Source of the DNA: Terriglobia bacterium
GTDB taxonomy: Bacteria; Acidobacteriota; Terriglobia; 20CM-2-55-15
Direction: 5' to 3'
Assembly (NCBI GenBank): GCA_965198225.1
Contig: CBDAOY010000009.1
Span: 1,120,001-1,184,000, forward strand
DNA length: 64,000 nucleotides
This document shows, in pieces, positions 1 to 64,000 of this stretch (its first letter is position 1; each line of letters opens with the position of its first letter). The translations under genes were made by a program, and so were the position numbers. The notes beneath the pieces were generated by a model. The model did no database searches. It worked only from the letters and a program-made list of their open reading frames with translations, and had not been told where the DNA came from.

Positions 1-80
1 AAGACGCGGGTGGCCACTATGGCGACGGATCCATCCCCCCGCTCACGCAGCTGTCATCGCCGATAGAGTTACTTCTCCTC

Positions 81-112
81 ACCCGACTTTGAGCCGAAGG
101 CGGGAGTCGGGT
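81..112. terminator. GC-rich hairpin directly downstream of the GGDEF-EAL gene
   Basis: ACCCGACT(81-88)...AGTCGGGT(105-112) with an inner GCC-GAA-GGC stem; abuts the TGA at 112-114 (minus strand); no clear U-tract. Confidence 0.45.
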
Positions 113-2240
113 CAGGCGGCGGACTCCCGGGACGTCCATCGGATCCCGCCCGTGATCAGATCGGTTACTCGTGTCCGGTCCACCGGGCGCGAGAACAGGT
201 ACCCCTGCCCGAGATCGCAGCCCAGCTCACACAACAGCCGAAGCTGCTCGTCCGTTTCGACCCCTTCCGCGGTTACGCCCAAACCGAGGTTCTGCGCGAG
301 CAGGATGATGGTGCGGACGATTTCCAGCCTCTCCGGGTCCGACTCTATCCGGCTGATGAAAGACCTGTCGATCTTGAGTTCGTCGAGTGGAAAGCCATGA
401 AGAAACGTCAGCGACGAGTGTCCGGTCCCGAAGTCGTCAATGCCGATCCGGAGCCCATCGAGCGGAATTCTTCGAGTATCTTCTTCGTCTCTTTGGGGTT
501 CGACATCACGAGACTTTCAGTAACCTCGAGCTTCAGGCACGATGGATCGAAGTGACCATCGAAATCCGCGCAGTAGCTGTCCGCCCGCTCGATCGCCTTC
601 TGAACGTCTTCGACGATGCCCGGCTGGAGCTGCTGCCTGGATAGATTGACCGAGACAGAGAGTGGCTTGTCCGTCGTAGGAAGCTGCTGCCAGACGGCCA
701 GTTCGCTGCAGGCCTCTTCCAGCACCCGGAGTCCCATGGGAACGATGAGCCCGGTTTCTTCCGCCACCGGGATGAAATCATCGGGTGGAACCAGGCCGCG
801 GGAGGGATGTTGCCATCGTAGGAGGGACTCGAAGCCCTGGATCCTGCCCGAAGCCAGGTCGACGATCGGTTGATACCAGTTTTCGAATTCGCGCCGCTCG
901 ACCGCGTGCCGCAGGTCCGTCTCGATTCGCAGCCGGTTGACGACCGCCGTCCGCATTTCGGAATCGAAGACCTGGATGCGCTCGCCCCCCAGATCTTTCG
1001 CGTGGTTGCCGGCTGTGGCCGCATCGCGCAGCAGGTCCTCGGGTGATTCGCTGCCGGTCCCGAATGAAACGCCAACGTGCGCGCCGAGGAAGACCTCGTG
1101 ACCGCAGACGTGGAACGCATCCTTCAGTGTTTCAAGCACACGGTCCGCCACCCGGAAGGCATCCCTGGGGTGTCCGAGCCCGTCCAGCAGAAGGGTGAAC
1201 TCTTCTCCGCCGTGCCGCGCGAAGGAGTGGCGCTCGGTGAACCGAGACAAGGTGTCCGTGCTTCTCAGCTTCCCTTCCAGACGGCGGACGAAGGCGATCA
1301 GCAACTGGTCGGCGACGGCCTGCCCAAGGCTGTCGATGACGAGCTTGAAACGATCCAGCGCCACGAAGAGTAAACCGAAGAGAGTTCCATCGCCCCGCTT
1401 CGCGCGTTCGACCGACTGGGTCAGACGATCCATGAACAGGGTTCTGTTGGGAATGCCGGTCAAGGCGTCCGTCACCTTTCCCGGAGTGATGTCGGACTGT
1501 GAGCCCGCCATCCGGTGCGGTTTGCCGTCATCGTCGCGCACGAGGAGACCCCGGGTGAGCACCCAGCGGTAGCTGCCGTCGCGATGTAGCATGCGGTGCT
1601 CGTTTTCGAAGTACGCGCTGGGGCCGTCGAGGTGCGCTTCAAGATCCGCCTCGACCTGGGACCGGTCCTCCGGATGGATTCGATCCAGCCATTCCGCCGG
1701 CGTCGACCCGATTTCGTCTTCCGCGTGCCCGAGCATGGTCTTCCAGCGGTCGGATAAATACATCGCGTCGGTCTTCAGGTCCCAGTCCCATATCCCGTCA
1801 CGTGAACCGGCGGCCGCGAGGGCGTAGCGCTCTTCGCTCGCCTGCAGGGCCTGCTCCAGCTTCTTGACCGTGAGCTGGTGGCGAATACGGGCCAGGGCGA
1901 CCGCCAGGTCGACCGGCTTGGTGATGTAATCGTTGGCTCCCAGGTCGAGACCCTGAACCACGTCCTTGCTGTCGCTCCGTCCCGTAACGAGTATGACGGG
2001 AAGCTCGACCGCGGAATACTGCTCCCGAATCCGGCTCAGGACGGTCAGTCCGCTCATCACCGGCATTTCCACGTCGAGCAGCACGAGGTCGAACGGATCC
2101 GACGCGACCAGGTTGCATGCTTCGGCACCATCGTTCGCGGTTGTCGTCTGGTACCCTCGCCGGAGCAGACGACGGGACAACATGTCCCGGTTCATCTCGT
2201 CGTCGTCGACGATCAGGAGTCTTTCGGGGTGGTCGCTCAT
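112..2240 (-). CDS. REC-PAS-GGDEF-EAL protein (c-di-GMP phosphodiesterase-type response regulator) with a 1-nt frameshift near 455
   Basis: REC (LIVDDD...LLDVEMP...YITKP), PAS (GIWDWD...YRWVLTRG), GGEEF, EAL variant 'GFESLLRW', LEVTES. Adding one G to ATGGGCTC (CCC at 454-456) restores LRIGIDDFGTGHSSL...KIDRSF...AEGVET...GQGYLFSRP to a TGA at 112. ATG at 2240 overlaps the upstream stop (ATGA). Confidence 0.88.
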
Positions 2241-2620
2241 GGCATCTCTCTGGAGGCTTCTCCCAAAAGCCGATGGATCGTATCGACCAGGCTGGTGAAA
2301 TCGATCGGTTTCGTCGCGAAATCGTCGCATCCACTGTCGAACGCCTTCCGCCGGTCCGACATCATGGCGTGAGCCGTCAACGCGACGACCGGGATGTCCC
2401 GGGTGCGCTCGTCGGCCTTCAACACGCGCGTCGCTTCCAGCCCGTCCATTTCCGGCAGCCCGATGTCCATCAGGATCAGGTTGGGCGTGCGGGCCCGTGC
2501 CTGCTCGACCCCATCGAGGCCGTTGCCGGCACACGAGACCGAGAACCCGCGGCGCTCGAGCCTCCGCGAAAGCATGTCGCTGTTCATCGCGTTGTCTTCG
2601 ACGAGCAGTATCTCAGGCAT
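2237..2620 (-). CDS. single-domain response regulator (DivK/CheY-like)
   Basis: ILLVEDN...ILMDIGLPEMDG...VVALTAHA...FATKPIDF; overlaps both neighbouring genes. Confidence 0.93.
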   Translation of the reverse strand: MPEILLVEDNAMNSDMLSRRLERRGFSVSCAGNGLDGVEQARARTPNLILMDIGLPEMDGLEATRVLKADERTRDIPVVALTAHAMMSDRRKAFDSGCDDFATKPIDFTSLVDTIHRLLGEASREMP

Positions 2621-4580
2621 AGCGGGCCTCCCTCGGGCCTGTCGGCGACCCAGCGGCCTTGTTCCCCTTCACACATCGATGAACGGCGCGCGTGAACGCT
2701 GCCGTGTTCAGCGGTTTGGTCAGGTAATCGAACGCGCCCATTTCCCGGCCGCGTTGTGCCTCATCGACTACGCTCACCATGATCACGGGAATGTCCGCAA
2801 GCTCGGGATCCTTCTTCAGGGTTTCCAGTACGGTCCAGCCGTCGGTGCCATCCATCTGTACGTCCAGAGTGATCGCTACCGGACGGTGCTGTCGAATCGC
2901 TTCCAGCCCTTCGCCCCCACTCGAGCAAAGGATCGGATGAAGGCGCTGACGTGTCAGCAGCCAGGACAGCAACTCGCGCGCGTCGGCATCGTCGTCGATC
3001 ACGACGACCGGTGGGGTCCCTGTTTCGCGCGGTGCGGGAGGCGGTGATTCCGTGGGAACGGGTTGCCTCCCATCTACGGTTTCCTCCACGACAGCGCGGC
3101 TCGGAACGCGCATCGAAAACGTCGAGCCCACGCCGGGAACACTGTCGGCGGACAGATCGCCCCCGACCAGCCGGCAATAGCGACGGCTGATCGCCAGTCC
3201 GAGTCCGGTTCCTCCGTACTTGCGCGTCGTCGAGGCGTCCGCCTGCACGAAGGGCTCAAACAGCATGTCCGCCTGGTGCGGATCGATTCCGATACCCGTG
3301 TCTTCGACGTCGACTTCAAGCCATTCGGACCCAGAGCTCGCGTTCATCTTCGCAGAGACCGTGATCGTGCCCGCTTCGGTGAACTTGCACGCGTTGCCGA
3401 GAAGGTTGAGCAGCACCTGCCGGGCTTTGGTCTGGTCCGATTCGACGGGAAGGGAGTCCGGGGCGACGACGACCAACCGGTTCGAGTTTTTCCGGGCAAT
3501 CGGTTCGACGGTCCCCACGACATCGTCGATGACGTCCCTGAAATCGAAGGCTCCGATCGCCAGTTCGATTCGCCCGGCTTCGATCTTCGAGAGGTCGAGC
3601 ACGTCGTTGATGATCGAGAGCAGGTGCTTGCCGGCCGTGTTGATCTTGTTCAGCTCATTGAGGGGCTCGAGATTGTCGGCATCCTCGCATTCCTCGACGA
3701 GCATCTCGCTGTAACCGAGGATTGCGTTCAACGGAGTGCGCAGTTCGTGGCTCATGTTCGCCAGGAACGCACTCTTGGTGCGGTTGGCCTGCTCGGCCAG
3801 GTCTTTGGCGTGGCGCAGGCTCTCGCTTCGCTCGGCGACCCGTTCCTCGAGGTGGTCGTTGAGTGAGCGGAGCTCGGTCTGGGCCTCGTCGATCTCACCG
3901 ATCATGGTATTGAAGACGTCGATCAACGCTCCGACCTCGTCGGAGTATTGCTTATGGACCCGCAGCGAGTAGTCCCGGTTTCGAGTCACTTGCTGCATGG
4001 TCCGGTCGAGGTGCAGGATCGGTCCCGTGATCAGGACGCGAAGGCGCGACGAGAGTAGAAGGGCGACGAAGCCGGAAAACAGCATGAGCACTGAGACGAT
4101 CAGCAGGTAGTTTTGCAGTCTTTGTTCGATCTCTCCCGTGTCGGATTGCACGAAGATCGTGCCGATCTGTCTGCCGTCGAAATGGATGGGCTGATACGTC
4201 CGGATGTATCCACGCGTCAGGCTCGACTCGGTCGACGGACCACGGACCGGAAGTCGATCGGGAATGTCCTCGGGCCCGGGGTAGGTGGCGAACAGGTCCC
4301 CTTCGAGATCGTAGAGGGCGGCCCGGACCACAGACGGCCGGGCCTTCAGAGCGTTCAGGATCTCGTTCCCGGCAGTATTGTCCTCGAAGGCCAGGGCGGC
4401 CGTACTCGTGATTCCGAGGACTTCCGCCTCCGTCGTCAGGTTCTGCCGTGTCGTTCGCGTGACGCTGATCGTGTCGAAGATCAGGAAGCCCACGGTCGAC
4501 AGGACCAGCGCGGCCGTGCTCGTGAAAAACGTGATCAACGTCAGCTTCTTCTTGATCGACCAGTTGCGGATCAGGATCAT
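2613..4580 (-). CDS. membrane hybrid histidine kinase (YfiN-type CHASE8-like sensor, HAMP, HisKA, HATPase, REC)
   Basis: Two TM segments around a periplasmic sensor; H-box FLANMSHELRTPLNAI; N/G boxes (NLLGNACKFT, DTGIGI, GGTGLGLAI); C-terminal REC (VIDDD...TLDVQM...YLTKP). Confidence 0.93.
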   Translation of the reverse strand: MILIRNWSIKKKLTLITFFTSTAALVLSTVGFLIFDTISVTRTTRQNLTTEAEVLGITSTAALAFEDNTAGNEILNALKARPSVVRAALYDLEGDLFATYPGPEDIPDRLPVRGPSTESSLTRGYIRTYQPIHFDGRQIGTIFVQSDTGEIEQRLQNYLLIVSVLMLFSGFVALLLSSRLRVLITGPILHLDRTMQQVTRNRDYSLRVHKQYSDEVGALIDVFNTMIGEIDEAQTELRSLNDHLEERVAERSESLRHAKDLAEQANRTKSAFLANMSHELRTPLNAILGYSEMLVEECEDADNLEPLNELNKINTAGKHLLSIINDVLDLSKIEAGRIELAIGAFDFRDVIDDVVGTVEPIARKNSNRLVVVAPDSLPVESDQTKARQVLLNLLGNACKFTEAGTITVSAKMNASSGSEWLEVDVEDTGIGIDPHQADMLFEPFVQADASTTRKYGGTGLGLAISRRYCRLVGGDLSADSVPGVGSTFSMRVPSRAVVEETVDGRQPVPTESPPPAPRETGTPPVVVIDDDADARELLSWLLTRQRLHPILCSSGGEGLEAIRQHRPVAITLDVQMDGTDGWTVLETLKKDPELADIPVIMVSVVDEAQRGREMGAFDYLTKPLNTAAFTRAVHRCVKGNKAAGSPTGPREARYA

Positions 4581-5167
4581 CGGGACCCCCTGGCCAGGGT
4601 CAGCAGCTTCGAACTCAACGCCACGCGAGCATGCTCGGCGTTCTGCCGGCTGGCCTCGAAGCGGACCCGGTTATTCTCGATGAAGAAGTTGAGGACCCCA
4701 CCGCGTTCGATGAAGTCGCGCGATTCACCGACCAACAAGACCGGCCGGCCGGCGAAGGCGTCCTGGAATTCGTAGAAAGCTTCGACTTCGGATTCGGGCA
4801 CGAAAAGAAGGTGGGCGGAGTCGACGACCTCCGTGTCGATCCGCTTCACGGCGACCGGTCGGCCCCGGATCACCTTTCCCTGAAATGCGTTCCGGATCGT
4901 ATCGACTACGGCGCGATCTCGAAAGACGGCGATCACCAGCGCTGAGTCTTCGTCCTGGAACGCGTCCTCGGGCCACCTGGCAAACAAGGCGAAGTTGTAG
5001 AGGAAGGCTCCTTTGAGTGTGTACTCGGACAGATCCTCCTGCGCCGGCCTTGTCGAGGCGCCCGCCAGGGAGCCGCAAACAATGGCGATGGCCAGGGTTG
5101 GTAGGAGCAGCTTTCGCGTCTTCCGCCTCCGGTAGTGGGGGATTTCAAGACCGCTACAGTTCCACAT
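4577..5167 (-). CDS. YfiR family (DUF4154) periplasmic protein
   Basis: Signal-like N-terminus; EYTLKGAFLYNFALFARWP, LLVGES, 'NFFIENNRVRFE' and LSSKLLTLA motifs typical of YfiR; start uncertain. Confidence 0.85.
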   Translation of the reverse strand: MWNCSGLEIPHYRRRKTRKLLLPTLAIAIVCGSLAGASTRPAQEDLSEYTLKGAFLYNFALFARWPEDAFQDEDSALVIAVFRDRAVVDTIRNAFQGKVIRGRPVAVKRIDTEVVDSAHLLFVPESEVEAFYEFQDAFAGRPVLLVGESRDFIERGGVLNFFIENNRVRFEASRQNAEHARVALSSKLLTLARGSR

Positions 5168-5537
5168 CCTTCACGCCTCTAACTCAAGGAATCGGCTAGC
5201 CTTCAGGGGATCTTTAGGGTCAAGGTCCTGGCTGTTCAAAAACATCGTTATAGCCGGATGGAGGAAACGGTGTGGGACGCCAGCCCGGCTGAAGTCGGCG
5301 GTGGGATGGCAGGGTGGTCGTCGTCCGATTCACGCTCCCGGTGCTCCATGGGGCACCGGCAACCCCGAGCGGCTGATTCAGGCCGTGCCGATGATGTACG
5401 AACTGAAGTACAAGGCGGTTGCGTTGATGAAGATTCCATCCGGGCCCGACGGCGTGACATCCCTGTGGTATAAGGGAGTCAACCGCAGCAGGACTCACAA
5501 CCACAGATCCGTCCGATCCCGTTCACCAGAGGTGCCC

Positions 5538-6908
5538 ATGAACCGACTATCCGCGCTCGCAGCGATTCCGGTTTTTTTGATCATCATACTGACGCTGCGC
5601 GCACAGCAGTCCGAGCCACCGGAGATGGCATTTTTCTTCCAGTCGGCCAGCCCGGATGAAGACCTGGCCCAGGGGGCGCTCGCACAGATTGGCGAGAGCT
5701 GGAAGGATGGCTACGCCCCCATCCTCGTCGACTTCGCGCGCTTGATGCTGTCGCCGTCCCCGATCCGACAACGTTTGCTCGACTTTCTCGGGGAGCGGAC
5801 CGGCCAGAATTTCGGGCAGGATCTCGGGGAGTGGCGGCGATGGACGTGGAAGCTGCCCTACGATCCGCATCCCAACTACGGTCCGTTCAAGGGAGCACTG
5901 TACGGGCAGATCGATACTCAGATGATGGATTTCTTCCCGATCGGGGTCCAGGCGACGATCCGTCTGGATGAAGTCGAGTGGGGCGGGGTCCGCGTGAACG
6001 GCATTCCGCCTCTGGACCATCCGGTTCACATCCCGGCCTCCGAGGCGGATTACCTTTCCGACGATCACCTTGTTTTCGGGATAGCTGTCAACGGTGAAGC
6101 CCGTGCCTACCCGAAGAGGATCCTGGCATGGCACGAAATGGCGGCCGACGAGATCGGCGTCGTCGAACTGACGACGATCTATTGCACGTTGTGCGGCACG
6201 GTTCTTCCCTATGAGAGTGTCGTCGGCGGAGAGTTGCAGAAGTTTGGCACGAGCGGTCTTCTTTACCGTTCCAACAAGCTGTTCTTCGACGAGGCAACCA
6301 AGAGCCTTTGGTCGACCCTGGAGGGACGTCCCGTCGTCGGAGAGCTGGCGGGAACGGAACTGGAATTGAATCTGAGGTCGTCGGTCACGACGACCTGGGG
6401 AGAGTGGCGCAGGCAGCATCCCTCTACCACGGTCCTTTCGCTCGAAACGGGATACGACCGGGACTATGGGGAAGGTGTCGCCTACAAGGACTACTTCGCC
6501 ACGGACCGCCTGATGTTCGAAGTTCCCCAAACAGACGGCCGGCTCCGAAACAAGGACGAAGTGCTGGTGATGCTGATCGAGCCGTCATCGGGTGCCGGTG
6601 ATCGTCAACCGGTCGCGATCTCAACCGATTTCCTGGACGACAACCGCGTTTACCCGTTCGAGGCCGAGGGGCGTTCCTATGTCGTGATTACCTCCGAGAA
6701 GGGAGCCAACCGGGTGTTTGACGCCGGGGAGGTTCGATTCGAGAGGGACGACGATTCCGATCGTATCCGCGACATGGAAGGGAGACGCTGGACGGTGAGC
6801 GAGGACGCCCTGGTATCGGGCACTGATCGACGCGGGCGGGTCACGGCCAACCGGGCCTTTTGGTTCGGCTGGTACGCGCAGTTTCCCGAGACCAGACTGA
6901 TCAAGTGA
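5538..6908 (+). CDS. exported DUF3179 domain protein
   Basis: Signal peptide from ATG 5538 (GAGG upstream); GIPPLDHP, ARAYP, YCTLCG, FGTSGLLYRSN and FWFGWY motifs. Confidence 0.85.
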   Translation: MNRLSALAAIPVFLIIILTLRAQQSEPPEMAFFFQSASPDEDLAQGALAQIGESWKDGYAPILVDFARLMLSPSPIRQRLLDFLGERTGQNFGQDLGEWRRWTWKLPYDPHPNYGPFKGALYGQIDTQMMDFFPIGVQATIRLDEVEWGGVRVNGIPPLDHPVHIPASEADYLSDDHLVFGIAVNGEARAYPKRILAWHEMAADEIGVVELTTIYCTLCGTVLPYESVVGGELQKFGTSGLLYRSNKLFFDEATKSLWSTLEGRPVVGELAGTELELNLRSSVTTTWGEWRRQHPSTTVLSLETGYDRDYGEGVAYKDYFATDRLMFEVPQTDGRLRNKDEVLVMLIEPSSGAGDRQPVAISTDFLDDNRVYPFEAEGRSYVVITSEKGANRVFDAGEVRFERDDDSDRIRDMEGRRWTVSEDALVSGTDRRGRVTANRAFWFGWYAQFPETRLIK

Positions 6909-6941
6909 AAGCACAGCCACCCATACGGGGGACATGGACTG

Positions 6942-7424
6942 TTGAACCACTACCAGCTCACCAACCCGATTGCCCCTTGCACGCGGTGCCATATCCGGAG
7001 CATGCCCTGGAGACCGCCCGACATGATTCCCGACGTGACGCGGGTATTTACCCCCCCGGGCCCGCTCGGCGACGAGGCCGACTCTTCGGACCTCTCTCCC
7101 GAACTCCATCCGGGCTTTTTCGTGCCAGTCGAGCTACCGACGGAATGCGACGACGACACGTGCCATCCCGACAATGACACGAGCATCAGGTGCCTCGATT
7201 GTCATGAACGGGGAACGTTTACTCCCGTACCAATGGAAGAGGTTCGCTGTGTATCCTGTCATGGCAGCGGGGTGTTTGAGCCCATCACGGAAATCCGAGC
7301 GTGCGCGTGGGGCGACTTCAACTACAACCTGCCAGATCGCCCGGAGCATCCAGGTGAGCTCTGGTGGGAGCGGTTTGCCAATCTCGCACAAACGGAAGCG
7401 TGCGAAGCGGCCCTGGGAAACTAG
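6942..7424 (+). CDS. small putative multiheme c-type cytochrome-like or metal-binding protein (possibly a fragment)
   Basis: CTRCH, CLDCH and CVSCH plus CDDDTCH in 160 aa; weak TTG start and no signal peptide; same frame as the upstream DUF3179 gene. Confidence 0.5.
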   Translation: MNHYQLTNPIAPCTRCHIRSMPWRPPDMIPDVTRVFTPPGPLGDEADSSDLSPELHPGFFVPVELPTECDDDTCHPDNDTSIRCLDCHERGTFTPVPMEEVRCVSCHGSGVFEPITEIRACAWGDFNYNLPDRPEHPGELWWERFANLAQTEACEAALGN

Positions 7425-7695
7425 TGGCCTGTAACAATGCTATCGGCACCATCGCCGATGGGTCTTGCGGGCGAGGTCGAGGAGGGAGACGGAAAGCGAT
7501 GCTCATTCATCGGTGACGGCTTCCGACAAAGAGATCGCCCGCAACCCCCATCGGCCCGAAGGGTTCGGCGGAACGGCGCCGTCTTCGGTGTCGTAACGCC
7601 CTCGCAATGAAACAGCATTGGCTCGGGCGTCACTCCTAGAATCCGACGCCGTTCCGCCGAACGCTGGTACCGATAGCACTGTTACAGGTCACTAG
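7421..7695. mobile_element. MITE copy 1 (longest, both internal modules)
   Basis: About 31-bp terminal inverted repeats CTAGTGGCCTGTAACAATGCTATCGGCACCA / TGGTACCGATAGCACTGTTACAGGTCACTAG; no coding capacity; related copies at 24854 and 40093. Confidence 0.85.
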
Positions 7696-8374
7696 GAGGA
7701 ACGTGGGCATCGGAAAAACAAGAGCCCTTTCTTGGCGAGACGCTCGACTATAGCGGGTTGAGGCGGACCGTTCGGGGGGGGTGGCGGTGGTCTGGCATCC
7801 AGTCGGGCCCGCCGACGTGGAACCAATCACACAACAGTAGTGCTTTCATTGGAGTGTGCCCTCCTTATCGAAGCCGCCGCACGTCCGAGATTTCTCGGCG
7901 ATGCGAGGATGCTGTCGAATGCTCTCGACTTGGGTTCGAAATTGAGAAGATCGAGTCCCAATCGTGTCATCGCTGCCTCCCGGTGTGTCGGCGCGATGTG
8001 CGCTCACCGGGGCAGCGAGAACCGGATTGGAAAACTTGAACGGGTGTCAGAAATTTCTTGTTTGTATCGATGTCGCAGACGTCCGCCCACTCCCACCGAT
8101 CGAGTTCCCTCTGTAGGCTGATCCATAGTTCCACGCTCGTGCCTGAAGCCTCGAACCAGCCGGTGGGCCATGACGGCGGACACGTTGAGCCGGCGACCCT
8201 GCAGCGGGGCCACGGTTGGCCTGTATACTCCCAGTGCCCTTGAGTATCCGTCTCCATAACATGCGATCGCAGCAGCGAGCAGCTTGTTGATTGCGAGCCT
8301 CGGCTGGCCGAGTTTCGCCTCCAGAACGGAACGAACTCCCGTAGACTGACCCCACCCCAGAGATCGAGGCTCAT

Positions 8375-9938
8375 ATGCGTATCAAGAAAGCGTGGCTGAA
8401 AGACCTTGGTGTGAGTGATGCGAGAGCCACCCGGTATCTCCCCGAGCTGCGATCGTCGTGTGAGGCGCACGGGATCGACACGCCACTGCGCGTGGCTCAC
8501 TTTCTATCGCAGGTCCTTCACGAGTCCGCACGCATGAGGGCTGTCGAAGAAAATCTGAATTACTCCGCCGATGCCCTCCTGAAGGTTTTCAAGAAGTACT
8601 TTCCTACGCGCTCAAGTGCGGAAGCTCTTGCGCGGAAGCCCAAGCGGATCGCGAGCCGGGTGTATGCGGGAAGAATGGGGAACGGAGACGAGGCTAGCGG
8701 GGAAGGCTATCGCTACCGCGGGCGAGGCCTGATCCAGCTCACGGGAAAAAGCAACTATAGAAAATTCTCCGATTGGATCGGACAGGACGTCGTCCCCGAG
8801 CCCGATCTGGTTGCCAGCAAGTTCGCGGTTCAGTCGGCCGTCTTTTACTGGACAAGGAACGCTATCAATGCTCTTGCCGATATCGACGACGTCAAGCGGG
8901 TGACGAAGAAAATCAACGGTGGCTTCAATGGCCTGGCCGACCGTGTCGAGTTGCTGGATCGCACAAAGGAGTTGCTGAAGGTAGATGCTGAACCGGTAGG
9001 GCTCGAAAGGGCGACCCACACTGTAAAGGCGACCAAGCTCAACCTGCGGAATCGGCCGGAGACTATTCCGGCGACCCGGATCGGATCTCTTGACCAGGGT
9101 GCCGAGGTCATGAAACTGGCCGATGCCAGGGTAGACGGATGGGTCAAGGTTCGCGCGGTATTGGGCGGACAGATCAGCGAGGGGTTCGTTGCCGAGAGAT
9201 TTCTGGAGCCCGCGCCGCCGGTTCCAGTTGTCAGCCCGCCGGCTCCCGTGGCCGACGTACGTATTGCCGGTCGCCCACATGGCCGAGAACCGTCCCGATA
9301 TCACACGCGTTCGCGACGGGGGACGGGCCTTTGCTTTGGGCGAGTCCGGGAGGCCCCGTCGCAGGGCCGTCAAGCCGGGAACCAAGGTGCGGCAACTTCT
9401 CGCTATTGCGACGTACCTTGACAGCGAGAATCCGAAACACAAGCGGTACTGGCCAAAAACCGGAACGACCTTCTGCAACATCTACGCGTACGATTATTGC
9501 TATCTCGCGGGCGCCTACCTGCCGCGGGTCTGGTGGAAGGAATCGGCTTTGCGTCAGATTCGCGATGGCGCCGATGTCGCAGTCCGATACGGGAAGACCG
9601 TTCGTGAGTTGAACGCCAACATGCTTCACGACTGGATCGAGGACTACGGACGGGCCTACGGATGGAGACGCGTGCTCGATCTCGACGTCCTGCAGGCGGC
9701 GGCAAACAAGGGAGAGGTCTGTATTATCGTCGCCAAGCGCAGCGATGTGAACAGGTCGGGCCACATCGTGGCAGTAGTCCCCGAGCACAATGGGTTCGAA
9801 GCGTCCCGCAAAGCGTCGGGAGAGTTACTACGTCCGGTCCAGTCCCAGGCTGGTATCAAGAACCATCGCTTCTTCGTTGGAAGGCCGTGGTGGCGTCATG
9901 ACAAGTTCCAGGCTTTCAGTTTCTGGCGCCACGCTTAG
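8375..9938 (+). CDS. peptidoglycan hydrolase: GH19 + SH3b + C-terminal Cys/His (CHAP/NlpC-like) domain, split by a frameshift near 9230-9270
   Basis: GH19 motifs AHFLSQVLHES, YRYRGRGLIQLTG, VTKKINGGFNGLADR; SH3b (LNLRNRP...GWVKV...GFVAERFL); Pro-rich linker; overlapping +1-frame ORF 9189-9938 with TFCNIY...GHIVAV...QSQAG. Confidence 0.75.
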
Positions 9939-9992
9939 CCCCATGTCCGTATCCCGATAACCAGCCAAATCGGGACAGATGTGTGCCTGTCT

Positions 9993-12887
9993 CTATTTGG
10001 CCTCACTCCATGGTTCCAGACCCAGGCGGTCGAAGAAAGCAGCGAAGAGATCCATTTCTTCGGGCGTTGCGCGGACCTGCAGGGCGACACCCGGCTCCTG
10101 CAGCCGGAGCGAGCGGACCATACGGTCCAACAGGTCCATCTTGCGGTATTCCGGTCGGACGCCGTAACTGAGCAGGACCCGGATGAGCTCCCGTCGGTCG
10201 AGCGCGACATATCCGACCACGATAGGGTGCCGCGTGGCCGATACGCCGATTCCCGCGATCCAGACTTCGGTTCCCCGGTCCTCTTCACGTACTCGAGACC
10301 ATGTCGGCCGGAGGTCCGCTGGGAGCCGGGAGGCGGCGACCTCGGGCGACGCCGTCGTCCAGTGGACCTCCAGGATCAAGCCGAGGCTGTCCTCACAGTA
10401 ATGTTGAAAACTCGGGCTGTGAGTCCCGATCAGGATGGGCCAGTTTCGCCGGAACGACGGCGCAGAGGCCCAGCGACTGAACAGGTTCATCCAACCCCGG
10501 TTGAAGGGATGTTCGCGGTTGTGACCCCTGTCGAGTCTCAATGCGATGAACACGTTTTCCATGAAGTTGAGCTGCTGGCCGCACAGGTGGAAGACACGAT
10601 CCGTGTCGGACGAACCCGTCGAGGCGGCATCGACCTCCTTCTCCGGGTAGATCTGGTGGCAATAACCCGCCACACTCGGGTCGTCGAATTCTCTTTCCAG
10701 TCGGCTGAGCTCTTCCTGGAGGCGTACGAAGACGTCTTCGAGAGGCCCGCGCGGACGTAGTGGCGGACGAAGCGCGGTGAACCACGCCGCTATACTTTCC
10801 GGATCCTGCTCATCGAGATAGTTGGACGGGTTGCGCAACTCGCACAAGTCCCGGGCGACCTTGTACCCGAGCGCCCTGTAACACTCGAATTGCGCCTCAT
10901 CGAAGAACTGGTCCGCGGTCGACTGGTGCGGAAACGACGGGTGCGCCCGGCGGTAGGTCTTGATGTACTCGTTCTCATTGCCGGTGAGCGATGCCTTGAT
11001 GTAGAGCAGGTACCCCACTTCGTCTTCGGAATACCGGATCTTTCCGAGCGCCCAGGACATCCGGCTCAGACCATCGTCGTCTTTGGCCAGGTCGCTCAGG
11101 TCGATCTCGATGTCGAACCCCCAGTCGATCCGGGCAAACCGGATCGCGCGGGCAAGAGAGTGGAACCGGTGGTTCGGGTCGGCTTCGGCATCGCAGGCGA
11201 CGATGAACTTGCAACGCCGCTCGAGCAGCCCGTACAGGCCCAGGTTCTCGACGTGTCCGCCGTCGGACACGTTCACGTAGCTGCGACTCGCGTTCGGGCC
11301 GCTCCACATCTCCCGGAGCAGGTACCTCGGACCCGGACCCGATTCGTAGCGCGGGTTCCACCAGGCGCCAGCTTCGCTGAGGTGACGCGGATTCGGGAGC
11401 CAGTAGCCCAGGCGAACGTTGAGCAACGTCATGATGAAGACCAGCGAGGGAATCGTCGTCATCCCCATGTTTGGGCTCGCCGCGGCGGCGGCAATCGCCA
11501 TCGCAGTACCGAGATTGACCTTCGAGTCGTGACGCTCGAGCACCTCGGTCGCGCAGTAACCCGTCCGGCGACTGCCGCAGAAGTACTTGGAGAATGTAAA
11601 AGGCTCGGAATTCCTTCCCCGCAGCGAAAGGTCGGAGCTCCCCTGAAGGTTCAACGTGGCGTTGACGAGGTGGTACGGGCCTTGTGACCCCAGTTTCGAC
11701 AGCTTTTGTTCGTCGTTCTGAGGAGGGTCTCCCTTGGAACTCGGCCACCACCGGAACAGGTACGCTTTGCTCAGGCGATCCCGATAGAACATCAGCATCG
11801 ATGTCGCGTTGGCATCGAAGCCGATGTAGTTCCACAGGAACAGCACCGCGGCGATCCACACCGCAAAGAAAACTCTCCCTGGATACTGAATCAAGTATCG
11901 CGCGATGTGGACGTACATCAGCAGCAGCACAAGCGGCCCGAGAAAACCCAGAACGTAGAGGGCAACCTTCCCGCCCAGAGTAGCGACCTGCTCGGCCGCC
12001 TTCCCGGCGCCCAACGTCGGCAGCAGGAGAGCCACAACGCCTCCGACGGCCTCCAGGTGCCCCCACTCGAGTCTGTCGTAGAGGACCACTAACGCTGGCA
12101 GGGATACGAAGGCGGCAACGCCACCCACCGCGGCAAGAGCGTAGGCCCAGAACCGCTGGGTGGCGTCCCGCTGAATCCAGCCTTCCGCACGGACGGATAC
12201 GGTAGCGACGGCGGCCAGGGCAAAGGCGGCGAGTGCCCCCGCCGGTGCCCACTTCAGCCAGACGGGCCAGGCGGACAGAGAAGCGATATCGGGACCTGCC
12301 AGCGCCATAATTACCGCAGCCAGGATCACAGCGGGGAGCACTACCGAGAGGTTCACGATAACCCCCCGGAGCAGCAGTGCGGGTATACGCAAGTTGTCCC
12401 AAACGCCTTTGGGCGCGAGATAGTTCGAGAAGTTGCGCAACTGACGAATCGCGGCCGACTCTTCCTGCCCCTGGACGTGTGCGAAGGGGAAGTTCGGTCC
12501 CCAGTGGACGTCGGGCGGAGTCTCCCCGGAGCCATTGTCCGAGCTGCCGTTGACGATGGCGGACAGACTGCCTCCTACATAGCCCCCTCCCGAGACGGTG
12601 GAGAGGTAGTCCGCGTGGCGAAGGAGGCCGTACTGAGAAAGGGCCTGGAGCACACCCAGATTGAAGGTCGCCGACCGAATACCACCACCTGAAAAGGCGA
12701 GGCCAACCAGAGAATGGTTCGACGTTGGTTCGGGCGAGGAATCCGGCAACGGGAAACGGGTTCCGGTGTTCCCGTTGAACAGGGTTCTCCGACGCTGGCG
12801 AATATCCTGAAGTTCCTTCGCGTAGACCTGCGCGTGCGAGGAAGGAAAGCTCGAAGATGACGTCGGGTCGGCGTGCTCGTCGCTCAT
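9993..12887 (-). CDS. membrane-embedded patatin/cPLA2-like phospholipase with C-terminal extension
   Basis: Oxyanion GLAFSGGGIRSA, nucleophile elbow STVSGG, catalytic SDGGHVENLG; block of several TM helices between the Ser and Asp motifs. Confidence 0.85.
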   Translation of the reverse strand: MSDEHADPTSSSSFPSSHAQVYAKELQDIRQRRRTLFNGNTGTRFPLPDSSPEPTSNHSLVGLAFSGGGIRSATFNLGVLQALSQYGLLRHADYLSTVSGGGYVGGSLSAIVNGSSDNGSGETPPDVHWGPNFPFAHVQGQEESAAIRQLRNFSNYLAPKGVWDNLRIPALLLRGVIVNLSVVLPAVILAAVIMALAGPDIASLSAWPVWLKWAPAGALAAFALAAVATVSVRAEGWIQRDATQRFWAYALAAVGGVAAFVSLPALVVLYDRLEWGHLEAVGGVVALLLPTLGAGKAAEQVATLGGKVALYVLGFLGPLVLLLMYVHIARYLIQYPGRVFFAVWIAAVLFLWNYIGFDANATSMLMFYRDRLSKAYLFRWWPSSKGDPPQNDEQKLSKLGSQGPYHLVNATLNLQGSSDLSLRGRNSEPFTFSKYFCGSRRTGYCATEVLERHDSKVNLGTAMAIAAAAASPNMGMTTIPSLVFIMTLLNVRLGYWLPNPRHLSEAGAWWNPRYESGPGPRYLLREMWSGPNASRSYVNVSDGGHVENLGLYGLLERRCKFIVACDAEADPNHRFHSLARAIRFARIDWGFDIEIDLSDLAKDDDGLSRMSWALGKIRYSEDEVGYLLYIKASLTGNENEYIKTYRRAHPSFPHQSTADQFFDEAQFECYRALGYKVARDLCELRNPSNYLDEQDPESIAAWFTALRPPLRPRGPLEDVFVRLQEELSRLEREFDDPSVAGYCHQIYPEKEVDAASTGSSDTDRVFHLCGQQLNFMENVFIALRLDRGHNREHPFNRGWMNLFSRWASAPSFRRNWPILIGTHSPSFQHYCEDSLGLILEVHWTTASPEVAASRLPADLRPTWSRVREEDRGTEVWIAGIGVSATRHPIVVGYVALDRRELIRVLLSYGVRPEYRKMDLLDRMVRSLRLQEPGVALQVRATPEEMDLFAAFFDRLGLEPWSEAK

Positions 12888-13189
12888 GGCGTGCTCCACG
12901 ATGCGGGCCCGACGTCCTGTTCGAACCAAATCTTGTTGAAAACGAGATCTATCCTACACCAATCGGTTACTGCTAGCCGTTTCCGAACTAGAGTCGGTTC
13001 CTACTCGGGACCCTTAAGCGAACTAAGAAGCCCTCGCGCTTGCGATTCGGCTCATGAGGGCCCCGTCGACTGTCCAGTCCGAATGCTGCTCCTCGAGCTG
13101 GTCATTGTATTCTCGCGTTATTGATCCCATCCTGAGCTATTCGACATATCTTGGCAGCGATGTCGGAGATGAAGGCTGAAATCCCATGT

Positions 13190-13210
13190 GGGGGCGCTTC
13201 GAGCGCCCCC
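13190..13210. terminator. hairpin downstream of the RCC1-repeat gene
   Basis: GGGGGCGCT-TCG-AGCGCCCCC, perfect 9-bp stem 15 nt after the stop. Confidence 0.55.
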
Positions 13211-13224
13211 GCGATGCCAGGGGT

Positions 13225-15515
13225 TCAGGGGTTGGGAACGGCGATTAGTTTTTGAGTATTGGAGCCGCCGGCCGGGAACTTCATGCCGTCGATGTGAATG
13301 AGCTTCTGCGGCGTGCTGTTGAAGTCGCCCCATACCCAGAGCGTGCCGTCCTTGTCGGCCGCCATCCGCCCGTACGCGCCGGATCCGATCGAGACTATCG
13401 GCGGCAGACCGTTCACCCGGACCGGGACGCTGCTGTCGAGGCAGTTGACAAAGACCTGGCAGCCATCGCCGAGTTGACCGTAGCCGTTGTAGCCCCACGC
13501 CCACACCGTGCCATCCGACGTGAGCGCCATGCTGCCCGTTGCTGCGGCAGCCACCTCGACGACGTCGATTAGCCCCAGCACCGGGGCGGGTTCGAAAGCG
13601 CTCGGACAGTTGGCGCTGAGATCGCAGCCATCCCCCAGCTGGCCGTTGCTGTTGTAGCCCCACGCCCAGACGGTTCCGTCATCCTTGACCGCGAGGACGT
13701 GGGCGTCGCCGCCGGCAAAATTGATGACCTCCTTCATGTTTGTCTGTTGCGGGGTCTTGTAAAGAGCGGGTGGGCTGCCGTTACCGAGCTGACCGGAGTA
13801 GTTGCTGCCCCACCCCCAAAGGGTGCCGTCGCTGGTCTGGGCCAGGCTGTACTCGGAGCCGGCGCCGAGCGCGACAACATCGCTGATCTCGACCAGGATT
13901 GGCAGATTCCTGTCGATGGTGGTGTTGTCACCGAGCTGACCGTAAAAGTTCTCGCCCCAGGCGTAGACGAGCCTCTGAGTCCCCTGGGTCGTCAGGGCCA
14001 GACTGTGAAACGGCCCTGCAGCAACCGCCAGGGCATTGCCTAGGAAGCCCTTACCGAGGCGTACCTGGACCGGAAACGGACTGGCGGGGTTCTGGTCGAA
14101 GGTGCTCCCGCCGTCGCCCAGCTGGCCCTTGGTATTGAATCCCCATGCCCAGACCCGCCCGGTTGGCGCAACCGCCAGGTTGAACTGGTTGCCGGCCGCC
14201 ATGCTCACGATCCAGGTGGGACCGTCCACCGGCCCCGGCGTGTCCCGACCGTGGAATGTTCCGTCGCCGATCCCGCCCGGTCCCCACGTCCACATCGTCC
14301 ACGGTACTTTCGAAAAGAGGCTGTACCCAGCCCCGGCGGCAACTGTTGTCACTCCCTCCAGGCCCTGAACCTCAAGGGGTTCGCGGTGAATCCACGGAAA
14401 CAGCGTCGGCATGCCGAACTGCCCCTGGGCGTTGCTGCCCCACGCCCAGATCGTGCCTTCGGTCTGAGTCGCCAGGCTGTGGTTGGCGCCCGCGCTGATC
14501 CTGGCGACGTCGGTGAGGGGGACCTGGCCGGGGTTCGGCTCGTTGTTGGGGGCGGTCGTCCGTCCGAGCTGGCCCTGGACATTGCGGCCCCATGACCATG
14601 CCGTACCATCCGACTTGAGTGCCTGCTGTGGTCCCGTCCCGCCGCGAGGCTGACGACCTTCTGAGGTAGCGGCCCCAGAGAGACTGGCACCGGGGTGTTC
14701 TTGTCGCCGAAGCTCCCATTGCCGAGTTGTCCACGCTTGTTGCGGCCCCAGGCAAAGACGTTGCCATCCGCATCGCGCGCCAGGCTGTGCCAGCCCCCGG
14801 CAGCGATTCCCGTTATCGCGCTCACGCCTTGCACCAGGAAGGGCACGGATTTCTGGATCCAGGTGCCGTCTCCGAGCTGGCCGAACTTGTTGTTTCCCCA
14901 GGCGAAGAGGGCGCCGCTCGCGTGGGCGGCCAGGCTGTGGCTGCCGCCGGCCGCGATTGCCCGGACTCCCTGGAGAAGGGTCCAGAAGTACTTGACGTAC
15001 TGCGGTCGGCTCCGGGACGTTATCGTGAAGTCTCCGAGCTGACCGGACGAGTTGTCCCCCCACGCCAGGACGTAGCCCGTGGATGTCAGGGCCATGCTGT
15101 GTTTGTCACCGGCCGCGACAGCGATCACATCGCTCAAAGGCTGGCCGTATCGGGTCACCGGCGCGGGAACGTAGCCGTTGTAACAATAAGAGTTCTGCTC
15201 CAGGCACTCGTCGCCGAGCTGGCCCTTGTCGTTCCTACCCCATGCGTAGACGGTTCCGTTCTTCATCAAGGCCAGGCTGTGACCGCCACCGGTCGTGATG
15301 GCCGCAACCTCGGTCAGATTGAGCACCTGCACCGGCACGGTGCTGTCCTGGTTGGACCCGTTGCCGAGCTGGCCCGAACCGTTTTCTCCGGAAGCCACGA
15401 CCGTACCGGGCACCTGGGCGATCCCCGGCCCGGCGGCGAACATAACCAGCAACGAGCATCCGATCAGGCAGCGGGCCTCAAATACCGTTGAAACTCTTTT
15501 CCACATCTTTGTCAT
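13225..15515 (-). CDS. secreted RCC1/BLIP-II repeat beta-propeller protein with a 1-nt frameshift near 14623
   Basis: SD AGGAGG and signal peptide; many 'AAGxxHSLAL..dGtVwaWGxNxxGQLG' repeats in ORFs 14349-15578 and 13225-15063, joined at AAGRDHS/ALKSDGTAWSWG. Confidence 0.85.
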
Positions 15516-15618
15516 CCTTCCTCCTTGATCTGTCACCATCCTAGGAAGGGGTCGCGAGGGCGAACATCGCATGTTCATGCGGTTTTTTCGACTCCGGCCC
15601 GAATTTTTCGGGACAAAT

Positions 15619-15901
15619 CCCTTGTCTTACCCGCGGTGCACCGGGAGCGAGAAACCGATTGTTCAAGGGTGTGCGGCCTCCAGAGGAATGGAGCGATGAA
15701 CTCAGGGAGAGAATGTGGCGTGCCGGGGGGATCGGGATGGGAATTACAGAGGTCAAGACCGGAAGGGCTGTCCCGCGTATGTCGGCGGCGCGTCCGATTG
15801 GAAACGGCGAATCCTCAAGGCCATGAAGACCATTCAGGAAACGACGGGTAACACGGACTGGGGGTGTGGAGCCGGGTCCAGTAGCCCTTGTCTTACCCGC
15901 G
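15619..15901. repeat. 17-bp direct repeat pair upstream of the RCC1 gene
   Basis: CCCTTGTCTTACCCGCG at 15619-15635 and 15885-15901. Confidence 0.7.
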
Positions 15902-15968
15902 TGTCGTTCGCCTGAAAAGGCCGCGGCTGCAGGCAGACCTTACCTATTGCGTCCGGGATCGGTGAATC

Positions 15969-15997
15969 TTGACATTTCCATGGAGGCACAAGAGAAT
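15969..15997 (+). promoter_or_regulatory. sigma70-like promoter with no convincing downstream CDS
   Basis: TTGACA(15969-15974)-N17-GAGAAT(15992-15997). Confidence 0.4.
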
Positions 15998-16271
15998 TCA
16001 CCTACCTCACGCCCTATCAGACCCGAACAATGACCTGCTTACAGGCGGTCGAGGAGAAAACCAATTTCTATTTCGGTTTTTTCGTGCTTCCTACTGAGGC
16101 TTTGCTCCGGGTGGCGGGGCCGGTAGGCGGCGGTGGGGACCATGCCCCCGAGACGAAAACACGCGCCCGGCCACTCTCAAGAAGCGGCTCCACAAGACTT
16201 CGATGCATTGATCGGTCCCAGAGTCCGGCGGGCAGCGATAATCGAAGTGCTCCTTTGCCGCGATTCCGCGA

Positions 16272-17348
16272 CTATCTACCCCTCGGCTCTTCATCCGGCA
16301 ACGTACCGGTCGGATCTTCCAAATGGAGCCGGCTCAAGACGGCTTTCTGGACGTGGAGGCGGTTTTCTGCGTTCTCGAGGACGGCTGAGCGGGGACCGTC
16401 GAGGACGGCGTCGGTCACGACGAGGTTGCGGCGCACCGGAAGGCAATGCATGAAGTGGGCGTTCGCGGTTTGGTTCATAAGGGCCTCGTCGACGATCCAA
16501 TCCGAATGCCGCCCGCGCAGGTTCCGTTCTTCTTCCGGGGCGTCGTATCGGGACAGTGCCCCCCAGGACTTGGCGTACACGATGGCGGCACCTCGCGCGG
16601 CACTCTCCTGGTCGTTCGAGATTCGAACGGTCCCGTTCGCCCGGCGGGCGAGCTCCTGTGCCCGGTCGATCACCATGTCGGTCAGCTCGAAACCGCGTGG
16701 GTGTGCCAGCGTCACCTCCATCCCCATGCTTGCGGTGGCCAGCAGCAACGAGTTGGTCACGGCCATCGGCAGCGGCCTTGGGTGTGGGGCCCACGTGATC
16801 GTGATCCGTCGTCCGGCGTGCCCACCCAGTAGCTCCTGGATCGTCAGCAGATCGGCCAGCGCCTGGCATGGGTGGTACATGGCGGATTCCATGTTGAACA
16901 CCGGCACGCGGGCGTGTCTCATGAAAGCAGTGAAGAGAGTGTCGCCGATGTCATCGTCGAAAGAGGCCCCGCGCGCCAGCGTACGTAGACCGATGCCACT
17001 GTAGAACCGAGACAGGACACCGACGGCTTCTTTGACGTGTTCGGCTTCGTCCCCGTCCATTCGCGTCCCGTCGCGGGTCTCCAGGCCGTAGATCATCCCC
17101 GGCTCCAGCGTTGTCACACCGGCCCCCATCTGGCGCAAGGCCACCTCGAAGGAGCAGCGGGTCCGCAGGGACGGGTTCTGGAACCACAGGACGAACTGCC
17201 GGCCCTCAAGTTCGTCGGACACGGGTTGGCGTTTGTACCGCGCCGCAGCGGCGAGAAGCTCGCGAGTTTCTTCGATCCCGATGTCGGCCAGGTTGTAGAA
17301 ATGCCGCATCGTCGATTCGTGGGCCCTGTTGCGTGCGATGGCCTTCAT
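16272..17348 (-). CDS. argF': N-acyl-ornithine carbamoyltransferase (ArgF', AOTCase/SOTCase type)
   Basis: NPSLRT, MDGDEAEH, HPCQALAD, TWAPHPRPLP, YAKSWG, MHCLPVRRN; ATG 17348 coupled to the argD stop (alternative start 17309). Confidence 0.9.
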   Translation of the reverse strand: MKAIARNRAHESTMRHFYNLADIGIEETRELLAAAARYKRQPVSDELEGRQFVLWFQNPSLRTRCSFEVALRQMGAGVTTLEPGMIYGLETRDGTRMDGDEAEHVKEAVGVLSRFYSGIGLRTLARGASFDDDIGDTLFTAFMRHARVPVFNMESAMYHPCQALADLLTIQELLGGHAGRRITITWAPHPRPLPMAVTNSLLLATASMGMEVTLAHPRGFELTDMVIDRAQELARRANGTVRISNDQESAARGAAIVYAKSWGALSRYDAPEEERNLRGRHSDWIVDEALMNQTANAHFMHCLPVRRNLVVTDAVLDGPRSAVLENAENRLHVQKAVLSRLHLEDPTGTLPDEEPRGR

Positions 17349-18541
17349 CTCAGAACACGCCGGAAGGTTTCGAGAAAAGCGTCCCATTCATCCGCCCCAA
17401 GGGTCAGCGGCGGCAACAGCCGGATGGTATTGGGCTCGGCGCAGGTGCCGACCAGCACCCCTTCCTGGAGCAAACGAGCCTGCAGCTCTTTGGCGTCCGT
17501 TCGGCACTCGACGCCGAGCAGGTAACCCAGACCGCGCACCTCCGAGACTCCGCCGACCAGGCTTTCCAGGACAGACCGCGCCTGGGCTGAGCACCTCACG
17601 ACCTGATCGATGAGGCCTTCTTCTTCGATGATGCGGTAAGTTGCGCGTATCGCCGCGGCGGCCAGTGGATTGCCCCCGAACGTCGTTGCGTGATCCCCGG
17701 GTTCGACCGTTGCCGCGAATGCCTCGTTGACGATCACGGCTCCCGCGGGAAAGCCGCCGGCCACTCCCTTCGCGGTCGTCACGATGTCGGGCTCGACCCC
17801 CCAGTGCGAGCCGGCGAACCACTTTCCGGTCCGTCCGTTGCCCGTCTGGACTTCGTCGAAGATCAGGCAGATGCCCTGGCGGGTGCAATAGTCCCGCAGA
17901 CCGCGGTAGTAGTTCGCATCGGCTGCGTAGACGCCGGCGACGCTCTGGATGGGTTCGACGATCACCGCCGCGACGCGCTCGGGATCCGGCAATTCGAACA
18001 CCGCGGGGTCGCCCATCTTGAAAAAGCGCGTCCAACCGTCCAGATTCTGTGGGAACTTATCCCGCAGCACCGGGAACCCGGAGACGCTCAGGGTGCCGAT
18101 CGTCCGACCGTGGAAGCCGCCGGACATGGAGACCACATCGCTCCTGCCGGTCGCCTTTCGAGCGATCTTTAACGCCGTTTCGCCGGCCTCGGATCCGGAG
18201 CCGCAGAAGAAGGCCGCTCGCATGCCCGGGTAGCTGTTCTCGACCAGCAGCGCGGCGGCCTCGCCGCGGACCGACGAGTAGACGGCGTTCGAGTAGAAGA
18301 CCAGTTCCCCGATCTGCTGCCGCATCTCTTCCACCCAGCGTGGATGACAGTGGCCGATCGAGCACACGGCGTGTCCCGCATAGAGGTCCAGGTACGCGTT
18401 ACCCTCGTCGTCGTAGACATAGCTGCCCTTACCACGGACGATCGACAGGGGTAGACGTATGTTCCGGTAGGTCGGCAGCGTGTAAGTGTCTTCGACCTCG
18501 CGTGACGTCCGACCTTCGATGTTGGAAGCGGATCCTGTCAT
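17345..18541 (-). CDS. argD: acetylornithine/succinylornithine aminotransferase (class III PLP)
   Basis: FHGRT, IFDEVQTGNGRTG, TTAKGVAGG, TTFGGNPLA; arg operon context. Confidence 0.9.
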   Translation of the reverse strand: MTGSASNIEGRTSREVEDTYTLPTYRNIRLPLSIVRGKGSYVYDDEGNAYLDLYAGHAVCSIGHCHPRWVEEMRQQIGELVFYSNAVYSSVRGEAAALLVENSYPGMRAAFFCGSGSEAGETALKIARKATGRSDVVSMSGGFHGRTIGTLSVSGFPVLRDKFPQNLDGWTRFFKMGDPAVFELPDPERVAAVIVEPIQSVAGVYAADANYYRGLRDYCTRQGICLIFDEVQTGNGRTGKWFAGSHWGVEPDIVTTAKGVAGGFPAGAVIVNEAFAATVEPGDHATTFGGNPLAAAAIRATYRIIEEEGLIDQVVRCSAQARSVLESLVGGVSEVRGLGYLLGVECRTDAKELQARLLQEGVLVGTCAEPNTIRLLPPLTLGADEWDAFLETFRRVLR

Positions 18542-18572
18542 AGGCTTCAGCGTGCTCGGTCCGTGGCCTGGT

Positions 18573-19646
18573 CTATACGAAGACACCCGGATACCGGAGC
18601 CCGGCGGTTTCATCCCATCCGAGGGCACAGTTGAGGTTCTGAATCGCCTGACCCGCAGCGCCTTTCCCTAGGTTGTCGATCGCGACGAAGGCGACGGCGC
18701 CACGTCCTGATGCGCCGTCGACGCCGACCACGGCCCGCGGCGTGCCCAGCACCCACCTCAGCTCCGGGGAACCGTCGACGACATCGACGAGTACTTCGTC
18801 GCCGTAGGTCCGGTCGTACAGCTGCCGAATCACCGATTCGTCCATGCCCGGAAGAAAGACCGTCACGAGAATACCCCGCGGAAGGGGAGCCGACTGCGGT
18901 ACGAACTGAAGCTGGAAGTCGTTATCCGTCTGGGTGTTCAGGAACCACTCCACCTCGAGCAGATGCTGGTGTGTGAGCGGCTTGTAGGCGCGCAGGTTGT
19001 TGACCCTTTCGGGATGATGGGTGGTGGGCACGGGCTGCCGGCCCGACCCCGACGAACCCGTGATACCGGTCAGGCACACCGGACCCGACAGCCAGCCTTC
19101 CCGCGCCAGCGGAGTGAGTGCCAGCAGGATGCCGGTCGCAAAACATCCCGGATTGGCGATGAGCCGGGCTTTCCGCAACCGCTCCCGTTCGAACTCGGTC
19201 AGCCCGTACACGAAACTCTCGAGAAGGTCCGCTGCGGCATGGGCCCGCCCGTAGTAGCTTTCGTAACCCCGGGCGTCGGGCGTGCGGAAATCGCCGGCCA
19301 GGTCCACCCATATCGTGTCGGGATAGGCGTCGACGAGCCCCGGCAGGACCTCCTGAGATTCATGATGCGGAAGGCTCAGGAAGACGATGCCGACCTCATC
19401 GAGCCGCTCGGCAGCCTCTTTCGATGTGATGAACGTCTGGTCGACGAACCCCCGCAAGTTGGGGAAGACCTCGGCGACTGGTTTGCCGGCGTCGCGGTTT
19501 GCGGTCGCCCAGCCGAGGACAAGCCCGGGGTGGACGGACAAGTAACGCATGAGCTCACCGCCGCCGTACCCGGAGGCGCCCAGGATCCCCACAGCACGTC
19601 TATGTGCGATCGGATCCGGCACACCGGTCGGGTTGCGATCGGCCAC
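18573..19646 (-). CDS. argC: N-acetyl-gamma-glutamyl-phosphate reductase
   Basis: GILGASGYGGGEL, IANPGCFAT, TGSSGSG, IDNLGKGAAGQAIQN; start approximate (GTG 19646). Confidence 0.93.
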   Translation of the reverse strand: MADRNPTGVPDPIAHRRAVGILGASGYGGGELMRYLSVHPGLVLGWATANRDAGKPVAEVFPNLRGFVDQTFITSKEAAERLDEVGIVFLSLPHHESQEVLPGLVDAYPDTIWVDLAGDFRTPDARGYESYYGRAHAAADLLESFVYGLTEFERERLRKARLIANPGCFATGILLALTPLAREGWLSGPVCLTGITGSSGSGRQPVPTTHHPERVNNLRAYKPLTHQHLLEVEWFLNTQTDNDFQLQFVPQSAPLPRGILVTVFLPGMDESVIRQLYDRTYGDEVLVDVVDGSPELRWVLGTPRAVVGVDGASGRGAVAFVAIDNLGKGAAGQAIQNLNCALGWDETAGLRYPGVFV

Positions 19647-19674
19647 GGGGGATCCTGCTTCCGGGCCGGGATGG

Positions 19675-20730
19675 CTATGAAACCCGGCGCGCATTGGTGT
19701 TGAGGAGGCTGCGGACCACTTCCCCAAGGCGGGCCGGATAGCGACACGCGTTGACGGCGGGCCGGTTGAACTGCGCTTCCAGGTACTCTACGCCGACCAG
19801 GCTGTCGGTCACCGGGCCGGAGAACAGGTCGATGTGGATGCCGTGGTCCGAGAGATACCGATGGCCGCCCCATGCACCGGCCAGGTCGCTGGCGCAGAAC
19901 AGGTGCAGGCGCATCGCCCGGCGAATCACGGGGTCCTTCAGCAGATCCAGAACGCCGTAGTCACCGATCACTCCGTCCCCCAGCTCCACAACGATCAGGT
20001 CCGGGGAGTATGAGGCAAGATGGGTAACGAGGGTTCCGGCGATGTCGGCGCGAGCGGCCTGATCAAGCCCGGCCGTCGACGGGTACCCGGCATCCAGGAA
20101 CGATGCCGTTCCGATGGCTCCGTGGCCTTTCATGGCGATCAGGTCTCTCAAACAAGCGACCCCGGTCAGTTTCGCGGCCGCCACGCGGAAGCCCGCTCCC
20201 GACAACTCGCGAACCAACTCCGTAACCAGCCGTGTCTTTCCACTCTCCATGGACGTGCCGGACACGACAACCAGGGGCGGCATCCGGAGACCATCGCTGT
20301 CGAGGGCTGGCCCGACCCGGGCGTCCTGAAGATTAGGGATCCTGGCGTGAATGAATGGCATGCCGATCACTTCACAGGCGAGGGGGGAGCCCAGTTGCTG
20401 GTGCTCCCTCGCCCGGGCGCCGACGACGCCACCCCGGTTCAGAATCGCCAGGACGTCGCCGACGCTGACTCTCTGGGGTACTTCGCCGTCGAAGCCCCTC
20501 AGCGCCCGCCGGCAGCCGAGTGCGCCGACGACGACGTCGCCCTCCAGGATGCGCACCAGGTTTCCGTTCGAAAGCTCCAGCTCCTCCGACCTCGAACGCT
20601 GTCCGAGTACCCGGACCACGATGGGGTTGCCCGTCCGGGCTTCGAGGTGAGTCGTGATCGGGAGCTCGGATCCCAGGTTCAGGCGATGAACCACCGAGGC
20701 GATCTTGTCAACCTGCACGGTTTGCAGCAT
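19675..20730 (-). CDS. uncharacterised DUF1611-like P-loop protein inside the arg operon
   Basis: Walker-A-like VVSGTSMESGKT, AAAKLTGVAC, IVVELGDG; overlaps the argG stop. Confidence 0.7.
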   Translation of the reverse strand: MLQTVQVDKIASVVHRLNLGSELPITTHLEARTGNPIVVRVLGQRSRSEELELSNGNLVRILEGDVVVGALGCRRALRGFDGEVPQRVSVGDVLAILNRGGVVGARAREHQQLGSPLACEVIGMPFIHARIPNLQDARVGPALDSDGLRMPPLVVVSGTSMESGKTRLVTELVRELSGAGFRVAAAKLTGVACLRDLIAMKGHGAIGTASFLDAGYPSTAGLDQAARADIAGTLVTHLASYSPDLIVVELGDGVIGDYGVLDLLKDPVIRRAMRLHLFCASDLAGAWGGHRYLSDHGIHIDLFSGPVTDSLVGVEYLEAQFNRPAVNACRYPARLGEVVRSLLNTNARRVS

Positions 20731-21946
20731 TTAGGCCTTGCTCCTTGAGATCGCGATCCTCGACGCCGCGGTGAAGCCGTGACGGCACCGCGGCAATGGT
20801 GCTGTACCCTCTCGCGTCTTGCCCGCTCCAGAGGGTCGGCATCTCACCGTAGATACCGCTCTCGGCTCCGACCAGGGTATTGGGGCTGCGGACTCCCGTG
20901 ATCCCAAAGTGTCTGTGGGTCATCGACACGCGGGCCTCACCCGAAACCCGTTCCTGCGACCGGTCGATCAGGGCTTCGATGTCGCCCAGGGCGGGCTCGA
21001 ACGCGAGGCCCTCGTGGAGCATCTTTCCGTAGAACTCCCCGAGGTGATCCTTCCAGAACCGCTGCCACGATGTCGTTGTGATTTTCTCCAGCTCCCGGTG
21101 GGCATGGATGAGCACGAGTGCGGCCCCCGCTTCGAAGGCGATACGTCCCTTGATGCCCAGGACGGTGTCTCCGATGTGAATGCCCAGGCCGACCCGGTGC
21201 CGGCGGCAGAGGGTTCCCAGGGTCGTGATCAGTTCAGGGCCGTTGTATTCGGTGCCGTCGAGCGTCACCGGAACCCCGTGATCGAACCCGATCACGGTCT
21301 CTTCGCCGTCGACGCTTCCACCGTTTCCGGCGGCGTGCTCATAGACGTGATCGGGAATGGCCTCCCAGGGATCGTGGGTTTCGCCGCCGCCGATCGTGCT
21401 GCCCCAGAGGCCGGCGTTGATCGAATAGCGCCGCGATGAGGCCTGGATTTCGACGCCGTGATCCCGGAGATAGGCATACTCCTCATCCCGGCTCAGTTTC
21501 TGATCGCGCACGGGCGTGATGATTTCCAGTTGCGGGCACAGCACGTGGAAAGCGACGTCGAAACGTACCTGGTCGTTGCCTGCGCCAGTCGAGCCGTGGG
21601 CCACCGCGTCAGCCCGCGCCTCGAGGGCATGTTCGGCGACGACTCGGGCCTGCACGACGCGTTCGGCGGCGACCGCCAGGGGATACACCTGGCCGCGCAG
21701 GATGTTGCCTTTGATCAGGTAGCTGATATAGCGGTCGAAGACCTCCTGCCGCGCGTCCACGGTATGGTGGGACGCCACCCCGAGCGCCATCGATCGTTCC
21801 TCCAGCCCGAGGAGCTCTTCTTTCTCGAAGCCACCCGTATCGACCGTGACCGTCACAACGTCGAAACCACGTTCGATGAGGTTCAGGATGCAGTAGGAGG
21901 TGTCGAGCCCTCCCGAATACGCGAGAACGACCTTCTTGCTGGACAT
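20708..21946 (-). CDS. argG: argininosuccinate synthase
   Basis: VVLAYSGGLDTS, AHGSTGAGNDQVRF, GIKGRIAFE. Confidence 0.96.
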   Translation of the reverse strand: MSSKKVVLAYSGGLDTSYCILNLIERGFDVVTVTVDTGGFEKEELLGLEERSMALGVASHHTVDARQEVFDRYISYLIKGNILRGQVYPLAVAAERVVQARVVAEHALEARADAVAHGSTGAGNDQVRFDVAFHVLCPQLEIITPVRDQKLSRDEEYAYLRDHGVEIQASSRRYSINAGLWGSTIGGGETHDPWEAIPDHVYEHAAGNGGSVDGEETVIGFDHGVPVTLDGTEYNGPELITTLGTLCRRHRVGLGIHIGDTVLGIKGRIAFEAGAALVLIHAHRELEKITTTSWQRFWKDHLGEFYGKMLHEGLAFEPALGDIEALIDRSQERVSGEARVSMTHRHFGITGVRSPNTLVGAESGIYGEMPTLWSGQDARGYSTIAAVPSRLHRGVEDRDLKEQGLNAANRAG

Positions 21947-21957
21947 GGGTACCTCTC

Positions 21958-23382
21958 TTACCCTTCGGAAGTGGTCGCGGGCACCGCGGCCGATAGCATC
22001 TTTTCCTCGCGCAGCCGCTTTGTGATGTCGCGAAGACGCACGATCTCGGCCCGGACGCGGCGCGGCGCGGTACCTCCCACGACGTCTTTGTTCTCCAGGG
22101 CCGCGGTGACAGACAGCGCATCAAATAGATCGACGTCGAATGCTCGATGGATCGCCCGATACTCCTCGATGGACAGGCTCGCTAGAGATGTTCCCCGGCT
22201 CTGGGCCGTCCGGACCGCCTCGGCGCTCCGCTCATGTGCCTGGCGAAACGGCACTCCCTTGCGGGTCAAGTAGTCGGCCACGCTGATCGCGTCGATGTGC
22301 CCACCTTCCAGTGCCGCGGTTGCGCTCCGGCGGTTCACGACAAGAGTCCCGACGATAGTATCGAACACCGGTATGATCAGGTTCACGGTATCGGCCGCGT
22401 CGAAGGTCCCTTCCTTGTCTTCCTGAAGATCCTTGTTGTAAGAGAGCGGCAAGCCTTTCAGCGTGGTCACGAGCGCGACCAGGTGCCCGAGCGTGCGTCC
22501 GCACTTGGCACGCCCCAGCTCGCAGGCGTCGGGGTTCTTCTTCTGCGGCAGCATGGAACTGCCCGAGGCCACAGATTCGTCCAGCTCGACGAATCCGAAC
22601 TCGCTCGAAGACCACAGGATGAGATCCTCGCCCAGGCGCGACACGTGGACCAGAAACAGGACGCAGGCATGCAGGAAGTCGCACGCAAAGTCTCTGTCAC
22701 TGACCGCATCCAGCGAATTGTGAGTCATCCGCGCGAAACCGAGACGCCGCTGGAGATCGTCCCGGTCGATGCCAAACTGATTGCCGGCGCACGCCCCCGA
22801 TCCCAGTGGGCACGAGTCCGCTTGATCGGCCGCCCAGGTGAATCGTCCGTGGTCGCGCAGAAACATCTCCGCGTAGGCGAGCAGGTGATGGGCAAACAGG
22901 ACCGGCTGTCCGCGCTGGAGGTGTGTGTAGGCCGGAATCACGACGTCGAAGTTGAGTTCGGCTTGATCGACGAGGGCGTCGATCAGCGACAGGAGGTCGC
23001 GCGCGATTCCCTCCGACTGGTCCCGCAGGTGGAGGCGCAGGTCCGTCGCGACCTGGTCATTGCGGCTGCGGCCGGTGTGGAGCCTCGCCGCAGGTTCACC
23101 CACCAGCTCCGTCAGACGGCCTTCGATGTTCATGTGGATGTCTTCCAGTTCTTCGGAAAACACGAACTGCCCGGACTCTATCTCCAGTTGGACCTGTTCG
23201 AGGCCCTCGCCGATCCTCCGGCTGTCCTCGTCGGAGATGAGGCCGCTCCGGCACAGTGCGTCGTTCCAGGCGCGACTGGATTCGATGTCCTCCTGGAAGA
23301 GCCGTCGGTCAAAACCGATGCTCGCGTTCAGGCTCCGAAACGAGGCGTCCATGGGTTTGGAGAAACGCGCGCTTCGCTTCAC
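21958..23382 (-). CDS. argH: argininosuccinate lyase
   Basis: LHTGRSRNDQVATD, YTHLQRGQP, GSSMLPQKKNPD, YNKDLQEDK; GTGA overlap with argB. Confidence 0.97.
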   Translation of the reverse strand: MKRSARFSKPMDASFRSLNASIGFDRRLFQEDIESSRAWNDALCRSGLISDEDSRRIGEGLEQVQLEIESGQFVFSEELEDIHMNIEGRLTELVGEPAARLHTGRSRNDQVATDLRLHLRDQSEGIARDLLSLIDALVDQAELNFDVVIPAYTHLQRGQPVLFAHHLLAYAEMFLRDHGRFTWAADQADSCPLGSGACAGNQFGIDRDDLQRRLGFARMTHNSLDAVSDRDFACDFLHACVLFLVHVSRLGEDLILWSSSEFGFVELDESVASGSSMLPQKKNPDACELGRAKCGRTLGHLVALVTTLKGLPLSYNKDLQEDKEGTFDAADTVNLIIPVFDTIVGTLVVNRRSATAALEGGHIDAISVADYLTRKGVPFRQAHERSAEAVRTAQSRGTSLASLSIEEYRAIHRAFDVDLFDALSVTAALENKDVVGGTAPRRVRAEIVRLRDITKRLREEKMLSAAVPATTSEG

Positions 23383-24290
23383 AGCGACCCCTCGAGGACG
23401 GAGACGGGCCTGCCCGACACGGGCAGAACGAGCGTGCCCTGGCTGCCCGGTTCACACGCTTCCCGCAGCAGGGCGTGTGGCGACTGGCCGTCGATGAGGT
23501 GAGCACTCCGGGTTCCACCCTCCAGGGCCCGGACCATGGTAGTCAACTTGGGGATCATGCCGCCGCGCACGACTCCCGCTTCGATCAGCGCCTGGATGGC
23601 ATCGAGCGTGACTTCCGCGATCCGGCTGTTGCGGTCCTCGCGATCACGGAGGATTCCCGGGACGTCGGAGAGGACCAGCAGTTTGTCGGCCCTCAGGCTG
23701 ATGGCGATCTCCGACGCGACCGTATCGGCGTTGATGTTGAAGACGTTTCCATCGAGATCCGCACCAAGCGGGGAAATCACCGGAACGAATTGACGATCCA
23801 AGAGGTGTCCGAGTAGCTCCCGGTCCACCCTGCGAACGTCGCCGACGTTCTGGAAGTCGACCAGTTCGCGTTCGCCGCTCTCTCGATCGATCATCCAGCG
23901 AGGCGGACGGCGCGTCGCGTCGATCAGGTTTCCGTCCACGCCCGACAGGCCTACGCCGGGCACACCCTGTCGACGGAGCGCAGCGACGAGGTCAGTGGAA
24001 ATTCGGCCGGCGAACACCATCTTTGCGAGCTCCAGCGTCTCGGTGTCGGTGACCCTCCGGCCGTTCACTGTTGTGCTTCCGATGCCCAGGCGATCCGCCC
24101 ACCCCTCCAACTGCGGTCCTCCGCCGTGGACGATGACAAGGCTGATGCCTGCGTCACGAAGCAGGGAGATGTCCGAAGCGAACCCCTCGATGACCGGCGC
24201 ATCCTTGAGCAGTTCGCCACCGATCTTGACCACAAACTGGCTGTCTCTGTAGATGCGCAGATCCTCGAATGACAGAACGCCCGCGTTCAT
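23379..24290 (-). CDS. argB: acetylglutamate kinase
   Basis: VVKIGG, VHGGGPQ, GRRVTD, NINAD, GGMIPK; no fused GNAT domain. Confidence 0.95.
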   Translation of the reverse strand: MNAGVLSFEDLRIYRDSQFVVKIGGELLKDAPVIEGFASDISLLRDAGISLVIVHGGGPQLEGWADRLGIGSTTVNGRRVTDTETLELAKMVFAGRISTDLVAALRRQGVPGVGLSGVDGNLIDATRRPPRWMIDRESGERELVDFQNVGDVRRVDRELLGHLLDRQFVPVISPLGADLDGNVFNINADTVASEIAISLRADKLLVLSDVPGILRDREDRNSRIAEVTLDAIQALIEAGVVRGGMIPKLTTMVRALEGGTRSAHLIDGQSPHALLREACEPGSQGTLVLPVSGRPVSVLEGSL

Positions 24291-24308
24291 GGACGGCCCT
24301 CGGTTATA

Positions 24309-24346
24309 TGTGAATATATATGCATATAGAAGCATAAGTATGCATT
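24309..24346. promoter_or_regulatory. tandem ARG boxes (ArgR operator) in the divergent argB/argR region
   Basis: TGAATATATATGCA (24311-24324) and AGCATAAGTATGCA (24331-24344), 20-bp period; AT-rich island in GC-rich DNA. Confidence 0.8.
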
Positions 24347-24366
24347 CATTTGGGGTCTCGCGTCAA
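24337..24366 (-). promoter_or_regulatory. putative argB operon promoter
   Basis: Minus strand TTGACG(24366-24361)-N18-CATACT(24342-24337); the -10 overlaps ARG box 2. Confidence 0.55.
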
Positions 24367-24373
24367 CCCTCCT

Positions 24374-24382
24374 TGTTATAAT
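24374..24382 (+). promoter_or_regulatory. extended -10 promoter of argR
   Basis: TGnTATAAT 12 nt upstream of the argR ATG. Confidence 0.55.
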
Positions 24383-24394
24383 TCCAGCGACACG

Positions 24395-24841
24395 ATGAGC
24401 ATCAAGAGACTGCGCCACAACGCGATTGTCGAGCTGGTCAAGGCCGGGAGTGTGGAGAGTCAGGAAGGACTCGCACGTGAGCTGCGCCGAATGGGCATGA
24501 ACGTGTCGCAGTCGACCCTTTCGCGGGACATCCGCGAGCTGGGCCTCGCGAAATCCGGTCGCGTCTACACGGTGACTCCGACGAACACCCGGGGCGGATC
24601 CAACCCCACGCTGCGGAGGATCCTCGATGAGTTTCTCCTTCAGGTGGACTCGGTGCAGCAAACACTCGTCCTGAAGACCCGGCCAGGCAATGCGGCAACC
24701 GTGGCTCAGGCAATCGACGACGCCGAGTGGCCCGAAATCGCCGGTACAATAGCCGGAGAAGACACCATCTTCGCGTTATGCCGTTCGAAGGGTGACGTCG
24801 GGCGCCTGCAGGAGAGGATCAGGAAGCTTCTGACCCAATAG
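24395..24841 (+). CDS. argR: arginine repressor
   Basis: SQSTLSRDIRELG wHTH, LKTRPGNA, AGTIAGEDTIF. Confidence 0.96.
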   Translation: MSIKRLRHNAIVELVKAGSVESQEGLARELRRMGMNVSQSTLSRDIRELGLAKSGRVYTVTPTNTRGGSNPTLRRILDEFLLQVDSVQQTLVLKTRPGNAATVAQAIDDAEWPEIAGTIAGEDTIFALCRSKGDVGRLQERIRKLLTQ

Positions 24842-24853
24842 GTGCCGCTGCTG

Positions 24854-25040
24854 CTAGTGGCCTGTAACGGAGACATCGGTACCAGCGTTCCGCCGCAACC
24901 CTCCGGGCCGATGGGGGTTGGGGTCGATCTCTTTGTCGTTCGTCGTCATGATGAAACCGCATCAATTCCTCCTCTCTCCTCGACCTCGACTGGCAAGACC
25001 CATCGGCGATGGTGCCGCTATCTCCGTTACAGGCCACTGG
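24854..25040. mobile_element. MITE copy 2 (inverted orientation, module A only)
   Basis: Ends CTAGTGGCCTGTAACGGAGA...TCTCCGTTACAGGCCACTGG; interior is the reverse complement of the left part of copy 1. Confidence 0.8.
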
Positions 25041-25202
25041 CGTCCCTTGCTATCCAAAGCTTTATCGAGTGTCACAACCCATGTAAGATATTCTTTCTAA
25101 ACCGCGAAGAATCGCTGAAAGCGAACGGGTCCCGGGACCGCTGAGGGCGTATTGCCCGCCTCGGCTCGGAGTTTTTCGCGTGATTCAACACTCGAGGTGG
25201 CG

Positions 25203-27425
25203 ATGGTCGGATTATCTGTTGGATTCGTTTCTCAAAAGCGTGCGCTGTCTCTCCTGATTCTTTTCTGCGTTCTCGTCCCAGGAGCTGCTGCCGACGATTG
25301 GACGGAACTACGCGGCCCGAACCGCGACGGCGTTTCGGCAGAGAGTGGCCTGCCCGACAGCTGGTCTCTGGACGGCGACAACCTACTCTGGCGTGTCCCA
25401 TACGGAGGACTTTCCGGCCCGGTTGTCCTCGGCGATCGGGTCTACCTGCAGAACTCGGTCGGCGAGGGCGCCACGATTCAGGAGCGCGTCCTCTCCTTCG
25501 ACGCCGACAGCGGGGAACTGCTCTGGGAACAGCGCCTCAACATCACACACAGCGACGCGCCCTCACACCGGGCCGGCTGGGCGACGCCCGGGCTGGATGC
25601 GGAAACCGGCAACGTTTACATCATCACGGCCGACGCGACGCTCGCCGCTTACTCCCGGGAAGGCGATCCGGTTTGGCGGCGCCAGCTGACTGAAGAGTTC
25701 GGTTTCCTGACCACGCACGGCGGGCGGGTCACATCGCCGATGGTCGACGGCGATTTCGTGATCGTCGCGGGCATCACCTTCAACTGGGGCGAGTTTGCGG
25801 GCGGCGGCCAGCGGTTCATGACGTTCGACAAGCGGACCGGCGAAACCGTCTGGGTCAGCTCGCCGGGCCAGCGACCGTACGACACGACCTATTCGCCCCC
25901 GATGATTACCGAAATCGACGGAGTGCGCCTGATCGTGGCCGGGGGCAGCGATGGAGCCTGGTATGCGATCCGCGCGTCGACCGGCGAGCGTGTCTGGCGG
26001 TATGCCGTGTCCAAACGCGGCCTCAACACGGGTGCGATCCGCGTTGGCGACAACCTGATCCTCTCCCACAGCGAGGAAAACCTTGAGACCAGCACGATGG
26101 GTTTCCGGGCGTCTCTCGACCTCAGGAGCGCGGGTGAGGTCACCGACAGCGACACCAACTGGCTGCATCGGGGCTTTCTCGCCGGCTATGCCTCGCCGGT
26201 TACCGATGGCGAGCGGATCTACCAGGTCGACAACGGGGCGATGCTCGGAGCTTTCGATATCGACACAGGCGAAGAACTGTGGTCGCTGAAGCTCGGGACG
26301 ATCCAGAAAGCCGCCCTTGTGTATGCCGACGGCAAGCTCTACGTCGGGACGGCGAACAGCAAGTTCTACATCCTGCGGCCCGGTCCCGATGGATGCGAGA
26401 TCCTGAGCGAGGTCGAGGTCGGAAACCCGGACAACCCCGAACAGGTTACCGCCGGCGCGGCTGTTTCGAACGGCCGCGTGTATTTCTCGACCGCACAGGC
26501 CCTCTACGCGATCGGCAGCCCCGATAGTCAGGCGCCCACTTGGACGCCTCATGCACCGGCCAGGGCGACAACCACGGCGGGAGCGCCCGCGACGATGCTG
26601 GTCGTCCCTGGTGATGTCACGGTGTCGCCGGGCGAGAGCGTCGACTTCCATGTCCGTCTCTTCGATGCGAAGGGCAACTACGCCGGTGAGAGCGAAGCCG
26701 AATGGTCGCTCGATAGCCTGGGCGGTGCGATCTCTCCCGACGGTACCTACACGGCTCTGGACGAAGCACAGGGTTTTGCGGGCAAGGTCCGGGCCACCGC
26801 CGGCGGCATCAGCGGCGAGGCTCGCGTTCGGGTCATCCCGCCCCTGGACTGGGGTACCAATTTCGACGATTTTGACGTCGGAGGATTGCCGGCCTGGTGG
26901 CTGAACACGCGGCTCAAGTACTCCGTGACGGAGCTCGATGGCAATAAGGTGTTCACGAAGCGCGCCGACAACCCGTTCTCTTTCATCCGACGCGCCCGCA
27001 CGTACGGGGGGCAGCACACCGCGTCCAACTACACGACCGAGGCGGAATTGAGGTTTGCCATGAGGCGCCGAACCATGGGCGACGGCGGAATCGTCGCCCA
27101 GGGTTACCAGCTCGTGATCTTCGGAAACCACCAGCGCCTCGAGCTCCATTCGTGGCAGCCCGAGACCGAGCGCACGGTAACGGCTCCGATGAGGATCGAC
27201 GCCGATACCTGGTACCACATGAAACTGGAGGTCCAGACTCTGTCCGACGGATCGGTACGGGCTCGCGGCAAGGCGTGGCCAAACAGCGAGTCGGAGCCGG
27301 CGGACTGGACCCTGGAACGCATCGATCCGCCCGGCTTGGGTATTCTTACTGGGGCGCCGGGTCTCTACGGCGACGGCCGCAACGAAATCTACTTCGACAA
27401 TTTCAAGGTAACTCCCAGCCGATGA
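25203..27425 (+). CDS. exported PQQ-like beta-propeller with C-terminal Ig-like and lectin-like (ConA-type) domains
   Basis: Signal peptide then DWTELRGPNRDG; repeated 'D..TGE.lW' blades; tail ending GAPGLYG...IYFDNFKV. Confidence 0.8.
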   Translation: MVGLSVGFVSQKRALSLLILFCVLVPGAAADDWTELRGPNRDGVSAESGLPDSWSLDGDNLLWRVPYGGLSGPVVLGDRVYLQNSVGEGATIQERVLSFDADSGELLWEQRLNITHSDAPSHRAGWATPGLDAETGNVYIITADATLAAYSREGDPVWRRQLTEEFGFLTTHGGRVTSPMVDGDFVIVAGITFNWGEFAGGGQRFMTFDKRTGETVWVSSPGQRPYDTTYSPPMITEIDGVRLIVAGGSDGAWYAIRASTGERVWRYAVSKRGLNTGAIRVGDNLILSHSEENLETSTMGFRASLDLRSAGEVTDSDTNWLHRGFLAGYASPVTDGERIYQVDNGAMLGAFDIDTGEELWSLKLGTIQKAALVYADGKLYVGTANSKFYILRPGPDGCEILSEVEVGNPDNPEQVTAGAAVSNGRVYFSTAQALYAIGSPDSQAPTWTPHAPARATTTAGAPATMLVVPGDVTVSPGESVDFHVRLFDAKGNYAGESEAEWSLDSLGGAISPDGTYTALDEAQGFAGKVRATAGGISGEARVRVIPPLDWGTNFDDFDVGGLPAWWLNTRLKYSVTELDGNKVFTKRADNPFSFIRRARTYGGQHTASNYTTEAELRFAMRRRTMGDGGIVAQGYQLVIFGNHQRLELHSWQPETERTVTAPMRIDADTWYHMKLEVQTLSDGSVRARGKAWPNSESEPADWTLERIDPPGLGILTGAPGLYGDGRNEIYFDNFKVTPSR

Positions 27426-28882
27426 ACACAAACATGAACAAGAATCGAAAGCGAAGTCGGGTTGTTTCTTACGGACGCTTGTTGGTGCTGTGTCTGACCG
27501 CGCTGCTCCTGGTACAGGAGCGCGTGGCTCCGTCGTCCGAACCTTCGGACCCCGGGACCGGGGACTGGCCGATGTGGGGCGGCACCCCGGACCGCAACAT
27601 GGTTTCCGACATGGAGGGACTTCCCACCGAATGGGACGTCGATACGGGCGAAGGTGTCAAGTGGTCGGCCGAGCTCGGGTCGCAGACCTACGGCAACCCG
27701 GTCGTCGCCGAGGGCATGGTGTTCATCGGGACGAACAACGAGACTCCCCGCGATCCCGAAGTGACCGGCGACAAAGGCATCCTGTACGCTTTCCGGGAGT
27801 CGGACGGCGAGTTCCTTTGGCAGATCGCCTCCGACAAGATGCGGGAAGGCCGCGTCAACGACTGGCCCTACCAGGGTATCTGCTCCTCGCCGCTCATCGA
27901 AGACGGAGTGCTCTACTACACGACGAACCGCAGCGAAGTGGTCGCCGTCAACATCCGTGCGAAGGATGCCGATGGAAAACCCGTTCCCGAGATTCTCTGG
28001 GCGTTCGACATGATGGAGGAACTCGGAAACCATCCGCACAACATGACGAACGCGTCCCCGGTCGTCTACGGAGACCTGTTGTTCATCAATACTGCGAACG
28101 GTCAGGACGAAACCCACGTCAACATCCCGTCGCCCCGGGCGCCGGCGATCGTCGCCCTCAACAAGAAGACGGGCGAGCTCGTCTGGGAAGACGCTTCTCC
28201 GGGCGAGAACATCCTGCATGGACAGTGGTCGACTCCTACGATCGGCGAGATCGGCGGTGTGCTACAGGCGGTCAACGCGCAGGGAGATGGATGGATCCGC
28301 GGTTATGCGGCCGAGACCGGCGATAAGCTCTGGGAGTTCGACACCAACCCGAAAGACTCCGTGTGGCCCCGGACTCGTAACGAGTTGATCTCGACGCCCG
28401 TGATCCATGACGGACTCGTTTACATCGCCAACGGTCAGGACCCGGAACACGGCGAAGGCGTCGGTCACCTCTACGCCATCGATCCGACCAAGCGAGGGGA
28501 CATCACCGAGACCGGGATGGTGTGGCACTACACCGAGATCCGGCGCTCGATCTCGACGCCGTCGATCCGAGACGGCATTCTTTACATTCCCGATTTCAGC
28601 GGATTCGTCCACGCCCTGGACGCGAAGACCGGCGAGCAGATATGGAAGTACGACATGCTGGCCGCGATGTGGGGTTCGACGATGCTGGCCGGCGGAAAGA
28701 TCTATATGGGAGACGAGGACGGCGACCTGATCGTCATGGAAGAAGGCCGGGGGATGAACGTCATCTCGGAGATCAACATGGGCAGTTCGGTGTACTCGAC
28801 CGTCGTGCCAGCGAACGGGGTCCTCTACATCGCCACGCGCAACATGCTCTACGCCATCGACGGAGCGCATGAAGGCCCTTGA
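27422..28882 (+). CDS. exported PQQ-like beta-propeller protein
   Basis: ATGA coupling to the upstream gene; DWPMWGGTPDRN; repeated SxPvv.dG.vy / TGE..W blades. Confidence 0.85.
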   Translation: MNTNMNKNRKRSRVVSYGRLLVLCLTALLLVQERVAPSSEPSDPGTGDWPMWGGTPDRNMVSDMEGLPTEWDVDTGEGVKWSAELGSQTYGNPVVAEGMVFIGTNNETPRDPEVTGDKGILYAFRESDGEFLWQIASDKMREGRVNDWPYQGICSSPLIEDGVLYYTTNRSEVVAVNIRAKDADGKPVPEILWAFDMMEELGNHPHNMTNASPVVYGDLLFINTANGQDETHVNIPSPRAPAIVALNKKTGELVWEDASPGENILHGQWSTPTIGEIGGVLQAVNAQGDGWIRGYAAETGDKLWEFDTNPKDSVWPRTRNELISTPVIHDGLVYIANGQDPEHGEGVGHLYAIDPTKRGDITETGMVWHYTEIRRSISTPSIRDGILYIPDFSGFVHALDAKTGEQIWKYDMLAAMWGSTMLAGGKIYMGDEDGDLIVMEEGRGMNVISEINMGSSVYSTVVPANGVLYIATRNMLYAIDGAHEGP

Positions 28883-30011
28883 GATAGAGCTTCCGACGCG
28901 GGTGCTGTACGGCCCAGGTGCCCTCGATCAAATCGGCGCCCTCGCCCGCGACCTGGGTTTCAACCGCACACTGGTCGTATCCGATCCCGGTATCACCGAA
29001 GCCGGGTATTTTGACCGTGCCGTCCGCCTGCTCGAAGACGCCGGCATCCATGTCGTCGGCTACCACGATTTCAGCGACAACCCGGACTCCGATTCCATCG
29101 AAAAGGGTCGGGCCTTCGTCGAACCCCATGATGTCGATTCGATCGTGGGCCTCGGAGGCGGGAGCTCGATGGACTGCGCCAAAGGCGTCAACTTCCTGCT
29201 GACAAACGGCGGCCGGATGCAGGATTACCGGGGCTACGACAAAGCGTCGCAGCCGATGCTCCCGATGATCGGGGTACCGACAACGGCGGGAACGGGCAGC
29301 GAGGCGCAGAGCTACGCGCTTATTTCCGACGCTGAGACGCATGTGAAGATGGCCTGCGGAGATCCGAAAGCCGCGTTTCGAGTAGCCATCCTCGATCCGG
29401 AATTGACTCTGACCCAGCCGCGGGCCGTCCGGGCCGCAGCCGGGTATGACGCCATTTCACACGTCGTGGAGACACGGGTGACGACGAAGCGGACCGACAC
29501 GTCGGTGAGGTTCACGAGGAAGGCCGCCCCGCTATTGCTGGGGAGTTTCGAGAGTGTGATCGAGCATCCAGACAACATCCAGGCCAACGGAGATATGCTA
29601 CTGGGAGCGTTCTATGCCGGGGCGGCGATCGAACACTCGATGCTCGGCGCGACCCACGCCTGCGCGAACCCGCTCACGGCCCGCTACGGCACCGAGCACG
29701 GAGCTGCGATCGCCCACATGCTGCCGCACGTCGTGAGATGGAACGGGATGGTGTGCGGCGACGAGTACGCCGAGCTGGCGGCCGCCGCCGGTCTGGACTG
29801 CGACCGAGAGCAGGCACCGGAAATACTGGCGCAGCGCCTCGAAGGACTTGCCGTGGTCGGCGGTCTCGACACACGACTCCGGACGGTCGGGATCGAGCCC
29901 GAAGAGCTGCCGGACCTGGCCGCAGCCGCCGCCGAACAATGGACCGGGCAGTTCAACCCGCGTCCGTTCGACGAGATGGGAGCGCTGGAGATCTACGAAT
30001 GCGCGCACTGA
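28869..30011 (+). CDS. iron-containing alcohol dehydrogenase
   Basis: GLGGGSSMDCAK, PTTAGTGSE, DAISH, GATHACANP, EHGAAI. Confidence 0.92.
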   Translation: MKALEIELPTRVLYGPGALDQIGALARDLGFNRTLVVSDPGITEAGYFDRAVRLLEDAGIHVVGYHDFSDNPDSDSIEKGRAFVEPHDVDSIVGLGGGSSMDCAKGVNFLLTNGGRMQDYRGYDKASQPMLPMIGVPTTAGTGSEAQSYALISDAETHVKMACGDPKAAFRVAILDPELTLTQPRAVRAAAGYDAISHVVETRVTTKRTDTSVRFTRKAAPLLLGSFESVIEHPDNIQANGDMLLGAFYAGAAIEHSMLGATHACANPLTARYGTEHGAAIAHMLPHVVRWNGMVCGDEYAELAAAAGLDCDREQAPEILAQRLEGLAVVGGLDTRLRTVGIEPEELPDLAAAAAEQWTGQFNPRPFDEMGALEIYECAH

Positions 30012-31108
30012 CAACCCTCCTGATGGTGATGGCGCTGGCTGCTCCCGCGACGCCGCAGCAATCCGCCGCCTCGAGTGACGAGTGGCCCCAGTTTCGTGGT
30101 GGCGCGCAGCTGACGGGTGTCTCGGCCGTGGATTTGTCCGACCGCCTGAGCCTCGCCTGGACCTACGATGCCGGGGAGTCCATAGAGTCCTCGGCCGCCA
30201 TCGTGGGGGGGACGGTTTATGTTGGTTCCCAGTCTGGTGAACTGCATGCCGTGGACCTGGCGACGGGCAAGGCCCGCTGGACCTACGATGCGGGGGAACC
30301 GATCGGGGAGTCCTCACCGGCCGTCGCCGACGGCGCGGTATACATAGGGGACCTGTGGGGCACGGTTCATGCGGTGAGCATCGCCGACGGCAGCGTGCGA
30401 TGGAAGTTCGCGACGGAGAGCGAAATCAAATCATCCCCCGTCGTCGTGGACGGCAAGGTGTTGATCGGCTCCTACGATGGTTTTTTCTACGGGATCGATT
30501 CGGAAACCGGGAAGCTGGCGTGGTCGGTCGAAACCCAGGGGCCTGTACACGCCACGGCTGCGATTGCCGACGACGTTGCCTACATTTCGGGATGCGACGG
30601 CTATCTCCGCGGTATCGGCATCAGCGATGGTTCCGAGGTGTTCAGCATCGACGCAGGAGCCTACACCGGTGCTTCTCCGACACTCGTCGACGACCGGCTC
30701 TACTTCGGTACGTTCGACAACGAGGTGCTGGCGGTCGACCTGAGCGAGCGACGCGCGCTCTGGGTCTACGAACCGGAGCGCCGGTTTCCGTTCTACTCCT
30801 CGGCGGCAGTGGCCGGTGGCCGTGTCGTGGTCGGCGGACGCGACAAGCTCGTCCACGCGCTCGACACCGACACCGGAGAACAGGCCTGGTCGTTCGCGAC
30901 GCGTGCCCGTGTAGATTCCTCGCCAGCCATCGCGGGTGGCCGCGTGTATGTGGGATCGAACGACGGTCGCTTCTACGTGCTGGATCTGGCCACCGGCGAG
31001 AAGCTTTGGGAGTTCGAAGCCGGGGGCCCGATTTCAGCTTCCCCGGCGCTTGGCGACGGCTACGTCGTCATCGGATCGCAGGACGGCCTCCTGTTCGCCT
31101 TCCGATAA
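29999..31108 (+). CDS. exported PQQ-like (BamB-like) beta-propeller protein
   Basis: Signal peptide MRALTTLL..., EWPQFRG, regular SSPAV.dG.VYvGs.dG repeats. Confidence 0.88.
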   Translation: MRALTTLLMVMALAAPATPQQSAASSDEWPQFRGGAQLTGVSAVDLSDRLSLAWTYDAGESIESSAAIVGGTVYVGSQSGELHAVDLATGKARWTYDAGEPIGESSPAVADGAVYIGDLWGTVHAVSIADGSVRWKFATESEIKSSPVVVDGKVLIGSYDGFFYGIDSETGKLAWSVETQGPVHATAAIADDVAYISGCDGYLRGIGISDGSEVFSIDAGAYTGASPTLVDDRLYFGTFDNEVLAVDLSERRALWVYEPERRFPFYSSAAVAGGRVVVGGRDKLVHALDTDTGEQAWSFATRARVDSSPAIAGGRVYVGSNDGRFYVLDLATGEKLWEFEAGGPISASPALGDGYVVIGSQDGLLFAFR

Positions 31109-31263
31109 GGGTTGGGTGCCGGGCCCGGTTCTTGGGCCGAACCTTACCCAATGCCGAGTTCCGATTCGCTGAAAAGACCGCTGTTAGTCCGATTCGACTT
31201 CCTGCTTCTCCCGGACTTCCGCCCTCGGACTGACTCGGGCTTGTTAAGTTGACAGTACCCGGG

Positions 31264-32133
31264 TCACAGCAGCTGCGCCAGATCCCGCGGCAGAGGTGAT
31301 TCAAACCTTAGAAGTTCTCCAGACGATGGGTGCTCGAATTGCAAGGAGCTGGCGTGCAATCCCAGTCGCCGGGCGGGATTCGTGCGCGCGTCATATTTGT
31401 GATCGCCGACGATGGGACATTCCGCGTCGGCCAGATGCACCCGGATCTGGTTGCGCCGTCCCGTCTCTGGTGTCAGTTCGATCAACGCGCGGGTCGCGAG
31501 TCGCTTCATCACCCGGTAATGGGTTACAGCTTGGCGAGTTCGCTCGCCGGGAGGAGCGCTGTAGACCTTGAAGGGGCTGCTCTCATCCAGGTGTGACCTC
31601 AGAACGCCGTGGTCGGCTGGTGGATTTCCTTCCACCACTGCCAGGTAGTGTTTTTCTGCCTTGGACCAATGTGCCTGCAGCGCCTGCTTCGCCGCCTCCG
31701 TCTTCGCAAAAACCATCACCCCGGACGTTTCGCGGTCCAACCGGTGGACGATCCACACTCGTTCGGGGCTCTGAGGATTGCCGCGGCGCACGTAGCCAGT
31801 CAGAAAGGCGTAGGCTGTCTTGTCCCGTTCCGTCGCGCTGGCCATGCTCAGCAGATTCTCGGGCTTCTCGATGACAATTAGCGACGCATCCTCAAATAAT
31901 ACTTTCATTCCCCGTGGCAACAGACCTTCTCCGCGCACCTCGCCCTTGACGAGAATCGAAACCAAATCCCCGGTCTGCAGAGGGTGGTTGGAGCGCCTGA
32001 TCGACCGCCCGTTGACTTGAACCGATCCATGCTTGAGCCACTGCCGCACCTTAGTCCTCTTCACCTCAGGGCGACAGGCGAACAGAAAGGCCAGAAGTTC
32101 CGCAGGGTGTTCGACAGTGTGAGATGCGGGCAT
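31264..32133 (-). CDS. RluA family RNA pseudouridine synthase
   Basis: S4-like N-terminus, IEKPENLL, VHRLDRETSG, TGRRNQIRVH, PIVGD. Confidence 0.93.
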   Translation of the reverse strand: MPASHTVEHPAELLAFLFACRPEVKRTKVRQWLKHGSVQVNGRSIRRSNHPLQTGDLVSILVKGEVRGEGLLPRGMKVLFEDASLIVIEKPENLLSMASATERDKTAYAFLTGYVRRGNPQSPERVWIVHRLDRETSGVMVFAKTEAAKQALQAHWSKAEKHYLAVVEGNPPADHGVLRSHLDESSPFKVYSAPPGERTRQAVTHYRVMKRLATRALIELTPETGRRNQIRVHLADAECPIVGDHKYDARTNPARRLGLHASSLQFEHPSSGELLRFESPLPRDLAQLL

Positions 32134-32488
32134 GACGCTATGTTGCGGTGAGACAGGCTCCCGAAGCCATCAAGCAATCCGTCGAACGCGACGCAGACGA
32201 AAGGGCATTGTCAGGTCAACGCTACGCCGGGCGAAATGGCGGGACAAAAAGCTGCCGATCTCGCTACCTGCGACAATACACAACGATTCTTGCATATTCA
32301 CGAGTCATTCAGGATCTGTTTCGAATTGGTCGGCACCGGTTGAGGGCTGTTCATCACGGGAGGCCGCGAGCACGATCTCTCAGAGTGCGGGCCGCGGCGA
32401 CACCAGCCTGATTCCGGACCAGTCCGCTCTCATGCTGATTCGGGCTCGTTGACTGATCCTCAGGTGTCCGCGAGATCGGAAGACCAAG

Positions 32489-32908
32489 TCATCGTCCATG
32501 GACGAGCGTCTTCACTCCATCCTGGAAGACGACCTCGATCTTGTTGCCGCCCTTGACCGTGATCGTCACGCCGATCCCAAAGCTCGGGTGCTCCAGAACG
32601 TCACCCAACTCGTAACTGTCCTGGGAGGAATAGCGCTTGGCGAGGGACATGTCTTTCCCGTTCAGGAGTTCTTGATAACGGCTCACCCGCGCTTTTCGCG
32701 GTCGAGGTCCACTGGAGGCCGCTACTTTGCGCTGGCGCACTTTTTTGGGACCCTCACCTGGCTTGTGAGGCCTGTATTTGTGCTGCGCTCTGCAGGTATT
32801 GCAATGGACTCGCGCCGGACTGTCGCCGACCATGGCCTCGATCGTGTGCGCCAAGATGAGTTTGCAGGCACCACACCAACTGTCAACGTCATCGCCCGGC
32901 TTTAACAT
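32489..32908 (-). CDS. conserved hypothetical Zn-ribbon-like protein
   Basis: SD AGGAG then MLKPGDDVDSWCGAC...CNTC...H; C-terminal 'HPSFGIG...IEVVF...LVH'. Confidence 0.75.
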   Translation of the reverse strand: MLKPGDDVDSWCGACKLILAHTIEAMVGDSPARVHCNTCRAQHKYRPHKPGEGPKKVRQRKVAASSGPRPRKARVSRYQELLNGKDMSLAKRYSSQDSYELGDVLEHPSFGIGVTITVKGGNKIEVVFQDGVKTLVHGR

Positions 32909-33024
32909 TGTCTCTCCTGATAGTAGGTCACTTGATCTTCCGGATTCGAGGGGCCACGACATTATGCCCGACGGCCATCGGCACTCGATGGAACAGAACA
33001 CGGCTTCTACTTGTTTACAGCTGA

Positions 33025-33195
33025 AGCTGACATCAAGTTTGCGGCCGAGCCGCTCGGCCACCAGTTTCGGGTCAACCTCCAGACCGTTCATCAGCGAGGT
33101 GTGGAACCGTGCACTACCCGAAAACTGACGCATCCCAGATCCGCGTTCAAGGATGCGCGGCGCGAAAAGCGTCTGCCAGAGGTTATCGTTGCGCA
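33025..33195 (-). pseudogene. degraded C-terminal fragment of a tyrosine recombinase/integrase
   Basis: Joining across frames gives DNLWQTLFAPR...DLGCVSFRVV...HTSLM..LEVDPKLVAERLGRKLDV, resembling the integrase box II / LGH region. Confidence 0.5.
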
Positions 33196-33366
33196 CCAAA
33201 CGATAAGTAAAAGCTATTTAGCCAAGTGAGTTTGATTGCTTCGTGATATTCACCCAGGTTCCCAAGCTGACGACGAAACCTCTAAGGCGTACGCCCATCC
33301 TGTGGCTCTCCCCGAGGACTTGCTGTTTGAGTTGGTAACGACTCGGGACAGTGGGCCGGGCGGGCT

Positions 33367-34455
33367 TCAGCCCGTCCTCTGCTCGAAGGCCCTCATGAAT
33401 TCGACCAGTGTGTCGACGCCTTCTTCGGGCAACGCGTTGTAGATCGAAGCACGCATTCCTCCGACCGAGCGGTGACCTTTAAGGCCGTCGAGGCCCTGCG
33501 CTGTCGCTTCCTTCAGGAACACGGCTTCGAGCTCTTCGGTCTCCAGACGAAACGTCACGTTCATGAGCGACCGGCTTCCTTCAACAGCTATCGGCCGATA
33601 AAAGCCGGAACGATCGATTTCCGCATACAGCTTTGCCGCTTTGCGCGCGTTGACCTCGCCGATCGCAGAAAGCCCGCCCCGTGATCGCAGCCATTTTACC
33701 GTCAACCCGAGGATGTACACGCCGAAGGTGTTCGGAGTGTTGAAGAGCGAATCGTTGGAAGCATGCGTGCGGTAGTCCAGCATCGACGGCAGGGTATCGC
33801 CGGAGCGCTCGAGCAGGTCTTCGCGGATGATCACCAGCGTTACCCCCGAAGGACCGAGGTTCTTCTGGGCGCCCGCGTAGATCACACCATATCGCTGGAC
33901 ATCGACCAGTCTCGAAAATATGTCCGAGGATGCGTCGCCGACGAGCGGCGTGTCGCCGACGTCGGGAAGCGCACTCCATTGGGTACCTTCAATCGTGTTG
34001 TTGCTGGTGATGTGCGCGTAAGCGGCCCCGGAGGTCAGGCTCAGCTCGCCCTGGGCCGGGATTCGCGAGTAGCCCTCGGTCATGCCGGTTCCGGCGACAT
34101 TCACCTGACCGATACGCTGGGCTTCCTTGATCGCCTTTTTCGACCATGACCCCGTATCGATGTAGTCCGCCGTCGATCCCGCCTCGAGCAGGTTCATCGG
34201 TACCATCGAGAATTGCAGGCTCGCGCCGCCCTGCAGCATGAGAATCTTGTAATTCGAAGGAACGTCGGCGAGCTCCCGGATGTCGTCCATCGCGTCGTTC
34301 AATACGGACTTGAACGTTTCGGATCGATGACTGATCTCCATCACGGACATGCCGACACCGGGCAGGGAGACAAGCTCGCGCTGCGCCTGCTCCAGGACTG
34401 GCAGCGGTAGCGCCGCCGGCCCGGCAGAGAAATTAATAATTCGATCGTGGCTCAT
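33367..34455 (-). CDS. serC: phosphoserine aminotransferase
   Basis: NFSAGPA, SVMEISHRS, NNTIEG, YAGAQKNLGPSG, GHRSVGGMRASIYNA. Confidence 0.97.
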   Translation of the reverse strand: MSHDRIINFSAGPAALPLPVLEQAQRELVSLPGVGMSVMEISHRSETFKSVLNDAMDDIRELADVPSNYKILMLQGGASLQFSMVPMNLLEAGSTADYIDTGSWSKKAIKEAQRIGQVNVAGTGMTEGYSRIPAQGELSLTSGAAYAHITSNNTIEGTQWSALPDVGDTPLVGDASSDIFSRLVDVQRYGVIYAGAQKNLGPSGVTLVIIREDLLERSGDTLPSMLDYRTHASNDSLFNTPNTFGVYILGLTVKWLRSRGGLSAIGEVNARKAAKLYAEIDRSGFYRPIAVEGSRSLMNVTFRLETEELEAVFLKEATAQGLDGLKGHRSVGGMRASIYNALPEEGVDTLVEFMRAFEQRTG

Positions 34456-34727
34456 GTTGGATTTCTCAGGTTCCTTATAAGGTCGACTGACAGACGATTA
34501 TAGACCGGCCGTCCCGGTCGTGGGTTACCGAGGTATCCCGGCCGTGGATGGAGGAGTCGAAACGAATTTCCGTTTCTCTGGTATTCGGGGTGTGATCGGG
34601 AGAAATGGACAATGAGAAAAGCGTTGAGTCGGCGGAGCTGGGACGTGCCGGAGCGGGCACTGGGTCGATGGCAGTCAAGTCGGGAGTCTTGATGGTAGCC
34701 GAGGTTCTGACCTATCTGATACCGAAG

Positions 34728-34946
34728 CTATGCGACCTCAACCCAGTCGCAAACAGTGGTGGGCGCCGGAACTGCTTCACCGTCGTGCCGCATCCCTTGC
34801 AGGTCCAAGTGTATAGCCTCCCGGATTCGATACTTGGTCTCTTCAACAGTCTCGTCCGTAGCAATGCACCCGGGCAGATCGGGCACGTAAGCCGAACAAT
34901 TGTGCTCCCCTTTTTCGATGACGATTCCGTATTTCACAGAAGTCAT
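34728..34946 (-). CDS. hicB: HicB family antitoxin (short, no DNA-binding domain)
   Basis: YGIVIEK...AYVPDLPGCIA..ETVEE...IREAI.L. Confidence 0.88.
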   Translation of the reverse strand: MTSVKYGIVIEKGEHNCSAYVPDLPGCIATDETVEETKYRIREAIHLDLQGMRHDGEAVPAPTTVCDWVEVA

Positions 34947-35128
34947 TTTAGACCTGCCTGTCTGAGAACGCTACTCAGCGTTTTGGGGTGAATGTCGTCA
35001 TTCGGATGACCGGAGATTGTGACACGCCCTGTCTTTGATGGATGTTTGTATTGACGGTGTCCTCCTTTCGAGGACACTCTACGCCAACCATCCTGTTCGA
35101 TGAGCGCCAGGACTTCGCGCACCTGCAC
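34943..35128 (-). CDS. hicA: HicA family mRNA interferase toxin
   Basis: DGW....KGGHRQYKHP.K.GRVTI.GH...TL.SVLRQAGL; overlaps hicB. Confidence 0.9.
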   Translation of the reverse strand: MQVREVLALIEQDGWRRVSSKGGHRQYKHPSKTGRVTISGHPNDDIHPKTLSSVLRQAGLK

Positions 35129-35463
35129 GATTGGATCGGTCCGTCAATCGGATGGATTGCATGGTCGATGGGGATACCAAGGCACATCTCGAACCAACCC
35201 GCATAGCCGGTGAATCAGCGGGATGCGACCGTCAGGTGCCGAGATTGTCTGCCGTAACGCAACAGCGTTTGTCTGGGTTTCGCGACTATGTTGCGGATCT
35301 CGGTTTGCACCCTGCCACAGAGTTGTGATTATGGTCCGGTCGAGCGTGCCGCAGGTGTGAGTGCTTCTCACCTCTTGCGATACAATGGCCGCATCCGTCA
35401 CCGGTCGAAACCAAATCTGACTCCCGCAACCGCCCAACCATCTGAAGGATCGAGGAGGCGAGA

Positions 35464-37113
35464 ATGGCAACAGCGCGATACGTACTTTCTGTACCGGCAA
35501 TCCTGCTGATTCTGGCCGGCACGCTGCCCGCCGGCTTGCCGACCACTTTCGGGCAGTTCCAGCCAGGCTACGTTGATCCCGAACCTGTTCTGCAGGCCGT
35601 CGCAGCCGCGATCGGCAGCGACAACTTGAAATGCATCACGATCTCGGGGACCGGCTACACCGGCATCGTCGGTCAGCAACGGTTGAATGACAAGAATGTC
35701 GATTGGCCCGACGGCGAGCCACTGGCCAACTACACCCGCACCATGAACTGGGAAGCCGGGATCATGACCGAGGAGTTCGAACGTGAGCCGGGCCTCAACC
35801 CGGCATCGTGGAAACATGGACTGGGCTGGGTCGGCGGCACCCCACTCCAGCGGAACGCACACCAGACATTCGTGGTCAACGGCAATTACGCGTGGCACAT
35901 GGACGGGCCGGGAGGCGTTCCGATTCGGGCGCGGCCCGAAGATGCGGAGCTATGGCAGCTCGACATGTGGATGAACCCGCATGGCTTCCTCAAAGCCGCC
36001 AGGATGCCCGGTGCCAACCCGCAGGCCGTATGGCGCTGGGAGCTCGGAGAAATGGGTCGAGACGGTCCGACCAGGAACCCGGAGAAGGTCATCGTGGTGT
36101 CCATAACCGTGCTGGGCAAATACCGCGTGGATGCCACGATAAACAAAGAGAACATGCTGCAGCGGATCCACACCTGGGTTCCTGACCCCGTCCTCGGGGA
36201 CATGAATTACGAACACGAGTTCACCAACGACAGCTACGTCGATCTCGGTGGCGGTGTTCGGTTTCCCACCTCGTGGCACCACCACGAGGGTTGGGACGAC
36301 AACTACCAGGCCCAGAGCGTCAACGCCGGACACAACAGTTTCGGCGGCACCTTCGATGAAATCGAAGCGAACGTGTGTCCCGATTCCTTAGCTGTTCCCG
36401 ACGCCGTTCGCGAAGCGGCATTTGAAGTCCGGGTGGAGACCGAGAGGCTGGCGGATGGAGTGTATCTGCTCGGCGGAGGATCGCACAACAGCGTAGCGGT
36501 CGAGTTCGACGACTTCGTGACAGTGGTCGAGGCGCCCCTCGACGAGAAGCGGAACCTCGCCGTCATCGAAGAAGTCGTCCGACTCTTCCCAGACAAGCCG
36601 ATCCGGTTCCTCGTCAATACCCACCAGCACCATGATCACATCGGCGGACTCCGGACCTACATGCACATCGGTGCCACGATCATCACGCACTGGAAGAATT
36701 TCGATTTCTACACCCGCGACGTCCTGAACTACGCACAGCGGACCCTGCAACCCGACATGCTGTCGCTGTGGCCGCCGACCGAGCTCGCGGAGGGCTATCA
36801 GTATGAGCAGGTGACTGAGAACTACGTGTTGAGTGACGGTGCCCGGAACATGAACATCTATTACGTCCATCCCCTCGGCCATGTCGAGGGGATGTTGATG
36901 GCGTACCTGCCCGCTGAGAAGATCGTGATCGAAGCGGATCTTCTCGACACGAATCTGCCGCTTCCCGCGACCCCCACCGACTCCAACATGAGGTTGTACA
37001 ACCAGACCCGAGCGCTGGACCTGGACGTTTCTACCATCGTACCCATCCACGGTCAGCCGGTGCCATGGACGGATTTCTTGAAGGTGGTCGGCCGGGCCGG
37101 TGATGTGAACTAG
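35464..37113 (+). CDS. secreted MBL-fold metallo-hydrolase with a long N-terminal domain
   Basis: SD GAGGAGG, signal peptide, NTHQHHDHIGG, GHVEG, EADL, PIHG. Confidence 0.85.
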   Translation: MATARYVLSVPAILLILAGTLPAGLPTTFGQFQPGYVDPEPVLQAVAAAIGSDNLKCITISGTGYTGIVGQQRLNDKNVDWPDGEPLANYTRTMNWEAGIMTEEFEREPGLNPASWKHGLGWVGGTPLQRNAHQTFVVNGNYAWHMDGPGGVPIRARPEDAELWQLDMWMNPHGFLKAARMPGANPQAVWRWELGEMGRDGPTRNPEKVIVVSITVLGKYRVDATINKENMLQRIHTWVPDPVLGDMNYEHEFTNDSYVDLGGGVRFPTSWHHHEGWDDNYQAQSVNAGHNSFGGTFDEIEANVCPDSLAVPDAVREAAFEVRVETERLADGVYLLGGGSHNSVAVEFDDFVTVVEAPLDEKRNLAVIEEVVRLFPDKPIRFLVNTHQHHDHIGGLRTYMHIGATIITHWKNFDFYTRDVLNYAQRTLQPDMLSLWPPTELAEGYQYEQVTENYVLSDGARNMNIYYVHPLGHVEGMLMAYLPAEKIVIEADLLDTNLPLPATPTDSNMRLYNQTRALDLDVSTIVPIHGQPVPWTDFLKVVGRAGDVN

Positions 37114-37119
37114 CACCAA

Positions 37120-37309
37120 AAACTCCCTCCTTGGAGAAGGAGGGGTGGATGCGCCGCCAGGCGCAGACGGGGTGGTTTGTTCATGATCAGACCCATTCCT
37201 GTTTCGGCTCGCGCCAGTGCCACCTCTCCTCATTTCAAGAAGGGGAGGTTCTTGATCAGCACCACCCCGGCGCTTCGCGCCACCCCGCCTCATCTGAGGA
37301 GGGGAGTTT
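37120..37309. repeat. REP-like palindromic cluster (CCCCTCCT...AGGAGGGG family)
   Basis: AAACTCCCTCCTTGGAGAAGGAGGGGTGG...CGGGGTGGT (37120-37176) and inverted ACCACCCCG...CCACCCCGCCTCATCTGAGGAGGGGAGTTT (37261-37309), with a partial unit between them. Confidence 0.75.
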
Positions 37310-37584
37310 GGACCTCACCTACTCACACTCCGGCCCCTCTTTGGTCCAAGAAACTTGATTAGTTTTCCGTCCGCATCCTGGACCTGAGTTGGGTGGGCGT
37401 TCGGGGATCTTTACGAGTAACTGACCAGCCCACAGCGGTGGTCGGCGTCGGAAGGGTCGAAGCGCCGATTTGTTTAAAGGACGGAACGTCCTCAGCCGAA
37501 CATAAGACTGAGGGCAGTGCAAACGTCCGGAAAAACATCGATCCGGGCGAGAAGTCCGGACAACTTCGCTGTTGTGAGCTTGCC

Positions 37585-38901
37585 ATGATCAACATTCATC
37601 TGAACCCCAGGGTTCGCAATGTCGGCGTCTCGCCGACCGTGGCCATCAACGATCTTTCCAATGAGCTCCTGCGTGACGGCCGGAATGTTTTCAAACTGGG
37701 GTTGGGCGAATCGCCTTTTCCGGTGCCCGATTCGGTCGTGGAAGCGCTGCGGGCCGCGGCCGAGGAGAAGAGCTATCTTCCGGTAAAAGGTCTGCCGGAA
37801 TTGCGGGAAGCCATCGCCGACCACCACCGGCGGGAGTTCGACGTGGAGTGCGATCCCGAAGACGTGTTGATCGGACCGGGATCGAAGGAACTGATGTTCC
37901 TTCTGCAACTGGCCTACTACGGCGACTTGATCATCCCTTCTCCGTCATGGGTCTCCTACGCGCCCCAGGCCGGTCTCGTGGGCCGCAAGATCCATTGGGT
38001 GGAGACATCCAGCGAGAACAACTGGCTGATCACGGCCGAAGAGTTGGAGGCGGTGTGCTCGAGGAATCCGACCGAGCCGCGGTTGATGATCATGAACTAT
38101 CCGTCGAACCCGACCGGCCACACCTATACCCAGGATCAGTTGAAAGATCTGGCCGAAGTTGCCCGCAGGCACAACATCGTCCTGCTCTCGGACGAGATCT
38201 ACGGGAAGCTGCATCACGATGGCGCGCACGAGAGTATTGCCCGCCTCTACCCGGAGGGAACGATCTTCAGTGGGGGCTTGAGCAAGTGGTGCGGCGCCGG
38301 AGGTTGGCGTCTGGGTGTCTTCGTATTTCCGCCGGGCCTGCGCTGGCTTCTGGACGCGATGGCGGCGGTGGGCAGCGAAACGTTCACTTCGACGTGTAAT
38401 CCCGTGCAGCGGGCAGCGACCTGTGCGTTCAGGGAGAATCCCGAGATTGACAATTACCTGCGCGATGCGCGTCGAATCCTGAAAGCGCTGGGATCGGAAA
38501 TGGCCGGGCGGCTGAAGTCGGTCGGAAGCCGGATCGAGAGTCCGGAAGGGGGGTTCTACCTGTTTCCCGATTTCTCACCCTTTCGGGAGAAGTTCCATCA
38601 GCGCGGGATCGAAACCAGCAATCAGTTCTGCGGACACCTTCTGGAAGACACCGGAGTCGCGATCCTGCCGGGCAGCGTCTTCGGGCGTCCCGAAAACGAA
38701 TTCACGGCACGCCTCGCTTACGTGGATTTCGACGGCAGGGCAGCCTTGAAGGCGGCTTCCCGCATTCCCCCGACCGAACCCCTCGGCGACGCGTTCCTCG
38801 AGGAACATTGCGGCCGAATGCTCGACGCCGTAGACCTGATCAGCGGATGGGTCGGTTCCAATCACGCGGTCCGGGATCGGGTGGCCGTCAGGATTTCCTA
38901 G
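37585..38901 (+). CDS. class I/II PLP aminotransferase (aspartate aminotransferase-like)
   Basis: GLGESPFP, YPSNPTG, SDEIY, GLSKWCGAGGWRLG. Confidence 0.9.
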   Translation: MINIHLNPRVRNVGVSPTVAINDLSNELLRDGRNVFKLGLGESPFPVPDSVVEALRAAAEEKSYLPVKGLPELREAIADHHRREFDVECDPEDVLIGPGSKELMFLLQLAYYGDLIIPSPSWVSYAPQAGLVGRKIHWVETSSENNWLITAEELEAVCSRNPTEPRLMIMNYPSNPTGHTYTQDQLKDLAEVARRHNIVLLSDEIYGKLHHDGAHESIARLYPEGTIFSGGLSKWCGAGGWRLGVFVFPPGLRWLLDAMAAVGSETFTSTCNPVQRAATCAFRENPEIDNYLRDARRILKALGSEMAGRLKSVGSRIESPEGGFYLFPDFSPFREKFHQRGIETSNQFCGHLLEDTGVAILPGSVFGRPENEFTARLAYVDFDGRAALKAASRIPPTEPLGDAFLEEHCGRMLDAVDLISGWVGSNHAVRDRVAVRIS

Positions 38902-38919
38902 CGCCGCAACGGCGAGCCT

Positions 38920-39948
38920 TTACCGAAAGACTGACTTCTCGATCGTCGCGTGGATCCCCTTCGTTCCGTCCACAAACTGGGTCACGCTCAAATCGACCGC
39001 CAGCGAGCAGACGATGTAGGCGTCATCCCGGCTCAAGCCTTTTTCATTCACAAGAAAATCGATCATTTCACGCGTGGCGATCCGCACCGCCTCCTCGAGG
39101 TTGGGATGCAGCCCCATCGACATGTAGTGGGTGGGTGTTTCCGCCCGCGGCCAGCGGATCGACGCGTTCTTGTGCAGGATCACCTGGACGGTGCCGCGCA
39201 TTGAGGTCTCCAGTGCCGTCACCGTGATTTCGCCGTCCCCCTGCATGGCATGCCCGTCACCCATCGACAACAGCGCGCCCGGTACGTGGACCGGTGTGTA
39301 CAGCGTCGTTCCGGCCACCAGCTCCTTGTTGTCGAGGTTACCGACGTGGGGACCCGGCGGGCCGCTGCTGATTCTCCCATTCAGCGGGTTTGGAGCGACG
39401 CCGATCGACCCGAAGAAGGGCGCCAGCCGCGGCTTGACTCCGGGCGCGATCTCCGCCGTCCCCTCCTCGAGATCGAATCGAATCAGTCTCAGGCTGGAGT
39501 AGGGGAAATCGTCGGGCAGCGTCCCGGCACCCGGGATGAAGCCTCCGATACCGAAGGGATGCAGAAACTCGAAGTCCAGGATGCGGACCTCGAGCATGTC
39601 GCCCGGCTCGGCGTCGGTGACGTAGATCGGTCCGGTCAACGGATGGGCTCCCGGTCCCCGGTCCGTCACGGCTTCCTCGACGACCTTGAGCGCTTCGGGA
39701 ATCTCGTCTTCCCCCGCACCGGCCATGTAGAGCCGTTCCAGTCCGCGTGCGATAAGAGCGTCGACTACAACGGTGTCGCCGGAGTCGATCCTCAGGACGG
39801 GTTCCAGCCGGCCATCGTAGTATCCCCAGTGAACGTTTTCCGGCACGAGCTTCAGTTCATGCGTGTTCTGCGGAGGCTCACCCGATCCACTCTTGTTCAA
39901 GGCGGTGAGGACGAGGATAAGCAAAAGTGGAAGACGTTTGCGTGTCAT
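38920..39948 (-). CDS. acetamidase/formamidase family protein with signal peptide
   Basis: HPLTGPIYV, GNLDNKEL, GDGHAMQGDGE, ALET; hydrophobic N-terminus. Confidence 0.88.
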   Translation of the reverse strand: MTRKRLPLLLILVLTALNKSGSGEPPQNTHELKLVPENVHWGYYDGRLEPVLRIDSGDTVVVDALIARGLERLYMAGAGEDEIPEALKVVEEAVTDRGPGAHPLTGPIYVTDAEPGDMLEVRILDFEFLHPFGIGGFIPGAGTLPDDFPYSSLRLIRFDLEEGTAEIAPGVKPRLAPFFGSIGVAPNPLNGRISSGPPGPHVGNLDNKELVAGTTLYTPVHVPGALLSMGDGHAMQGDGEITVTALETSMRGTVQVILHKNASIRWPRAETPTHYMSMGLHPNLEEAVRIATREMIDFLVNEKGLSRDDAYIVCSLAVDLSVTQFVDGTKGIHATIEKSVFR

Positions 39949-40092
39949 GTCGTTTCTCTCGATCTGTTTCGTCAGTTGAGACATCGACCGGAATCGTTTG
40001 AGCTTTTTGAGCGCTCGCTTCCGGATCGTGATTTGTTCTTCGGTATGGTACTGAATCAGGAGGGACCTGTGTTGAGTTTGTGGAAATGCTCA

Positions 40093-40258
40093 TAGTGGCC
40101 TGTAACAGTGCTATCGGCCCGAAGGGTTCGGCGGAACGGCGCCGTCTTCGGTGTCGTAACGCCCTCGCAATGAAACAGCATTGGCTCGGGCGCCACTCCT
40201 AGAATCCGACGCCGTTCGGCCGAACGCTGGTACCGATAGCACTGTTACAGGTCACTAG
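40093..40258. mobile_element. MITE copy 3 (module B only)
   Basis: TAGTGGCCTGTAACAGTGCTATCGG...CCGATAGCACTGTTACAGGTCACTAG; interior nearly identical to the right half of copy 1. Confidence 0.85.
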
Positions 40259-40425
40259 ATGGTCGCTCGGTGCCGCAACTGCGATCGAAGAAAACGAAAG
40301 AATCCGACGTGACAGGGCCGACGCTGTTATCCTCTCAGATTGACTGTTCCGCAGGCGCAGAGCCCTTCCCGGAGTCCAAGATGGAGTAACTGTGGCGGAT
40401 GCCTGCGCGTACATACTATAGAGTG

Positions 40426-41763
40426 ATGAAAGAAACCGACGGCCTTGCTGCTGCCGGAGAGGAAACTCAGGTCGGCAGCGTCTTCGTATCGAATTACCCC
40501 CCGTTCTCCGTCTGGACGAAGGAGGGCGTGGAGCGTGCGGCCCGGCCCTCGCTCGAGCAACGGCCTGCGTCCGGCGTTCCGCTGGGTCTATACCTGCATA
40601 TTCCGTTCTGCCGAAAACGTTGTCACTTCTGCTATTTCCGCGTCTACACCGACAAGAACGCCGAAGAAGTCGAAAACTACATCGACCTGCTGGTTCGTGA
40701 AATGGAGTTGTACTCCAGGACCCCGGCGATCGCGGGTCGCGACGTCAACTTCGTCTACTTCGGCGGGGGCACCCCTTCGTTTCTCTCGTCGCAGCAGCTC
40801 GAAGGCCTGGTAATGCGGTTGAAGGCGGCGGTACCGTGGGAGGGAGCCGAGGAGATCACGTTCGAGTGCGAGCCCGGCACCTTGACGGAAACGAAACTCG
40901 CTACGATCCGAGACCTGGGTGTCACGCGTCTGAGCCTCGGTATCGAGAACTTTGATGACCACATTCTCGAGATCAACGGACGCGCGCACCGTTCAGCGGA
41001 AATCTTTCGGGCTTACGAACGGGCCCGGAAGCTCGAGTTCTCACAGCTCAACATCGACCTGATCGCCGGCATGCTCGGAGAGACGGACGACAACTGGCGT
41101 GGGGTGATCGAGAAGACGCTCGAACTCGCTCCCGACAGCATCACGATCTACCAGATGGAGCTGCCCTTCAACACGACCATCAGCGGAGATCTCCTCGAGG
41201 GGACCGGTCGGTTCGAAGACGCGCCCGCCGACTGGGCGACCAAGCGCCGGTGGATGGGAGAAGCCTTCGAGGCCTTCGAGCAGGCCGGCTACGAACTCGG
41301 AAGCGCCTACACGGCGGTGAAGGATCCGGCCCGAACGAGCTTCGTCTACCGGGATCGGCTGTGGCAGGGAGCCGACCTGGCCGGTCTGGGAGTCGCCTCG
41401 TTCGGACACATGAACGGTGTCCACATGCAGAACTTCGATCGTTGGGAGACCTACGGCGAAGCGATCCGGGGTGGCACGATCCCCCTCGGGCGCGCCTACC
41501 GCCCCGACGACGAGGAGCGGATGATCCGCGAATTCATCCTGCAGCTCAAGAAAGGTTCCGTCCGACCCTCGTATTTTGCCGGAAAGTACGGCGTGAAGAT
41601 CCTGGAACGGTTTCGAGAACAATTCGACCGTCTCGAAGATGACGGCTTTCTTTCGCGGGCGGATGAAGACGCCGTTGCGCTGACGCGTCAAGGGTTGCTG
41701 AGGGTGGACTCGTTGCTGTCTGGTTTCTTCCTGCCTGAGCACGCCGGGATTCGCTACACGTGA
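40426..41763 (+). CDS. HemN-like (class C) radical SAM enzyme
   Basis: YLHIPFCRKRCHFCY, YFGGGTPS, RLSLG, NIDLIAG; TACTAT 6 nt before the ATG suggests a leaderless start. Confidence 0.9.
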   Translation: MKETDGLAAAGEETQVGSVFVSNYPPFSVWTKEGVERAARPSLEQRPASGVPLGLYLHIPFCRKRCHFCYFRVYTDKNAEEVENYIDLLVREMELYSRTPAIAGRDVNFVYFGGGTPSFLSSQQLEGLVMRLKAAVPWEGAEEITFECEPGTLTETKLATIRDLGVTRLSLGIENFDDHILEINGRAHRSAEIFRAYERARKLEFSQLNIDLIAGMLGETDDNWRGVIEKTLELAPDSITIYQMELPFNTTISGDLLEGTGRFEDAPADWATKRRWMGEAFEAFEQAGYELGSAYTAVKDPARTSFVYRDRLWQGADLAGLGVASFGHMNGVHMQNFDRWETYGEAIRGGTIPLGRAYRPDDEERMIREFILQLKKGSVRPSYFAGKYGVKILERFREQFDRLEDDGFLSRADEDAVALTRQGLLRVDSLLSGFFLPEHAGIRYT

Positions 41764-42185
41764 TCGTGAGTGAACACAGGTTGAAACGTCGCGTGGAGTT
41801 TTCTGAGACCGACCTGGCCGGCTTCGTCCATTTCACCTGCTTCTTCCGCTACATGGAGGAGGCCGAGCACGCCCTCTGGCGCGAGGCGGGTCTCAGCATC
41901 GTCCCGTCCGATCCCGAGATCGGATTTCCACGGCTGGCGACATCCTTCGAATACTTTCGCCCGTTGAGGTTCGAGGACGAATTCGAGATCCGGATGTGCA
42001 TCGTCGAAATCACCGACAAGACGATGCGCTACAGGTGCGTGCTGAGGAAAGACGACGAGAAGGTCGCCGTGGGTGGTCTGACGATGGCCTGCGTCCGGAA
42101 AGCGCCCGACGAGCCGATGAAGATGATCTCGATCCCGGAAGACATCCGGTCGCGATTCGAGGCGGCGCCAGACGTCGATGAGTAG
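41760..42185 (+). CDS. hotdog-fold acyl-CoA/ACP thioesterase (4HBT/YbgC family)
   Basis: RVEFSETDLAGFVHF...Y.EEAE, PLRFED; GTGA coupling to the radical SAM gene. Confidence 0.88.
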   Translation: MIVSEHRLKRRVEFSETDLAGFVHFTCFFRYMEEAEHALWREAGLSIVPSDPEIGFPRLATSFEYFRPLRFEDEFEIRMCIVEITDKTMRYRCVLRKDDEKVAVGGLTMACVRKAPDEPMKMISIPEDIRSRFEAAPDVDE

Positions 42186-42207
42186 AGCTGAAACGTGAAG
42201 GAGCGGA

Positions 42208-43530
42208 ATGGTTGACGGGAAGCAGGAATCGGACACAGCGGACGTCGTAGTCATCGGGGGTGGTCCCGCCGGATCCACTGCGTCGACTCTGATCGCGCAG
42301 CAGGGACATCGGGTCGCACTGTTCGAGCGCGAGCGGTTCCCGCGGTTTCACATCGGGGAGTCGTTGATACCCGAGACCTACTGGGTGTTCGAACGTCTCA
42401 ATATGCTTTCGAAAATGAAGCGGAGTCATTTCGTCAAGAAGCGCAGCGTGCAGTTCTTCAGTGCGAGCGGCAAAGGGTCCAGGCCGTTCTATTTCGCAGA
42501 CAACAAGGATCACCCCAGCTCCCAGACATGGCAGGTCGAACGCAGCCAATTCGATCAGATGATGCTGGATAACGCCCGGGAACACGGCGTTGTTGCCCAC
42601 GAGGGCGTGCGCGTCCTGGACGTGTTGTTCGAGAGTGGTCGTGCGATCGGGGTCACGATCAAGGATGAGGACGGGTCCCTCCGTCAGGTCCGGGCCCGCG
42701 TGGTGGTCGACGCCAGCGGCGAAAACGGTCTCTTGATGAAACGCCTCGGGTTGCGCATCTGGGATCCGGTGCTCAATAAGGGAGCGATCTGGACGTACTA
42801 TGAAGGAGCACACCGCGACGAGGGCCCTAACGAAGGCGCTACCCTCGTCCTGCAGACGGCGAACAAGAACGGCTGGTTCTGGTACATTCCCCTGCACGGC
42901 AACAAGATCAGCGTGGGTGTCGTCGCACCGTTCGATTATCTCTTCAACCGGGATCGCGTCAGCCACGAGCAGACGTTTAACGAAGAAATGGAGCTGTGCC
43001 GCCCCGTCAAGGAGCGTCTATCGGTTGGCCACCGCGTCACCGGACATTACGCCACCAGAGATTTCTCGTATCGCTCGAAGCAGGTTGCGGGAGACGGCTG
43101 GGTGTTGGTGGGCGACGCCTTCGGTTTTCTCGATCCACTGTATTCATCCGGAATCCTGCTTGCGCTGAAGTCCGGGCAACTGGCTGCCGACGCAATCGTC
43201 GAGGGCTTTCGGAAGGGAGATACTTCCGGAGCACAACTGGGCAACTGGGGTCCGGCGTTCAACCGGGGTGTCGATCGGATGCGCCGCCTGGTCTGTGAAT
43301 ACTACGACGGCTTCAGCTTCGGCAACTTCGTCCGCAACTTCCCCGATCTACAAGGTGCGATCACCGACCTGCTGGTCGGCGACCTGTTCGACGACGATGT
43401 CGACCGGGTGTGGGAACCGATGGAATCCTTGTACGAGGCGGGCAAGGCCCGGATCCCGGAATGGGATGAAGGAGATCCGGCCGGACGGGCGAATCACACG
43501 GGCGAGTGGAAGGCGACGAGTGAGAGGTAA
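42208..43530 (+). CDS. flavin-dependent halogenase-like oxidoreductase
   Basis: GGGPAG, FPRFHIGESL, FVKK, VVDASG, GWFWYIP (WxWxIP), GDAFGFLDPLYSSG. Confidence 0.85.
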   Translation: MVDGKQESDTADVVVIGGGPAGSTASTLIAQQGHRVALFERERFPRFHIGESLIPETYWVFERLNMLSKMKRSHFVKKRSVQFFSASGKGSRPFYFADNKDHPSSQTWQVERSQFDQMMLDNAREHGVVAHEGVRVLDVLFESGRAIGVTIKDEDGSLRQVRARVVVDASGENGLLMKRLGLRIWDPVLNKGAIWTYYEGAHRDEGPNEGATLVLQTANKNGWFWYIPLHGNKISVGVVAPFDYLFNRDRVSHEQTFNEEMELCRPVKERLSVGHRVTGHYATRDFSYRSKQVAGDGWVLVGDAFGFLDPLYSSGILLALKSGQLAADAIVEGFRKGDTSGAQLGNWGPAFNRGVDRMRRLVCEYYDGFSFGNFVRNFPDLQGAITDLLVGDLFDDDVDRVWEPMESLYEAGKARIPEWDEGDPAGRANHTGEWKATSER

Positions 43531-43693
43531 GTGTAGGTGCGGTCTATGACCGCACGTCGTTTCGGCACGAAGAATGTGCGGTCATAGACCGCCCCTACAC
43601 CGGCCTGTGGAATCCTCGCTCGTGTGTAGGTGCGCTCTATGAGCGCACGGCGTTCCGGTTCGGAAGATGTGCGGTCATAGACCGCCCCTACAC
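43531..43693. repeat. two GTAG-type REP doublets between convergent genes
   Basis: GTGTAGGTGCGGTCTATGACCGCAC...GTGCGGTCATAGACCGCCCCTACAC at 43531-43600 and a variant at 43624-43693. Confidence 0.9.
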
Positions 43694-43700
43694 CAACGTC

Positions 43701-44945
43701 CTAAGGCCCACGCACGTCGTAGCTGTAGAGCACGGACTGGTCCCGCAGGTACAGCCGGCCGTCGCTCACCACAGGGTGCGCGTAGCTGGGCCAGCCTTGG
43801 TCCGGGATGCTGAACCGGCCTTTCTCGCTGTAGCCTTCCGGGGTAGCTTCGGCCAGCCCGACCACATTGCGTTCGCTGAAGATGTAGAGATTGCCGTCCG
43901 CGTATGTGAGAGAACCCTTGCCGACGCTGCGGTCCCGCCACATTACTTCCCCGGTTTCGAAGTCCATGCAGGTGAGGATGGAATTGTGAAATCCGTAGAG
44001 GTAGCCGTCGATGAGGATGACGCCGCCGTGGTGGTTCTGCATCTGCCGCGTGAAGTAGACTTCCTCGGCTTCCACTTCTCCGCCGCTGGCCGTTAACGCG
44101 AGCAAGCCGCCCCCTGTGCCGTAGGCTGAGGTGTAGAAGACCTTGTTTTCGTGAAAGATCGGCGTCGTGATGTTCGCCGTCCGGTTGGCCGGGCGCTGGT
44201 AGCGCCACATCAGCCTCCCGTCGGAAGCGCGAAGACCGACGCCCGCTCGCGCAGTCAGCGTCATCAGAACCCGAACGCCGCCGACATTGCCGGCGACAAT
44301 CGATGCGTAGCCGGCTGCGTCGCTCAGTTCGTCGCTCGTCCACACGACGTCCCCAGTCACCTTGTTGAGCGCGACGACACCGGCCCCACGGCCTCCAGGT
44401 GTCACGAAGACGTTGTTGCCTTCGACAAGAGGCGATTCGCTGACCAGCCAGGAGATATTGCGTCCGCCGAAGTCCTGGAGGATGTTTCGCTGCCAGATGA
44501 TGGAGCCGTCCGGGGCCCGGAGGCTCGCCAGGTCGCCGCTTTCGGTAAGCACGTAGAGCCGATTGCCGTCGACGGTGGGAGTTCCACGAGGGCCAGGCCC
44601 TTCGCCGTTTCTACGTCCACGCCCGATAGCCGTCGACCACACCAACCTGCCGTCGGCACGGTTCACGCCGGCTACTGCGCTCTGCTGTCCGACCGTCATC
44701 TGGACATAGATGCGGTCCCCCTGTACCGCAAGAGACCCATACCCCGACCCGAGGTTGGACACCATCCATTCCGGTTCCGGTCCCGAAGACGGCCACTCCT
44801 CGAGAAGTCCCGATTCCCTCGACAGCCCGTTTCGCTCCGGTCCTCGCCACTGCGGCCAGTCGTCCCCGGTGGCCAACGAAGCGTCCATTGCGACTAACGC
44901 GCATAGCGTAAACAGCAGGATGGCGAGAGAACGGCGTTTCAACAT
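43701..44945 (-). CDS. exported PQQ-like beta-propeller protein
   Basis: Signal peptide, DWPQWRGPERNG, 'G.vvW' blades, HPVVSDGRLYLRD. Confidence 0.88.
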   Translation of the reverse strand: MLKRRSLAILLFTLCALVAMDASLATGDDWPQWRGPERNGLSRESGLLEEWPSSGPEPEWMVSNLGSGYGSLAVQGDRIYVQMTVGQQSAVAGVNRADGRLVWSTAIGRGRRNGEGPGPRGTPTVDGNRLYVLTESGDLASLRAPDGSIIWQRNILQDFGGRNISWLVSESPLVEGNNVFVTPGGRGAGVVALNKVTGDVVWTSDELSDAAGYASIVAGNVGGVRVLMTLTARAGVGLRASDGRLMWRYQRPANRTANITTPIFHENKVFYTSAYGTGGGLLALTASGGEVEAEEVYFTRQMQNHHGGVILIDGYLYGFHNSILTCMDFETGEVMWRDRSVGKGSLTYADGNLYIFSERNVVGLAEATPEGYSEKGRFSIPDQGWPSYAHPVVSDGRLYLRDQSVLYSYDVRGP

Positions 44946-44973
44946 CGGGATGCTCCATGGATGAAATGCCCGG

Positions 44974-45501
44974 TCATGAACCTGTTCTCGAGATGAGCAG
45001 CGCTCCAAACCCGGGTGTGTATGCCAGCGTCCAGCCTGCGAAGTGGATCAGGTAATCCCAGCCGCTGGGATCGAAGGGAGACCAGATCCCATAGATCAGG
45101 TAGAAGGCCGCCCCTGAGGCCAGAGCGGCGGTCGCACCCCTCGCCAATGCAGTAGGAACGTCCAGGGGCCGGCGCATGAGGAGCTCGTTCAGTCCGCCGA
45201 GAGCGACCCAAACCCCCATCCACACGAGAACCATGACTGAGTAGCCGGCAACGGGGGCCAGCAGATAGAAGCTCGCTGCGGCGAGCCCTCCGATTACTGC
45301 GCCCGACAGTGCGCCGACTCCGGGCCGCTTGCTGAGCGCTCCCAGAAAGAGGCCGATCACGAGAAAGAGGATTGTTCCGTGAATGAGTCCGTAGACCGGC
45401 AGGTGCTGTGGGATCCAGGTCGCCCATATGAAGTCTCCGAGCGTGCTTACCGCGGCAATAGCGAGTGCGCCGCCGATCGATGCTCGAATGCCTGACATCA
45501 T
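44974..45501 (-). CDS. hypothetical polytopic membrane protein
   Basis: About six hydrophobic Gly/Ala-rich helices; coupled to the upstream propeller gene. Confidence 0.7.
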   Translation of the reverse strand: MMSGIRASIGGALAIAAVSTLGDFIWATWIPQHLPVYGLIHGTILFLVIGLFLGALSKRPGVGALSGAVIGGLAAASFYLLAPVAGYSVMVLVWMGVWVALGGLNELLMRRPLDVPTALARGATAALASGAAFYLIYGIWSPFDPSGWDYLIHFAGWTLAYTPGFGALLISRTGS

Positions 45502-46835
45502 TCCTCGGCGATGCTGTACAGGTACCGGTATCCGCGCAGGAGTATCTCGCTATCGACCAACGCCGGCGAGGCGTCGAAGCCGTCGTCCAGTGTGTTGGAC
45601 GCCAGGATCTCGTACTGGTTACCGTGACGGATCACGAGCGTGGTCCCGTCCCGGCCGGGCAGATACACTCGGCCGGCCGCACCCACGGGGGAAGAAAACA
45701 CGTTCGGTACCCCTTCCAGACGCTGCAATGCGAAGTGCGGTTCGCCGGTCTCGGCGTCGAATGCGGAGAGGATTCCCGAATTCGTCTTGAGAAAATAGAG
45801 GATGCCGTCGTAGAGCAGCGGAGACGGCACGTAAGGGGTGTCGCGTGTCAGTTCCCACGCGATCCGGTCCGTGCCCGTGATATCCCCGCTGGCCCCGGCG
45901 AGACGAATAGCCTTCAGGTTGTTGCCACGAAAACCGCTCATGGCGAACACCATGCCGTCGGCCCCCACCGGCGACGGGATCGGGTTCATCGTCAGGCCTT
46001 CGCTTTCCCAGACGATTTCGCCATCCTGGAGGTCGTAGCTCCGCAGCCGGTTCATACCGGGGACTATGACCTGTTCGCGACCGTCGTGCTCGACAACGAG
46101 GGGCGTCGCCCAGGTGTCGATCTCGTCTCTGTCAACGCGCCAGACTTCCTCGCCCGTGTTCTTGTCGAACACCACGACGAACGACTGCCCGCCCAGGTGG
46201 TCCCACACGATAACGATCCGGTCCTCGTAGAGTGCCGGCGTGCTACCCTCCCCGAACTGGTTCCGCATGCCCTTGTCGCCGAGGTCCTTTTTCCAGACGA
46301 GGTTCCCGTCCATGTCGTAGGCGTACAACCCGCGGGACTCGAAGTACGCGTAGACCCGTTGCCCATCGGTCGAAGCGGAATTCGACGCCCACGTTCCGTT
46401 GTCCTGATGCGTGGCCTCGTGTGGCGTATCTTCGGTCGCGGTCCGTTCCCAGACGACCTCGCCGTCGTTCCGGTCGATCGCCATGACCACGAAACGGTGC
46501 GTTTTCCGCGGTCGGAAACCGCCTAGCGGGGTGTGCGACTCCTCCACGGAGGTGTCCGTCGGAACGGCTGTCACCAGGAAGATCCGATCGCCCCAGACCA
46601 CCGGCGAGGCCGATCCACGTCCGGGTATCTCGATCTTCCAGCGAATGTTCTTCGTCTCGCTCCATTCCATCGGCGGGTTTGCGGTTTTCGACACGCCCGT
46701 CGCGTACGGGCCACGCCACTGCGCCCAGAACTTCTCGGCCTCCGGGTCCGTTTCGGCCAGGACCGACGCACCCAGGACGATTCCGATCGCGATGATCGTG
46801 AGACTCAGGGCCGCGATCCTCACTTTTCTCAACAC
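45498..46835 (-). CDS. exported PQQ-like beta-propeller protein
   Basis: Signal peptide, WAQWRGP, GSASPVVWGDRIF, YVPSPLLY, ASPAL. Confidence 0.88.
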   Translation of the reverse strand: MLRKVRIAALSLTIIAIGIVLGASVLAETDPEAEKFWAQWRGPYATGVSKTANPPMEWSETKNIRWKIEIPGRGSASPVVWGDRIFLVTAVPTDTSVEESHTPLGGFRPRKTHRFVVMAIDRNDGEVVWERTATEDTPHEATHQDNGTWASNSASTDGQRVYAYFESRGLYAYDMDGNLVWKKDLGDKGMRNQFGEGSTPALYEDRIVIVWDHLGGQSFVVVFDKNTGEEVWRVDRDEIDTWATPLVVEHDGREQVIVPGMNRLRSYDLQDGEIVWESEGLTMNPIPSPVGADGMVFAMSGFRGNNLKAIRLAGASGDITGTDRIAWELTRDTPYVPSPLLYDGILYFLKTNSGILSAFDAETGEPHFALQRLEGVPNVFSSPVGAAGRVYLPGRDGTTLVIRHGNQYEILASNTLDDGFDASPALVDSEILLRGYRYLYSIAEE

Positions 46836-46928
46836 TCACTTCCTACCGAACGTGATTGGTCCAGTAAGTATAGTCTCGTTCCCGAATCGGCGCTTGGAGA
46901 GAAAGCCGTTGACGTCGGGGTTCGGGCC

Positions 46929-49127
46929 CTAGCGATTTCGGCGGGCAGGGTCCGGTTCTTCTCCGAACCCGTACACGTGGCCCACCGTCCGGATAACAAT
47001 GAGACCGTCGGAAATCGCCGGCGGCGCCATGATGACCCCATCGATCTCGTTGTGCGCGATCTCGAAGTACTCGCGGCCGGCGCGCGCGACGAACACGTCA
47101 CCATCCTCGCTGGCGATGTAGAGCCGTCCGTCCGCCGCTACAGGTGAGGCGGAGAAGGCGCCACCGGTCCCGACGCGTGCGCGGTAGACCCGCTCACCCG
47201 TTTCCGCTTCATACGCCGTAATGATGCCGTTGCTGTTCAGCGTGTAGAACAGGCCTCGGTAGAGGATCGGTGTGGGGATGTATGTTCCCCCGCGATCCGA
47301 GCTCCACGCGATGGCATCGTTGGAGCTGGCGCGCCCGGTAAGGGAGATGTCGCCTGAAGATCCCGGCCGGATCGCGTAAATTGGGCGGACAGGGGGATAC
47401 CCTCCGGTCACGTACGCCAGGCTGGGACCCACGACCGGTGTCGCGACCGTGATCTCCGAGTTTGGAGCCAGCGACCAGCGCAGTCTGCCGGTCTCGGGAT
47501 CGTACCCCCGCACCTTGGTGCCGTTCGTGATCAGCTCATCACCGGATTCTCCCGTCGCGATGGTCGGGGTTCCCCACGTGGGGATTTCGTCATCCCGGCT
47601 CGTCCGCCAGAGTTCTTCCCCCTCCGACAGATCGTATGCCGCCACGAAGGAGTCCTTCTGGCGATCGACCTGGAGGATGACCGAATCCAGGTAGATGATC
47701 GGCGAGCTGCTGTGGCCCCATTGTTCGGTGGCGTCGAAGAACCAGCCGTTGTCGATCAGACCCAGGTCCTTCTTCCAGAGCAACGCACCGTCCATGTCGT
47801 AGGCGGCGAGCACTCCTGTCGTGCCGAAGAGCACGACCACGCGGCGTCCGTCGGTGACCGACGTGGAGCTGGCCTGGCTTCCCTTGGTGTGACGCTTCGT
47901 CCGGGGTATGCCCCGGTGGACTTCTCTTTCCCATCGAACTTCGCCGGTCTGATTGTCCAGTGCATACAGCTTCCATACGTGCTCGGATAGATCGTCGACC
48001 GAGCGGACGTCGCCGTAGAGACCGGTTCGAAACGTGTTGTCGCCGGAGCCGCTGATTGCGGTGGTGACGAACAGCCGGTCGCCCCAAACTACCGGGCTCG
48101 AATTGGCGACACCCGGGACGGGCGTTTTCCACCGGACGTTGTGTTGGGTTGTCACGTCCCATTCGACGACCGCACCCTGTCCATCGGCCACGCCTGAAGC
48201 CCCGGTTCCGCGGAAGGACGCCCACGGCCGGCCCGTCCCTCGCGGGGCGACCGCCAGGTCAGTCTCCGTCGGACTCGAGGTCGGCCCGCCGGTCGGTTCG
48301 GATGTTCCTGCCGACACTTCAGTGGTTCGGGTGTACACGAGCGTCGGATCCTCACCGGAGCGTGCCGGCCGCGTGAGGACCAGTTGGTCAACGTCATCCT
48401 GTTTGTCGAACGCCATACCGATGGCGGGTCTCTGCGGGGCGATGAAGTTCGATGACGAGATCGGAAAAAGTGTAACGATCTGTTCCAGGTTGACCCGGAG
48501 ACGGCCGTCCTCGTAGGTGATGACGATCGTTCCGCCGTTTTCCCGCCGGTAGGTACCGCTCAGCACCTCGAGGTCTGAGGGGGAAAGGGTCACGATCGAA
48601 TTCGCCGCGCCCGGCCTGTCCGACATCGCGGCCTCGAGGACCGATGCCATCTCCGTATTGCCGGAATCGACAACTAGCGCATAACTTGCGGCAACCGTGC
48701 TGTCGGCTACGTCGTCCCGCGCCGCGGCGGCCTCGAGCAGCGAAAGATCCTCTTGGGCGACCGCCAGCGCAAGAGCGTCGCTTGCTCCCGGCGACCCAGC
48801 TTCGATCAGATAGCGGACGATGTCCGTGTTTCCCTCCGCCATGCCGATGGCGGTGAAGCCGTAGAACGTATCTTCGACGGTCAAATCCGCATCCCGATCG
48901 ACGAGGAGTCGAACCATCTCCATGTTGGCGTTGGTTGCCGCGAACAGCAGTGCCGTGGCGTTGTAGCGCGTTTTGGCGTTGACGTTGGCTCCCCGCTCGA
49001 GCGCCCTCCGGACCTCCGGCAGGTCGTTCTGCTGGGCGGCATCGAGCAGGGCCTCGTCCGGGCTTGCCTGCACTCCGGCGAGCAGCAGCACGAGGGCCAG
49101 GGTCGGGAGCGACAGAGGTGCTGTCAT
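46929..49127 (-). CDS. exported ankyrin-repeat + DUF3471-like + PQQ-like beta-propeller protein
   Basis: SD AAGGAG and signal peptide; GANVNAKTRYNATALLFAA ankyrin repeats; 'LSPSDLEVLSGTY' domain; PWASFRG propeller. Confidence 0.82.
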   Translation of the reverse strand: MTAPLSLPTLALVLLLAGVQASPDEALLDAAQQNDLPEVRRALERGANVNAKTRYNATALLFAATNANMEMVRLLVDRDADLTVEDTFYGFTAIGMAEGNTDIVRYLIEAGSPGASDALALAVAQEDLSLLEAAAARDDVADSTVAASYALVVDSGNTEMASVLEAAMSDRPGAANSIVTLSPSDLEVLSGTYRRENGGTIVITYEDGRLRVNLEQIVTLFPISSSNFIAPQRPAIGMAFDKQDDVDQLVLTRPARSGEDPTLVYTRTTEVSAGTSEPTGGPTSSPTETDLAVAPRGTGRPWASFRGTGASGVADGQGAVVEWDVTTQHNVRWKTPVPGVANSSPVVWGDRLFVTTAISGSGDNTFRTGLYGDVRSVDDLSEHVWKLYALDNQTGEVRWEREVHRGIPRTKRHTKGSQASSTSVTDGRRVVVLFGTTGVLAAYDMDGALLWKKDLGLIDNGWFFDATEQWGHSSSPIIYLDSVILQVDRQKDSFVAAYDLSEGEELWRTSRDDEIPTWGTPTIATGESGDELITNGTKVRGYDPETGRLRWSLAPNSEITVATPVVGPSLAYVTGGYPPVRPIYAIRPGSSGDISLTGRASSNDAIAWSSDRGGTYIPTPILYRGLFYTLNSNGIITAYEAETGERVYRARVGTGGAFSASPVAADGRLYIASEDGDVFVARAGREYFEIAHNEIDGVIMAPPAISDGLIVIRTVGHVYGFGEEPDPARRNR

Positions 49128-49156
49128 TGGGGCTCCTTCACGAGGGAAGTCCGACT

Positions 49157-50485
49157 TTACCGTCCGATCGCGTAGACGGCATCGTCGGAACGGATGAACA
49201 ATCGGCCTCCGGCAATCGCCGGCGATGCCAGCTGCCGGGCATCGAGCTTGTTGCGCGCGAGGACTCGAGGGTCGCGGCCGGCTGCCAGGACGATGGTTTC
49301 TCCGCCTTCGCTGAGGAGGTAGATCTTGCCGTCGGCAGCCACCGGCGAGGCGCTGAAGACACCACCGATTCTCTGCTGCCACACGCGATCGCCGGTCTCT
49401 GCGTCGGTGACGGTGACGATCCCGACATCACCCACCATGTAGACCAGGCCGTCGTGATAGACGAGGGAGGAGACGTAGGGTGCGCCCGTTCCCACCCTCC
49501 AGAGGACATGACTGTTGGTGACGTCCCCGGCCCCACCCGGTCGGATCGCCATGAAGGGGCCGCTACGGTAGCCGCGACTCGTGTAGATCACTCCGTCGTT
49601 CTGGACCGGCATGGGGATCGGGAAACGATTCGACTCATCGAATTGCCAGAGAAGCTCGCCGGTGGCGAGATCATGGCCGGCCATCCCTACGCTCGAGTTC
49701 ACGATGATTTCGGCGGAATCCGTCGTCTCGATGACGAACGGCGTGCTGTAGGAGATGACACCCCTGGGTCGATCCACCTTCCAAGTGTTCCGTCCGGTAG
49801 CGGAATCCAGCCCAAGCAGGTAGCCTTGCGGTTCGTGGTAGCAGACCAGGATCACCGTACCGTCATGGACGATCGGCGAACTGCTGTGGCCCCAGTTGAT
49901 GCGGAAGGGTCCGTAATCTTCTGCCAGGTTGCGTTCCCAGACGAGTTTGCCGTCCATGTCGAGTGCGATGATCTGACCGGTGCCGAACCATGCGTAGACA
50001 CGTTCACCGTCGGTGACTGGACTCGGAGAGGCCAGGTTGTGCTTTTCGTGAACCGACGGCAGTCCTCCCTCCGGCTGGAGTGCGTATTCCCAGAGCCGGG
50101 CGCCGCTCGCGCGGTCCAGGGCGGTTACCAGGAACGACACGTCCCCCCCGCGGTCTCGCCTCGTTCCGCTCCCCAGCGGGGTCTCGCCTTCCGCTCCCGC
50201 ATCACCTGCCTGGAAGAGCCTGGGGCCGCGTCGGGAGTTGCCGGAGCCGGCCTGCGCTGTCACAAAGACATAGTTGCCCGAGACGATGGGCGACGAGATT
50301 CCGAGGCCGCGGATTTCCGTTTTCCAGGCCACGTTCTCGCTCTCGCTCCATTCCGTTGGCAATCCCGTCTCCGACGAGACCCCGGTTGCGGAAGGCCCGC
50401 GCCAGTGTGGCCAGTCGTCGGCTGAGAGGGTTGATGTGACTACGGCAATAGCCAAGAAGATCAGCAGGACTCTCGATCTATTCAT
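49157..50485 (-). CDS. exported PQQ-like beta-propeller protein
   Basis: Signal peptide, DWPHWRGP, GISSPIV, APYVSS, ASPAIAGGRLFIRS. Confidence 0.88.
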   Translation of the reverse strand: MNRSRVLLIFLAIAVVTSTLSADDWPHWRGPSATGVSSETGLPTEWSESENVAWKTEIRGLGISSPIVSGNYVFVTAQAGSGNSRRGPRLFQAGDAGAEGETPLGSGTRRDRGGDVSFLVTALDRASGARLWEYALQPEGGLPSVHEKHNLASPSPVTDGERVYAWFGTGQIIALDMDGKLVWERNLAEDYGPFRINWGHSSSPIVHDGTVILVCYHEPQGYLLGLDSATGRNTWKVDRPRGVISYSTPFVIETTDSAEIIVNSSVGMAGHDLATGELLWQFDESNRFPIPMPVQNDGVIYTSRGYRSGPFMAIRPGGAGDVTNSHVLWRVGTGAPYVSSLVYHDGLVYMVGDVGIVTVTDAETGDRVWQQRIGGVFSASPVAADGKIYLLSEGGETIVLAAGRDPRVLARNKLDARQLASPAIAGGRLFIRSDDAVYAIGR

Positions 50486-50632
50486 GGATGTTATCTCCGG
50501 CGTCGGGTGTGTGCTATAGCCGTAACCTATCAAGCCCAACCGGGCAGCACAAGCAGGGAAAGGCCGTGGCACGGTTCAGCCTCTACTGGTTTTCGAGGGT
50601 AGGGAATTTTGAAGGGGGGATCTCCTGAGGAG

Positions 50633-50702
50633 GTGTAGGTGCGGTCTATGACCGCACATTCTTCGAGCCGAAACGCTGTGCGCTCATAGAGCGCACCTAC
50701 AC
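50633..50702. repeat. GTAG-type REP doublet
   Basis: GTGTAGGTGCGGTCTATGACCGCAC-N-GTGCGCTCATAGAGCGCACCTACAC. Confidence 0.9.
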
Positions 50703-50796
50703 CCGATCCTGAAACCTTTCGTCCACTGATTCCAACAGCCTTAACCCGCCTCCGAAGTGTTCCTTTCCAGCTGTTTTGGACAGCGATGACCAGCGA

Positions 50797-51327
50797 TCAT
50801 CCTCCTTCGTGGAGGGAATCTCCCGGTTTCAGGTCCCCGCTGATCTGGACGGTGTAGCCGTCGGGATCCGACACGTGGTAGCTGGCGTACGTGCCGCCAG
50901 GACCACGGTCGAGGCGGGGTTCCAGCCCCCGGCGTTCCAGTTCGCCGCGTACCGTGTCCGAGTCCCAATTTTCGATCTTGTATGCCATGTGATCGATCGT
51001 CGGCAGGTTGGTTCCGGCACTGCCGTTGCGGGCGATCAGGAGCGACTCGCCGAATTGGAGCTGACAGGAACTTTCGCCGTTATCCCCAGCGACGGTCATT
51101 CCCAGCAGGTCGGAATACCAGTCCCGGGTCCTGGCGTAGTCTGCGACCTGGAAGGAGATGTGATCGACGCTGACGGCTTTGAAGCTCTTCGCCTGTGCGG
51201 CTGCGGGCGTGGCGGCGCCTGCGGCCGACGCCGCGGTGGCTGCAAGCGCCAGGCTCTGGATGAGCTGGCGCCGGCTCATGTGTCCGTTCTCGAAATCCTG
51301 AAGCAGTTTGGCGATTACGTTTTCCAT
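50797..51327 (-). CDS. Tat-exported VOC/glyoxalase family protein
   Basis: SRRQLIQSLALAA twin-Arg signal; VDHISF, IDHMAY, DPDGYTVQI. Confidence 0.85.
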   Translation of the reverse strand: MENVIAKLLQDFENGHMSRRQLIQSLALAATAASAAGAATPAAAQAKSFKAVSVDHISFQVADYARTRDWYSDLLGMTVAGDNGESSCQLQFGESLLIARNGSAGTNLPTIDHMAYKIENWDSDTVRGELERRGLEPRLDRGPGGTYASYHVSDPDGYTVQISGDLKPGDSLHEGG

Positions 51328-51399
51328 GTCTTATAAACCTCCCAGGGAGCGTGCGGTTGTTGGGATATCCTGCACGATTTCGGTGGCGGACGCCAGCGT

Positions 51400-53631
51400 T
51401 CAGAAGCTGAACAGTTGTGTGAACTTCACGACCAGTGCCCGGTCCAGCAACTGGCCGGTCTGCGTATCGCGGCGTTCGTTGAAGACCACGTAGAGGTCGC
51501 TGAGCGGGTGGTGGATGATATGGAAGCGGACGTTCGAGCTGAACTGTCGGGCGTCCGTGTTGTACTGGAGGAACGCGTTCAGGAACATCTTCGTGGTGAA
51601 GGAATAGAGGAGCCGGGTTCCGAGGAGGTTCGTGTTGAACGAGCCGTTCGACAAACGGACCTGGTTCCTGCTGTAGTCCAGATCGACGTTCAGATGCGGG
51701 TTTGGCTTCCACGCGACGCCGAGGCTCGCGGATTCCCGCCTTCCGTCCCAAAACTCGCCGAACTGATACCGGGCGCTGCCGGAGACCTTCCGTGACCGGT
51801 TCGAGTTGTAACGGATCCAATAGGTGTCGTAGTTGTAATCGCCGGCTGGGATCGGGATGTCGGACCGGATAGCGAAGTCGCGCGTTAGCCTGTCGAACGT
51901 CCGGATCGCTACGAGATTGATCGCCGATCCCCCGTAGAACGCGATGCCCGTCCCGAGGGTCTGTTCGCGTGTCTCGATCTCCCCGTCGTTGTTGGCGTAG
52001 TAGTCGATGCCGGTCGAGAAGGTGAGGTTGCGGATGCGATCACTGCTTTCAATCCGAGGTCTCCAGGACGCGTTGCCGGATGTCTTTTCGATGTTTCGCC
52101 TTCTAATGAACCCGACCTCCGGGTTGAAGTTCTGCTGCGTCTCGTGATACGAGGCGCCGATCGTGAAATCGCGGTCGAGCCAGGCGGCCTCGAACTGGCG
52201 CGCCTGATCTCTACCCGACACCTCGGGTGTGGTGCTCTTGAGGACGTAAGAGCCCAGTTCCAGTCTCCGAAACAGACGAAACCGGGCGTCCACTCCGAAC
52301 AGACGGTTGTAGTCCCCGGATGCGGTCGGATCGCGATTCGTAAAGATTGCTCCGATCCAGGAGCTTTCCATCAGGTTTCTCTTGATACGGCCGACCGTGA
52401 AGGTGTCCGATGGCCGTCGGTCGATGCTCTCTGTCTTCATCGACAGCAGCCCGACCTCATAGCCGCCCACTTTTCCGGACAGGCGGGCTCCGCCCACGAT
52501 CGGTACGGGAGTGCTGCCCGACAGTCCGATTCGACGGCTGAAGAACGGGATGACATTTGCCCCCCCACCGCGCCGCCCCCGTACAGGCTCTCCAAAAGCG
52601 AAAACGCCCGAGTTTTCGATGAAAAACTCCCTTTTTTCGGGAAAGAAGAGGCTGAACCGTGTGAGGTTGACCTGCTGCTGGTCGGCCTCCACCTGTGCGA
52701 AATCCGTACGGTAGGTCACGTCCAGCGTTACCGACGGCGACAACCCATACTTAATGTCGACGCCGCCGTCGTAGTCGTCGTCCACCGGAAGCTCACCGCC
52801 TTCACGAACCTGTCTGAAACCCGCGATCGCAAAAGGCTTCACCTTGAGGTTCCGTCCCTGGTGGATCCCCTCGAGCCCGCGCAACGTTCCGGCCATCGAG
52901 GTCCGTGTCGCGTTGTAGGGGCGCGGCAGGGGGGACCAGTGACTGTCTTCGTTCTTCTGACGCACCCGACGTCGGAGCTGCAGGCCCCACTCCTGGGAAC
53001 TCTCAGCGTTGAAGCGCACCGTCTTGAAGGGAATCTGGTACTCGGCGATCCACCGGTCTTCGTGGACGGCCACCTCGACTTCCCACACGCCGTCCCAGTT
53101 CGGGTTTATCACTCCTCCGTCATTGTCGGTTTGCGCGTCATACCGCGCACCGGCCGGGTTCGTCCCGAAGGCGAACGCCGACCGGCGATTGTTGAGCGTG
53201 TCGAGCACGACGATGATTCCGTCGTTGTCGGTCGTCCCGAAATCCTTCTGTAACTGGGTGGCGACGATGGTGCGGGGGTCCGCCTGGAAGCAGATGGCCG
53301 CAACATAGAGGTTGTTATCGTCGTAGAGGAAGTACAGTTCTGTCGGCTCGGTTGCTGGCTGCCCGGGACTGGGCTCGTATTGAATGAAGTCGTCCGCCGG
53401 TGTGGCCGTTTCCCACGAAGCTTCTTCGAGCACACCGTCGATGACGATCTCTTCGTCTGTCCGGACCGCCGTCGCGATGCGGCTGAACCGGGCAGTCGCA
53501 TAATCGATCGGGTTGCCGGCGACGATGCTGCCGTTATCACTCCGGACCGCTGGATCCTGACCCCGGGCGAGGGAAAGTCCGGAGAAGAGGAGGAACAGAC
53601 CGGCGAATGCGCACAAGTTCTTCAGAAACAC
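51400..53631 (-). CDS. DUF5916-type outer-membrane protein (CBM9-like N-domain + beta-barrel), paralog 1
   Basis: Signal peptide, IDGVLEE..W, WDGVW, TDFAQVEAD...NLTRFSLFFPEKREFF.E, FFSRRIG, C-terminal Phe. Confidence 0.85.
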   Translation of the reverse strand: MFLKNLCAFAGLFLLFSGLSLARGQDPAVRSDNGSIVAGNPIDYATARFSRIATAVRTDEEIVIDGVLEEASWETATPADDFIQYEPSPGQPATEPTELYFLYDDNNLYVAAICFQADPRTIVATQLQKDFGTTDNDGIIVVLDTLNNRRSAFAFGTNPAGARYDAQTDNDGGVINPNWDGVWEVEVAVHEDRWIAEYQIPFKTVRFNAESSQEWGLQLRRRVRQKNEDSHWSPLPRPYNATRTSMAGTLRGLEGIHQGRNLKVKPFAIAGFRQVREGGELPVDDDYDGGVDIKYGLSPSVTLDVTYRTDFAQVEADQQQVNLTRFSLFFPEKREFFIENSGVFAFGEPVRGRRGGGANVIPFFSRRIGLSGSTPVPIVGGARLSGKVGGYEVGLLSMKTESIDRRPSDTFTVGRIKRNLMESSWIGAIFTNRDPTASGDYNRLFGVDARFRLFRRLELGSYVLKSTTPEVSGRDQARQFEAAWLDRDFTIGASYHETQQNFNPEVGFIRRRNIEKTSGNASWRPRIESSDRIRNLTFSTGIDYYANNDGEIETREQTLGTGIAFYGGSAINLVAIRTFDRLTRDFAIRSDIPIPAGDYNYDTYWIRYNSNRSRKVSGSARYQFGEFWDGRRESASLGVAWKPNPHLNVDLDYSRNQVRLSNGSFNTNLLGTRLLYSFTTKMFLNAFLQYNTDARQFSSNVRFHIIHHPLSDLYVVFNERRDTQTGQLLDRALVVKFTQLFSF

Positions 53632-53637
53632 GCATCT

Positions 53638-53666
53638 AGTGTGGCTGAAGGGAGAAGGTATGTCGA
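53638..53666 (-). promoter_or_regulatory. putative leaderless promoter of DUF5916 paralog 1
   Basis: TCGACA-N17-CACACT-N6-GTG; no SD; conserved upstream of paralog 2. Confidence 0.5.
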
Positions 53667-53774
53667 TAGTCTGGTCGAAGCCGTCCGACCCGGCGATCGG
53701 CCGTCAGCCACCAGCTTTCGCAGACGGGGTTTGATAGAGCGTACCCGCCCGGAGGGCGGTCTGCGCGAAGGATA

Positions 53775-53934
53775 GTGTAGGTGCGGTCTATGACCGCACA
53801 GCCTTCGAGCCGAAACGATGTGCGCTCATAGAGCGCACCTACACTTGAGGATCGCAGGTTCTTCGTGAAAAGCCCCGCCACCCGATTCTCCAACAAATGA
53901 CATTCGTTCACAGCTTGATAGAGCGCGCCTACAC
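53775..53934. repeat. GTAG-type REP doublet plus a half unit between the DUF5916 paralogs
   Basis: Doublet 53775-53844; half unit ATAGAGCGCGCCTACAC 53918-53934. Confidence 0.85.
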
Positions 53935-53949
53935 CCGGGCGTGACGTTC

Positions 53950-56178
53950 CTAGAAACTGAACAACTGCGTGAACTTCACGACCAGCGCGCGGTCGAGTAA
54001 TTGACCGGTCTGGGTGTCGCGGCGTTCGTTAAAGACCACGTAGAGGTCGCTGAGCGGGTGGTGGATGATGTGGAAGCGGATGTTCGAGCTGAACTGTCGG
54101 GCGTCCGTGTTGTATTGCAGGAACGCATTCAGGAACATCTTCGTGGTGAAGGAATAGAGGAACCGGGTTCCGAGGAGGTTCGTGTTGAACGAGCCGCTCG
54201 AGAGACGAACCTGGTTCCTGCTGTAGTTCAGGTCCACGTTCAGGTGCGGGTTCGGTTTCAACCCGAGACCGAGGCTGGCCGATTCCGCCCTTCCATCCCA
54301 GAACTCGCCGAACTCATAGCCGACGTTCCCGGAGACCTTCCGTGACCGGTTCGAGTTGTAACGGATCGAATACCTGTCGTAGTTGTAATCGCCGATCGGG
54401 ATCGAGAGGTCGCGGCGAATGGCGAAGTCCCGTGTGAGGCGGTCGAACGTGCGTGTCGCGTTGAGGTTGATGGCCGATCCTCCGTAGAATGCGATGCCCG
54501 TTCCGAGAGTCTGCTCGCGCGTCTCGACCTCGCCGTCGTTGTTGGCGTAGTAATCGATGCCGGTCGAGAACGTGAGGTTGCGGATACGGTCGTTGTTTTC
54601 GAGTCGCGGTCTCCACGAGAAACTGCCCGAGGTCTTCTCGATGTTTCTCCTTCGGATGAACCCGACCCCCGGGTTGAAGTGTTTCTGCGTTTCGTGGTGT
54701 GAGGCGGCGATTGTGAAATCCCTGTCCAGCCAGGCGGCCTCGAACTGCCGCGCCTGGTCGCCACCGGATACCCCAGGCGTCGCGCTCTTCAGGAGGTAGG
54801 AGCCCAGTTCCAGTCGCCGAAACAGCCGAAACCTGGCGTCCACCCCGACCAGGCGGTTGTAGTCACCCGACACAGTGGAATCGCGGTTCGTGACTATTGC
54901 TCCGATCCAGGAGCTTTCCATCAGGTTCCTTTTGACTCGACCTACTGTGAACGTGTCCGATGGGTTTCCTTCGATGCTCTCGGTCTTCATGGACAGCAGA
55001 CCCACGTCGTAGCGTCCCAGCTTGCCCGAAAGGCGAGCCCCACCCACGATGGGAACAAGAGTGCCGCCTGAGAGTCCGATTCGCCGGCTGAAAAACGGGA
55101 TGACGTTCGCCCCTCCACCGCGCCGCCCAAGAACAGGCTCTCCGAAACCGAAAACGCCCGAATTCTCGATGAAGAACTCCCTCTTTTCGGGAAAGAAGAG
55201 ATTAAAGCGGGTCAGGTTGACCTGCTGCTGGTCCACCTCGACTTGTGCAAAATCCGTACGGTACGTGACGTCGAGTGTGAGCGATGGGGTCAGCCCGTAT
55301 TTCAGGTCCACGCCGCCGTCGTAATCGTCATCCGTCGGGAGCTCCGCACCTTCACGAACCTGTCTGAAGCCCGCGATCGCAAAGGGCTTGACCTTGAGAT
55401 TCCGTCCCTGCCGGATACCCTCGAGCCCGCGCAAGGTTCCCGCCATCGAGGCCCGCGTCGCGTTGAAGGGGCGCGGGAGCGGAGACCAGTGGCTGTCTTC
55501 GTTCTTGGCCCTTACCCGTCGGCGAATATTGAGGCCCCATTCCTGTGAGCTCTCCCTCGTGAAACGGACGGTCTTGAACGGGACCATAAACTCCGCGATC
55601 CATCGGTCGTCATGAACCCTCACCTGGACATCCCAGACGCCGTCCCAGTCCCTGTTGATGACGCCGCCATCGTTGGCTGTCTGGGAGTCGAACCGTGCCC
55701 CAGCGGGGTTGGTTCCGAAGACGAACCCCGACCGGAGGTCATGGAGCGTGTCGAGGATGAACGCGATTCCGTCGTTGTCGGTCGTCCCGAAATCCTTCTG
55801 CAGCTCTGTTGCGACGATACTGCGAGGGTCCGCCTGGAAACAGATCGCGGCGACGTAGAGATTGTTGTCGTCGTAGAGGAAGTAGAGCTCGGTCGGCTCA
55901 GTTGCAGGGGCTCCGGGACTCGGCTCGAATTGAATGAAGTCCCCTGCGGGCGAGGCTGTCTCCCAGGACGCTTCTTCGAGCACCCCGTCGATGACGATCT
56001 CTTCGTCCGTCCGGACTGCCGTCGCGATGCGGCTGAACCGGGCTGTCGCATAGTCGATCGGGTTGCCGGCGACGATGCCGCCGTTATCGTTCTGGGCCGC
56101 CTGATCTTGTCCCCGGGCAGAGAGTCCAAAGAAGAGGAGGAACAGAAAGGCGAATGGGTACAACTTCTTCAAAAACAC
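53950..56178 (-). CDS. DUF5916-type outer-membrane protein, paralog 2
   Basis: Colinear with and highly similar to 51400-53631 over its full length. Confidence 0.85.
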   Translation of the reverse strand: MFLKKLYPFAFLFLLFFGLSARGQDQAAQNDNGGIVAGNPIDYATARFSRIATAVRTDEEIVIDGVLEEASWETASPAGDFIQFEPSPGAPATEPTELYFLYDDNNLYVAAICFQADPRSIVATELQKDFGTTDNDGIAFILDTLHDLRSGFVFGTNPAGARFDSQTANDGGVINRDWDGVWDVQVRVHDDRWIAEFMVPFKTVRFTRESSQEWGLNIRRRVRAKNEDSHWSPLPRPFNATRASMAGTLRGLEGIRQGRNLKVKPFAIAGFRQVREGAELPTDDDYDGGVDLKYGLTPSLTLDVTYRTDFAQVEVDQQQVNLTRFNLFFPEKREFFIENSGVFGFGEPVLGRRGGGANVIPFFSRRIGLSGGTLVPIVGGARLSGKLGRYDVGLLSMKTESIEGNPSDTFTVGRVKRNLMESSWIGAIVTNRDSTVSGDYNRLVGVDARFRLFRRLELGSYLLKSATPGVSGGDQARQFEAAWLDRDFTIAASHHETQKHFNPGVGFIRRRNIEKTSGSFSWRPRLENNDRIRNLTFSTGIDYYANNDGEVETREQTLGTGIAFYGGSAINLNATRTFDRLTRDFAIRRDLSIPIGDYNYDRYSIRYNSNRSRKVSGNVGYEFGEFWDGRAESASLGLGLKPNPHLNVDLNYSRNQVRLSSGSFNTNLLGTRFLYSFTTKMFLNAFLQYNTDARQFSSNIRFHIIHHPLSDLYVVFNERRDTQTGQLLDRALVVKFTQLFSF

Positions 56179-56184
56179 CGGTCT

Positions 56185-56214
56185 AGTGTGTCCGAAAAGG
56201 AAGGGGTATGTCGA
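56185..56214 (-). promoter_or_regulatory. putative leaderless promoter of DUF5916 paralog 2
   Basis: TCGACA-N18-CACACT-N6-GTG. Confidence 0.5.
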
Positions 56215-56335
56215 CAGGAACTATCCCGGAAGCCAATAGTGCGGCGGCTGTTTGACCCCACTCCCGGCGTTCTGTACTATTCAGCCAACTTTTTGTTTCC
56301 CAGACTTTCGATTTGCGTCTCTCAGGAGGTGGACG

Positions 56336-57559
56336 ATGAGGCAGATGACGGGCCTGGTTGCGAACCGGAGGCGGTTTCTGAAGTTTCTTGCCGGCAGCCC
56401 TTTGCTGGCGATGGGTTCCATCGGCAGTTCGATCCCGGAGCTTCTGGGAGAGGCGATACAGGATGCCGGGCTCATCGACAATCCGGCCGATGCGATCAAC
56501 GTATTCGATTTTGAACCGGTCGCACGGAACGTCCTTCCGCCGGCCCACTGGGGCTACATGGCGACCGGTGTCGATGACGATGCGACACTCGAAGCCAACC
56601 GCGAAGGCTTTGCAAAGTTTGCGATTCGCCCACGCCGTCTCGTCGACGTCAGCCGGACCGATCTGTCGACCGAGCGGTTCGGTATGACCTTGAAGAGTCC
56701 CATCATTCTTTCTCCAGTCGGTAGCCAGAAGGCCTTTCACCCGGACGGTGAAGTCGCCGTAGCCCGGGCCGCGAAGGCGAGGGACCATCTGCAGATTCTA
56801 TCGACGGTCACGACCTCTTCGGTTGAGGAGGTCGCCGAGGCGCGTGCCGGGGCGGTCTGGTATCAGCTCTACCCGCAAGGGAGTCTGGAGATCGCGACGG
56901 CGCTGATCCGGCGTGCTGAAGCAGCCGGCAGTCCCGCGATCGTCCTGACTATCGACCTGCTCGCGGGCCGAAACACCGAGACCTCGGAACGGTTCGCCCG
57001 CACCGACGACCGCACGTGTGCAAATTGCCATCCACCGGGTAATCGCAATGCCCGTAAGCCGATGCTGGCGGGTCTCGATCCTGCCGTCCTGGAGACCCGG
57101 GGTCCGAACTCGGCGCTCACATGGGATTTCGTCCGTCGGCTGCGGGACACGGTTCGCGGCCGGCTCGTCCTGAAAGGCATCGAAACGAGCGAGGATGCCC
57201 GGCTTGCGGTCCAGAACGGGGTGGACGGCATCATCGTCTCAAACCACGGCGGCCGCGCAACGGAGAGCGGCCGCGGAACGATCGAAGCGCTACCGGAGGT
57301 CATCGACGCCGTAGCAGACCGGATTCCAGTCCTGATCGATGGCGGGTTTCGTCGCGGCACCGACATCTTCAAAGCCCTGGCCCTTGGTGCGCGCGCGATC
57401 TGTATCGGCCGGCCCTACATCTGGGGTCTGTCCGCGTTCGGCCAACCCGGCGTGGAGAGGGTGTTGGAGATCCTGGAGCAGGAATTCGAGCTCGTGATGA
57501 AGCAATCCGGGGCGACGTCACCCGGCAACATCGGCCGTGCATACGTCACCCGGCGCTAG
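56336..57559 (+). CDS. Tat-exported FMN-dependent alpha-hydroxy-acid oxidase/dehydrogenase with a CxxCH insert
   Basis: SD AGGAGG; NRRRFLKFLAG; WYQLY, LTID, VLKGI, VSNHGGR, DGGFRRGTDIFKALALGA, GRPYIWG; loop DDRTCANCH. Confidence 0.9.
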   Translation: MRQMTGLVANRRRFLKFLAGSPLLAMGSIGSSIPELLGEAIQDAGLIDNPADAINVFDFEPVARNVLPPAHWGYMATGVDDDATLEANREGFAKFAIRPRRLVDVSRTDLSTERFGMTLKSPIILSPVGSQKAFHPDGEVAVARAAKARDHLQILSTVTTSSVEEVAEARAGAVWYQLYPQGSLEIATALIRRAEAAGSPAIVLTIDLLAGRNTETSERFARTDDRTCANCHPPGNRNARKPMLAGLDPAVLETRGPNSALTWDFVRRLRDTVRGRLVLKGIETSEDARLAVQNGVDGIIVSNHGGRATESGRGTIEALPEVIDAVADRIPVLIDGGFRRGTDIFKALALGARAICIGRPYIWGLSAFGQPGVERVLEILEQEFELVMKQSGATSPGNIGRAYVTRR

Positions 57560-57654
57560 AGCGCCCCTACACCCGATCCTCCCGGTGTAGGTGCGGTCTA
57601 TGACCGCACAATCTTCGAATCGAAACCCTGTGCGCTCATAGAGCGCCCCTACAC
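57557..57654. repeat. GTAG-type REP half unit plus doublet between convergent genes
   Basis: TAGAGCGCCCCTACAC (57557-57572, includes the stop codon) and a doublet at 57585-57654. Confidence 0.88.
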
Positions 57655-60555
57655 CTACGGCGTCCGGCCATTCGCATCAGGAATCGGGTTAGCATTCCGG
57701 TCTATCAGGATGGGACGGCCAAACCCAAGCGCCGAAAGGCGGGGGAGCTGTGTTCGGGCATCGCCGACGACCAGAAACACCATTTGCCCCGGGTCGACAT
57801 ATTCTTCGGCCAGTTCCCGAACTCGCTCGAGTGTCATCTCCCGAACGATCTGCTCGCGCTGAACGACGTAGTCGTTGGGAAACCCGAGGCCACTGATCTT
57901 CTCGAGCATTCCGAGCTTGGCGCGGAGGGTCTCAAACGCCCGTGCGTTGCTCCGGATCAGGTAGTTGCGGGTTGTCTCCAGGTCGCTTTCGGTGAAGCCA
58001 CCCCCGTATCCGGCGAGGATGTTCCGTATGAGTTCTACCGACTCGAGGGTGACGTTAGAGCGGACTCCGGTGGCGACGCTGAAGGGTCCGGGCCTGTCGG
58101 TGCCTGAAAACCACGAAGCGACTCCGTAGGTATACCCCTTCTGTTCTCGGAGCACCTGGTTCAGCCGGGAAACGAAGACCCCTCCCAACCGCAGGTTCAT
58201 CACCGTCGCAGGGAAAAAATCCGCATCGGTCTCGGCTAAAGCCAGGGCGCCGACGCGGATAACCGACTGGCTGGCCCCGGGAACGTCGACGAAGAAAATA
58301 CGACCGCGACCCGGATCGTCCGGGGCTTGATAGCGCGGGAATTCGACTTCTCGAGGCGCCCAGCGCTCGCCCAAACCGGAGAGTGGCGTGGTTGCAGCCT
58401 CGGGCGTGATGTCTCCGGCGACGTGGATACTCGCCACTGAAGGAGAAAGATTGTCCTCGTAGTAGGCCCGGAGGTCGTCGATCGTGATGGATTCCACCGA
58501 CTCGAGGGTTCCCAATACGTTCTCGGCGAGAATGTGGTCCGGCCCGTAGACCAGCCGGTCGAACGCATTTCCGGCGACCGCGTTCGGATCAGCCGACTGT
58601 CGTTGCAGCCGGTTGGTGACTCGCTGCCTCGATCGGGAGAACTCCTCCCCGTCCCAACGGGGTTCGAGAAGAATCTCTTCGACGAGAGCCATCGTTGGGT
58701 CATAGTTCCGCGTCAGGGTGGAACCGGAGACCGTGAGGCTCTCCCGGCCCGCCGAAACGTTGATCGACGAGCCGAGCGCATCGATAGCCTCTTCAAGCTC
58801 CTCCGCCGTCCGCTGGGCGGTTCCCTCCGTCATCATCTCCGCTACCAGGTTGGCGACGCCGACCCTTGACGGGTCATCCAACAGCAAACCGCCTCGGAGG
58901 CGAATCGTGAAGCGGACCACGGGCACTTCCCTCTGCTCGATGCCGTACACTTCGACGCCGTTCGACAGTGTGTGGGTCCAGACCTGCGGCACCGTCAGGG
59001 ACGGCGGGGGGCCGAAGGGCGGTTCCACGGACCGGTCGAACGAAGTGGGCGTCCTCTCGACATCCCTTGTTGGCGGCAGTACCAGGTCCGCCTCCCTACC
59101 CGTGATAATGGCTTCTTCGACAATCTCGGCACGCACCGAGTCGGCCAGAGCCAGATCGGCTTGCCCGGTGGGAACGAAGCTCGTTGCGACGAACGGACGG
59201 CCACGAATGTAGCGTTCATAAACACGCTTCACGGCGTCGGGGGTCACCGCCAGCACGCGCGCGATGTCTTCCGAGAGATACGCCGGTGAGCCGGCGAAGA
59301 TGTTGTATTCGGCCAGGGCGAACGCTTTTCCGAGGATGCTCGAAATACTGTTGTAGCCGTCGTAGAATGCGGTCTCGCGGCCGGCCTTGACCCGCTCCAG
59401 ATCGCCTTCGGAGAACCCTTCCCGCTCAAAGCGTTCGAGCGCCGTCTCGATCGATCGATGGACGCGGTTCAGTTCGACTCCCTCGAAGCCACGAATCCAA
59501 ATGTTGAACTTACCGGCCAGCTCGGCCTCATCGGTGAAGGCATCGACAGAAGGTGCGAGCTTCTCTTCGTCGACAATTACGGTGTAGAGCGGCGACCGCT
59601 TGCCCTCGGCGAGCAGCGCCGCGAGGATCTCGAGCGGGTAGGCGTCCTCGTGATATTTCTCCACCGTGGGCCACGAGATCGTCAGGGTCGGAACGCGCAC
59701 CAGCTTGTCCTCGTGGAAGAGTCGTCTGCTCTCACCCAAATCCACATGCGGAACCTGGCGTGCGGGCGGGCGGGAAGAGGATCTGATCTCACCAAAATAC
59801 TTCTCAATCCAACTCTTGGTCTCGGTCGGATCGAAATCCCCCGCCAAGACGAGGGTTGCGTTGTTCGGCCCGTACCAGGTGCGGTAGAACTCCCGAACGT
59901 CTTCGATCGTCGCGCTGTCGAGGTCCTTGAGCGAACCGATAATCTGCCAGTGGTACGGGTGTGTTGGCGGATACATATTCCGGTCGATGACGAAGTAGGT
60001 GTGGCCGCCGGGACGGTTGTCGACGCTCTGCCGCTTCTCGTTCTTGACGACCTGCTTCTCCTTCTCGACCACCTCTTCGGTCACCGTGTTGATGAAGTAG
60101 CCCATCCGGTCCGATTCAGCCCAGAGAACCTTTTCCAGCGCGTCTCTGGGGACGACCTGGTAGTAGTTCGTCCGATCCTGACTCGTCGAGCCGTTCATGC
60201 TGCCACCGACTTTGTCGATCAGGACGTCGATCCCTCCCGGCCCGAGGTTTTCCGAATCGAGAAACAACAGGTGCTCGAACAGGTGCGCGAACCCTGTCTT
60301 CCCTGGAAGCTCACGAGCGGAGCCGACGTGGTAGGTCATCGCGACGGCGACGATCGGGTCGGACCGGTCGACGTGCAGGACCACATCGAGACCGTTCTCC
60401 AGCGTGTATTTTTCGTAATCGACCGAGAAGGACGGTGTTTCGGGTGCGGGCGCCTGTGAGCACGCGGAAAACAGCAGCACCGCGAGCGCGATCAGACACC
60501 TCGTGGCACGAGTCACGAGTATCTGGAACCTACGCGGTTTTGTGGAGGATTTCAT
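57655..60555 (-). CDS. M16 (pitrilysin/PqqL-like) zinc peptidase, probable lipoprotein
   Basis: Lipobox LLFSAC; AHLFEH; NGSTSQDRTNYY; EKQVVKNE; second half with LREQKGYTYG. Confidence 0.92.
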   Translation of the reverse strand: MKSSTKPRRFQILVTRATRCLIALAVLLFSACSQAPAPETPSFSVDYEKYTLENGLDVVLHVDRSDPIVAVAMTYHVGSARELPGKTGFAHLFEHLLFLDSENLGPGGIDVLIDKVGGSMNGSTSQDRTNYYQVVPRDALEKVLWAESDRMGYFINTVTEEVVEKEKQVVKNEKRQSVDNRPGGHTYFVIDRNMYPPTHPYHWQIIGSLKDLDSATIEDVREFYRTWYGPNNATLVLAGDFDPTETKSWIEKYFGEIRSSSRPPARQVPHVDLGESRRLFHEDKLVRVPTLTISWPTVEKYHEDAYPLEILAALLAEGKRSPLYTVIVDEEKLAPSVDAFTDEAELAGKFNIWIRGFEGVELNRVHRSIETALERFEREGFSEGDLERVKAGRETAFYDGYNSISSILGKAFALAEYNIFAGSPAYLSEDIARVLAVTPDAVKRVYERYIRGRPFVATSFVPTGQADLALADSVRAEIVEEAIITGREADLVLPPTRDVERTPTSFDRSVEPPFGPPPSLTVPQVWTHTLSNGVEVYGIEQREVPVVRFTIRLRGGLLLDDPSRVGVANLVAEMMTEGTAQRTAEELEEAIDALGSSINVSAGRESLTVSGSTLTRNYDPTMALVEEILLEPRWDGEEFSRSRQRVTNRLQRQSADPNAVAGNAFDRLVYGPDHILAENVLGTLESVESITIDDLRAYYEDNLSPSVASIHVAGDITPEAATTPLSGLGERWAPREVEFPRYQAPDDPGRGRIFFVDVPGASQSVIRVGALALAETDADFFPATVMNLRLGGVFVSRLNQVLREQKGYTYGVASWFSGTDRPGPFSVATGVRSNVTLESVELIRNILAGYGGGFTESDLETTRNYLIRSNARAFETLRAKLGMLEKISGLGFPNDYVVQREQIVREMTLERVRELAEEYVDPGQMVFLVVGDARTQLPRLSALGFGRPILIDRNANPIPDANGRTP

Positions 60556-60619
60556 TCGTCGGATTTGTCCGAAGCCAGCATCTTGCGGTTCGGCGCATAC
60601 TCTCCGCGGTCGGACCGTC

Positions 60620-61450
60620 TTACTGCTCGCAACTCGACGCGACCATATCCAGGCCCGTCACGCTGATGCGGTCGCCGCTTGGCCGCCGGATCAAGGCCCC
60701 CCGCGCCAGCAGCTTTTGACCCTCGTGCGAGGCGGGGTCGAAATCACCAAGCATGAAGAAGTTCGTGAGTTGAAACGTCAGTGTGCCCAGCGGCTCGGAA
60801 GCCGCCTCCTGCAGTTCCTCCGGTGTCGGTGTTCGTTCCGGGTCCGGGTCCCTGTTGCGGATGGGCCTGCCCGCGCTCGACAGAACCCAATCGCCTCCCG
60901 CCTGCGTCAGGCAGCCGACGGTCTGGATCAGCGAATTACCCGGCAGGGGCTTCGGCCCGTCCTTTCCCTCGATCCAGATGTTCCGGAGAGAACTTGCGTT
61001 CAGTTCGACCTCGCCGGAGGGAAAACCGTTTTCGCTCAAGATGTGCGCCACGACGATCAGATACTCCGGGTCGCTCAATGACGCCTGCAGGAGGGGCATG
61101 CTGGATCGGATCTTGTTGTAGAGGCTTCCAACGTGGTCTTCCCGCCAGTTCTCGAAGAATTCGTCGCCCTTCAGTTCCGGGCCCCTGAACTCGGCGTCAC
61201 CCGCGATAATCTCACCGTGACATCCGTCGCACTTGTCCTGGAAGATTTCCGCACCCGCCGACGCCTGGGCATCCGTGTAGACACCGTCCCAGACCATCCG
61301 AAGTTCCGGAGCGGCCCCTTGTATCGTTCCGACCGGCTCGGTCTCGCTCCGGGAAACCGGGGTCAGCGTTCCGACAAGCAGAAGCGTGACAAGGGAGACG
61401 TACCCGAGTCTTCGGTACCGTGCTCTCAACGTGTGTTCGTGGGACTGCAT
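60620..61450 (-). CDS. exported c-type cytochrome with a C-terminal extra domain
   Basis: SD AGGAG; TM/signal; VWDGVYT..QA..G...CDGCHG...SMP; C-terminal 'TVGCL...SSCEQ' domain. Confidence 0.85.
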   Translation of the reverse strand: MQSHEHTLRARYRRLGYVSLVTLLLVGTLTPVSRSETEPVGTIQGAAPELRMVWDGVYTDAQASAGAEIFQDKCDGCHGEIIAGDAEFRGPELKGDEFFENWREDHVGSLYNKIRSSMPLLQASLSDPEYLIVVAHILSENGFPSGEVELNASSLRNIWIEGKDGPKPLPGNSLIQTVGCLTQAGGDWVLSSAGRPIRNRDPDPERTPTPEELQEAASEPLGTLTFQLTNFFMLGDFDPASHEGQKLLARGALIRRPSGDRISVTGLDMVASSCEQ

Positions 61451-61621
61451 CCGTCTCCTCGCTCCCGGGGGCTTAACCAAATCCTGGGCTTGGTCGTAAA
61501 TATTACGAAACAGGAGAGTTTGGGTCAATCAAAGGAGCCCGACAATTCAAGCGTCAGGCGGAGATGAGCTCCACCTCTCCTTCAGTTTTCGGACATCCGC
61601 TCCCGGCACAGAAGCCGGCCG

Positions 61622-63148
61622 TCATTCCTGATTCGAAGGCTGACGCAGGTGCGGTCTTTGGAATGGTGCTCCGGGAATGAACTTGCCGGAGCCCGGCTGT
61701 GCGATCACCCGGCCGTTGTCGTAGACGACCTCACCTCGGCGAATCGTCGTCCTGGGAAAGCCGGTGACTTCCCAGCCGGCGTATGTCGAATACCCCACGT
61801 TGGAGAACTGGTCCTCATCGCGGATCGTCTTCTTCATGGCCGGATCCCAGATCACGATGTCGGCATCCGATCCGACCCGGATCGTGCCTTTCCGTGGATA
61901 CATGCCAAACAACTTTGCCGCGTTGGTTGCCGTTACCGCAACGAACTGCTCGAGGGTGATGCGCTCCTTCAAAACGCCCTCGGAGAAAAGCATCGGCAGA
62001 TATTCCTGGAGATTGCTCATCCCCATCCGCTTGTCGACGATAGTTTGCGTTGGATCCAGCTTTGCCTGTCTCGAATAGCCGGTGTGATCGGTGCCGATCG
62101 TGTGGATTGTCCCCTTCCGAATGCCTTCCCACAGCATGTCCTGGTCCCACTTCTCGCGGAGCGGGGGGCCCCCAAGGTACAGTCCGGCATCCGGCCGCTG
62201 ATACACGTCCTGCGTCAGGTGCAGGTACATGGGCCGCGTCTCGACGTACACCGGCAGGCCGCGGGCCATCGCATCTTCCGCCACTCTCAGCGCACGTCCG
62301 GATGACATGTGGAGGATGTAGATGGGCGAACCGGTCGCCTCCGCAATCGCCACCCCCCGCTGCACGGCAACTACCTCCGCGACGACCGGGGCGCTCTGGC
62401 CGAAGTTATGAATCGACCCGCGTCCCTCGGCCATGAGCCGCTCCTGGGCTTCGGCCATGATCGCGTAGTCCTCCGCATGCAGCATGCTCAACACACCTGC
62501 CGGGCCGGATGCCTTGAAGGTCTTGAACCAGGCCAGGGCGTTGAGATCGAACGACTCCCGGGCCAGGAAGTCCTCCCCGGTGCTGACAAAGCCCCGATCC
62601 GCCAGCTCGTCCAGCACCTCCCGCGTAAATCGGGCGGGATCGTCCCCGACGGTCACGTGTATGAAGAAGTCGGCCACCGCTGACTTTTCGATCCCGCCGA
62701 TGACCCGGGCGGCGTAGGCACTGACGTCCTCGCCCGGCCGCATGGGGATGAAATTGGAGATCGTGGTGGCACCGCCGGCGAATGCCGCAGCCGACCCGCT
62801 GACGTAATCGTCCTGGTTCCCCCTGGGTCGCGGCGGATCCGGCATCTCGGGGTTGAGATGCGTGTGTGTGTCGACGGCGCCCGGCAGGAGGAGCATGCCG
62901 CGGGCGTCGATCTCGCGCACTCCGGCAGTCGATGCGAGGTTTCTCCCGATCTCGGCGACCTGTTCACCCCGAATCCGGAGGTCGGCCTCCATCCGGCCTT
63001 CGGCTGTCACGATCAAGCCGTTACGAACGATGATCTCCTGCGGCTGTTGGGCCGCGGCAGGTCCTGCCAGCGCGAAGGCGATGCCCGTGATGCAGACGAG
63101 GGACCACTTCCAGGAACGACCCTGGCGCATTCCGTTCCACGTAACCAT
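61622..63148 (-). CDS. secreted dihydropyrimidinase/hydantoinase-like amidohydrolase
   Basis: SD AAGGAG and signal peptide; PGAVDTHTH, AGGATT, MLHAED, ILHMSS, GTDH, NAAKLFG, GSDADIVIWD. Confidence 0.88.
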   Translation of the reverse strand: MVTWNGMRQGRSWKWSLVCITGIAFALAGPAAAQQPQEIIVRNGLIVTAEGRMEADLRIRGEQVAEIGRNLASTAGVREIDARGMLLLPGAVDTHTHLNPEMPDPPRPRGNQDDYVSGSAAAFAGGATTISNFIPMRPGEDVSAYAARVIGGIEKSAVADFFIHVTVGDDPARFTREVLDELADRGFVSTGEDFLARESFDLNALAWFKTFKASGPAGVLSMLHAEDYAIMAEAQERLMAEGRGSIHNFGQSAPVVAEVVAVQRGVAIAEATGSPIYILHMSSGRALRVAEDAMARGLPVYVETRPMYLHLTQDVYQRPDAGLYLGGPPLREKWDQDMLWEGIRKGTIHTIGTDHTGYSRQAKLDPTQTIVDKRMGMSNLQEYLPMLFSEGVLKERITLEQFVAVTATNAAKLFGMYPRKGTIRVGSDADIVIWDPAMKKTIRDEDQFSNVGYSTYAGWEVTGFPRTTIRRGEVVYDNGRVIAQPGSGKFIPGAPFQRPHLRQPSNQE

Positions 63149-63568
63149 CTTCGATGCTCCTTTCACCGCAGCGACGGAGAGGGCTTCCGACTGAAATCGT
63201 CGCCCGCTGGTTCTACTTCCGTTCGGAAAGGCAGTTTCCTGCCGCTCAGTTTCGCTGACTCGTCGCAAATTCCTTCAAAACGTGCTCCGCCAGAAACTCT
63301 CGAATGGCTGTCCAGCGTCGATTCATCTCTTCGGGGGGAAAGCCCCCGGTGAGGGCCATAGGCTACGTTGCCTCTCAAGCGTTCCTTCGCCTCGTTGGGG
63401 AAACTTGCGTGAATACTACGGCAGGAAGGGGTTGGGGTCAACGAAGTCGCGGGTGAGCGGAACATAGCTCGAGGTCAACCAACAACCCGATTGACCCAGA
63501 TCCTCCTGTTTCGTATTCTCTAGCTGACTTTTCCAAAAAATCGGCGAAGGAACGCCTGAGAGGCAGCT

Positions 63569-63745
63569 ATGGCCCTCAGGGCAGGAACTCGACTCGGCCC
63601 CCTGCAAGTCCGCAACCAAATCGGCGGGCAGTATCGGAGAGTTCTATCGGGCCACCGACACCCACCTGGACCTGGAATCAAATTCTGCCCGAACAAGTTG
63701 GCCGACGTCCCGCAGCGCCGGAGTGTTGTGCACAGATTCGAGATT
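63569..63745 (+). pseudogene. degraded 5' fragment of a Ser/Thr protein kinase
   Basis: MALRAGTRLGPLQV..IG, then in a shifted frame AGSIGEFYRATDTHLD, then IK..P..LAD...RFE; matches Hanks subdomains I-III with indels. Confidence 0.6.
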
Positions 63746-63787
63746 GGTTTTGACCTTAAACACATTCTTTAGAACCAGGAGGATTTC

Positions 63788-64000
63788 ATGAAACCTGAAC
63801 CTGTCGATATTCGGGGAGCTATCGAAGAGGGAAACCGCGGATTTATGTCCACGTTCGCAGGTGGTGACACCGCCGCGATGGCGGCGCTGTACACCGAGAA
63901 CGGACAGCTATTTCCCAGCAACAGCCAGATCATCACCGGGCGGGAACCGATTGCCTCGTTCTGGCAGCAGGTGATGGACATGGGCATCAAGACGGCAATG
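63788..64000 (+). CDS. NTF2/SnoaL-like (DUF4440/YybH) protein, truncated by the window edge
   Basis: SD AGGAGG; MKPEPVDIRGAIEEGNRGFMSTFAGGDTAAMAALYTENG...ITGREPIASFW; open to position 64000. Confidence 0.78.
   Translation, partial: MKPEPVDIRGAIEEGNRGFMSTFAGGDTAAMAALYTENGQLFPSNSQIITGREPIASFWQQVMDMGIKTAM

Follow-up and report, generated by a model that had tools for sequence, protein, structure and literature searches.

Gene X lies within an arginine operon of the order argB-argH-argG-X-argC-argD-argF' in the 64,000-nucleotide stretch of DNA analysed here (the window). In the ORF list of the window it is a conserved ORF of 351 aa between argG and argC; all operon genes are on the minus strand and a divergent argR adjoins (Table 1). 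X overlaps argG by 23 nt (20708-20730). The operon neighbours were named by Pfam and NCBIfam models, and Pfam detects no GNAT domain in any of the operon genes, while X itself has no match to a GNAT, NAT or ArgJ domain in Pfam and NCBIfam. An earlier, sequence-only reading had described this gene order, the overlap, the unfused ArgB, the lack of argA, argJ and GNAT genes in the operon and the motifs GTSMESGKT, AKLTG and VELGDG in the translation of X, all of which we recover.

The same reading placed tandem ARG boxes in front of the operon. One of them holds: the palindrome between argR and argB has a single mismatch to TNTGAATWWWWATTCANW, which we take to be the E. coli consensus, and is the only site with ≤3 mismatches to it in the 64-kb window (both strands counted, 0.68 matches are expected, and 2 are reached in 21 of 100 shuffles). 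The neighbouring AT-rich stretch (24333-24350) has 6 mismatches by hand count and drops out. The PF01316 match in argR is the sole Arg_repressor match in the genome. Judging from sequence inspection and from the TIGR00761 match, which begins at residue 34, the true start of argB is probably the ATG at 24290.

Table 1. Features of the arginine operon, of X and of ArgF' (positions in the window).
Feature	Positions	Strand	Evidence or remark
argR	24350-24841	+	ORF, divergent from the arg operon; PF01316 Arg_repressor, 54.3 bits at 24404-24553
ARG-box-like palindrome	24309-24326		between argR and argB; 1 mismatch to consensus
argB, N-acylglutamate kinase	23379-24335	-	TIGR00761, 229.9 bits (cut-off 151.3); AA_kinase domain only, unfused
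argH	21958-23382	-	TIGR00838, 541.9 bits
argG	20708-21946	-	TIGR00032, 284.8 bits (cut-off 268.2)
X, predicted N-succinyl-L-glutamate-forming enzyme	19675-20730	-	351 aa
X N-terminal all-beta domain, about residues 1-140	20311-20730	-	predicted model
X C-terminal SIMIBI-type P-loop domain, residues 147-346	19693-20292	-	VIA-align
X Walker A GTSMESGKT, residues 158-166	20233-20259	-	G164, K165, T166 family-invariant
X Lys187 codon (AKLTG)	20170-20172	-	invariant; coordinates computed from ORF start
argC	18573-19727	-	TIGR01850, 328.9 bits
argD	17345-18628	-	PF00202, 337.8 bits; TIGR00707, 366.3 bits, under its cut-off of 410
argF', N-acylornithine carbamoyltransferase, predicted succinyl-specific	16272-17387	-	NF003384, 398.7 bits (cut-off 288)
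ArgF' Ala115 codon	17043-17045	-	at the Xanthomonas Glu92 position, acetyl/succinyl specificity switch

The absence of the usual first enzyme extends beyond the operon. ArgJ is not found in the whole genome of the window (97% complete, 9 contigs), and the ArgA models match nothing in it except ArgB itself. Pfam detects no deacylase gene within the operon, and ArgE/DapE-type deacylase candidates are encoded outside it (e.g. TIGR01910, 223.5 bits at a cut-off of 217.6). With ArgJ and ArgA absent and deacylase candidates present, the synthase is thus the step left without another candidate. X was also considered as the acylcitrulline deacylase and rejected: it occurs without argF', its fold is not that of a hydrolase, and M20 candidates exist.

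X is not a chance ORF, since its relatives are numerous (at least 533 at E ≤ 0.001; 1842 among representatives, including 465 at E ≤ 1e-30) and its AlphaFold model is confident (mean pLDDT 91). The N-terminal domain, folded alone, reaches a pLDDT of 87.7 and matches no solved fold (best VIA-align Z 3.4, none reaching 5; best Foldseek E 0.45); its invariant residues include G72-x-R74-R75-A76 and N98-x-G100-G101. The closest structures to the C-terminal domain in VIA-align include TM0796 (2g0t, Z 16.5), dethiobiotin synthetase (1a82, 16.3), 2obn (15.8), CTP synthase (15.7), DgcN (7xrj, 15.0), and formyl-THF synthetase (14.6), with HypB, UreG, ApbC/Cfd1, and MinD-type proteins as further neighbours (Z 13-16). 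FtsY, HypB, and dethiobiotin synthetase are among the Foldseek matches listed for X, and 7xrj is not; a sequence search against the PDB gives chance-level matches only. Besides the P-loop residues, the family keeps K187 of AKLTG (186-190) and E249 and D252 of VELGDG (248-253) invariant.

In 80 loci from Acidobacteriota and Planctomycetota, the gene immediately upstream of X is argG in 75 (72/74 with room) and the one immediately downstream is argC in 70 (67/73 with room). One X locus (L077) belongs to the cultured Pyrinomonas methylaliphatogenes K22. In these loci 57 ArgF' adjoin X; argF' is missing from 17 of 83 X-bearing genomes. All five genomes of this kind that were fetched show the order X-argC-argD-argB. 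The constant partner of X is thus the acyl-glutamate block rather than argF'. Conversely, one genome (G140) has argF' without X and carries a fused NAGS/K (AA_kinase and NAT) instead.

X and ArgJ exclude each other. Among 301 genomes of Acidobacteriota, the phylum of the window, that are ≥90% complete, 190 encode ArgB. This group divides into 81 genomes with X, 89 with ArgJ, and 20 with neither; none carries both. The corresponding Fisher p of 5.6e-16 is overstated because related genomes are not independent. Both states occur in each of four families (f1, f29, f33, and f50), in separate genera, and ArgJ is likewise absent from 4/4 acidobacterial and 5/5 planctomycete X-bearing genomes reached via their loci. 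ArgA was profiled in the genome of the window and five others.

A further link to ArgB is provided by P0165, a metagenomic protein of 626 aa in which an X-like domain (38% identity) appears to be fused to an ArgB/ArgA-type kinase domain; it is the sole sequence of its cluster and occurs on 4 contigs. Its architecture mirrors that of NAGS/K and ArgA in that the X-like domain is joined to an AA_kinase domain, which may point to arginine sensing, or to channelling with ArgB, in certain lineages. In metagenome contigs, 100 pattern matches to the P0165 locus yielded 0 confirmed cases, and a word-index search, which is weak evidence, found no longer fused relatives of X. The predicted complex of X and ArgB scores 0.00 against a mark of 0.32 and speaks neither for nor against binding.

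The argG-X-argC synteny, the exclusion of ArgJ, the X-argC-argD-argB operons, and the X-like/kinase fusion lead us to propose, at a probability of roughly three in four, that X supplies N-acyl-glutamate for ArgB, whatever the acyl donor. The role assigned to X by the sequence-only reading is thereby strengthened. Known enzymes for this step are ArgA, bifunctional ArgJ, NAGS/K, short GNAT forms, Cg3035, and Cabys_1732/BT3761, the last being a probable Bacteroides N-succinylglutamate synthase according to GapMind 2020 (PMC7311316). While the pathway step would be the same, the fold class of X, P-loop NTPase-like, is unrelated to theirs.

The role is already in print, which runs against the description of X as a candidate new enzyme. 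GapMind 2026 (bioRxiv 2024-2026; PLoS Genet 2026;22:e1012372, PMC13759103) predicts it, on largely similar grounds, for A0A127FCT3-like proteins, marking the enzyme in its Table 1 as not confirmed experimentally. It describes a hypothetical protein inside argB/C/D/F'/G/H/R clusters that never occurs with the usual synthase, reports a Foldseek match of a family member to 7XRJ (e-value 1.4e-7), and notes that the ArgF' next to it has a residue other than Glu at position 92. X shares each of these properties, namely the arg cluster, the lack of the usual synthase, the weak similarity to 7XRJ, and a non-Glu92 ArgF'. By these shared properties, X and A0A127FCT3 very probably belong to one family; ESM Atlas neighbours of X in Pseudomonadota support this membership. 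Since the role has been published, the window contributes a member and not a concept. What is added here beyond that prediction is the exclusion of ArgJ, the argF'-less X-argC-argD-argB operons, and the X-like/kinase fusion, as well as the paralogue tier, the unmatched N-domain, and the motif evidence against a DgcN-like site described below.

Two readings would remove X from synthesis proper. X might be a non-acylating SIMIBI accessory NTPase, that is, a HypB/UreG-like metallochaperone or an assembly or regulatory factor, with the synthase encoded elsewhere. Its HypB, UreG, ApbC/Cfd1, and MinD-type fold neighbours are compatible with this, the genome encodes many GNATs, and three genomes of genus g93 (G207, G310, and G326; 98% complete) retain (argR)-argC-argD-argF'-argB without X. 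Searches of g93 for ArgJ, NAT domains, ArgA, and X at E ≤ 1, and with Pfam on the flanking ORFs, found no replacement synthase. Consequently, another unrecognised synthase exists in the phylum and could be present here too. A chaperone, however, is hard to square with strict exclusion of ArgJ or with the exclusion of ArgA homologues published in GapMind 2026 (PMC13759103), nor would it be expected to be fused, as an X-like domain is, to an ArgB/ArgA-type domain; moreover, the invariant Gly, Arg, and Asn of the N-domain are typical of a substrate pocket. We consider an accessory role improbable.

X might instead work as an ArgJ-like transacylase, with N-succinylcitrulline or N-succinylornithine as succinyl donor and glutamate as acceptor, so that the acyl group is recycled and no deacylase is needed. 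The exclusion specifically with ArgJ (0/190 with both) fits this equally well, as does an operon without a deacylase gene, and according to GapMind 2026 (PMC13759103) no ArgE can be recognised in Steroidobacter either. The paper also mentions argE candidates beside some homologues, and ArgE/DapE-family candidates are present in the genome studied here. Further, such a cycle still requires a primer synthase, a nucleotide-binding P-loop with intact Walker A is unexpected for a cofactor-free transacylase, and X heads the acyl-glutamate block in the X-argC-argD-argB operons. Transacylation thus appears very improbable, and we return to X as a synthase.

The acyl group that X would transfer can be approached through ArgF'. 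Its alignment (MDGDEAEHV in the query against MDGDT[E/A/S/V]EHI) places Ala115 at the position of Glu92 in the Xanthomonas enzyme, and its best solved relative is 3l02, the E92A mutant of that enzyme. As cited in GapMind 2026 (PMC13759103), Shi et al. 2007 found that E92A, E92P, E92S, and E92V switch the enzyme to succinylornithine. In the 57 ArgF' that adjoin X, this position is occupied by T (47), A (5), S (4), or V (1) and never by E; the predominant Thr (47/57) lies outside the four substitutions of Shi et al. Judged from the sequence, Ala at this position points to succinyl intermediates in the pathway of the window, and of the two options previously left side by side, N-acetyl and N-succinyl, the latter is favoured.

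The gene, operon, distribution, fold, and motifs are findings of this analysis; the substrate, product, acyl donor, and catalytic steps that we infer for X are the following. X would acylate L-glutamate at its alpha-amino group, most likely with succinyl, and the product would feed ArgB, ArgC, ArgD, and the succinyl-type ArgF', after which an ArgE/DapE-type deacylase encoded elsewhere would free citrulline. For the chemistry we tentatively favour, at somewhat less than an even chance, an ATP-dependent succinate-glutamate ligase modelled on dethiobiotin synthetase (BioD). The G-K-T P-loop and Lys187 would pass the gamma-phosphate of ATP to succinate, the resulting succinyl-phosphate would be attacked by the amine of glutamate, and the N-terminal beta-domain would serve as the pocket in which substrates bind.

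This proposal builds on the comparison with BioD (1A82, 3FGN). The fold match extends over 179 residues (Z 16.3), and X shares with BioD the GKT P-loop in its canonical form, another Lys that follows strand 2, and an acidic E-x-G-x-G strand end, elements that are catalytic in BioD and would be so in X. The BioD catalytic motif set is represented in X by the invariant K165, T166, K187, and E249, and in the alignment K187 pairs with the 'CKPVQTG' Lys of the M. tuberculosis enzyme (3fgn). BioD is also the top PDB sequence-profile match for X (3fgn, E 0.78) and the best PDB profile match after FtsY for the X paralogues (E 5.5e-4). Moreover, dethiobiotin synthetase, CTP synthase, and formyl-THF synthetase, all among the closest folds, are ATP-dependent SIMIBI C-N ligases. 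In contrast, PF13500 matches 1 of 30 X family members, under threshold (E 0.2), and X differs from BioD by its additional 140-residue N-domain and by its location in an arg and not a bio operon. Against a ligase stands TM0796, a DUF1611 protein, as the nominally top fold match, together with the reaction of DgcN, which is alike on D-glutamate.

The sequence-only reading had called X DUF1611-like and linked it to DgcN, which is reportedly a D-glutamate N-acetyltransferase. Along these lines, X would be a succinyl-CoA:L-glutamate N-succinyltransferase whose P-loop holds the phosphates of CoA. DgcN is likewise a two-domain protein of about 340 aa that N-acylates glutamate, as proposed for X, although it works in D-Glu catabolism and X would act in L-arginine biosynthesis. 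The C-terminal P-loop of X superposes on the DUF1611 structures 7XRJ, 2G0T, and 2OBN (Z 15-16.5), so that the structural half of the suggested comparison with DgcN yields a common fold. The HMM half does not: PF07755 (DUF1611_C) gives no match to X even at E ≤ 10 and detects X in 0/9 genomes of X-bearing relatives. It does produce weak, sub-threshold matches in 13 of 30 relatives (best E 9.5e-4) and exceeds its cut-off in a single distant paralogue (26.2 bits), which speaks for the link. An hhalign comparison with canonical DUF1611, represented by a shallow alignment of 5 rows, returns 13% probability (E 0.0022) over 84 columns that cover the P-loop only. Profiles of X and of its paralogue reach dethiobiotin synthetase and FtsY but none of 2g0t, 2obn, and 7xrj at E ≤ 10. 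Four genomes (G061, G121, G133, and G156) carry X as well as canonical DUF1611 genes.

The two families also differ outside the shared fold. DUF1611 proteins combine PF07755 with a separate N-terminal domain, presumably alpha/beta and, by its Pfam description, Rossmann-like, whereas the N-domain of X is all-beta in the predicted model; no DUF1611 structure is among the matches listed for this domain, though an unlisted family may yet match it. The motifs GKT, AKLTG, and ELGDG of X correspond to GK[MR]xT, ATGQTG, and EGQG in DUF1611 including 7xrj. X retains the Thr that follows the P-loop Lys and binds Mg, as well as Lys187, and DgcN has lost both. The tie to DUF1611 and DgcN is therefore weak, a shared SIMIBI P-loop fold at most, and dethiobiotin synthetase is just as good a match for it. 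All comparative data behind the role of X fit a succinyl-CoA-dependent enzyme no less than a ligase, and GapMind 2026 (PMC13759103), with its Foldseek match to 7XRJ, implies such an enzyme; we regard it as possible but rather unlikely. The ATP-dependent ligase is left open because the DgcN link is weak and X keeps a canonical Walker A together with a BioD-like Lys. A donor other than ATP and succinate or succinyl-CoA is hardly to be expected.

Genome-based metabolic reconstructions of Acidobacteriota, Planctomycetota, and other groups persistently leave the first step of arginine synthesis unfilled. In the sample studied, 81 of 190 acidobacterial genomes with ArgB would rely on the X family for this step, and if the family were ignored they would be wrongly scored as arginine auxotrophs. 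The analogy drawn so far between the family and DgcN is a weak one. Should the ligase chemistry prove right, X would bring a new kind of enzyme to a textbook pathway step; the pathway would run without acyl-CoA and the succinate released by the deacylase would be directly reusable.

The gene X, which the sequence-only reading had placed between argG and argC, is present on the minus strand of the window and encodes 351 residues, with the three motifs quoted for it at positions 158–166 (GTSMESGKT), 186–190 (AKLTG), and 248–253 (VELGDG) of the translation. Pfam and NCBIfam matches bear out the minus-strand order argB-argH-argG-X-argC-argD-argF'. As claimed, ArgB consists of the amino-acid-kinase domain alone, a GNAT domain occurs in none of the operon genes, and X overlaps argG, by 23 nt. 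The operon had also been described as lying behind tandem ARG boxes, which is only half borne out: one palindrome is the sole site in the 64-kb window at ≤3 mismatches to the consensus, but the adjoining AT-rich stretch matches badly, a hand count giving 6 mismatches. Among the flanking genes, overlapping ORFs of 612 and 409 residues, both with strong RCC1-repeat/β-propeller matches, may represent either a single gene with a frameshift or two neighboring genes whose starts are set wrongly. A 978-residue ORF has a sub-threshold patatin match only (24.8 bits, cut-off 27.7), and a 757-residue PQQ/BamB-like β-propeller protein is encoded on the argR side.

Positions of features in the window and at loci of other genomes
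Feature	Position	Orientation	Remark
X	window 19675-20730	minus	
argR	window 24350-24841	divergent from arg operon	ORF
ARG-box-like palindrome	window 24309-24326		between argR and argB; 1 mismatch to consensus
RCC1-repeat ORFs	window 13225-15578	minus	just downstream of arg operon
ORF with patatin match	window 9993-12929	minus	
PQQ/BamB-like gene	window 25152-27425	plus	
Split X	G320:C4:86371-87415		two adjacent pieces (residues 148-345 and 2-126)
Xanthomonas-style cluster (L105)	G140:C82:1-12000		argF'-argG-(155-aa ORF)-M20 peptidase-fused AA_kinase+NAT-argD-argC
X-less loci of genus g93	L101-L103 (G326, G207, G310)		X missing between argR (or MlaD) and argC
X-bearing locus of genus g93	L104 (G145)		compared with L101-L103
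Paralogues of X	L096:9502-10515; L097:9440-10672; L098:9556-10824; L099:9582-10640; L100:9408-10475		

In the genome that contains the window (97% complete, 9 contigs), model searches found neither ArgJ nor a NAT domain, and the sole match of the ArgA model was ArgB itself, below cut-off. M20-peptidase matches number 25, one of which passes an ArgE/DapE subfamily cut-off (TIGR01910, 223.5 versus 217.6 bits). Thus, the deacylation step has candidates, while X is the only one for the synthase step. We put the probability that X forms N-acylglutamate, probably N-succinylglutamate, at about 0.75; this predicted function is well supported by operon synteny and by the exclusion of ArgJ.

When one genome of each species was scanned for loci, 580 of the 590 stretches that matched were confirmed, and the best 80 of these at least 580 loci, from Acidobacteriota (Blastocatellia, Pyrinomonadaceae, Chloracidobacterium, Terriglobia, and Thermoanaerobaculia) and Planctomycetota, were used. 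The homologs at these loci are linked to arg genes: argG is the immediate upstream neighbor of X at 75 of them (72 of 74 with enough sequence), argC follows X immediately at 70 (67 of 73), and all six other arg genes are present at 33. The placement of the genes around this argG-X-argC core, argB for instance, varies by lineage, and the linkage is therefore maintained rather than merely inherited.

The phylogenetic profile covered 301 acidobacterial genomes of ≥90% completeness, including three flagged as unpublished (G061, G084, and G181). The genome of the window is itself acidobacterial: a phylum sample centered on Pyrinomonas methylaliphatogenes K22 consisted of the same genomes as the one centered on the window. 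X occurs in 83, as 80 full-length orthologs (E < 1e-87) and three truncated or split copies, and ArgJ in 89; instead of co-occurring freely, the two exclude each other strictly, with no genome of the 301 encoding both. ArgB is encoded in 190 genomes, which by hand cross-tabulation divide into 81 with X, 89 with ArgJ, and 20 with neither, in agreement with the computed tally. Three genomes with neither X nor ArgJ (G012, G020, and G036) also lack ArgB. Both states are seen within four families (f1, f29, f33, and f50), always in different genera. The Fisher p-value of 5.6e-16 overstates the case, since it ignores relatedness. ArgJ was likewise not found in the four acidobacterial and five planctomycete X-bearing genomes reached via the loci, whose completeness is not given. 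One X copy (in G320) is split, and ArgB has no match at E ≤ 1e-30 in that genome, which may reflect a decaying arginine pathway.

Among the 71 of the 301 genomes with argF' over cut-off, 66 encode X and five do not; 17 X-bearing genomes are without argF'. All five of these 17 that were fetched carry an X-argC-argD-argB operon; X thus follows the acyl-glutamate block rather than argF'. Of the five argF' genomes without X, three belong to genus g93 (see below). In G140 the arg cluster is of the Xanthomonas style and encodes an M20 peptidase together with a fused AA_kinase+NAT synthase/kinase, and X may merely be unassembled in G210, because its contig starts inside argC. At least three first-step solutions, namely X, ArgJ, and NAGS/K, consequently coexist in the phylum.

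The strongest observation against an indispensable role of X comes from genus g93. Six sampled genomes have the order argR-X-argC-argD-argF'-argB, whereas exactly this gene is lacking from the otherwise identical operon of G207, G310, and G326 (98% complete). Searches of these three genomes for ArgJ, for ArgA over cut-off, for a NAT domain, and for an X-like match at E ≤ 1 all came up empty. Either an unrecognized synthase makes acyl-glutamate there, or they must be auxotrophs with an otherwise intact operon.

The acyl group can be approached through ArgF'. The window enzyme has Ala in place of Glu92 of the Xanthomonas acetylornithine enzyme (MDGDEAEHV versus MDGDTEEHI), and among solved structures it is closest to the E92A mutant 3l02. 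Glu is absent at this position from all 57 ArgF' sequences encoded beside X (T 47, A 5, S 4, V 1). Exchange of Glu92 for Ala, Pro, Ser, or Val is reported to switch the enzyme to N-succinylornithine (Shi et al, 2007, cited in bioRxiv 10.1101/2024.10.14.618325); Thr is none of the four residues tried there. Succinyl intermediates are therefore likely in the window pathway, judging from this residue.

X had been put forward as a candidate new glutamate N-acyltransferase, but a synthase role is already predicted in print for a Steroidobacter protein (GapMind 2026; bioRxiv 10.1101/2024.10.14.618325, version 2026-07-02; PLoS Genet 22:e1012372). The grounds given there are conserved arg-cluster context, non-co-occurrence with ArgA homologs, ArgF' residue 92, and a weak resemblance to DgcN in Foldseek (7XRJ; e-value 1.4e-7, rmsd 5.6 Å); Table 1 gives the enzyme as unconfirmed by experiment. 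From the matching properties we infer that X belongs to the same family, which is supported by ESM Atlas neighbors of X in Pseudomonadota, one auto-named "DUF1611 domain-containing protein". Searches of other literature on a missing synthase in these phyla turned up known types only (ArgA, ArgJ, ArgO, S-NAGS, Cg3035, and Cabys_1732/BT3761).

The link to DgcN and DUF1611 is weak, and the DUF1611-like label did not withstand profile comparison. PF07755 does not match X even at E ≤ 10, detects X in none of nine X-bearing relatives, and gives sub-threshold matches in 13 of 30 relatives. Canonical DUF1611 genes occur in 28 of 151 genomes of the phylum, alongside X in four (G061, G121, G133, and G156). 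A five-member canonical alignment matches 2obn, 2g0t, and DgcN (7xrj) at E 1e-64 to 1e-72; against it the X profile reaches an hhalign probability of 13%, over 84 columns around the P-loop only. Neither the X nor the paralog profile matches DUF1611 structures at E ≤ 10; their matches are to FtsY (2e-5) and, at 5.5e-4 for the paralogs and 0.78 for X, to dethiobiotin synthetase. In the Foldseek listing, X is paired with FtsY, HypB, and dethiobiotin synthetase. The C-terminal domain (residues 147–346) resembles TM0796 (Z 16.5), dethiobiotin synthetase (16.3), ApbC (16.1), 2obn (15.8), CTP synthase (15.7), and DgcN (15.0), a spread that counts as a tie by the rule of the comparison tool. The N-terminal 140 residues, confidently predicted to be all-β (pLDDT 88 folded alone), have no fold match (best Z 3.4, best Foldseek E 0.45).

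The family invariants include a canonical Walker A (G164-K165-T166), Lys187, and E249-x-G-D252-G. In alignment, Lys187 falls on the Lys of CKPVQTG from the M. tuberculosis dethiobiotin synthetase. Canonical DUF1611 proteins, DgcN among them, have ATGQTG without Lys. They also read G-K-[M/R]-x-T, without the Thr or Ser after the P-loop Lys that normally binds Mg and that X keeps. GKT together with a second Lys marks enzymes that transfer a phosphoryl group to an oxygen of the substrate, as in dethiobiotin synthetase and CTP synthase. X should be labeled a two-domain SIMIBI P-loop protein with a dethiobiotin-synthetase-like site. On this motif pair we tentatively rank ATP-dependent ligation, in which X would join succinate to glutamate, slightly above transfer from succinyl-CoA, neither being likelier than not. 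That X is an accessory NTPase seems improbable, and a transacylase even more so.

X is a real, conserved gene. At least 533 relatives were found among the candidates scored, and 1842 cluster representatives match at E ≤ 0.001 (465 at E ≤ 1e-30); the 30-sequence alignment has 52 invariant columns, and the AlphaFold model reaches a mean pLDDT of 91 and a pTM of 0.89. None of the 120 relatives listed has an informative name or a precomputed Pfam domain, all being "hypothetical protein" or nameless. One full-length member (P0173, a 348-residue cluster representative, 262.7 bits to the X profile) is labeled by NCBI as from a Candidatus Aenigmatarchaeota MAG and could be archaeal or a binning artifact. 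A 626-residue metagenomic protein (P0165), its exact sequence on four contigs and named "acetylglutamate kinase" by one source, joins an X-like N-terminal part (38% identity to X over residues 51–310) to an amino-acid-kinase domain that scores best against argB (127 bits, below the cut-off of 151) and the kinase-like domain of ArgA. Its glycine motif, K-I-A-D compared with K-x-G-G in ArgB, suggests in the light of ArgB enzymology that this domain may be regulatory rather than catalytic, as in ArgA; we treat the apparent fusion as a lead only.

Hits at E 1e-33 to 1e-50 form a second tier that shares the two-domain architecture of X (hhalign probability 100%, E 5e-79, 339 columns); one member, at 26.2 bits, exceeds the PF07755 cut-off. 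None of the five fetched loci has arg genes beside the paralog, and ArgJ is also present in three of nine genomes of this tier. The arg-linked orthologs are therefore one branch of a wider uncharacterized family. Neighbors of the paralogs include M28/TFR-dimer (glutamate-carboxypeptidase-II-like) peptidases, an M20 peptidase, and ATP-grasp enzymes, and the paralogs may act on a different amino acid or peptide, by N-acylation or ligation.

Follow-up and report, generated by a model that had tools for sequence, protein, structure and literature searches.

The best explanation of our results is that two plus-strand gene units of this Terriglobia bacterium are fragments of one large operon, which has been broken up in this genome and is found across Acidobacteriota, Verrucomicrobiota and Planctomycetota. 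We are highly confident that the two halves form one system and, judging from its sequences, the operon would on balance tailor an aromatic acid and export the product, likely a decorated benzoic-acid derivative. The data described below demonstrate orthology and conserved clustering of the genes, their fusions, catalytic motifs that are intact, and the partner-gene families.

The window, i.e. the whole 64-kb stretch of DNA that was analysed, holds all the open reading frames (ORFs) at the positions given by the original prediction. The first half (25203-31108, plus strand) encodes B1 (25203-27425), an exported, C-terminally extended PQQ-like beta-propeller, and B2 (27422-28882), an exported 8-bladed propeller, both recognised by Pfam PQQ_2 and the latter also by a structure model. 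These are followed by an iron-type (group III) alcohol dehydrogenase (Fe-ADH, 28869-30011; Pfam Fe-ADH) and by B3 (29999-31108), an exported minimal propeller above the cut-offs of PF13570 and PF13360. Consecutive genes overlap by 4, 14 and 13 nt. The second half (40426-43530, plus strand) contains a HemN-like (class C-type) radical SAM enzyme (rSAM, 40426-41763) with a HemN-like domain and a CxxxCxxC motif, a hotdog thioesterase of the 4HBT/YbgC type (41760-42185) above the cut-offs of Pfam 4HBT and 4HBT_2, and a flavoenzyme of the flavin-dependent halogenase family (42208-43530; Pfam Trp_halogenase). The first two overlap by 4 nt and the last two are separated by 22 nt. Both halves lie 9317 nt apart, and the intervening segment (31109-40425), with unrelated genes for RluA, SerC, an MBL-fold protein, an aminotransferase and an amidase, has a GC content of 0.592, compared to 0.605-0.636 in the flanking units. 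Mobile-element-like repeats were seen upstream of both plus-strand units. On the minus strand there is a converging run of B7 (49157-50485), B6 (46929-49127, an ankyrin and propeller fusion), B5 (45498-46835), a membrane protein (44974-45501) and B4 (43701-44945), with gaps of 29, 93, -4 and 28 nt. All seven propellers exceeded the Pfam PQQ_2 cut-off and showed a hydrophobic N-terminal stretch, with a best 11-residue mean hydropathy of 2.3 to 3.6 compared to 0.7 to 1.8 in the four enzymes; our export call is hence a hydropathy proxy and not the output of a signal-peptide predictor. These data agree with the coupled units and the seven exported propellers predicted originally, as does the lack of matches to PKS, NRPS and ACP families among the 47 window ORFs of at least 100 aa. 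Rfam and tRNA scans of the window gave no matches, and a promoter scan gave 2 sites where 4.7 were expected, from which no operon boundary is derivable.

The neighbourhood sample consisted of 80 genome loci (L numbers), each centred on a relative of rSAM and reaching 10 kb on each side of the rSAM gene. GTDB representative genomes contain at least 568 such relatives, of which these scored best, so distant members of the family are under-sampled; loci L027, L032 and L038 were placed in the Vicinamibacteria-like set on sequence. Orthologues of B1, B2, ADH or B3 were found within 10 kb of the rSAM gene in 33 loci from Acidobacteriota and Verrucomicrobiota. B3 was immediately 5' of the rSAM gene in 24 loci from two phyla, and all seven core genes formed one run in two (L066 and L068). 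Among the 15 arrangements of first-half genes relative to rSAM, some differ merely by contig truncation, while those of L013, L057, L061 and L063 involve an inversion or a downstream move. No first-half gene was present in 47 of the 80 loci, many of them truncated; one was present in only 14 of the 35 loci with full flanks and in none of the seven from Planctomycetota. In a propeller tree built without truncated fragments shorter than 250 aa, B1, B2 and B3 formed three separate supported clades across two phyla. A hit from L054 labelled B3 (25%) fell outside the B3 clade and was dropped.

Protein fusions also connect the two halves. Thirteen of the 24 longer rSAM homologues, one of them from Planctomycetota, are Fe-ADH-rSAM fusions, whose ADH part is 49-55% identical to the Fe-ADH of the window. 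Four acyl-CoA-ligase-rSAM fusions belong to a sister group, and there is one rSAM-lyase fusion (P0123), a single case that a frameshift could also produce. Single fusions of B3-rSAM (P0286) and B3/ADH/rSAM (P0290) were excluded from the evidence because a frameshift is possible. Regarding the intervening genes, RluA, SerC, MBL and aminotransferase genes occurred near rSAM in none of the 80 loci and the amidase in one: this block is outside the system and splits the operon. One could argue that the window presents a chance neighbourhood of unrelated operons, given the housekeeping genes that fill the 9.3-kb gap and the repeats before both units. This is extremely improbable and, as far as the seven core genes are concerned, contradicted already, considering the adjacency of B3 and rSAM in two phyla and the 13 fusion proteins. 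The original proposal that the two plus-strand units belong together is therefore borne out by co-clustering, clades and Fe-ADH-rSAM fusions.

The CxxxCxxC motif is invariant in the rSAM family. The enzyme scored below the NCBIfam cut-offs for HemN, HemW and HutW, and its only PDB matches were HemN (1OLT) and NocN (9P2U). As a HemN/CpdH coproporphyrinogen dehydrogenase it was rejected (TIGR00538, 179 bits against a cut-off of 325); the HemN segment near residue 308, which we take to be the substrate-binding segment, is unmatched in the 1OLT alignment. It was also rejected as HemW (TIGR00539, 158 bits against 205), with Y-x-D-x-L-W in place of HNxxYW, the motif given for the HemW haem chaperone (PMC10114718); the same source counts aromatic sp2 carbons among the known substrates of HemN-like chemistry. 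Its HemN-like domain and CxxxCxxC predict a HemN-like class C-type enzyme whose family is distinct from both HemN and HemW. It shares HemN-like sequence, CxxxCxxC and a weak HemN_C match with the class C methylases NosN/NocN, MenK/MqnK and TbtI and with HemN and HemW, but its family is a separate one that has conserved N- and C-terminal motifs of its own, below all NCBIfam cut-offs and without RiPP or quinone-pathway context. A tblastn search of plasmids with rSAM gave distant relatives only (428 records, all below 60% identity; 27-31% among the 15 matches listed).

The flavoenzyme, present in 60 of the 80 loci, matched the structures 3E1T (E 3e-60) and PltA 5DBJ (E 5e-57); QhpG and LodB, of the same superfamily, were weaker family matches. 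We assume that Bmp5 belongs to a different flavoenzyme family. Residue K78 was found in 58 of 58 sequences and aligns with the 3E1T lysine, and GxGxxG, WxWxIP and FxDPxxSxG are conserved at 90% or more. We take these three motifs and the catalytic Lys to be the signatures of flavin-dependent halogenases, and with all of them the enzyme is assigned to that family by its sequence. Catalytic Lys position, WxWxIP and FxDPxxSxG are shared with carrier-dependent flavin halogenases (3E1T, PltA 5DBJ and CmlS 3I3L), but in contrast to these neither ACP/PCP nor a megasynthase lies near the flavoenzyme. Its substrate is likely tethered to CoA. The thioester-bound chemistry proposed at the outset appears likely. 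Such unusually wide conservation of the flavoenzyme suggests that the product is physiological and not a niche one. As for the thioesterase (47 of 80 loci), it matched the 4-hydroxybenzoyl-CoA thioesterase 5WH9 (E 4e-10), conserves D18 and has the features of the 4HBT/YbgC class, with a specificity that may be aryl or alkyl. Fe-ADH, with the features of group III, was found in 16 loci, each time with B3, and D194, H198, H263 and H277 are invariant in 27 of 27 sequences; Asp-His-His-His presumably are the metal ligands of these dehydrogenases.

Relatives of the operon carry further genes. A chorismate-lyase-like gene, absent from the window, was found in 37 of 80 loci. Its stand-alone product, without an HTH domain, has a DUF98/UbiC-type fold (2NWI, E 1e-7; 1G81, E 1.5e-4) and keeps two Arg (37 of 37) and one Glu (36 of 37), positions that we take to be the UbiC active site; the protein therefore combines the UbiC/Rv2949c fold with the Arg/Arg/Glu set. 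None of 20 members matched Pfam Chor_lyase or Rv2949c at E up to 1, its look-alike clusters in the Atlas carry these families at shares of only 11-19%, and the fold is common also to UTRA ligand-binding domains. A PaaK-like ligase, whose best solved match is the aliphatic 2-hydroxyisobutyryl-CoA synthetase, was present in 32 loci, EhpF/GriD-type acid reductase genes in 7-8 (EhpF homologue, E 8e-49) and a glycosyltransferase (GT4) in 15, and at least one aromatic-acid gene occurred in 49. Exporters were also among the added genes; the transporters in these operons are of the ABC, DMT, SSS, MFS and TRAP types, with an aromatic acid/H+ symporter as the best NCBIfam match of the MFS protein, below cut-off. 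When 15 partner proteins (lyase, ligase, reductase, GT4 and transporters included) were searched by tblastn against the 64-kb window, none was found. Because of the partner genes in relatives, the substrate is probably not a fatty acyl chain but 4-hydroxybenzoate, and we consider it fairly probable that it is of the hydroxybenzoate type.

Only three of the seven propellers, B1, B2 and B3, are predicted to be dedicated pathway members. B1 was present in 8 of 80 loci, and its clade has 7 cluster-located orthologues (support 0.998). Its C-terminal part resembles an Ig and LamG cluster at 0.91, taken as a lead only, and the extension is probably Ig-like and lectin-like. The B3 clade has 30 cluster-located orthologues (support 0.999), with Gly-Cys-Asp invariant in 27 of 27. 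B2 was found in 10 loci, and its best 120 homologues are 63-91% identical. The B2 model (pLDDT 89.8) was nearest to YxaL (Z 39.5) and BamB (Z 35.9), with PQQ dehydrogenases at 31.2. Thirty of its 31 invariant polar loop residues lie on one face, on the d-a and b-c loops (binomial p ~5e-4), which is rich in invariant His/Asp/Glu/Arg. With this enzyme-like conserved face in the model, B2 is a candidate periplasmic enzyme or ligand-binding protein. All seven propellers were rejected as PQQ alcohol dehydrogenases (TIGR03075, best 110 bits against 480), with Cys-Cys/CxxCH in none of them and vicinal Cys-Cys presumably being the mark of that family. They were likewise rejected as acido-empty-quinoprotein group A (TIGR04528, best 80 bits against 650) and as BamB (TIGR03300, best 166 bits, for B3, against 285); the N-terminal lipoprotein Cys of BamB is not present in B3, whose sole Cys is internal, nor in B5 and B6, which have none. 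The 8-bladed PQQ-like fold is common with PQQ quinoproteins, BamB, YxaL and tetrathionate hydrolase, but identity is at most 25% in structural alignments, and the propellers here lack vicinal Cys-Cys or a haem motif and conserve other residues. The quinoprotein option raised originally is thus unsupported for the canonical PQQ type.

B4 to B7 gave a different picture. They are 21-37% identical among themselves and to B1-B3, and fall outside the B1, B2 and B3 clades. Close orthologues of B5 and B7 were found in one locus only (L026), and 16 non-core propellers were counted in 1.3 Mb, which is compatible with a genome-wide expansion. By sequence, the 43701-50485 run looks like mostly expansion paralogues. 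The seven-propeller system envisaged originally is not supported in this form: B1, B2, B3, Fe-ADH, rSAM, thioesterase and flavoenzyme do cluster in other genomes, whereas B4-B7 lie outside the three cluster clades. A fatty-acyl or lipid-modifying pathway with all seven propellers seems most unlikely to us. The thioesterase and the CoA ligase could take aliphatic acids, seven of the 80 loci have B4-group propellers near rSAM (within the operon itself in L058, L068 and L073), and homologues of the membrane protein adjoin the MFS gene of the cluster in two. However, identity of the B4-group matches is no more than 23-30%, the count of 16 non-core propellers is compatible with expansion, and neither ACP nor ketosynthase recurred in the 80 loci (ORFs of at least 80 aa). 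Regarding the acyl or lipid substrate itself, the lyase-, PaaK- and EhpF-type partners point instead to an aromatic acid, while a prenyl part is possible, given the SHC-like cyclase of three loci.

The order of steps that we infer would begin with the chorismate-lyase-like protein supplying 4-hydroxybenzoate, which the PaaK-like ligase would convert to aryl-CoA. The flavoenzyme would halogenate the tethered ring (hydroxylation is less likely), rSAM may add one carbon through a SAM methylene radical, and the hotdog thioesterase would free the acid. An EhpF/GriC plus GriD-type pair could reduce it to the aldehyde and Fe-ADH the latter to a benzyl alcohol, to be glycosylated by the GT4 enzyme; some lineages may couple the product to a polyprenyl chain that has been cyclised. 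Its export would be the task of a DMT protein or a MacB/LolCDE-type ABC transporter, and in the periplasm B1, B3 and B2, the last with a face that is probably catalytic or ligand-binding, may finish, carry or use the molecule. Alternatively, the genes could serve salvage or catabolism, with propellers processing an external aromatic, transporters importing it, and ADH, ALDH and CoA ligase oxidising and activating it; typical components of aromatic catabolism are indeed present, namely SSS, TRAP and MFS importers, a PaaK-like ligase, Fe-ADH and a protein of the ALDH fold. Yet the lyase-like gene, glycosyltransferase, rSAM, halogenase-signature flavoenzyme and EhpF-type adenylating partner point to synthesis, and no ring-cleavage or beta-oxidation family recurred in the loci scanned, which makes catabolism very unlikely.

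In a more specific version of the synthetic pathway, the expanded PQQ-like exported propellers would receive the product as their cofactor or metal-binding prosthetic group, the operon acting like pqq does for quinoproteins and B1-B3 being maturation or loading factors. Export and uptake systems occur in the same operon, as expected if the product is shared, and quinoproteins bind PQQ on the propeller face of the d-a and b-c loops, where the invariant residues of B2 lie. Moreover, GcvH-like, 4Fe-4S, CobW-like, cysteine desulfurase and rhodanese genes (L035, L055, L060, L080 and L026) suggest that sulfur or metals are handled, and 5 of the 7 propellers weakly matched NCBIfam 'acido-empty-quinoprotein' among the matches listed. 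Five GcvH-like matches were left after those in L052 and L067 were removed (a true gcvT lies upstream in L067, and L052 has a similar layout and low identity); the cysteine desulfurase of L027 was treated as generic. Since the nearest folds of B2 are the non-enzymatic YxaL and BamB and not PQQ dehydrogenases, we hold this cofactor version to be unlikely.

An SHC-like terpene cyclase was found in three of 80 loci and a polyprenyl synthase in two. L055 presents the run rSAM-GcvH-ferredoxin-cyclase-synthase-lyase-MFS-GT4-thioesterase, with synthase and cyclase adjoining; in L060 the cyclase and the synthase, two genes away, are divergent from rSAM-lyase-flavoenzyme, and in L008 the cyclase immediately precedes Fe-ADH-B3. 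The L055 cyclase (~620 aa, DADD present) scored 120-149 bits against SHC cut-offs of 323-431. By such features the cyclase of the three loci resembles an orphan SHC-like clade (550-700 aa, DxDD, synthase nearby, below SHC cut-offs). This clade, with a neighbouring polyprenyl synthase and its substrate unassigned, is reported from Planctomycetes, Verrucomicrobia and some Bacteroidetes (PMC7306690), and Acidobacteriota are added to its hosts (PMC12324236). The core product could then be an envelope lipid: the orphan SHC-like cyclase and a fusion of polyprenyl synthase and DUF116 would make a glycosylated, aryl-decorated polycyclic terpenoid, which a LolCDE-like ABC transporter would export and the propellers would carry. 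The location of these genes within or beside the operon in L055, L060 and L008 and the reported clade favour this idea. Nevertheless, we judge it quite unlikely, given the low counts of cyclase and synthase, the absence of both from the 21-kb Verrucomicrobiota-type run of L066, and the UbiA-type prenyltransferase, which we take to be the mark of an MstE-type meroterpenoid cluster and which was not seen among the recurring families scanned (10 kb each side of rSAM, part of the ORFs). MstE-type hydroxybenzoate meroterpenoid clusters and the orphan SHC-like clade bring together aromatic-acid supply, a halogenase-family enzyme and a class II cyclase, as do L055, L060 and L008. In contrast to the MstE type, our loci have a two-domain cyclase, a polyprenyl synthase-DUF116 fusion, no UbiA seen and sporadic cyclase adjacency, with rSAM, reductase and exported propellers in addition.

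Among the nearest described systems is the baa locus of Planctomycetales strain 10988, with 3,5-dibromo-p-anisic acid as the product and 4-hydroxybenzoate as the proposed precursor, BaaB being reported as ~44% similar to Bmp5 (bioRxiv 10.1101/723874). In it a chorismate-lyase-like gene adjoins a flavin halogenase, as in L060 and many other loci, and the product is methylated and halogenated like the one proposed here; by description, not by sequence, it differs in that the text consulted names no rSAM, Fe-ADH, ligase or propeller. GriC/GriD form the aryl-carboxylate reductase of grixazone (PMC10179220). As in that system and EhpF (PDB 3HGU/3L2K), loci of relatives present an EhpF homologue beside an ALDH-fold gene, followed by Fe-ADH, but phenoxazinone or phenazine core genes are absent among the recurring families, and the reductase is restricted to the 7-8 loci mentioned. 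A literature search that left out most subscription journals found no published description of the cluster, and the pathway is apparently undescribed so far.

The operon is widespread, in three abundant, little-cultured phyla, and its stand-alone enzymes are annotated as HemN, BamB or alcohol dehydrogenase, which probably hides it from cluster predictors. Our results propose specific, testable substrates for two families, a conserved one of halogenases and a large HemN-like one that is mis-annotated, pick out three propellers as pathway members from a large anonymous expansion, and offer a tentative tie to the question of SHC-like cyclase products. Cultured, genetically tractable planctomycetes are at hand, with Gemmata obscuriglobus named in one source (PMC12324236) and mutants of Planctopirus limnophila made in another (PMC7306690), so that a direct search for the product would be feasible in a strain of this kind with a confirmed operon. 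We only tentatively suggest that the operon makes a new aromatic cofactor or envelope molecule, probably halogenated and perhaps anchored by a terpene, which would be exported and then loaded on PQQ-like propellers without a known cofactor. If true, the expansion of propellers in Acidobacteriota and PVC bacteria could be explained in one way, the orphan SHC-like cyclases would gain the substrate that they lack so far, and biological halogenation would be widespread among abundant bacteria of soil and water.

All ORFs of the original prediction were recovered in the window with unchanged coordinates. In the first half, three exported PQQ-like beta-propellers and an Fe-ADH lie on the plus strand (B1, 25203-27425; B2, 27422-28882; Fe-ADH, 28869-30011; B3, 29999-31108), with overlaps of 4 nt (B1/B2), 14 nt (B2/Fe-ADH) and 13 nt (Fe-ADH/B3). 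The second half starts 9317 nt after B3, also on the plus strand, with a HemN-like radical SAM gene (rSAM, 40426-41763) that overlaps a thioesterase gene (41760-42185) by 4 nt; a flavoenzyme of the halogenase family (42208-43530) starts 22 nt further on. A converging run on the minus strand contains B7 (49157-50485), B6 (46929-49127), B5 (45498-46835), a membrane protein (44974-45501) and B4 (43701-44945). In Pfam, each of the seven propellers matched PQQ_2, and the alcohol dehydrogenase, rSAM, thioesterase and flavoenzyme matched Fe-ADH, Radical_SAM, 4HBT and Trp_halogenase, respectively; none of these 11 proteins reached an NCBIfam cut-off among the matches listed. A hydrophobic N-terminus is shared by all seven propellers, and Cys-Cys and CxxCH motifs are missing from every one. 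With pairwise identities of only 21-37%, they are not the product of a recent tandem expansion.

Three MITE-like elements (7422-7694, 24855-25039 and 40093-40257) have 14-nt terminal inverted repeats in common (6 matches against 0.08 expected), and the longest seems to combine both shorter types. One lies just 5' of each operon half, most simply read as insertion into intergenic space. A REP-like palindromic repeat is found 3' of genes (43531-43694, 50639-50694, 53781-53836 and 57591-57646), twice between the converging flavoenzyme and B4. Elsewhere, the minus strand encodes a YfiR-like protein, a CHASE8 hybrid kinase and a REC-PAS-GGDEF-EAL gene (408-5167) whose EAL match covers 154 of 236 model positions and is possibly truncated; a protein of 978 aa that weakly matches patatin (9993-12929); a pair of ORFs that overlap in different reading frames and each carry RCC1-like repeats (13225-15578), probably a single frameshifted gene or an assembly error; an arginine operon (16272-24335) with an N-acetylornithine carbamoyltransferase above cut-off and an unassigned 351-aa ORF (19675-20730); and two closely similar DUF5916/CBM9-like exported proteins in tandem (51400-56178). 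A GH19 and SH3 protein is encoded on the plus strand (8375-9421).

Scanning genomes with the rSAM family alignment gave at least 568 relatives, and the best 80 loci were analyzed with up to 10 kb on each side. Of these loci, 38 were Vicinamibacteria-like, 8 came from other Acidobacteriota, 25 from Verrucomicrobiota and 7 from Planctomycetota, and 2 were unclear. The top-scoring records came from Vicinamibacteria and other Acidobacteriota, at 63-73%, which makes an acidobacterial origin of the window probable. The flavoenzyme was present in 60 loci, the thioesterase in 47, B3 in 30 (in 24 immediately 5' of rSAM), Fe-ADH in 16, B2 in 10 and B1 in 8, counts that do not represent independent events, since gene order is common to related genomes. 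At least one first-half gene appeared in 33 of the 80 loci, and in 14 of the 35 with full flanks. First-half genes were seen in Verrucomicrobiota (17/25) and Acidobacteriota (Vicinamibacteria-like, 12/38; others, 2/8), as well as in both unclear loci, but in none of the seven Planctomycetota loci. These 33 loci show 15 arrangements, some differing by truncation alone; the first-half genes are moved downstream or inverted in L013, L057, L061 and L063, and all seven core genes form a single run in L066 and L068. Among the genes separating the halves in the window, only an amidase recurred, in one of the 80 loci. Besides, 13 of 24 longer rSAM homologues, one of them named Planctomycetota, are Fe-ADH-rSAM fusions, with Fe-ADH portions 49-55% identical to that of the window. 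When 69 propellers were placed in a FastTree phylogeny (342 columns) after removal of fragments shorter than 250 aa, B1, B2 and B3 went to three distinct clades, each also containing copies encoded in the clusters of two phyla (support 0.998, 0.998 and 0.999). Because the association is kept across phyla at 55-60% rSAM identity and after rearrangement, and is accompanied by fusions, the two halves very probably form one system, as originally proposed; a chance neighbourhood is scarcely credible.

Four members of an rSAM sister group at 40-44% identity (P0139, P0141, P0284 and P0285) carry a fused acyl-CoA ligase of the AMP-binding type, a hint that the whole subfamily acts on adenylates or thioesters. 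The labels of L027, L032, L038, L074 and L076 (Bifidobacteriaceae, Acidimicrobiia, Akkermansia muciniphila, Saccharimonadales) poorly match their sequence neighbours, and these are possibly mislabelled bins.

The idea that all seven propellers belong together is supported for B1-B3, with their own cluster clades, but mostly not for the converging run, as B4-B7 were placed outside those clades. Close orthologues of B5 (70%) and B7 (65%) were found only in L026, among the nearest relatives. B4-group propellers lie near rSAM in 7 of the best 80 loci at 23-30% identity; three of these loci, from related Verrucomicrobiota, have them inside the operon. Homologues of the run's membrane protein (35-37%) adjoin the cluster's MFS gene in 2 of the 80. 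Hence, membership of the run is mostly unsupported, with B4 and the membrane protein as candidate members. The 16 non-core propellers in 11 loci across 1.3 Mb could stem from a genome-wide expansion. B6 is an ankyrin-repeat and propeller fusion, and L001 has a propeller gene of B6 length 5 kb 3' of rSAM (38% over the propeller). A further tight clade (L033:3641-4927, L035:1422-2714 and L069:2183-3484), next to DMT-like, MFS or ABC genes of the cluster, is possibly a fourth dedicated propeller with no window orthologue.

We clustered all ORFs of the loci and scanned family representatives. In its long form, in L066, the operon comprises, all on one strand, B1, B2, DUF3311, a sodium symporter, EhpF-like, ALDH-like, Fe-ADH, B3, rSAM, a chorismate-lyase-like protein, the flavoenzyme, GT4, the thioesterase, DMT-like, a PaaK-like ligase, a LolD-like ATPase and a double-FtsX permease. 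Across the best 80 loci, the lyase-like gene was found in 37, the ligase in 32, DMT-like (a small membrane protein labelled here without a family match) in 17, GT4 in 15, ALDH-like in 8 and EhpF-like, with a strong match (E 8e-49), in 7. Six Vicinamibacteria-like loci (L007, L008, L014, L023, L029 and L031) have a TAXI-type TRAP transporter after the ligase, where other loci have an SSS or MFS. None of 15 partner proteins compared has a homologue in the window, which therefore points to a dispersed or reduced form of the operon in the source genome.

The lyase-like protein gave no Pfam match. Its predicted structure (pLDDT 93.9) best matches the DUF98 protein 2NWI (E 1e-7), with further matches to UTRA domains and UbiC; Chor_lyase and Rv2949c clusters are among its Atlas look-alikes. 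Two Arg are kept in 37/37 family members and one Glu in 36/37, positions which we take to be those of the UbiC catalytic residues. One record has this protein fused to rSAM.

The core enzymes look active, judging from their motifs. All four metal ligands of Fe-ADH are present in 27/27 sequences, and the catalytic Lys of the flavoenzyme in 58/58, along with WxWxIP and FxDPxxSxG. The flavoenzyme is nearest to carrier-dependent halogenases and occurs as two subfamilies, found interchangeably in one gene context. The thioesterase has 4-hydroxybenzoyl-CoA thioesterase among its top matches. CxxxCxxC is present in rSAM, which lacks the HemW motif and scores under the HemN, HemW and HutW cut-offs. 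HemN-like enzymes generally use a SAM methylene radical and include aromatic-carbon methylases (PMC10114718). The EhpF-like protein and its ALDH-fold neighbour resemble GriC/GriD, the pair responsible for reducing an aminohydroxybenzoate to the corresponding aldehyde (PMC10179220).

By a narrow preference, we read the operon as an aryl-acid tailoring pathway; the gene set and motifs are observed, and from them we infer substrate, step order and product. Chorismate would be converted to 4-hydroxybenzoate and activated with CoA, the ring would be halogenated and gain one carbon by radical chemistry, and thioester release and reduction would give a benzyl alcohol, to be glycosylated, perhaps prenylated, and exported, with a periplasmic step on B1-B3. 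Counting against this, the best solved match of the ligase is aliphatic, the lyase fold is common to ligand-binding domains, and the window lacks the aromatic genes. We regard catabolism as very unlikely, and the acyl or lipid substrate originally proposed as highly improbable.

Regarding the periplasmic step, B2 is modelled as an eight-bladed propeller (pLDDT 89.8; nearest folds YxaL and BamB), with 63-91% identity to its best 120 homologues. Aligning 80 sequences, mostly close homologues, gave 31 invariant polar residues in loops, four His and several Asp and Glu among them; 30 of the 31 fall on the d-a and b-c loops, which hold 72% of loop residues (p about 5e-4), the face being assigned by strand order instead of coordinates. 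This suggests a site for catalysis or ligand binding. In B3, Gly-Cys-Asp is invariant (27/27). A specific form of the aryl-acid reading, with the product as a cofactor for orphan propellers, is unlikely.

Another form, with a terpenoid envelope lipid as the product, we hold to be quite unlikely. An SHC-like cyclase that retains DxDD occurs together with a polyprenyl synthase-DUF116 fusion in two Planctomycetota loci, and in the Acidobacteriota locus L008 the cyclase is immediately 5' of Fe-ADH; neither family matched any window ORF scanned with Pfam. Two reports describe for these phyla an SHC-like clade with no assigned substrate, whose genes mostly lie close to one for a polyprenyl synthase (PMC7306690, PMC12324236). 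The cyclase lies within or beside the operon in L055:4911-15740, L060:271-13255 and L008:3-3651; L055 and L060 also carry the synthase-DUF116, GcvH-like and 4Fe-4S genes, to which L060 adds genes for a cysteine desulfurase and a CobW-like protein. Extra genes in the best 80 loci include GcvH-like (5 loci, after two matches were dropped as true gcvH), 4Fe-4S (3), CobW-like, cysteine desulfurase and rhodanese.

Every part of the system is from a known superfamily, and we found no description of this gene set in the openly accessible literature. The closest known system is the planctomycete baa locus for dibromo-anisic acid, where a chorismate lyase and a halogenase are also paired (bioRxiv 10.1101/723874). 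Compared by description, the accessible text of that source names none of the operon's other genes and relates BaaB to Bmp5. We rate the finding as a variant of hydroxybenzoate-derived biosynthetic clusters with stand-alone enzymes; that it represents a cofactor or envelope pathway of a new kind is possible, if rather doubtful.
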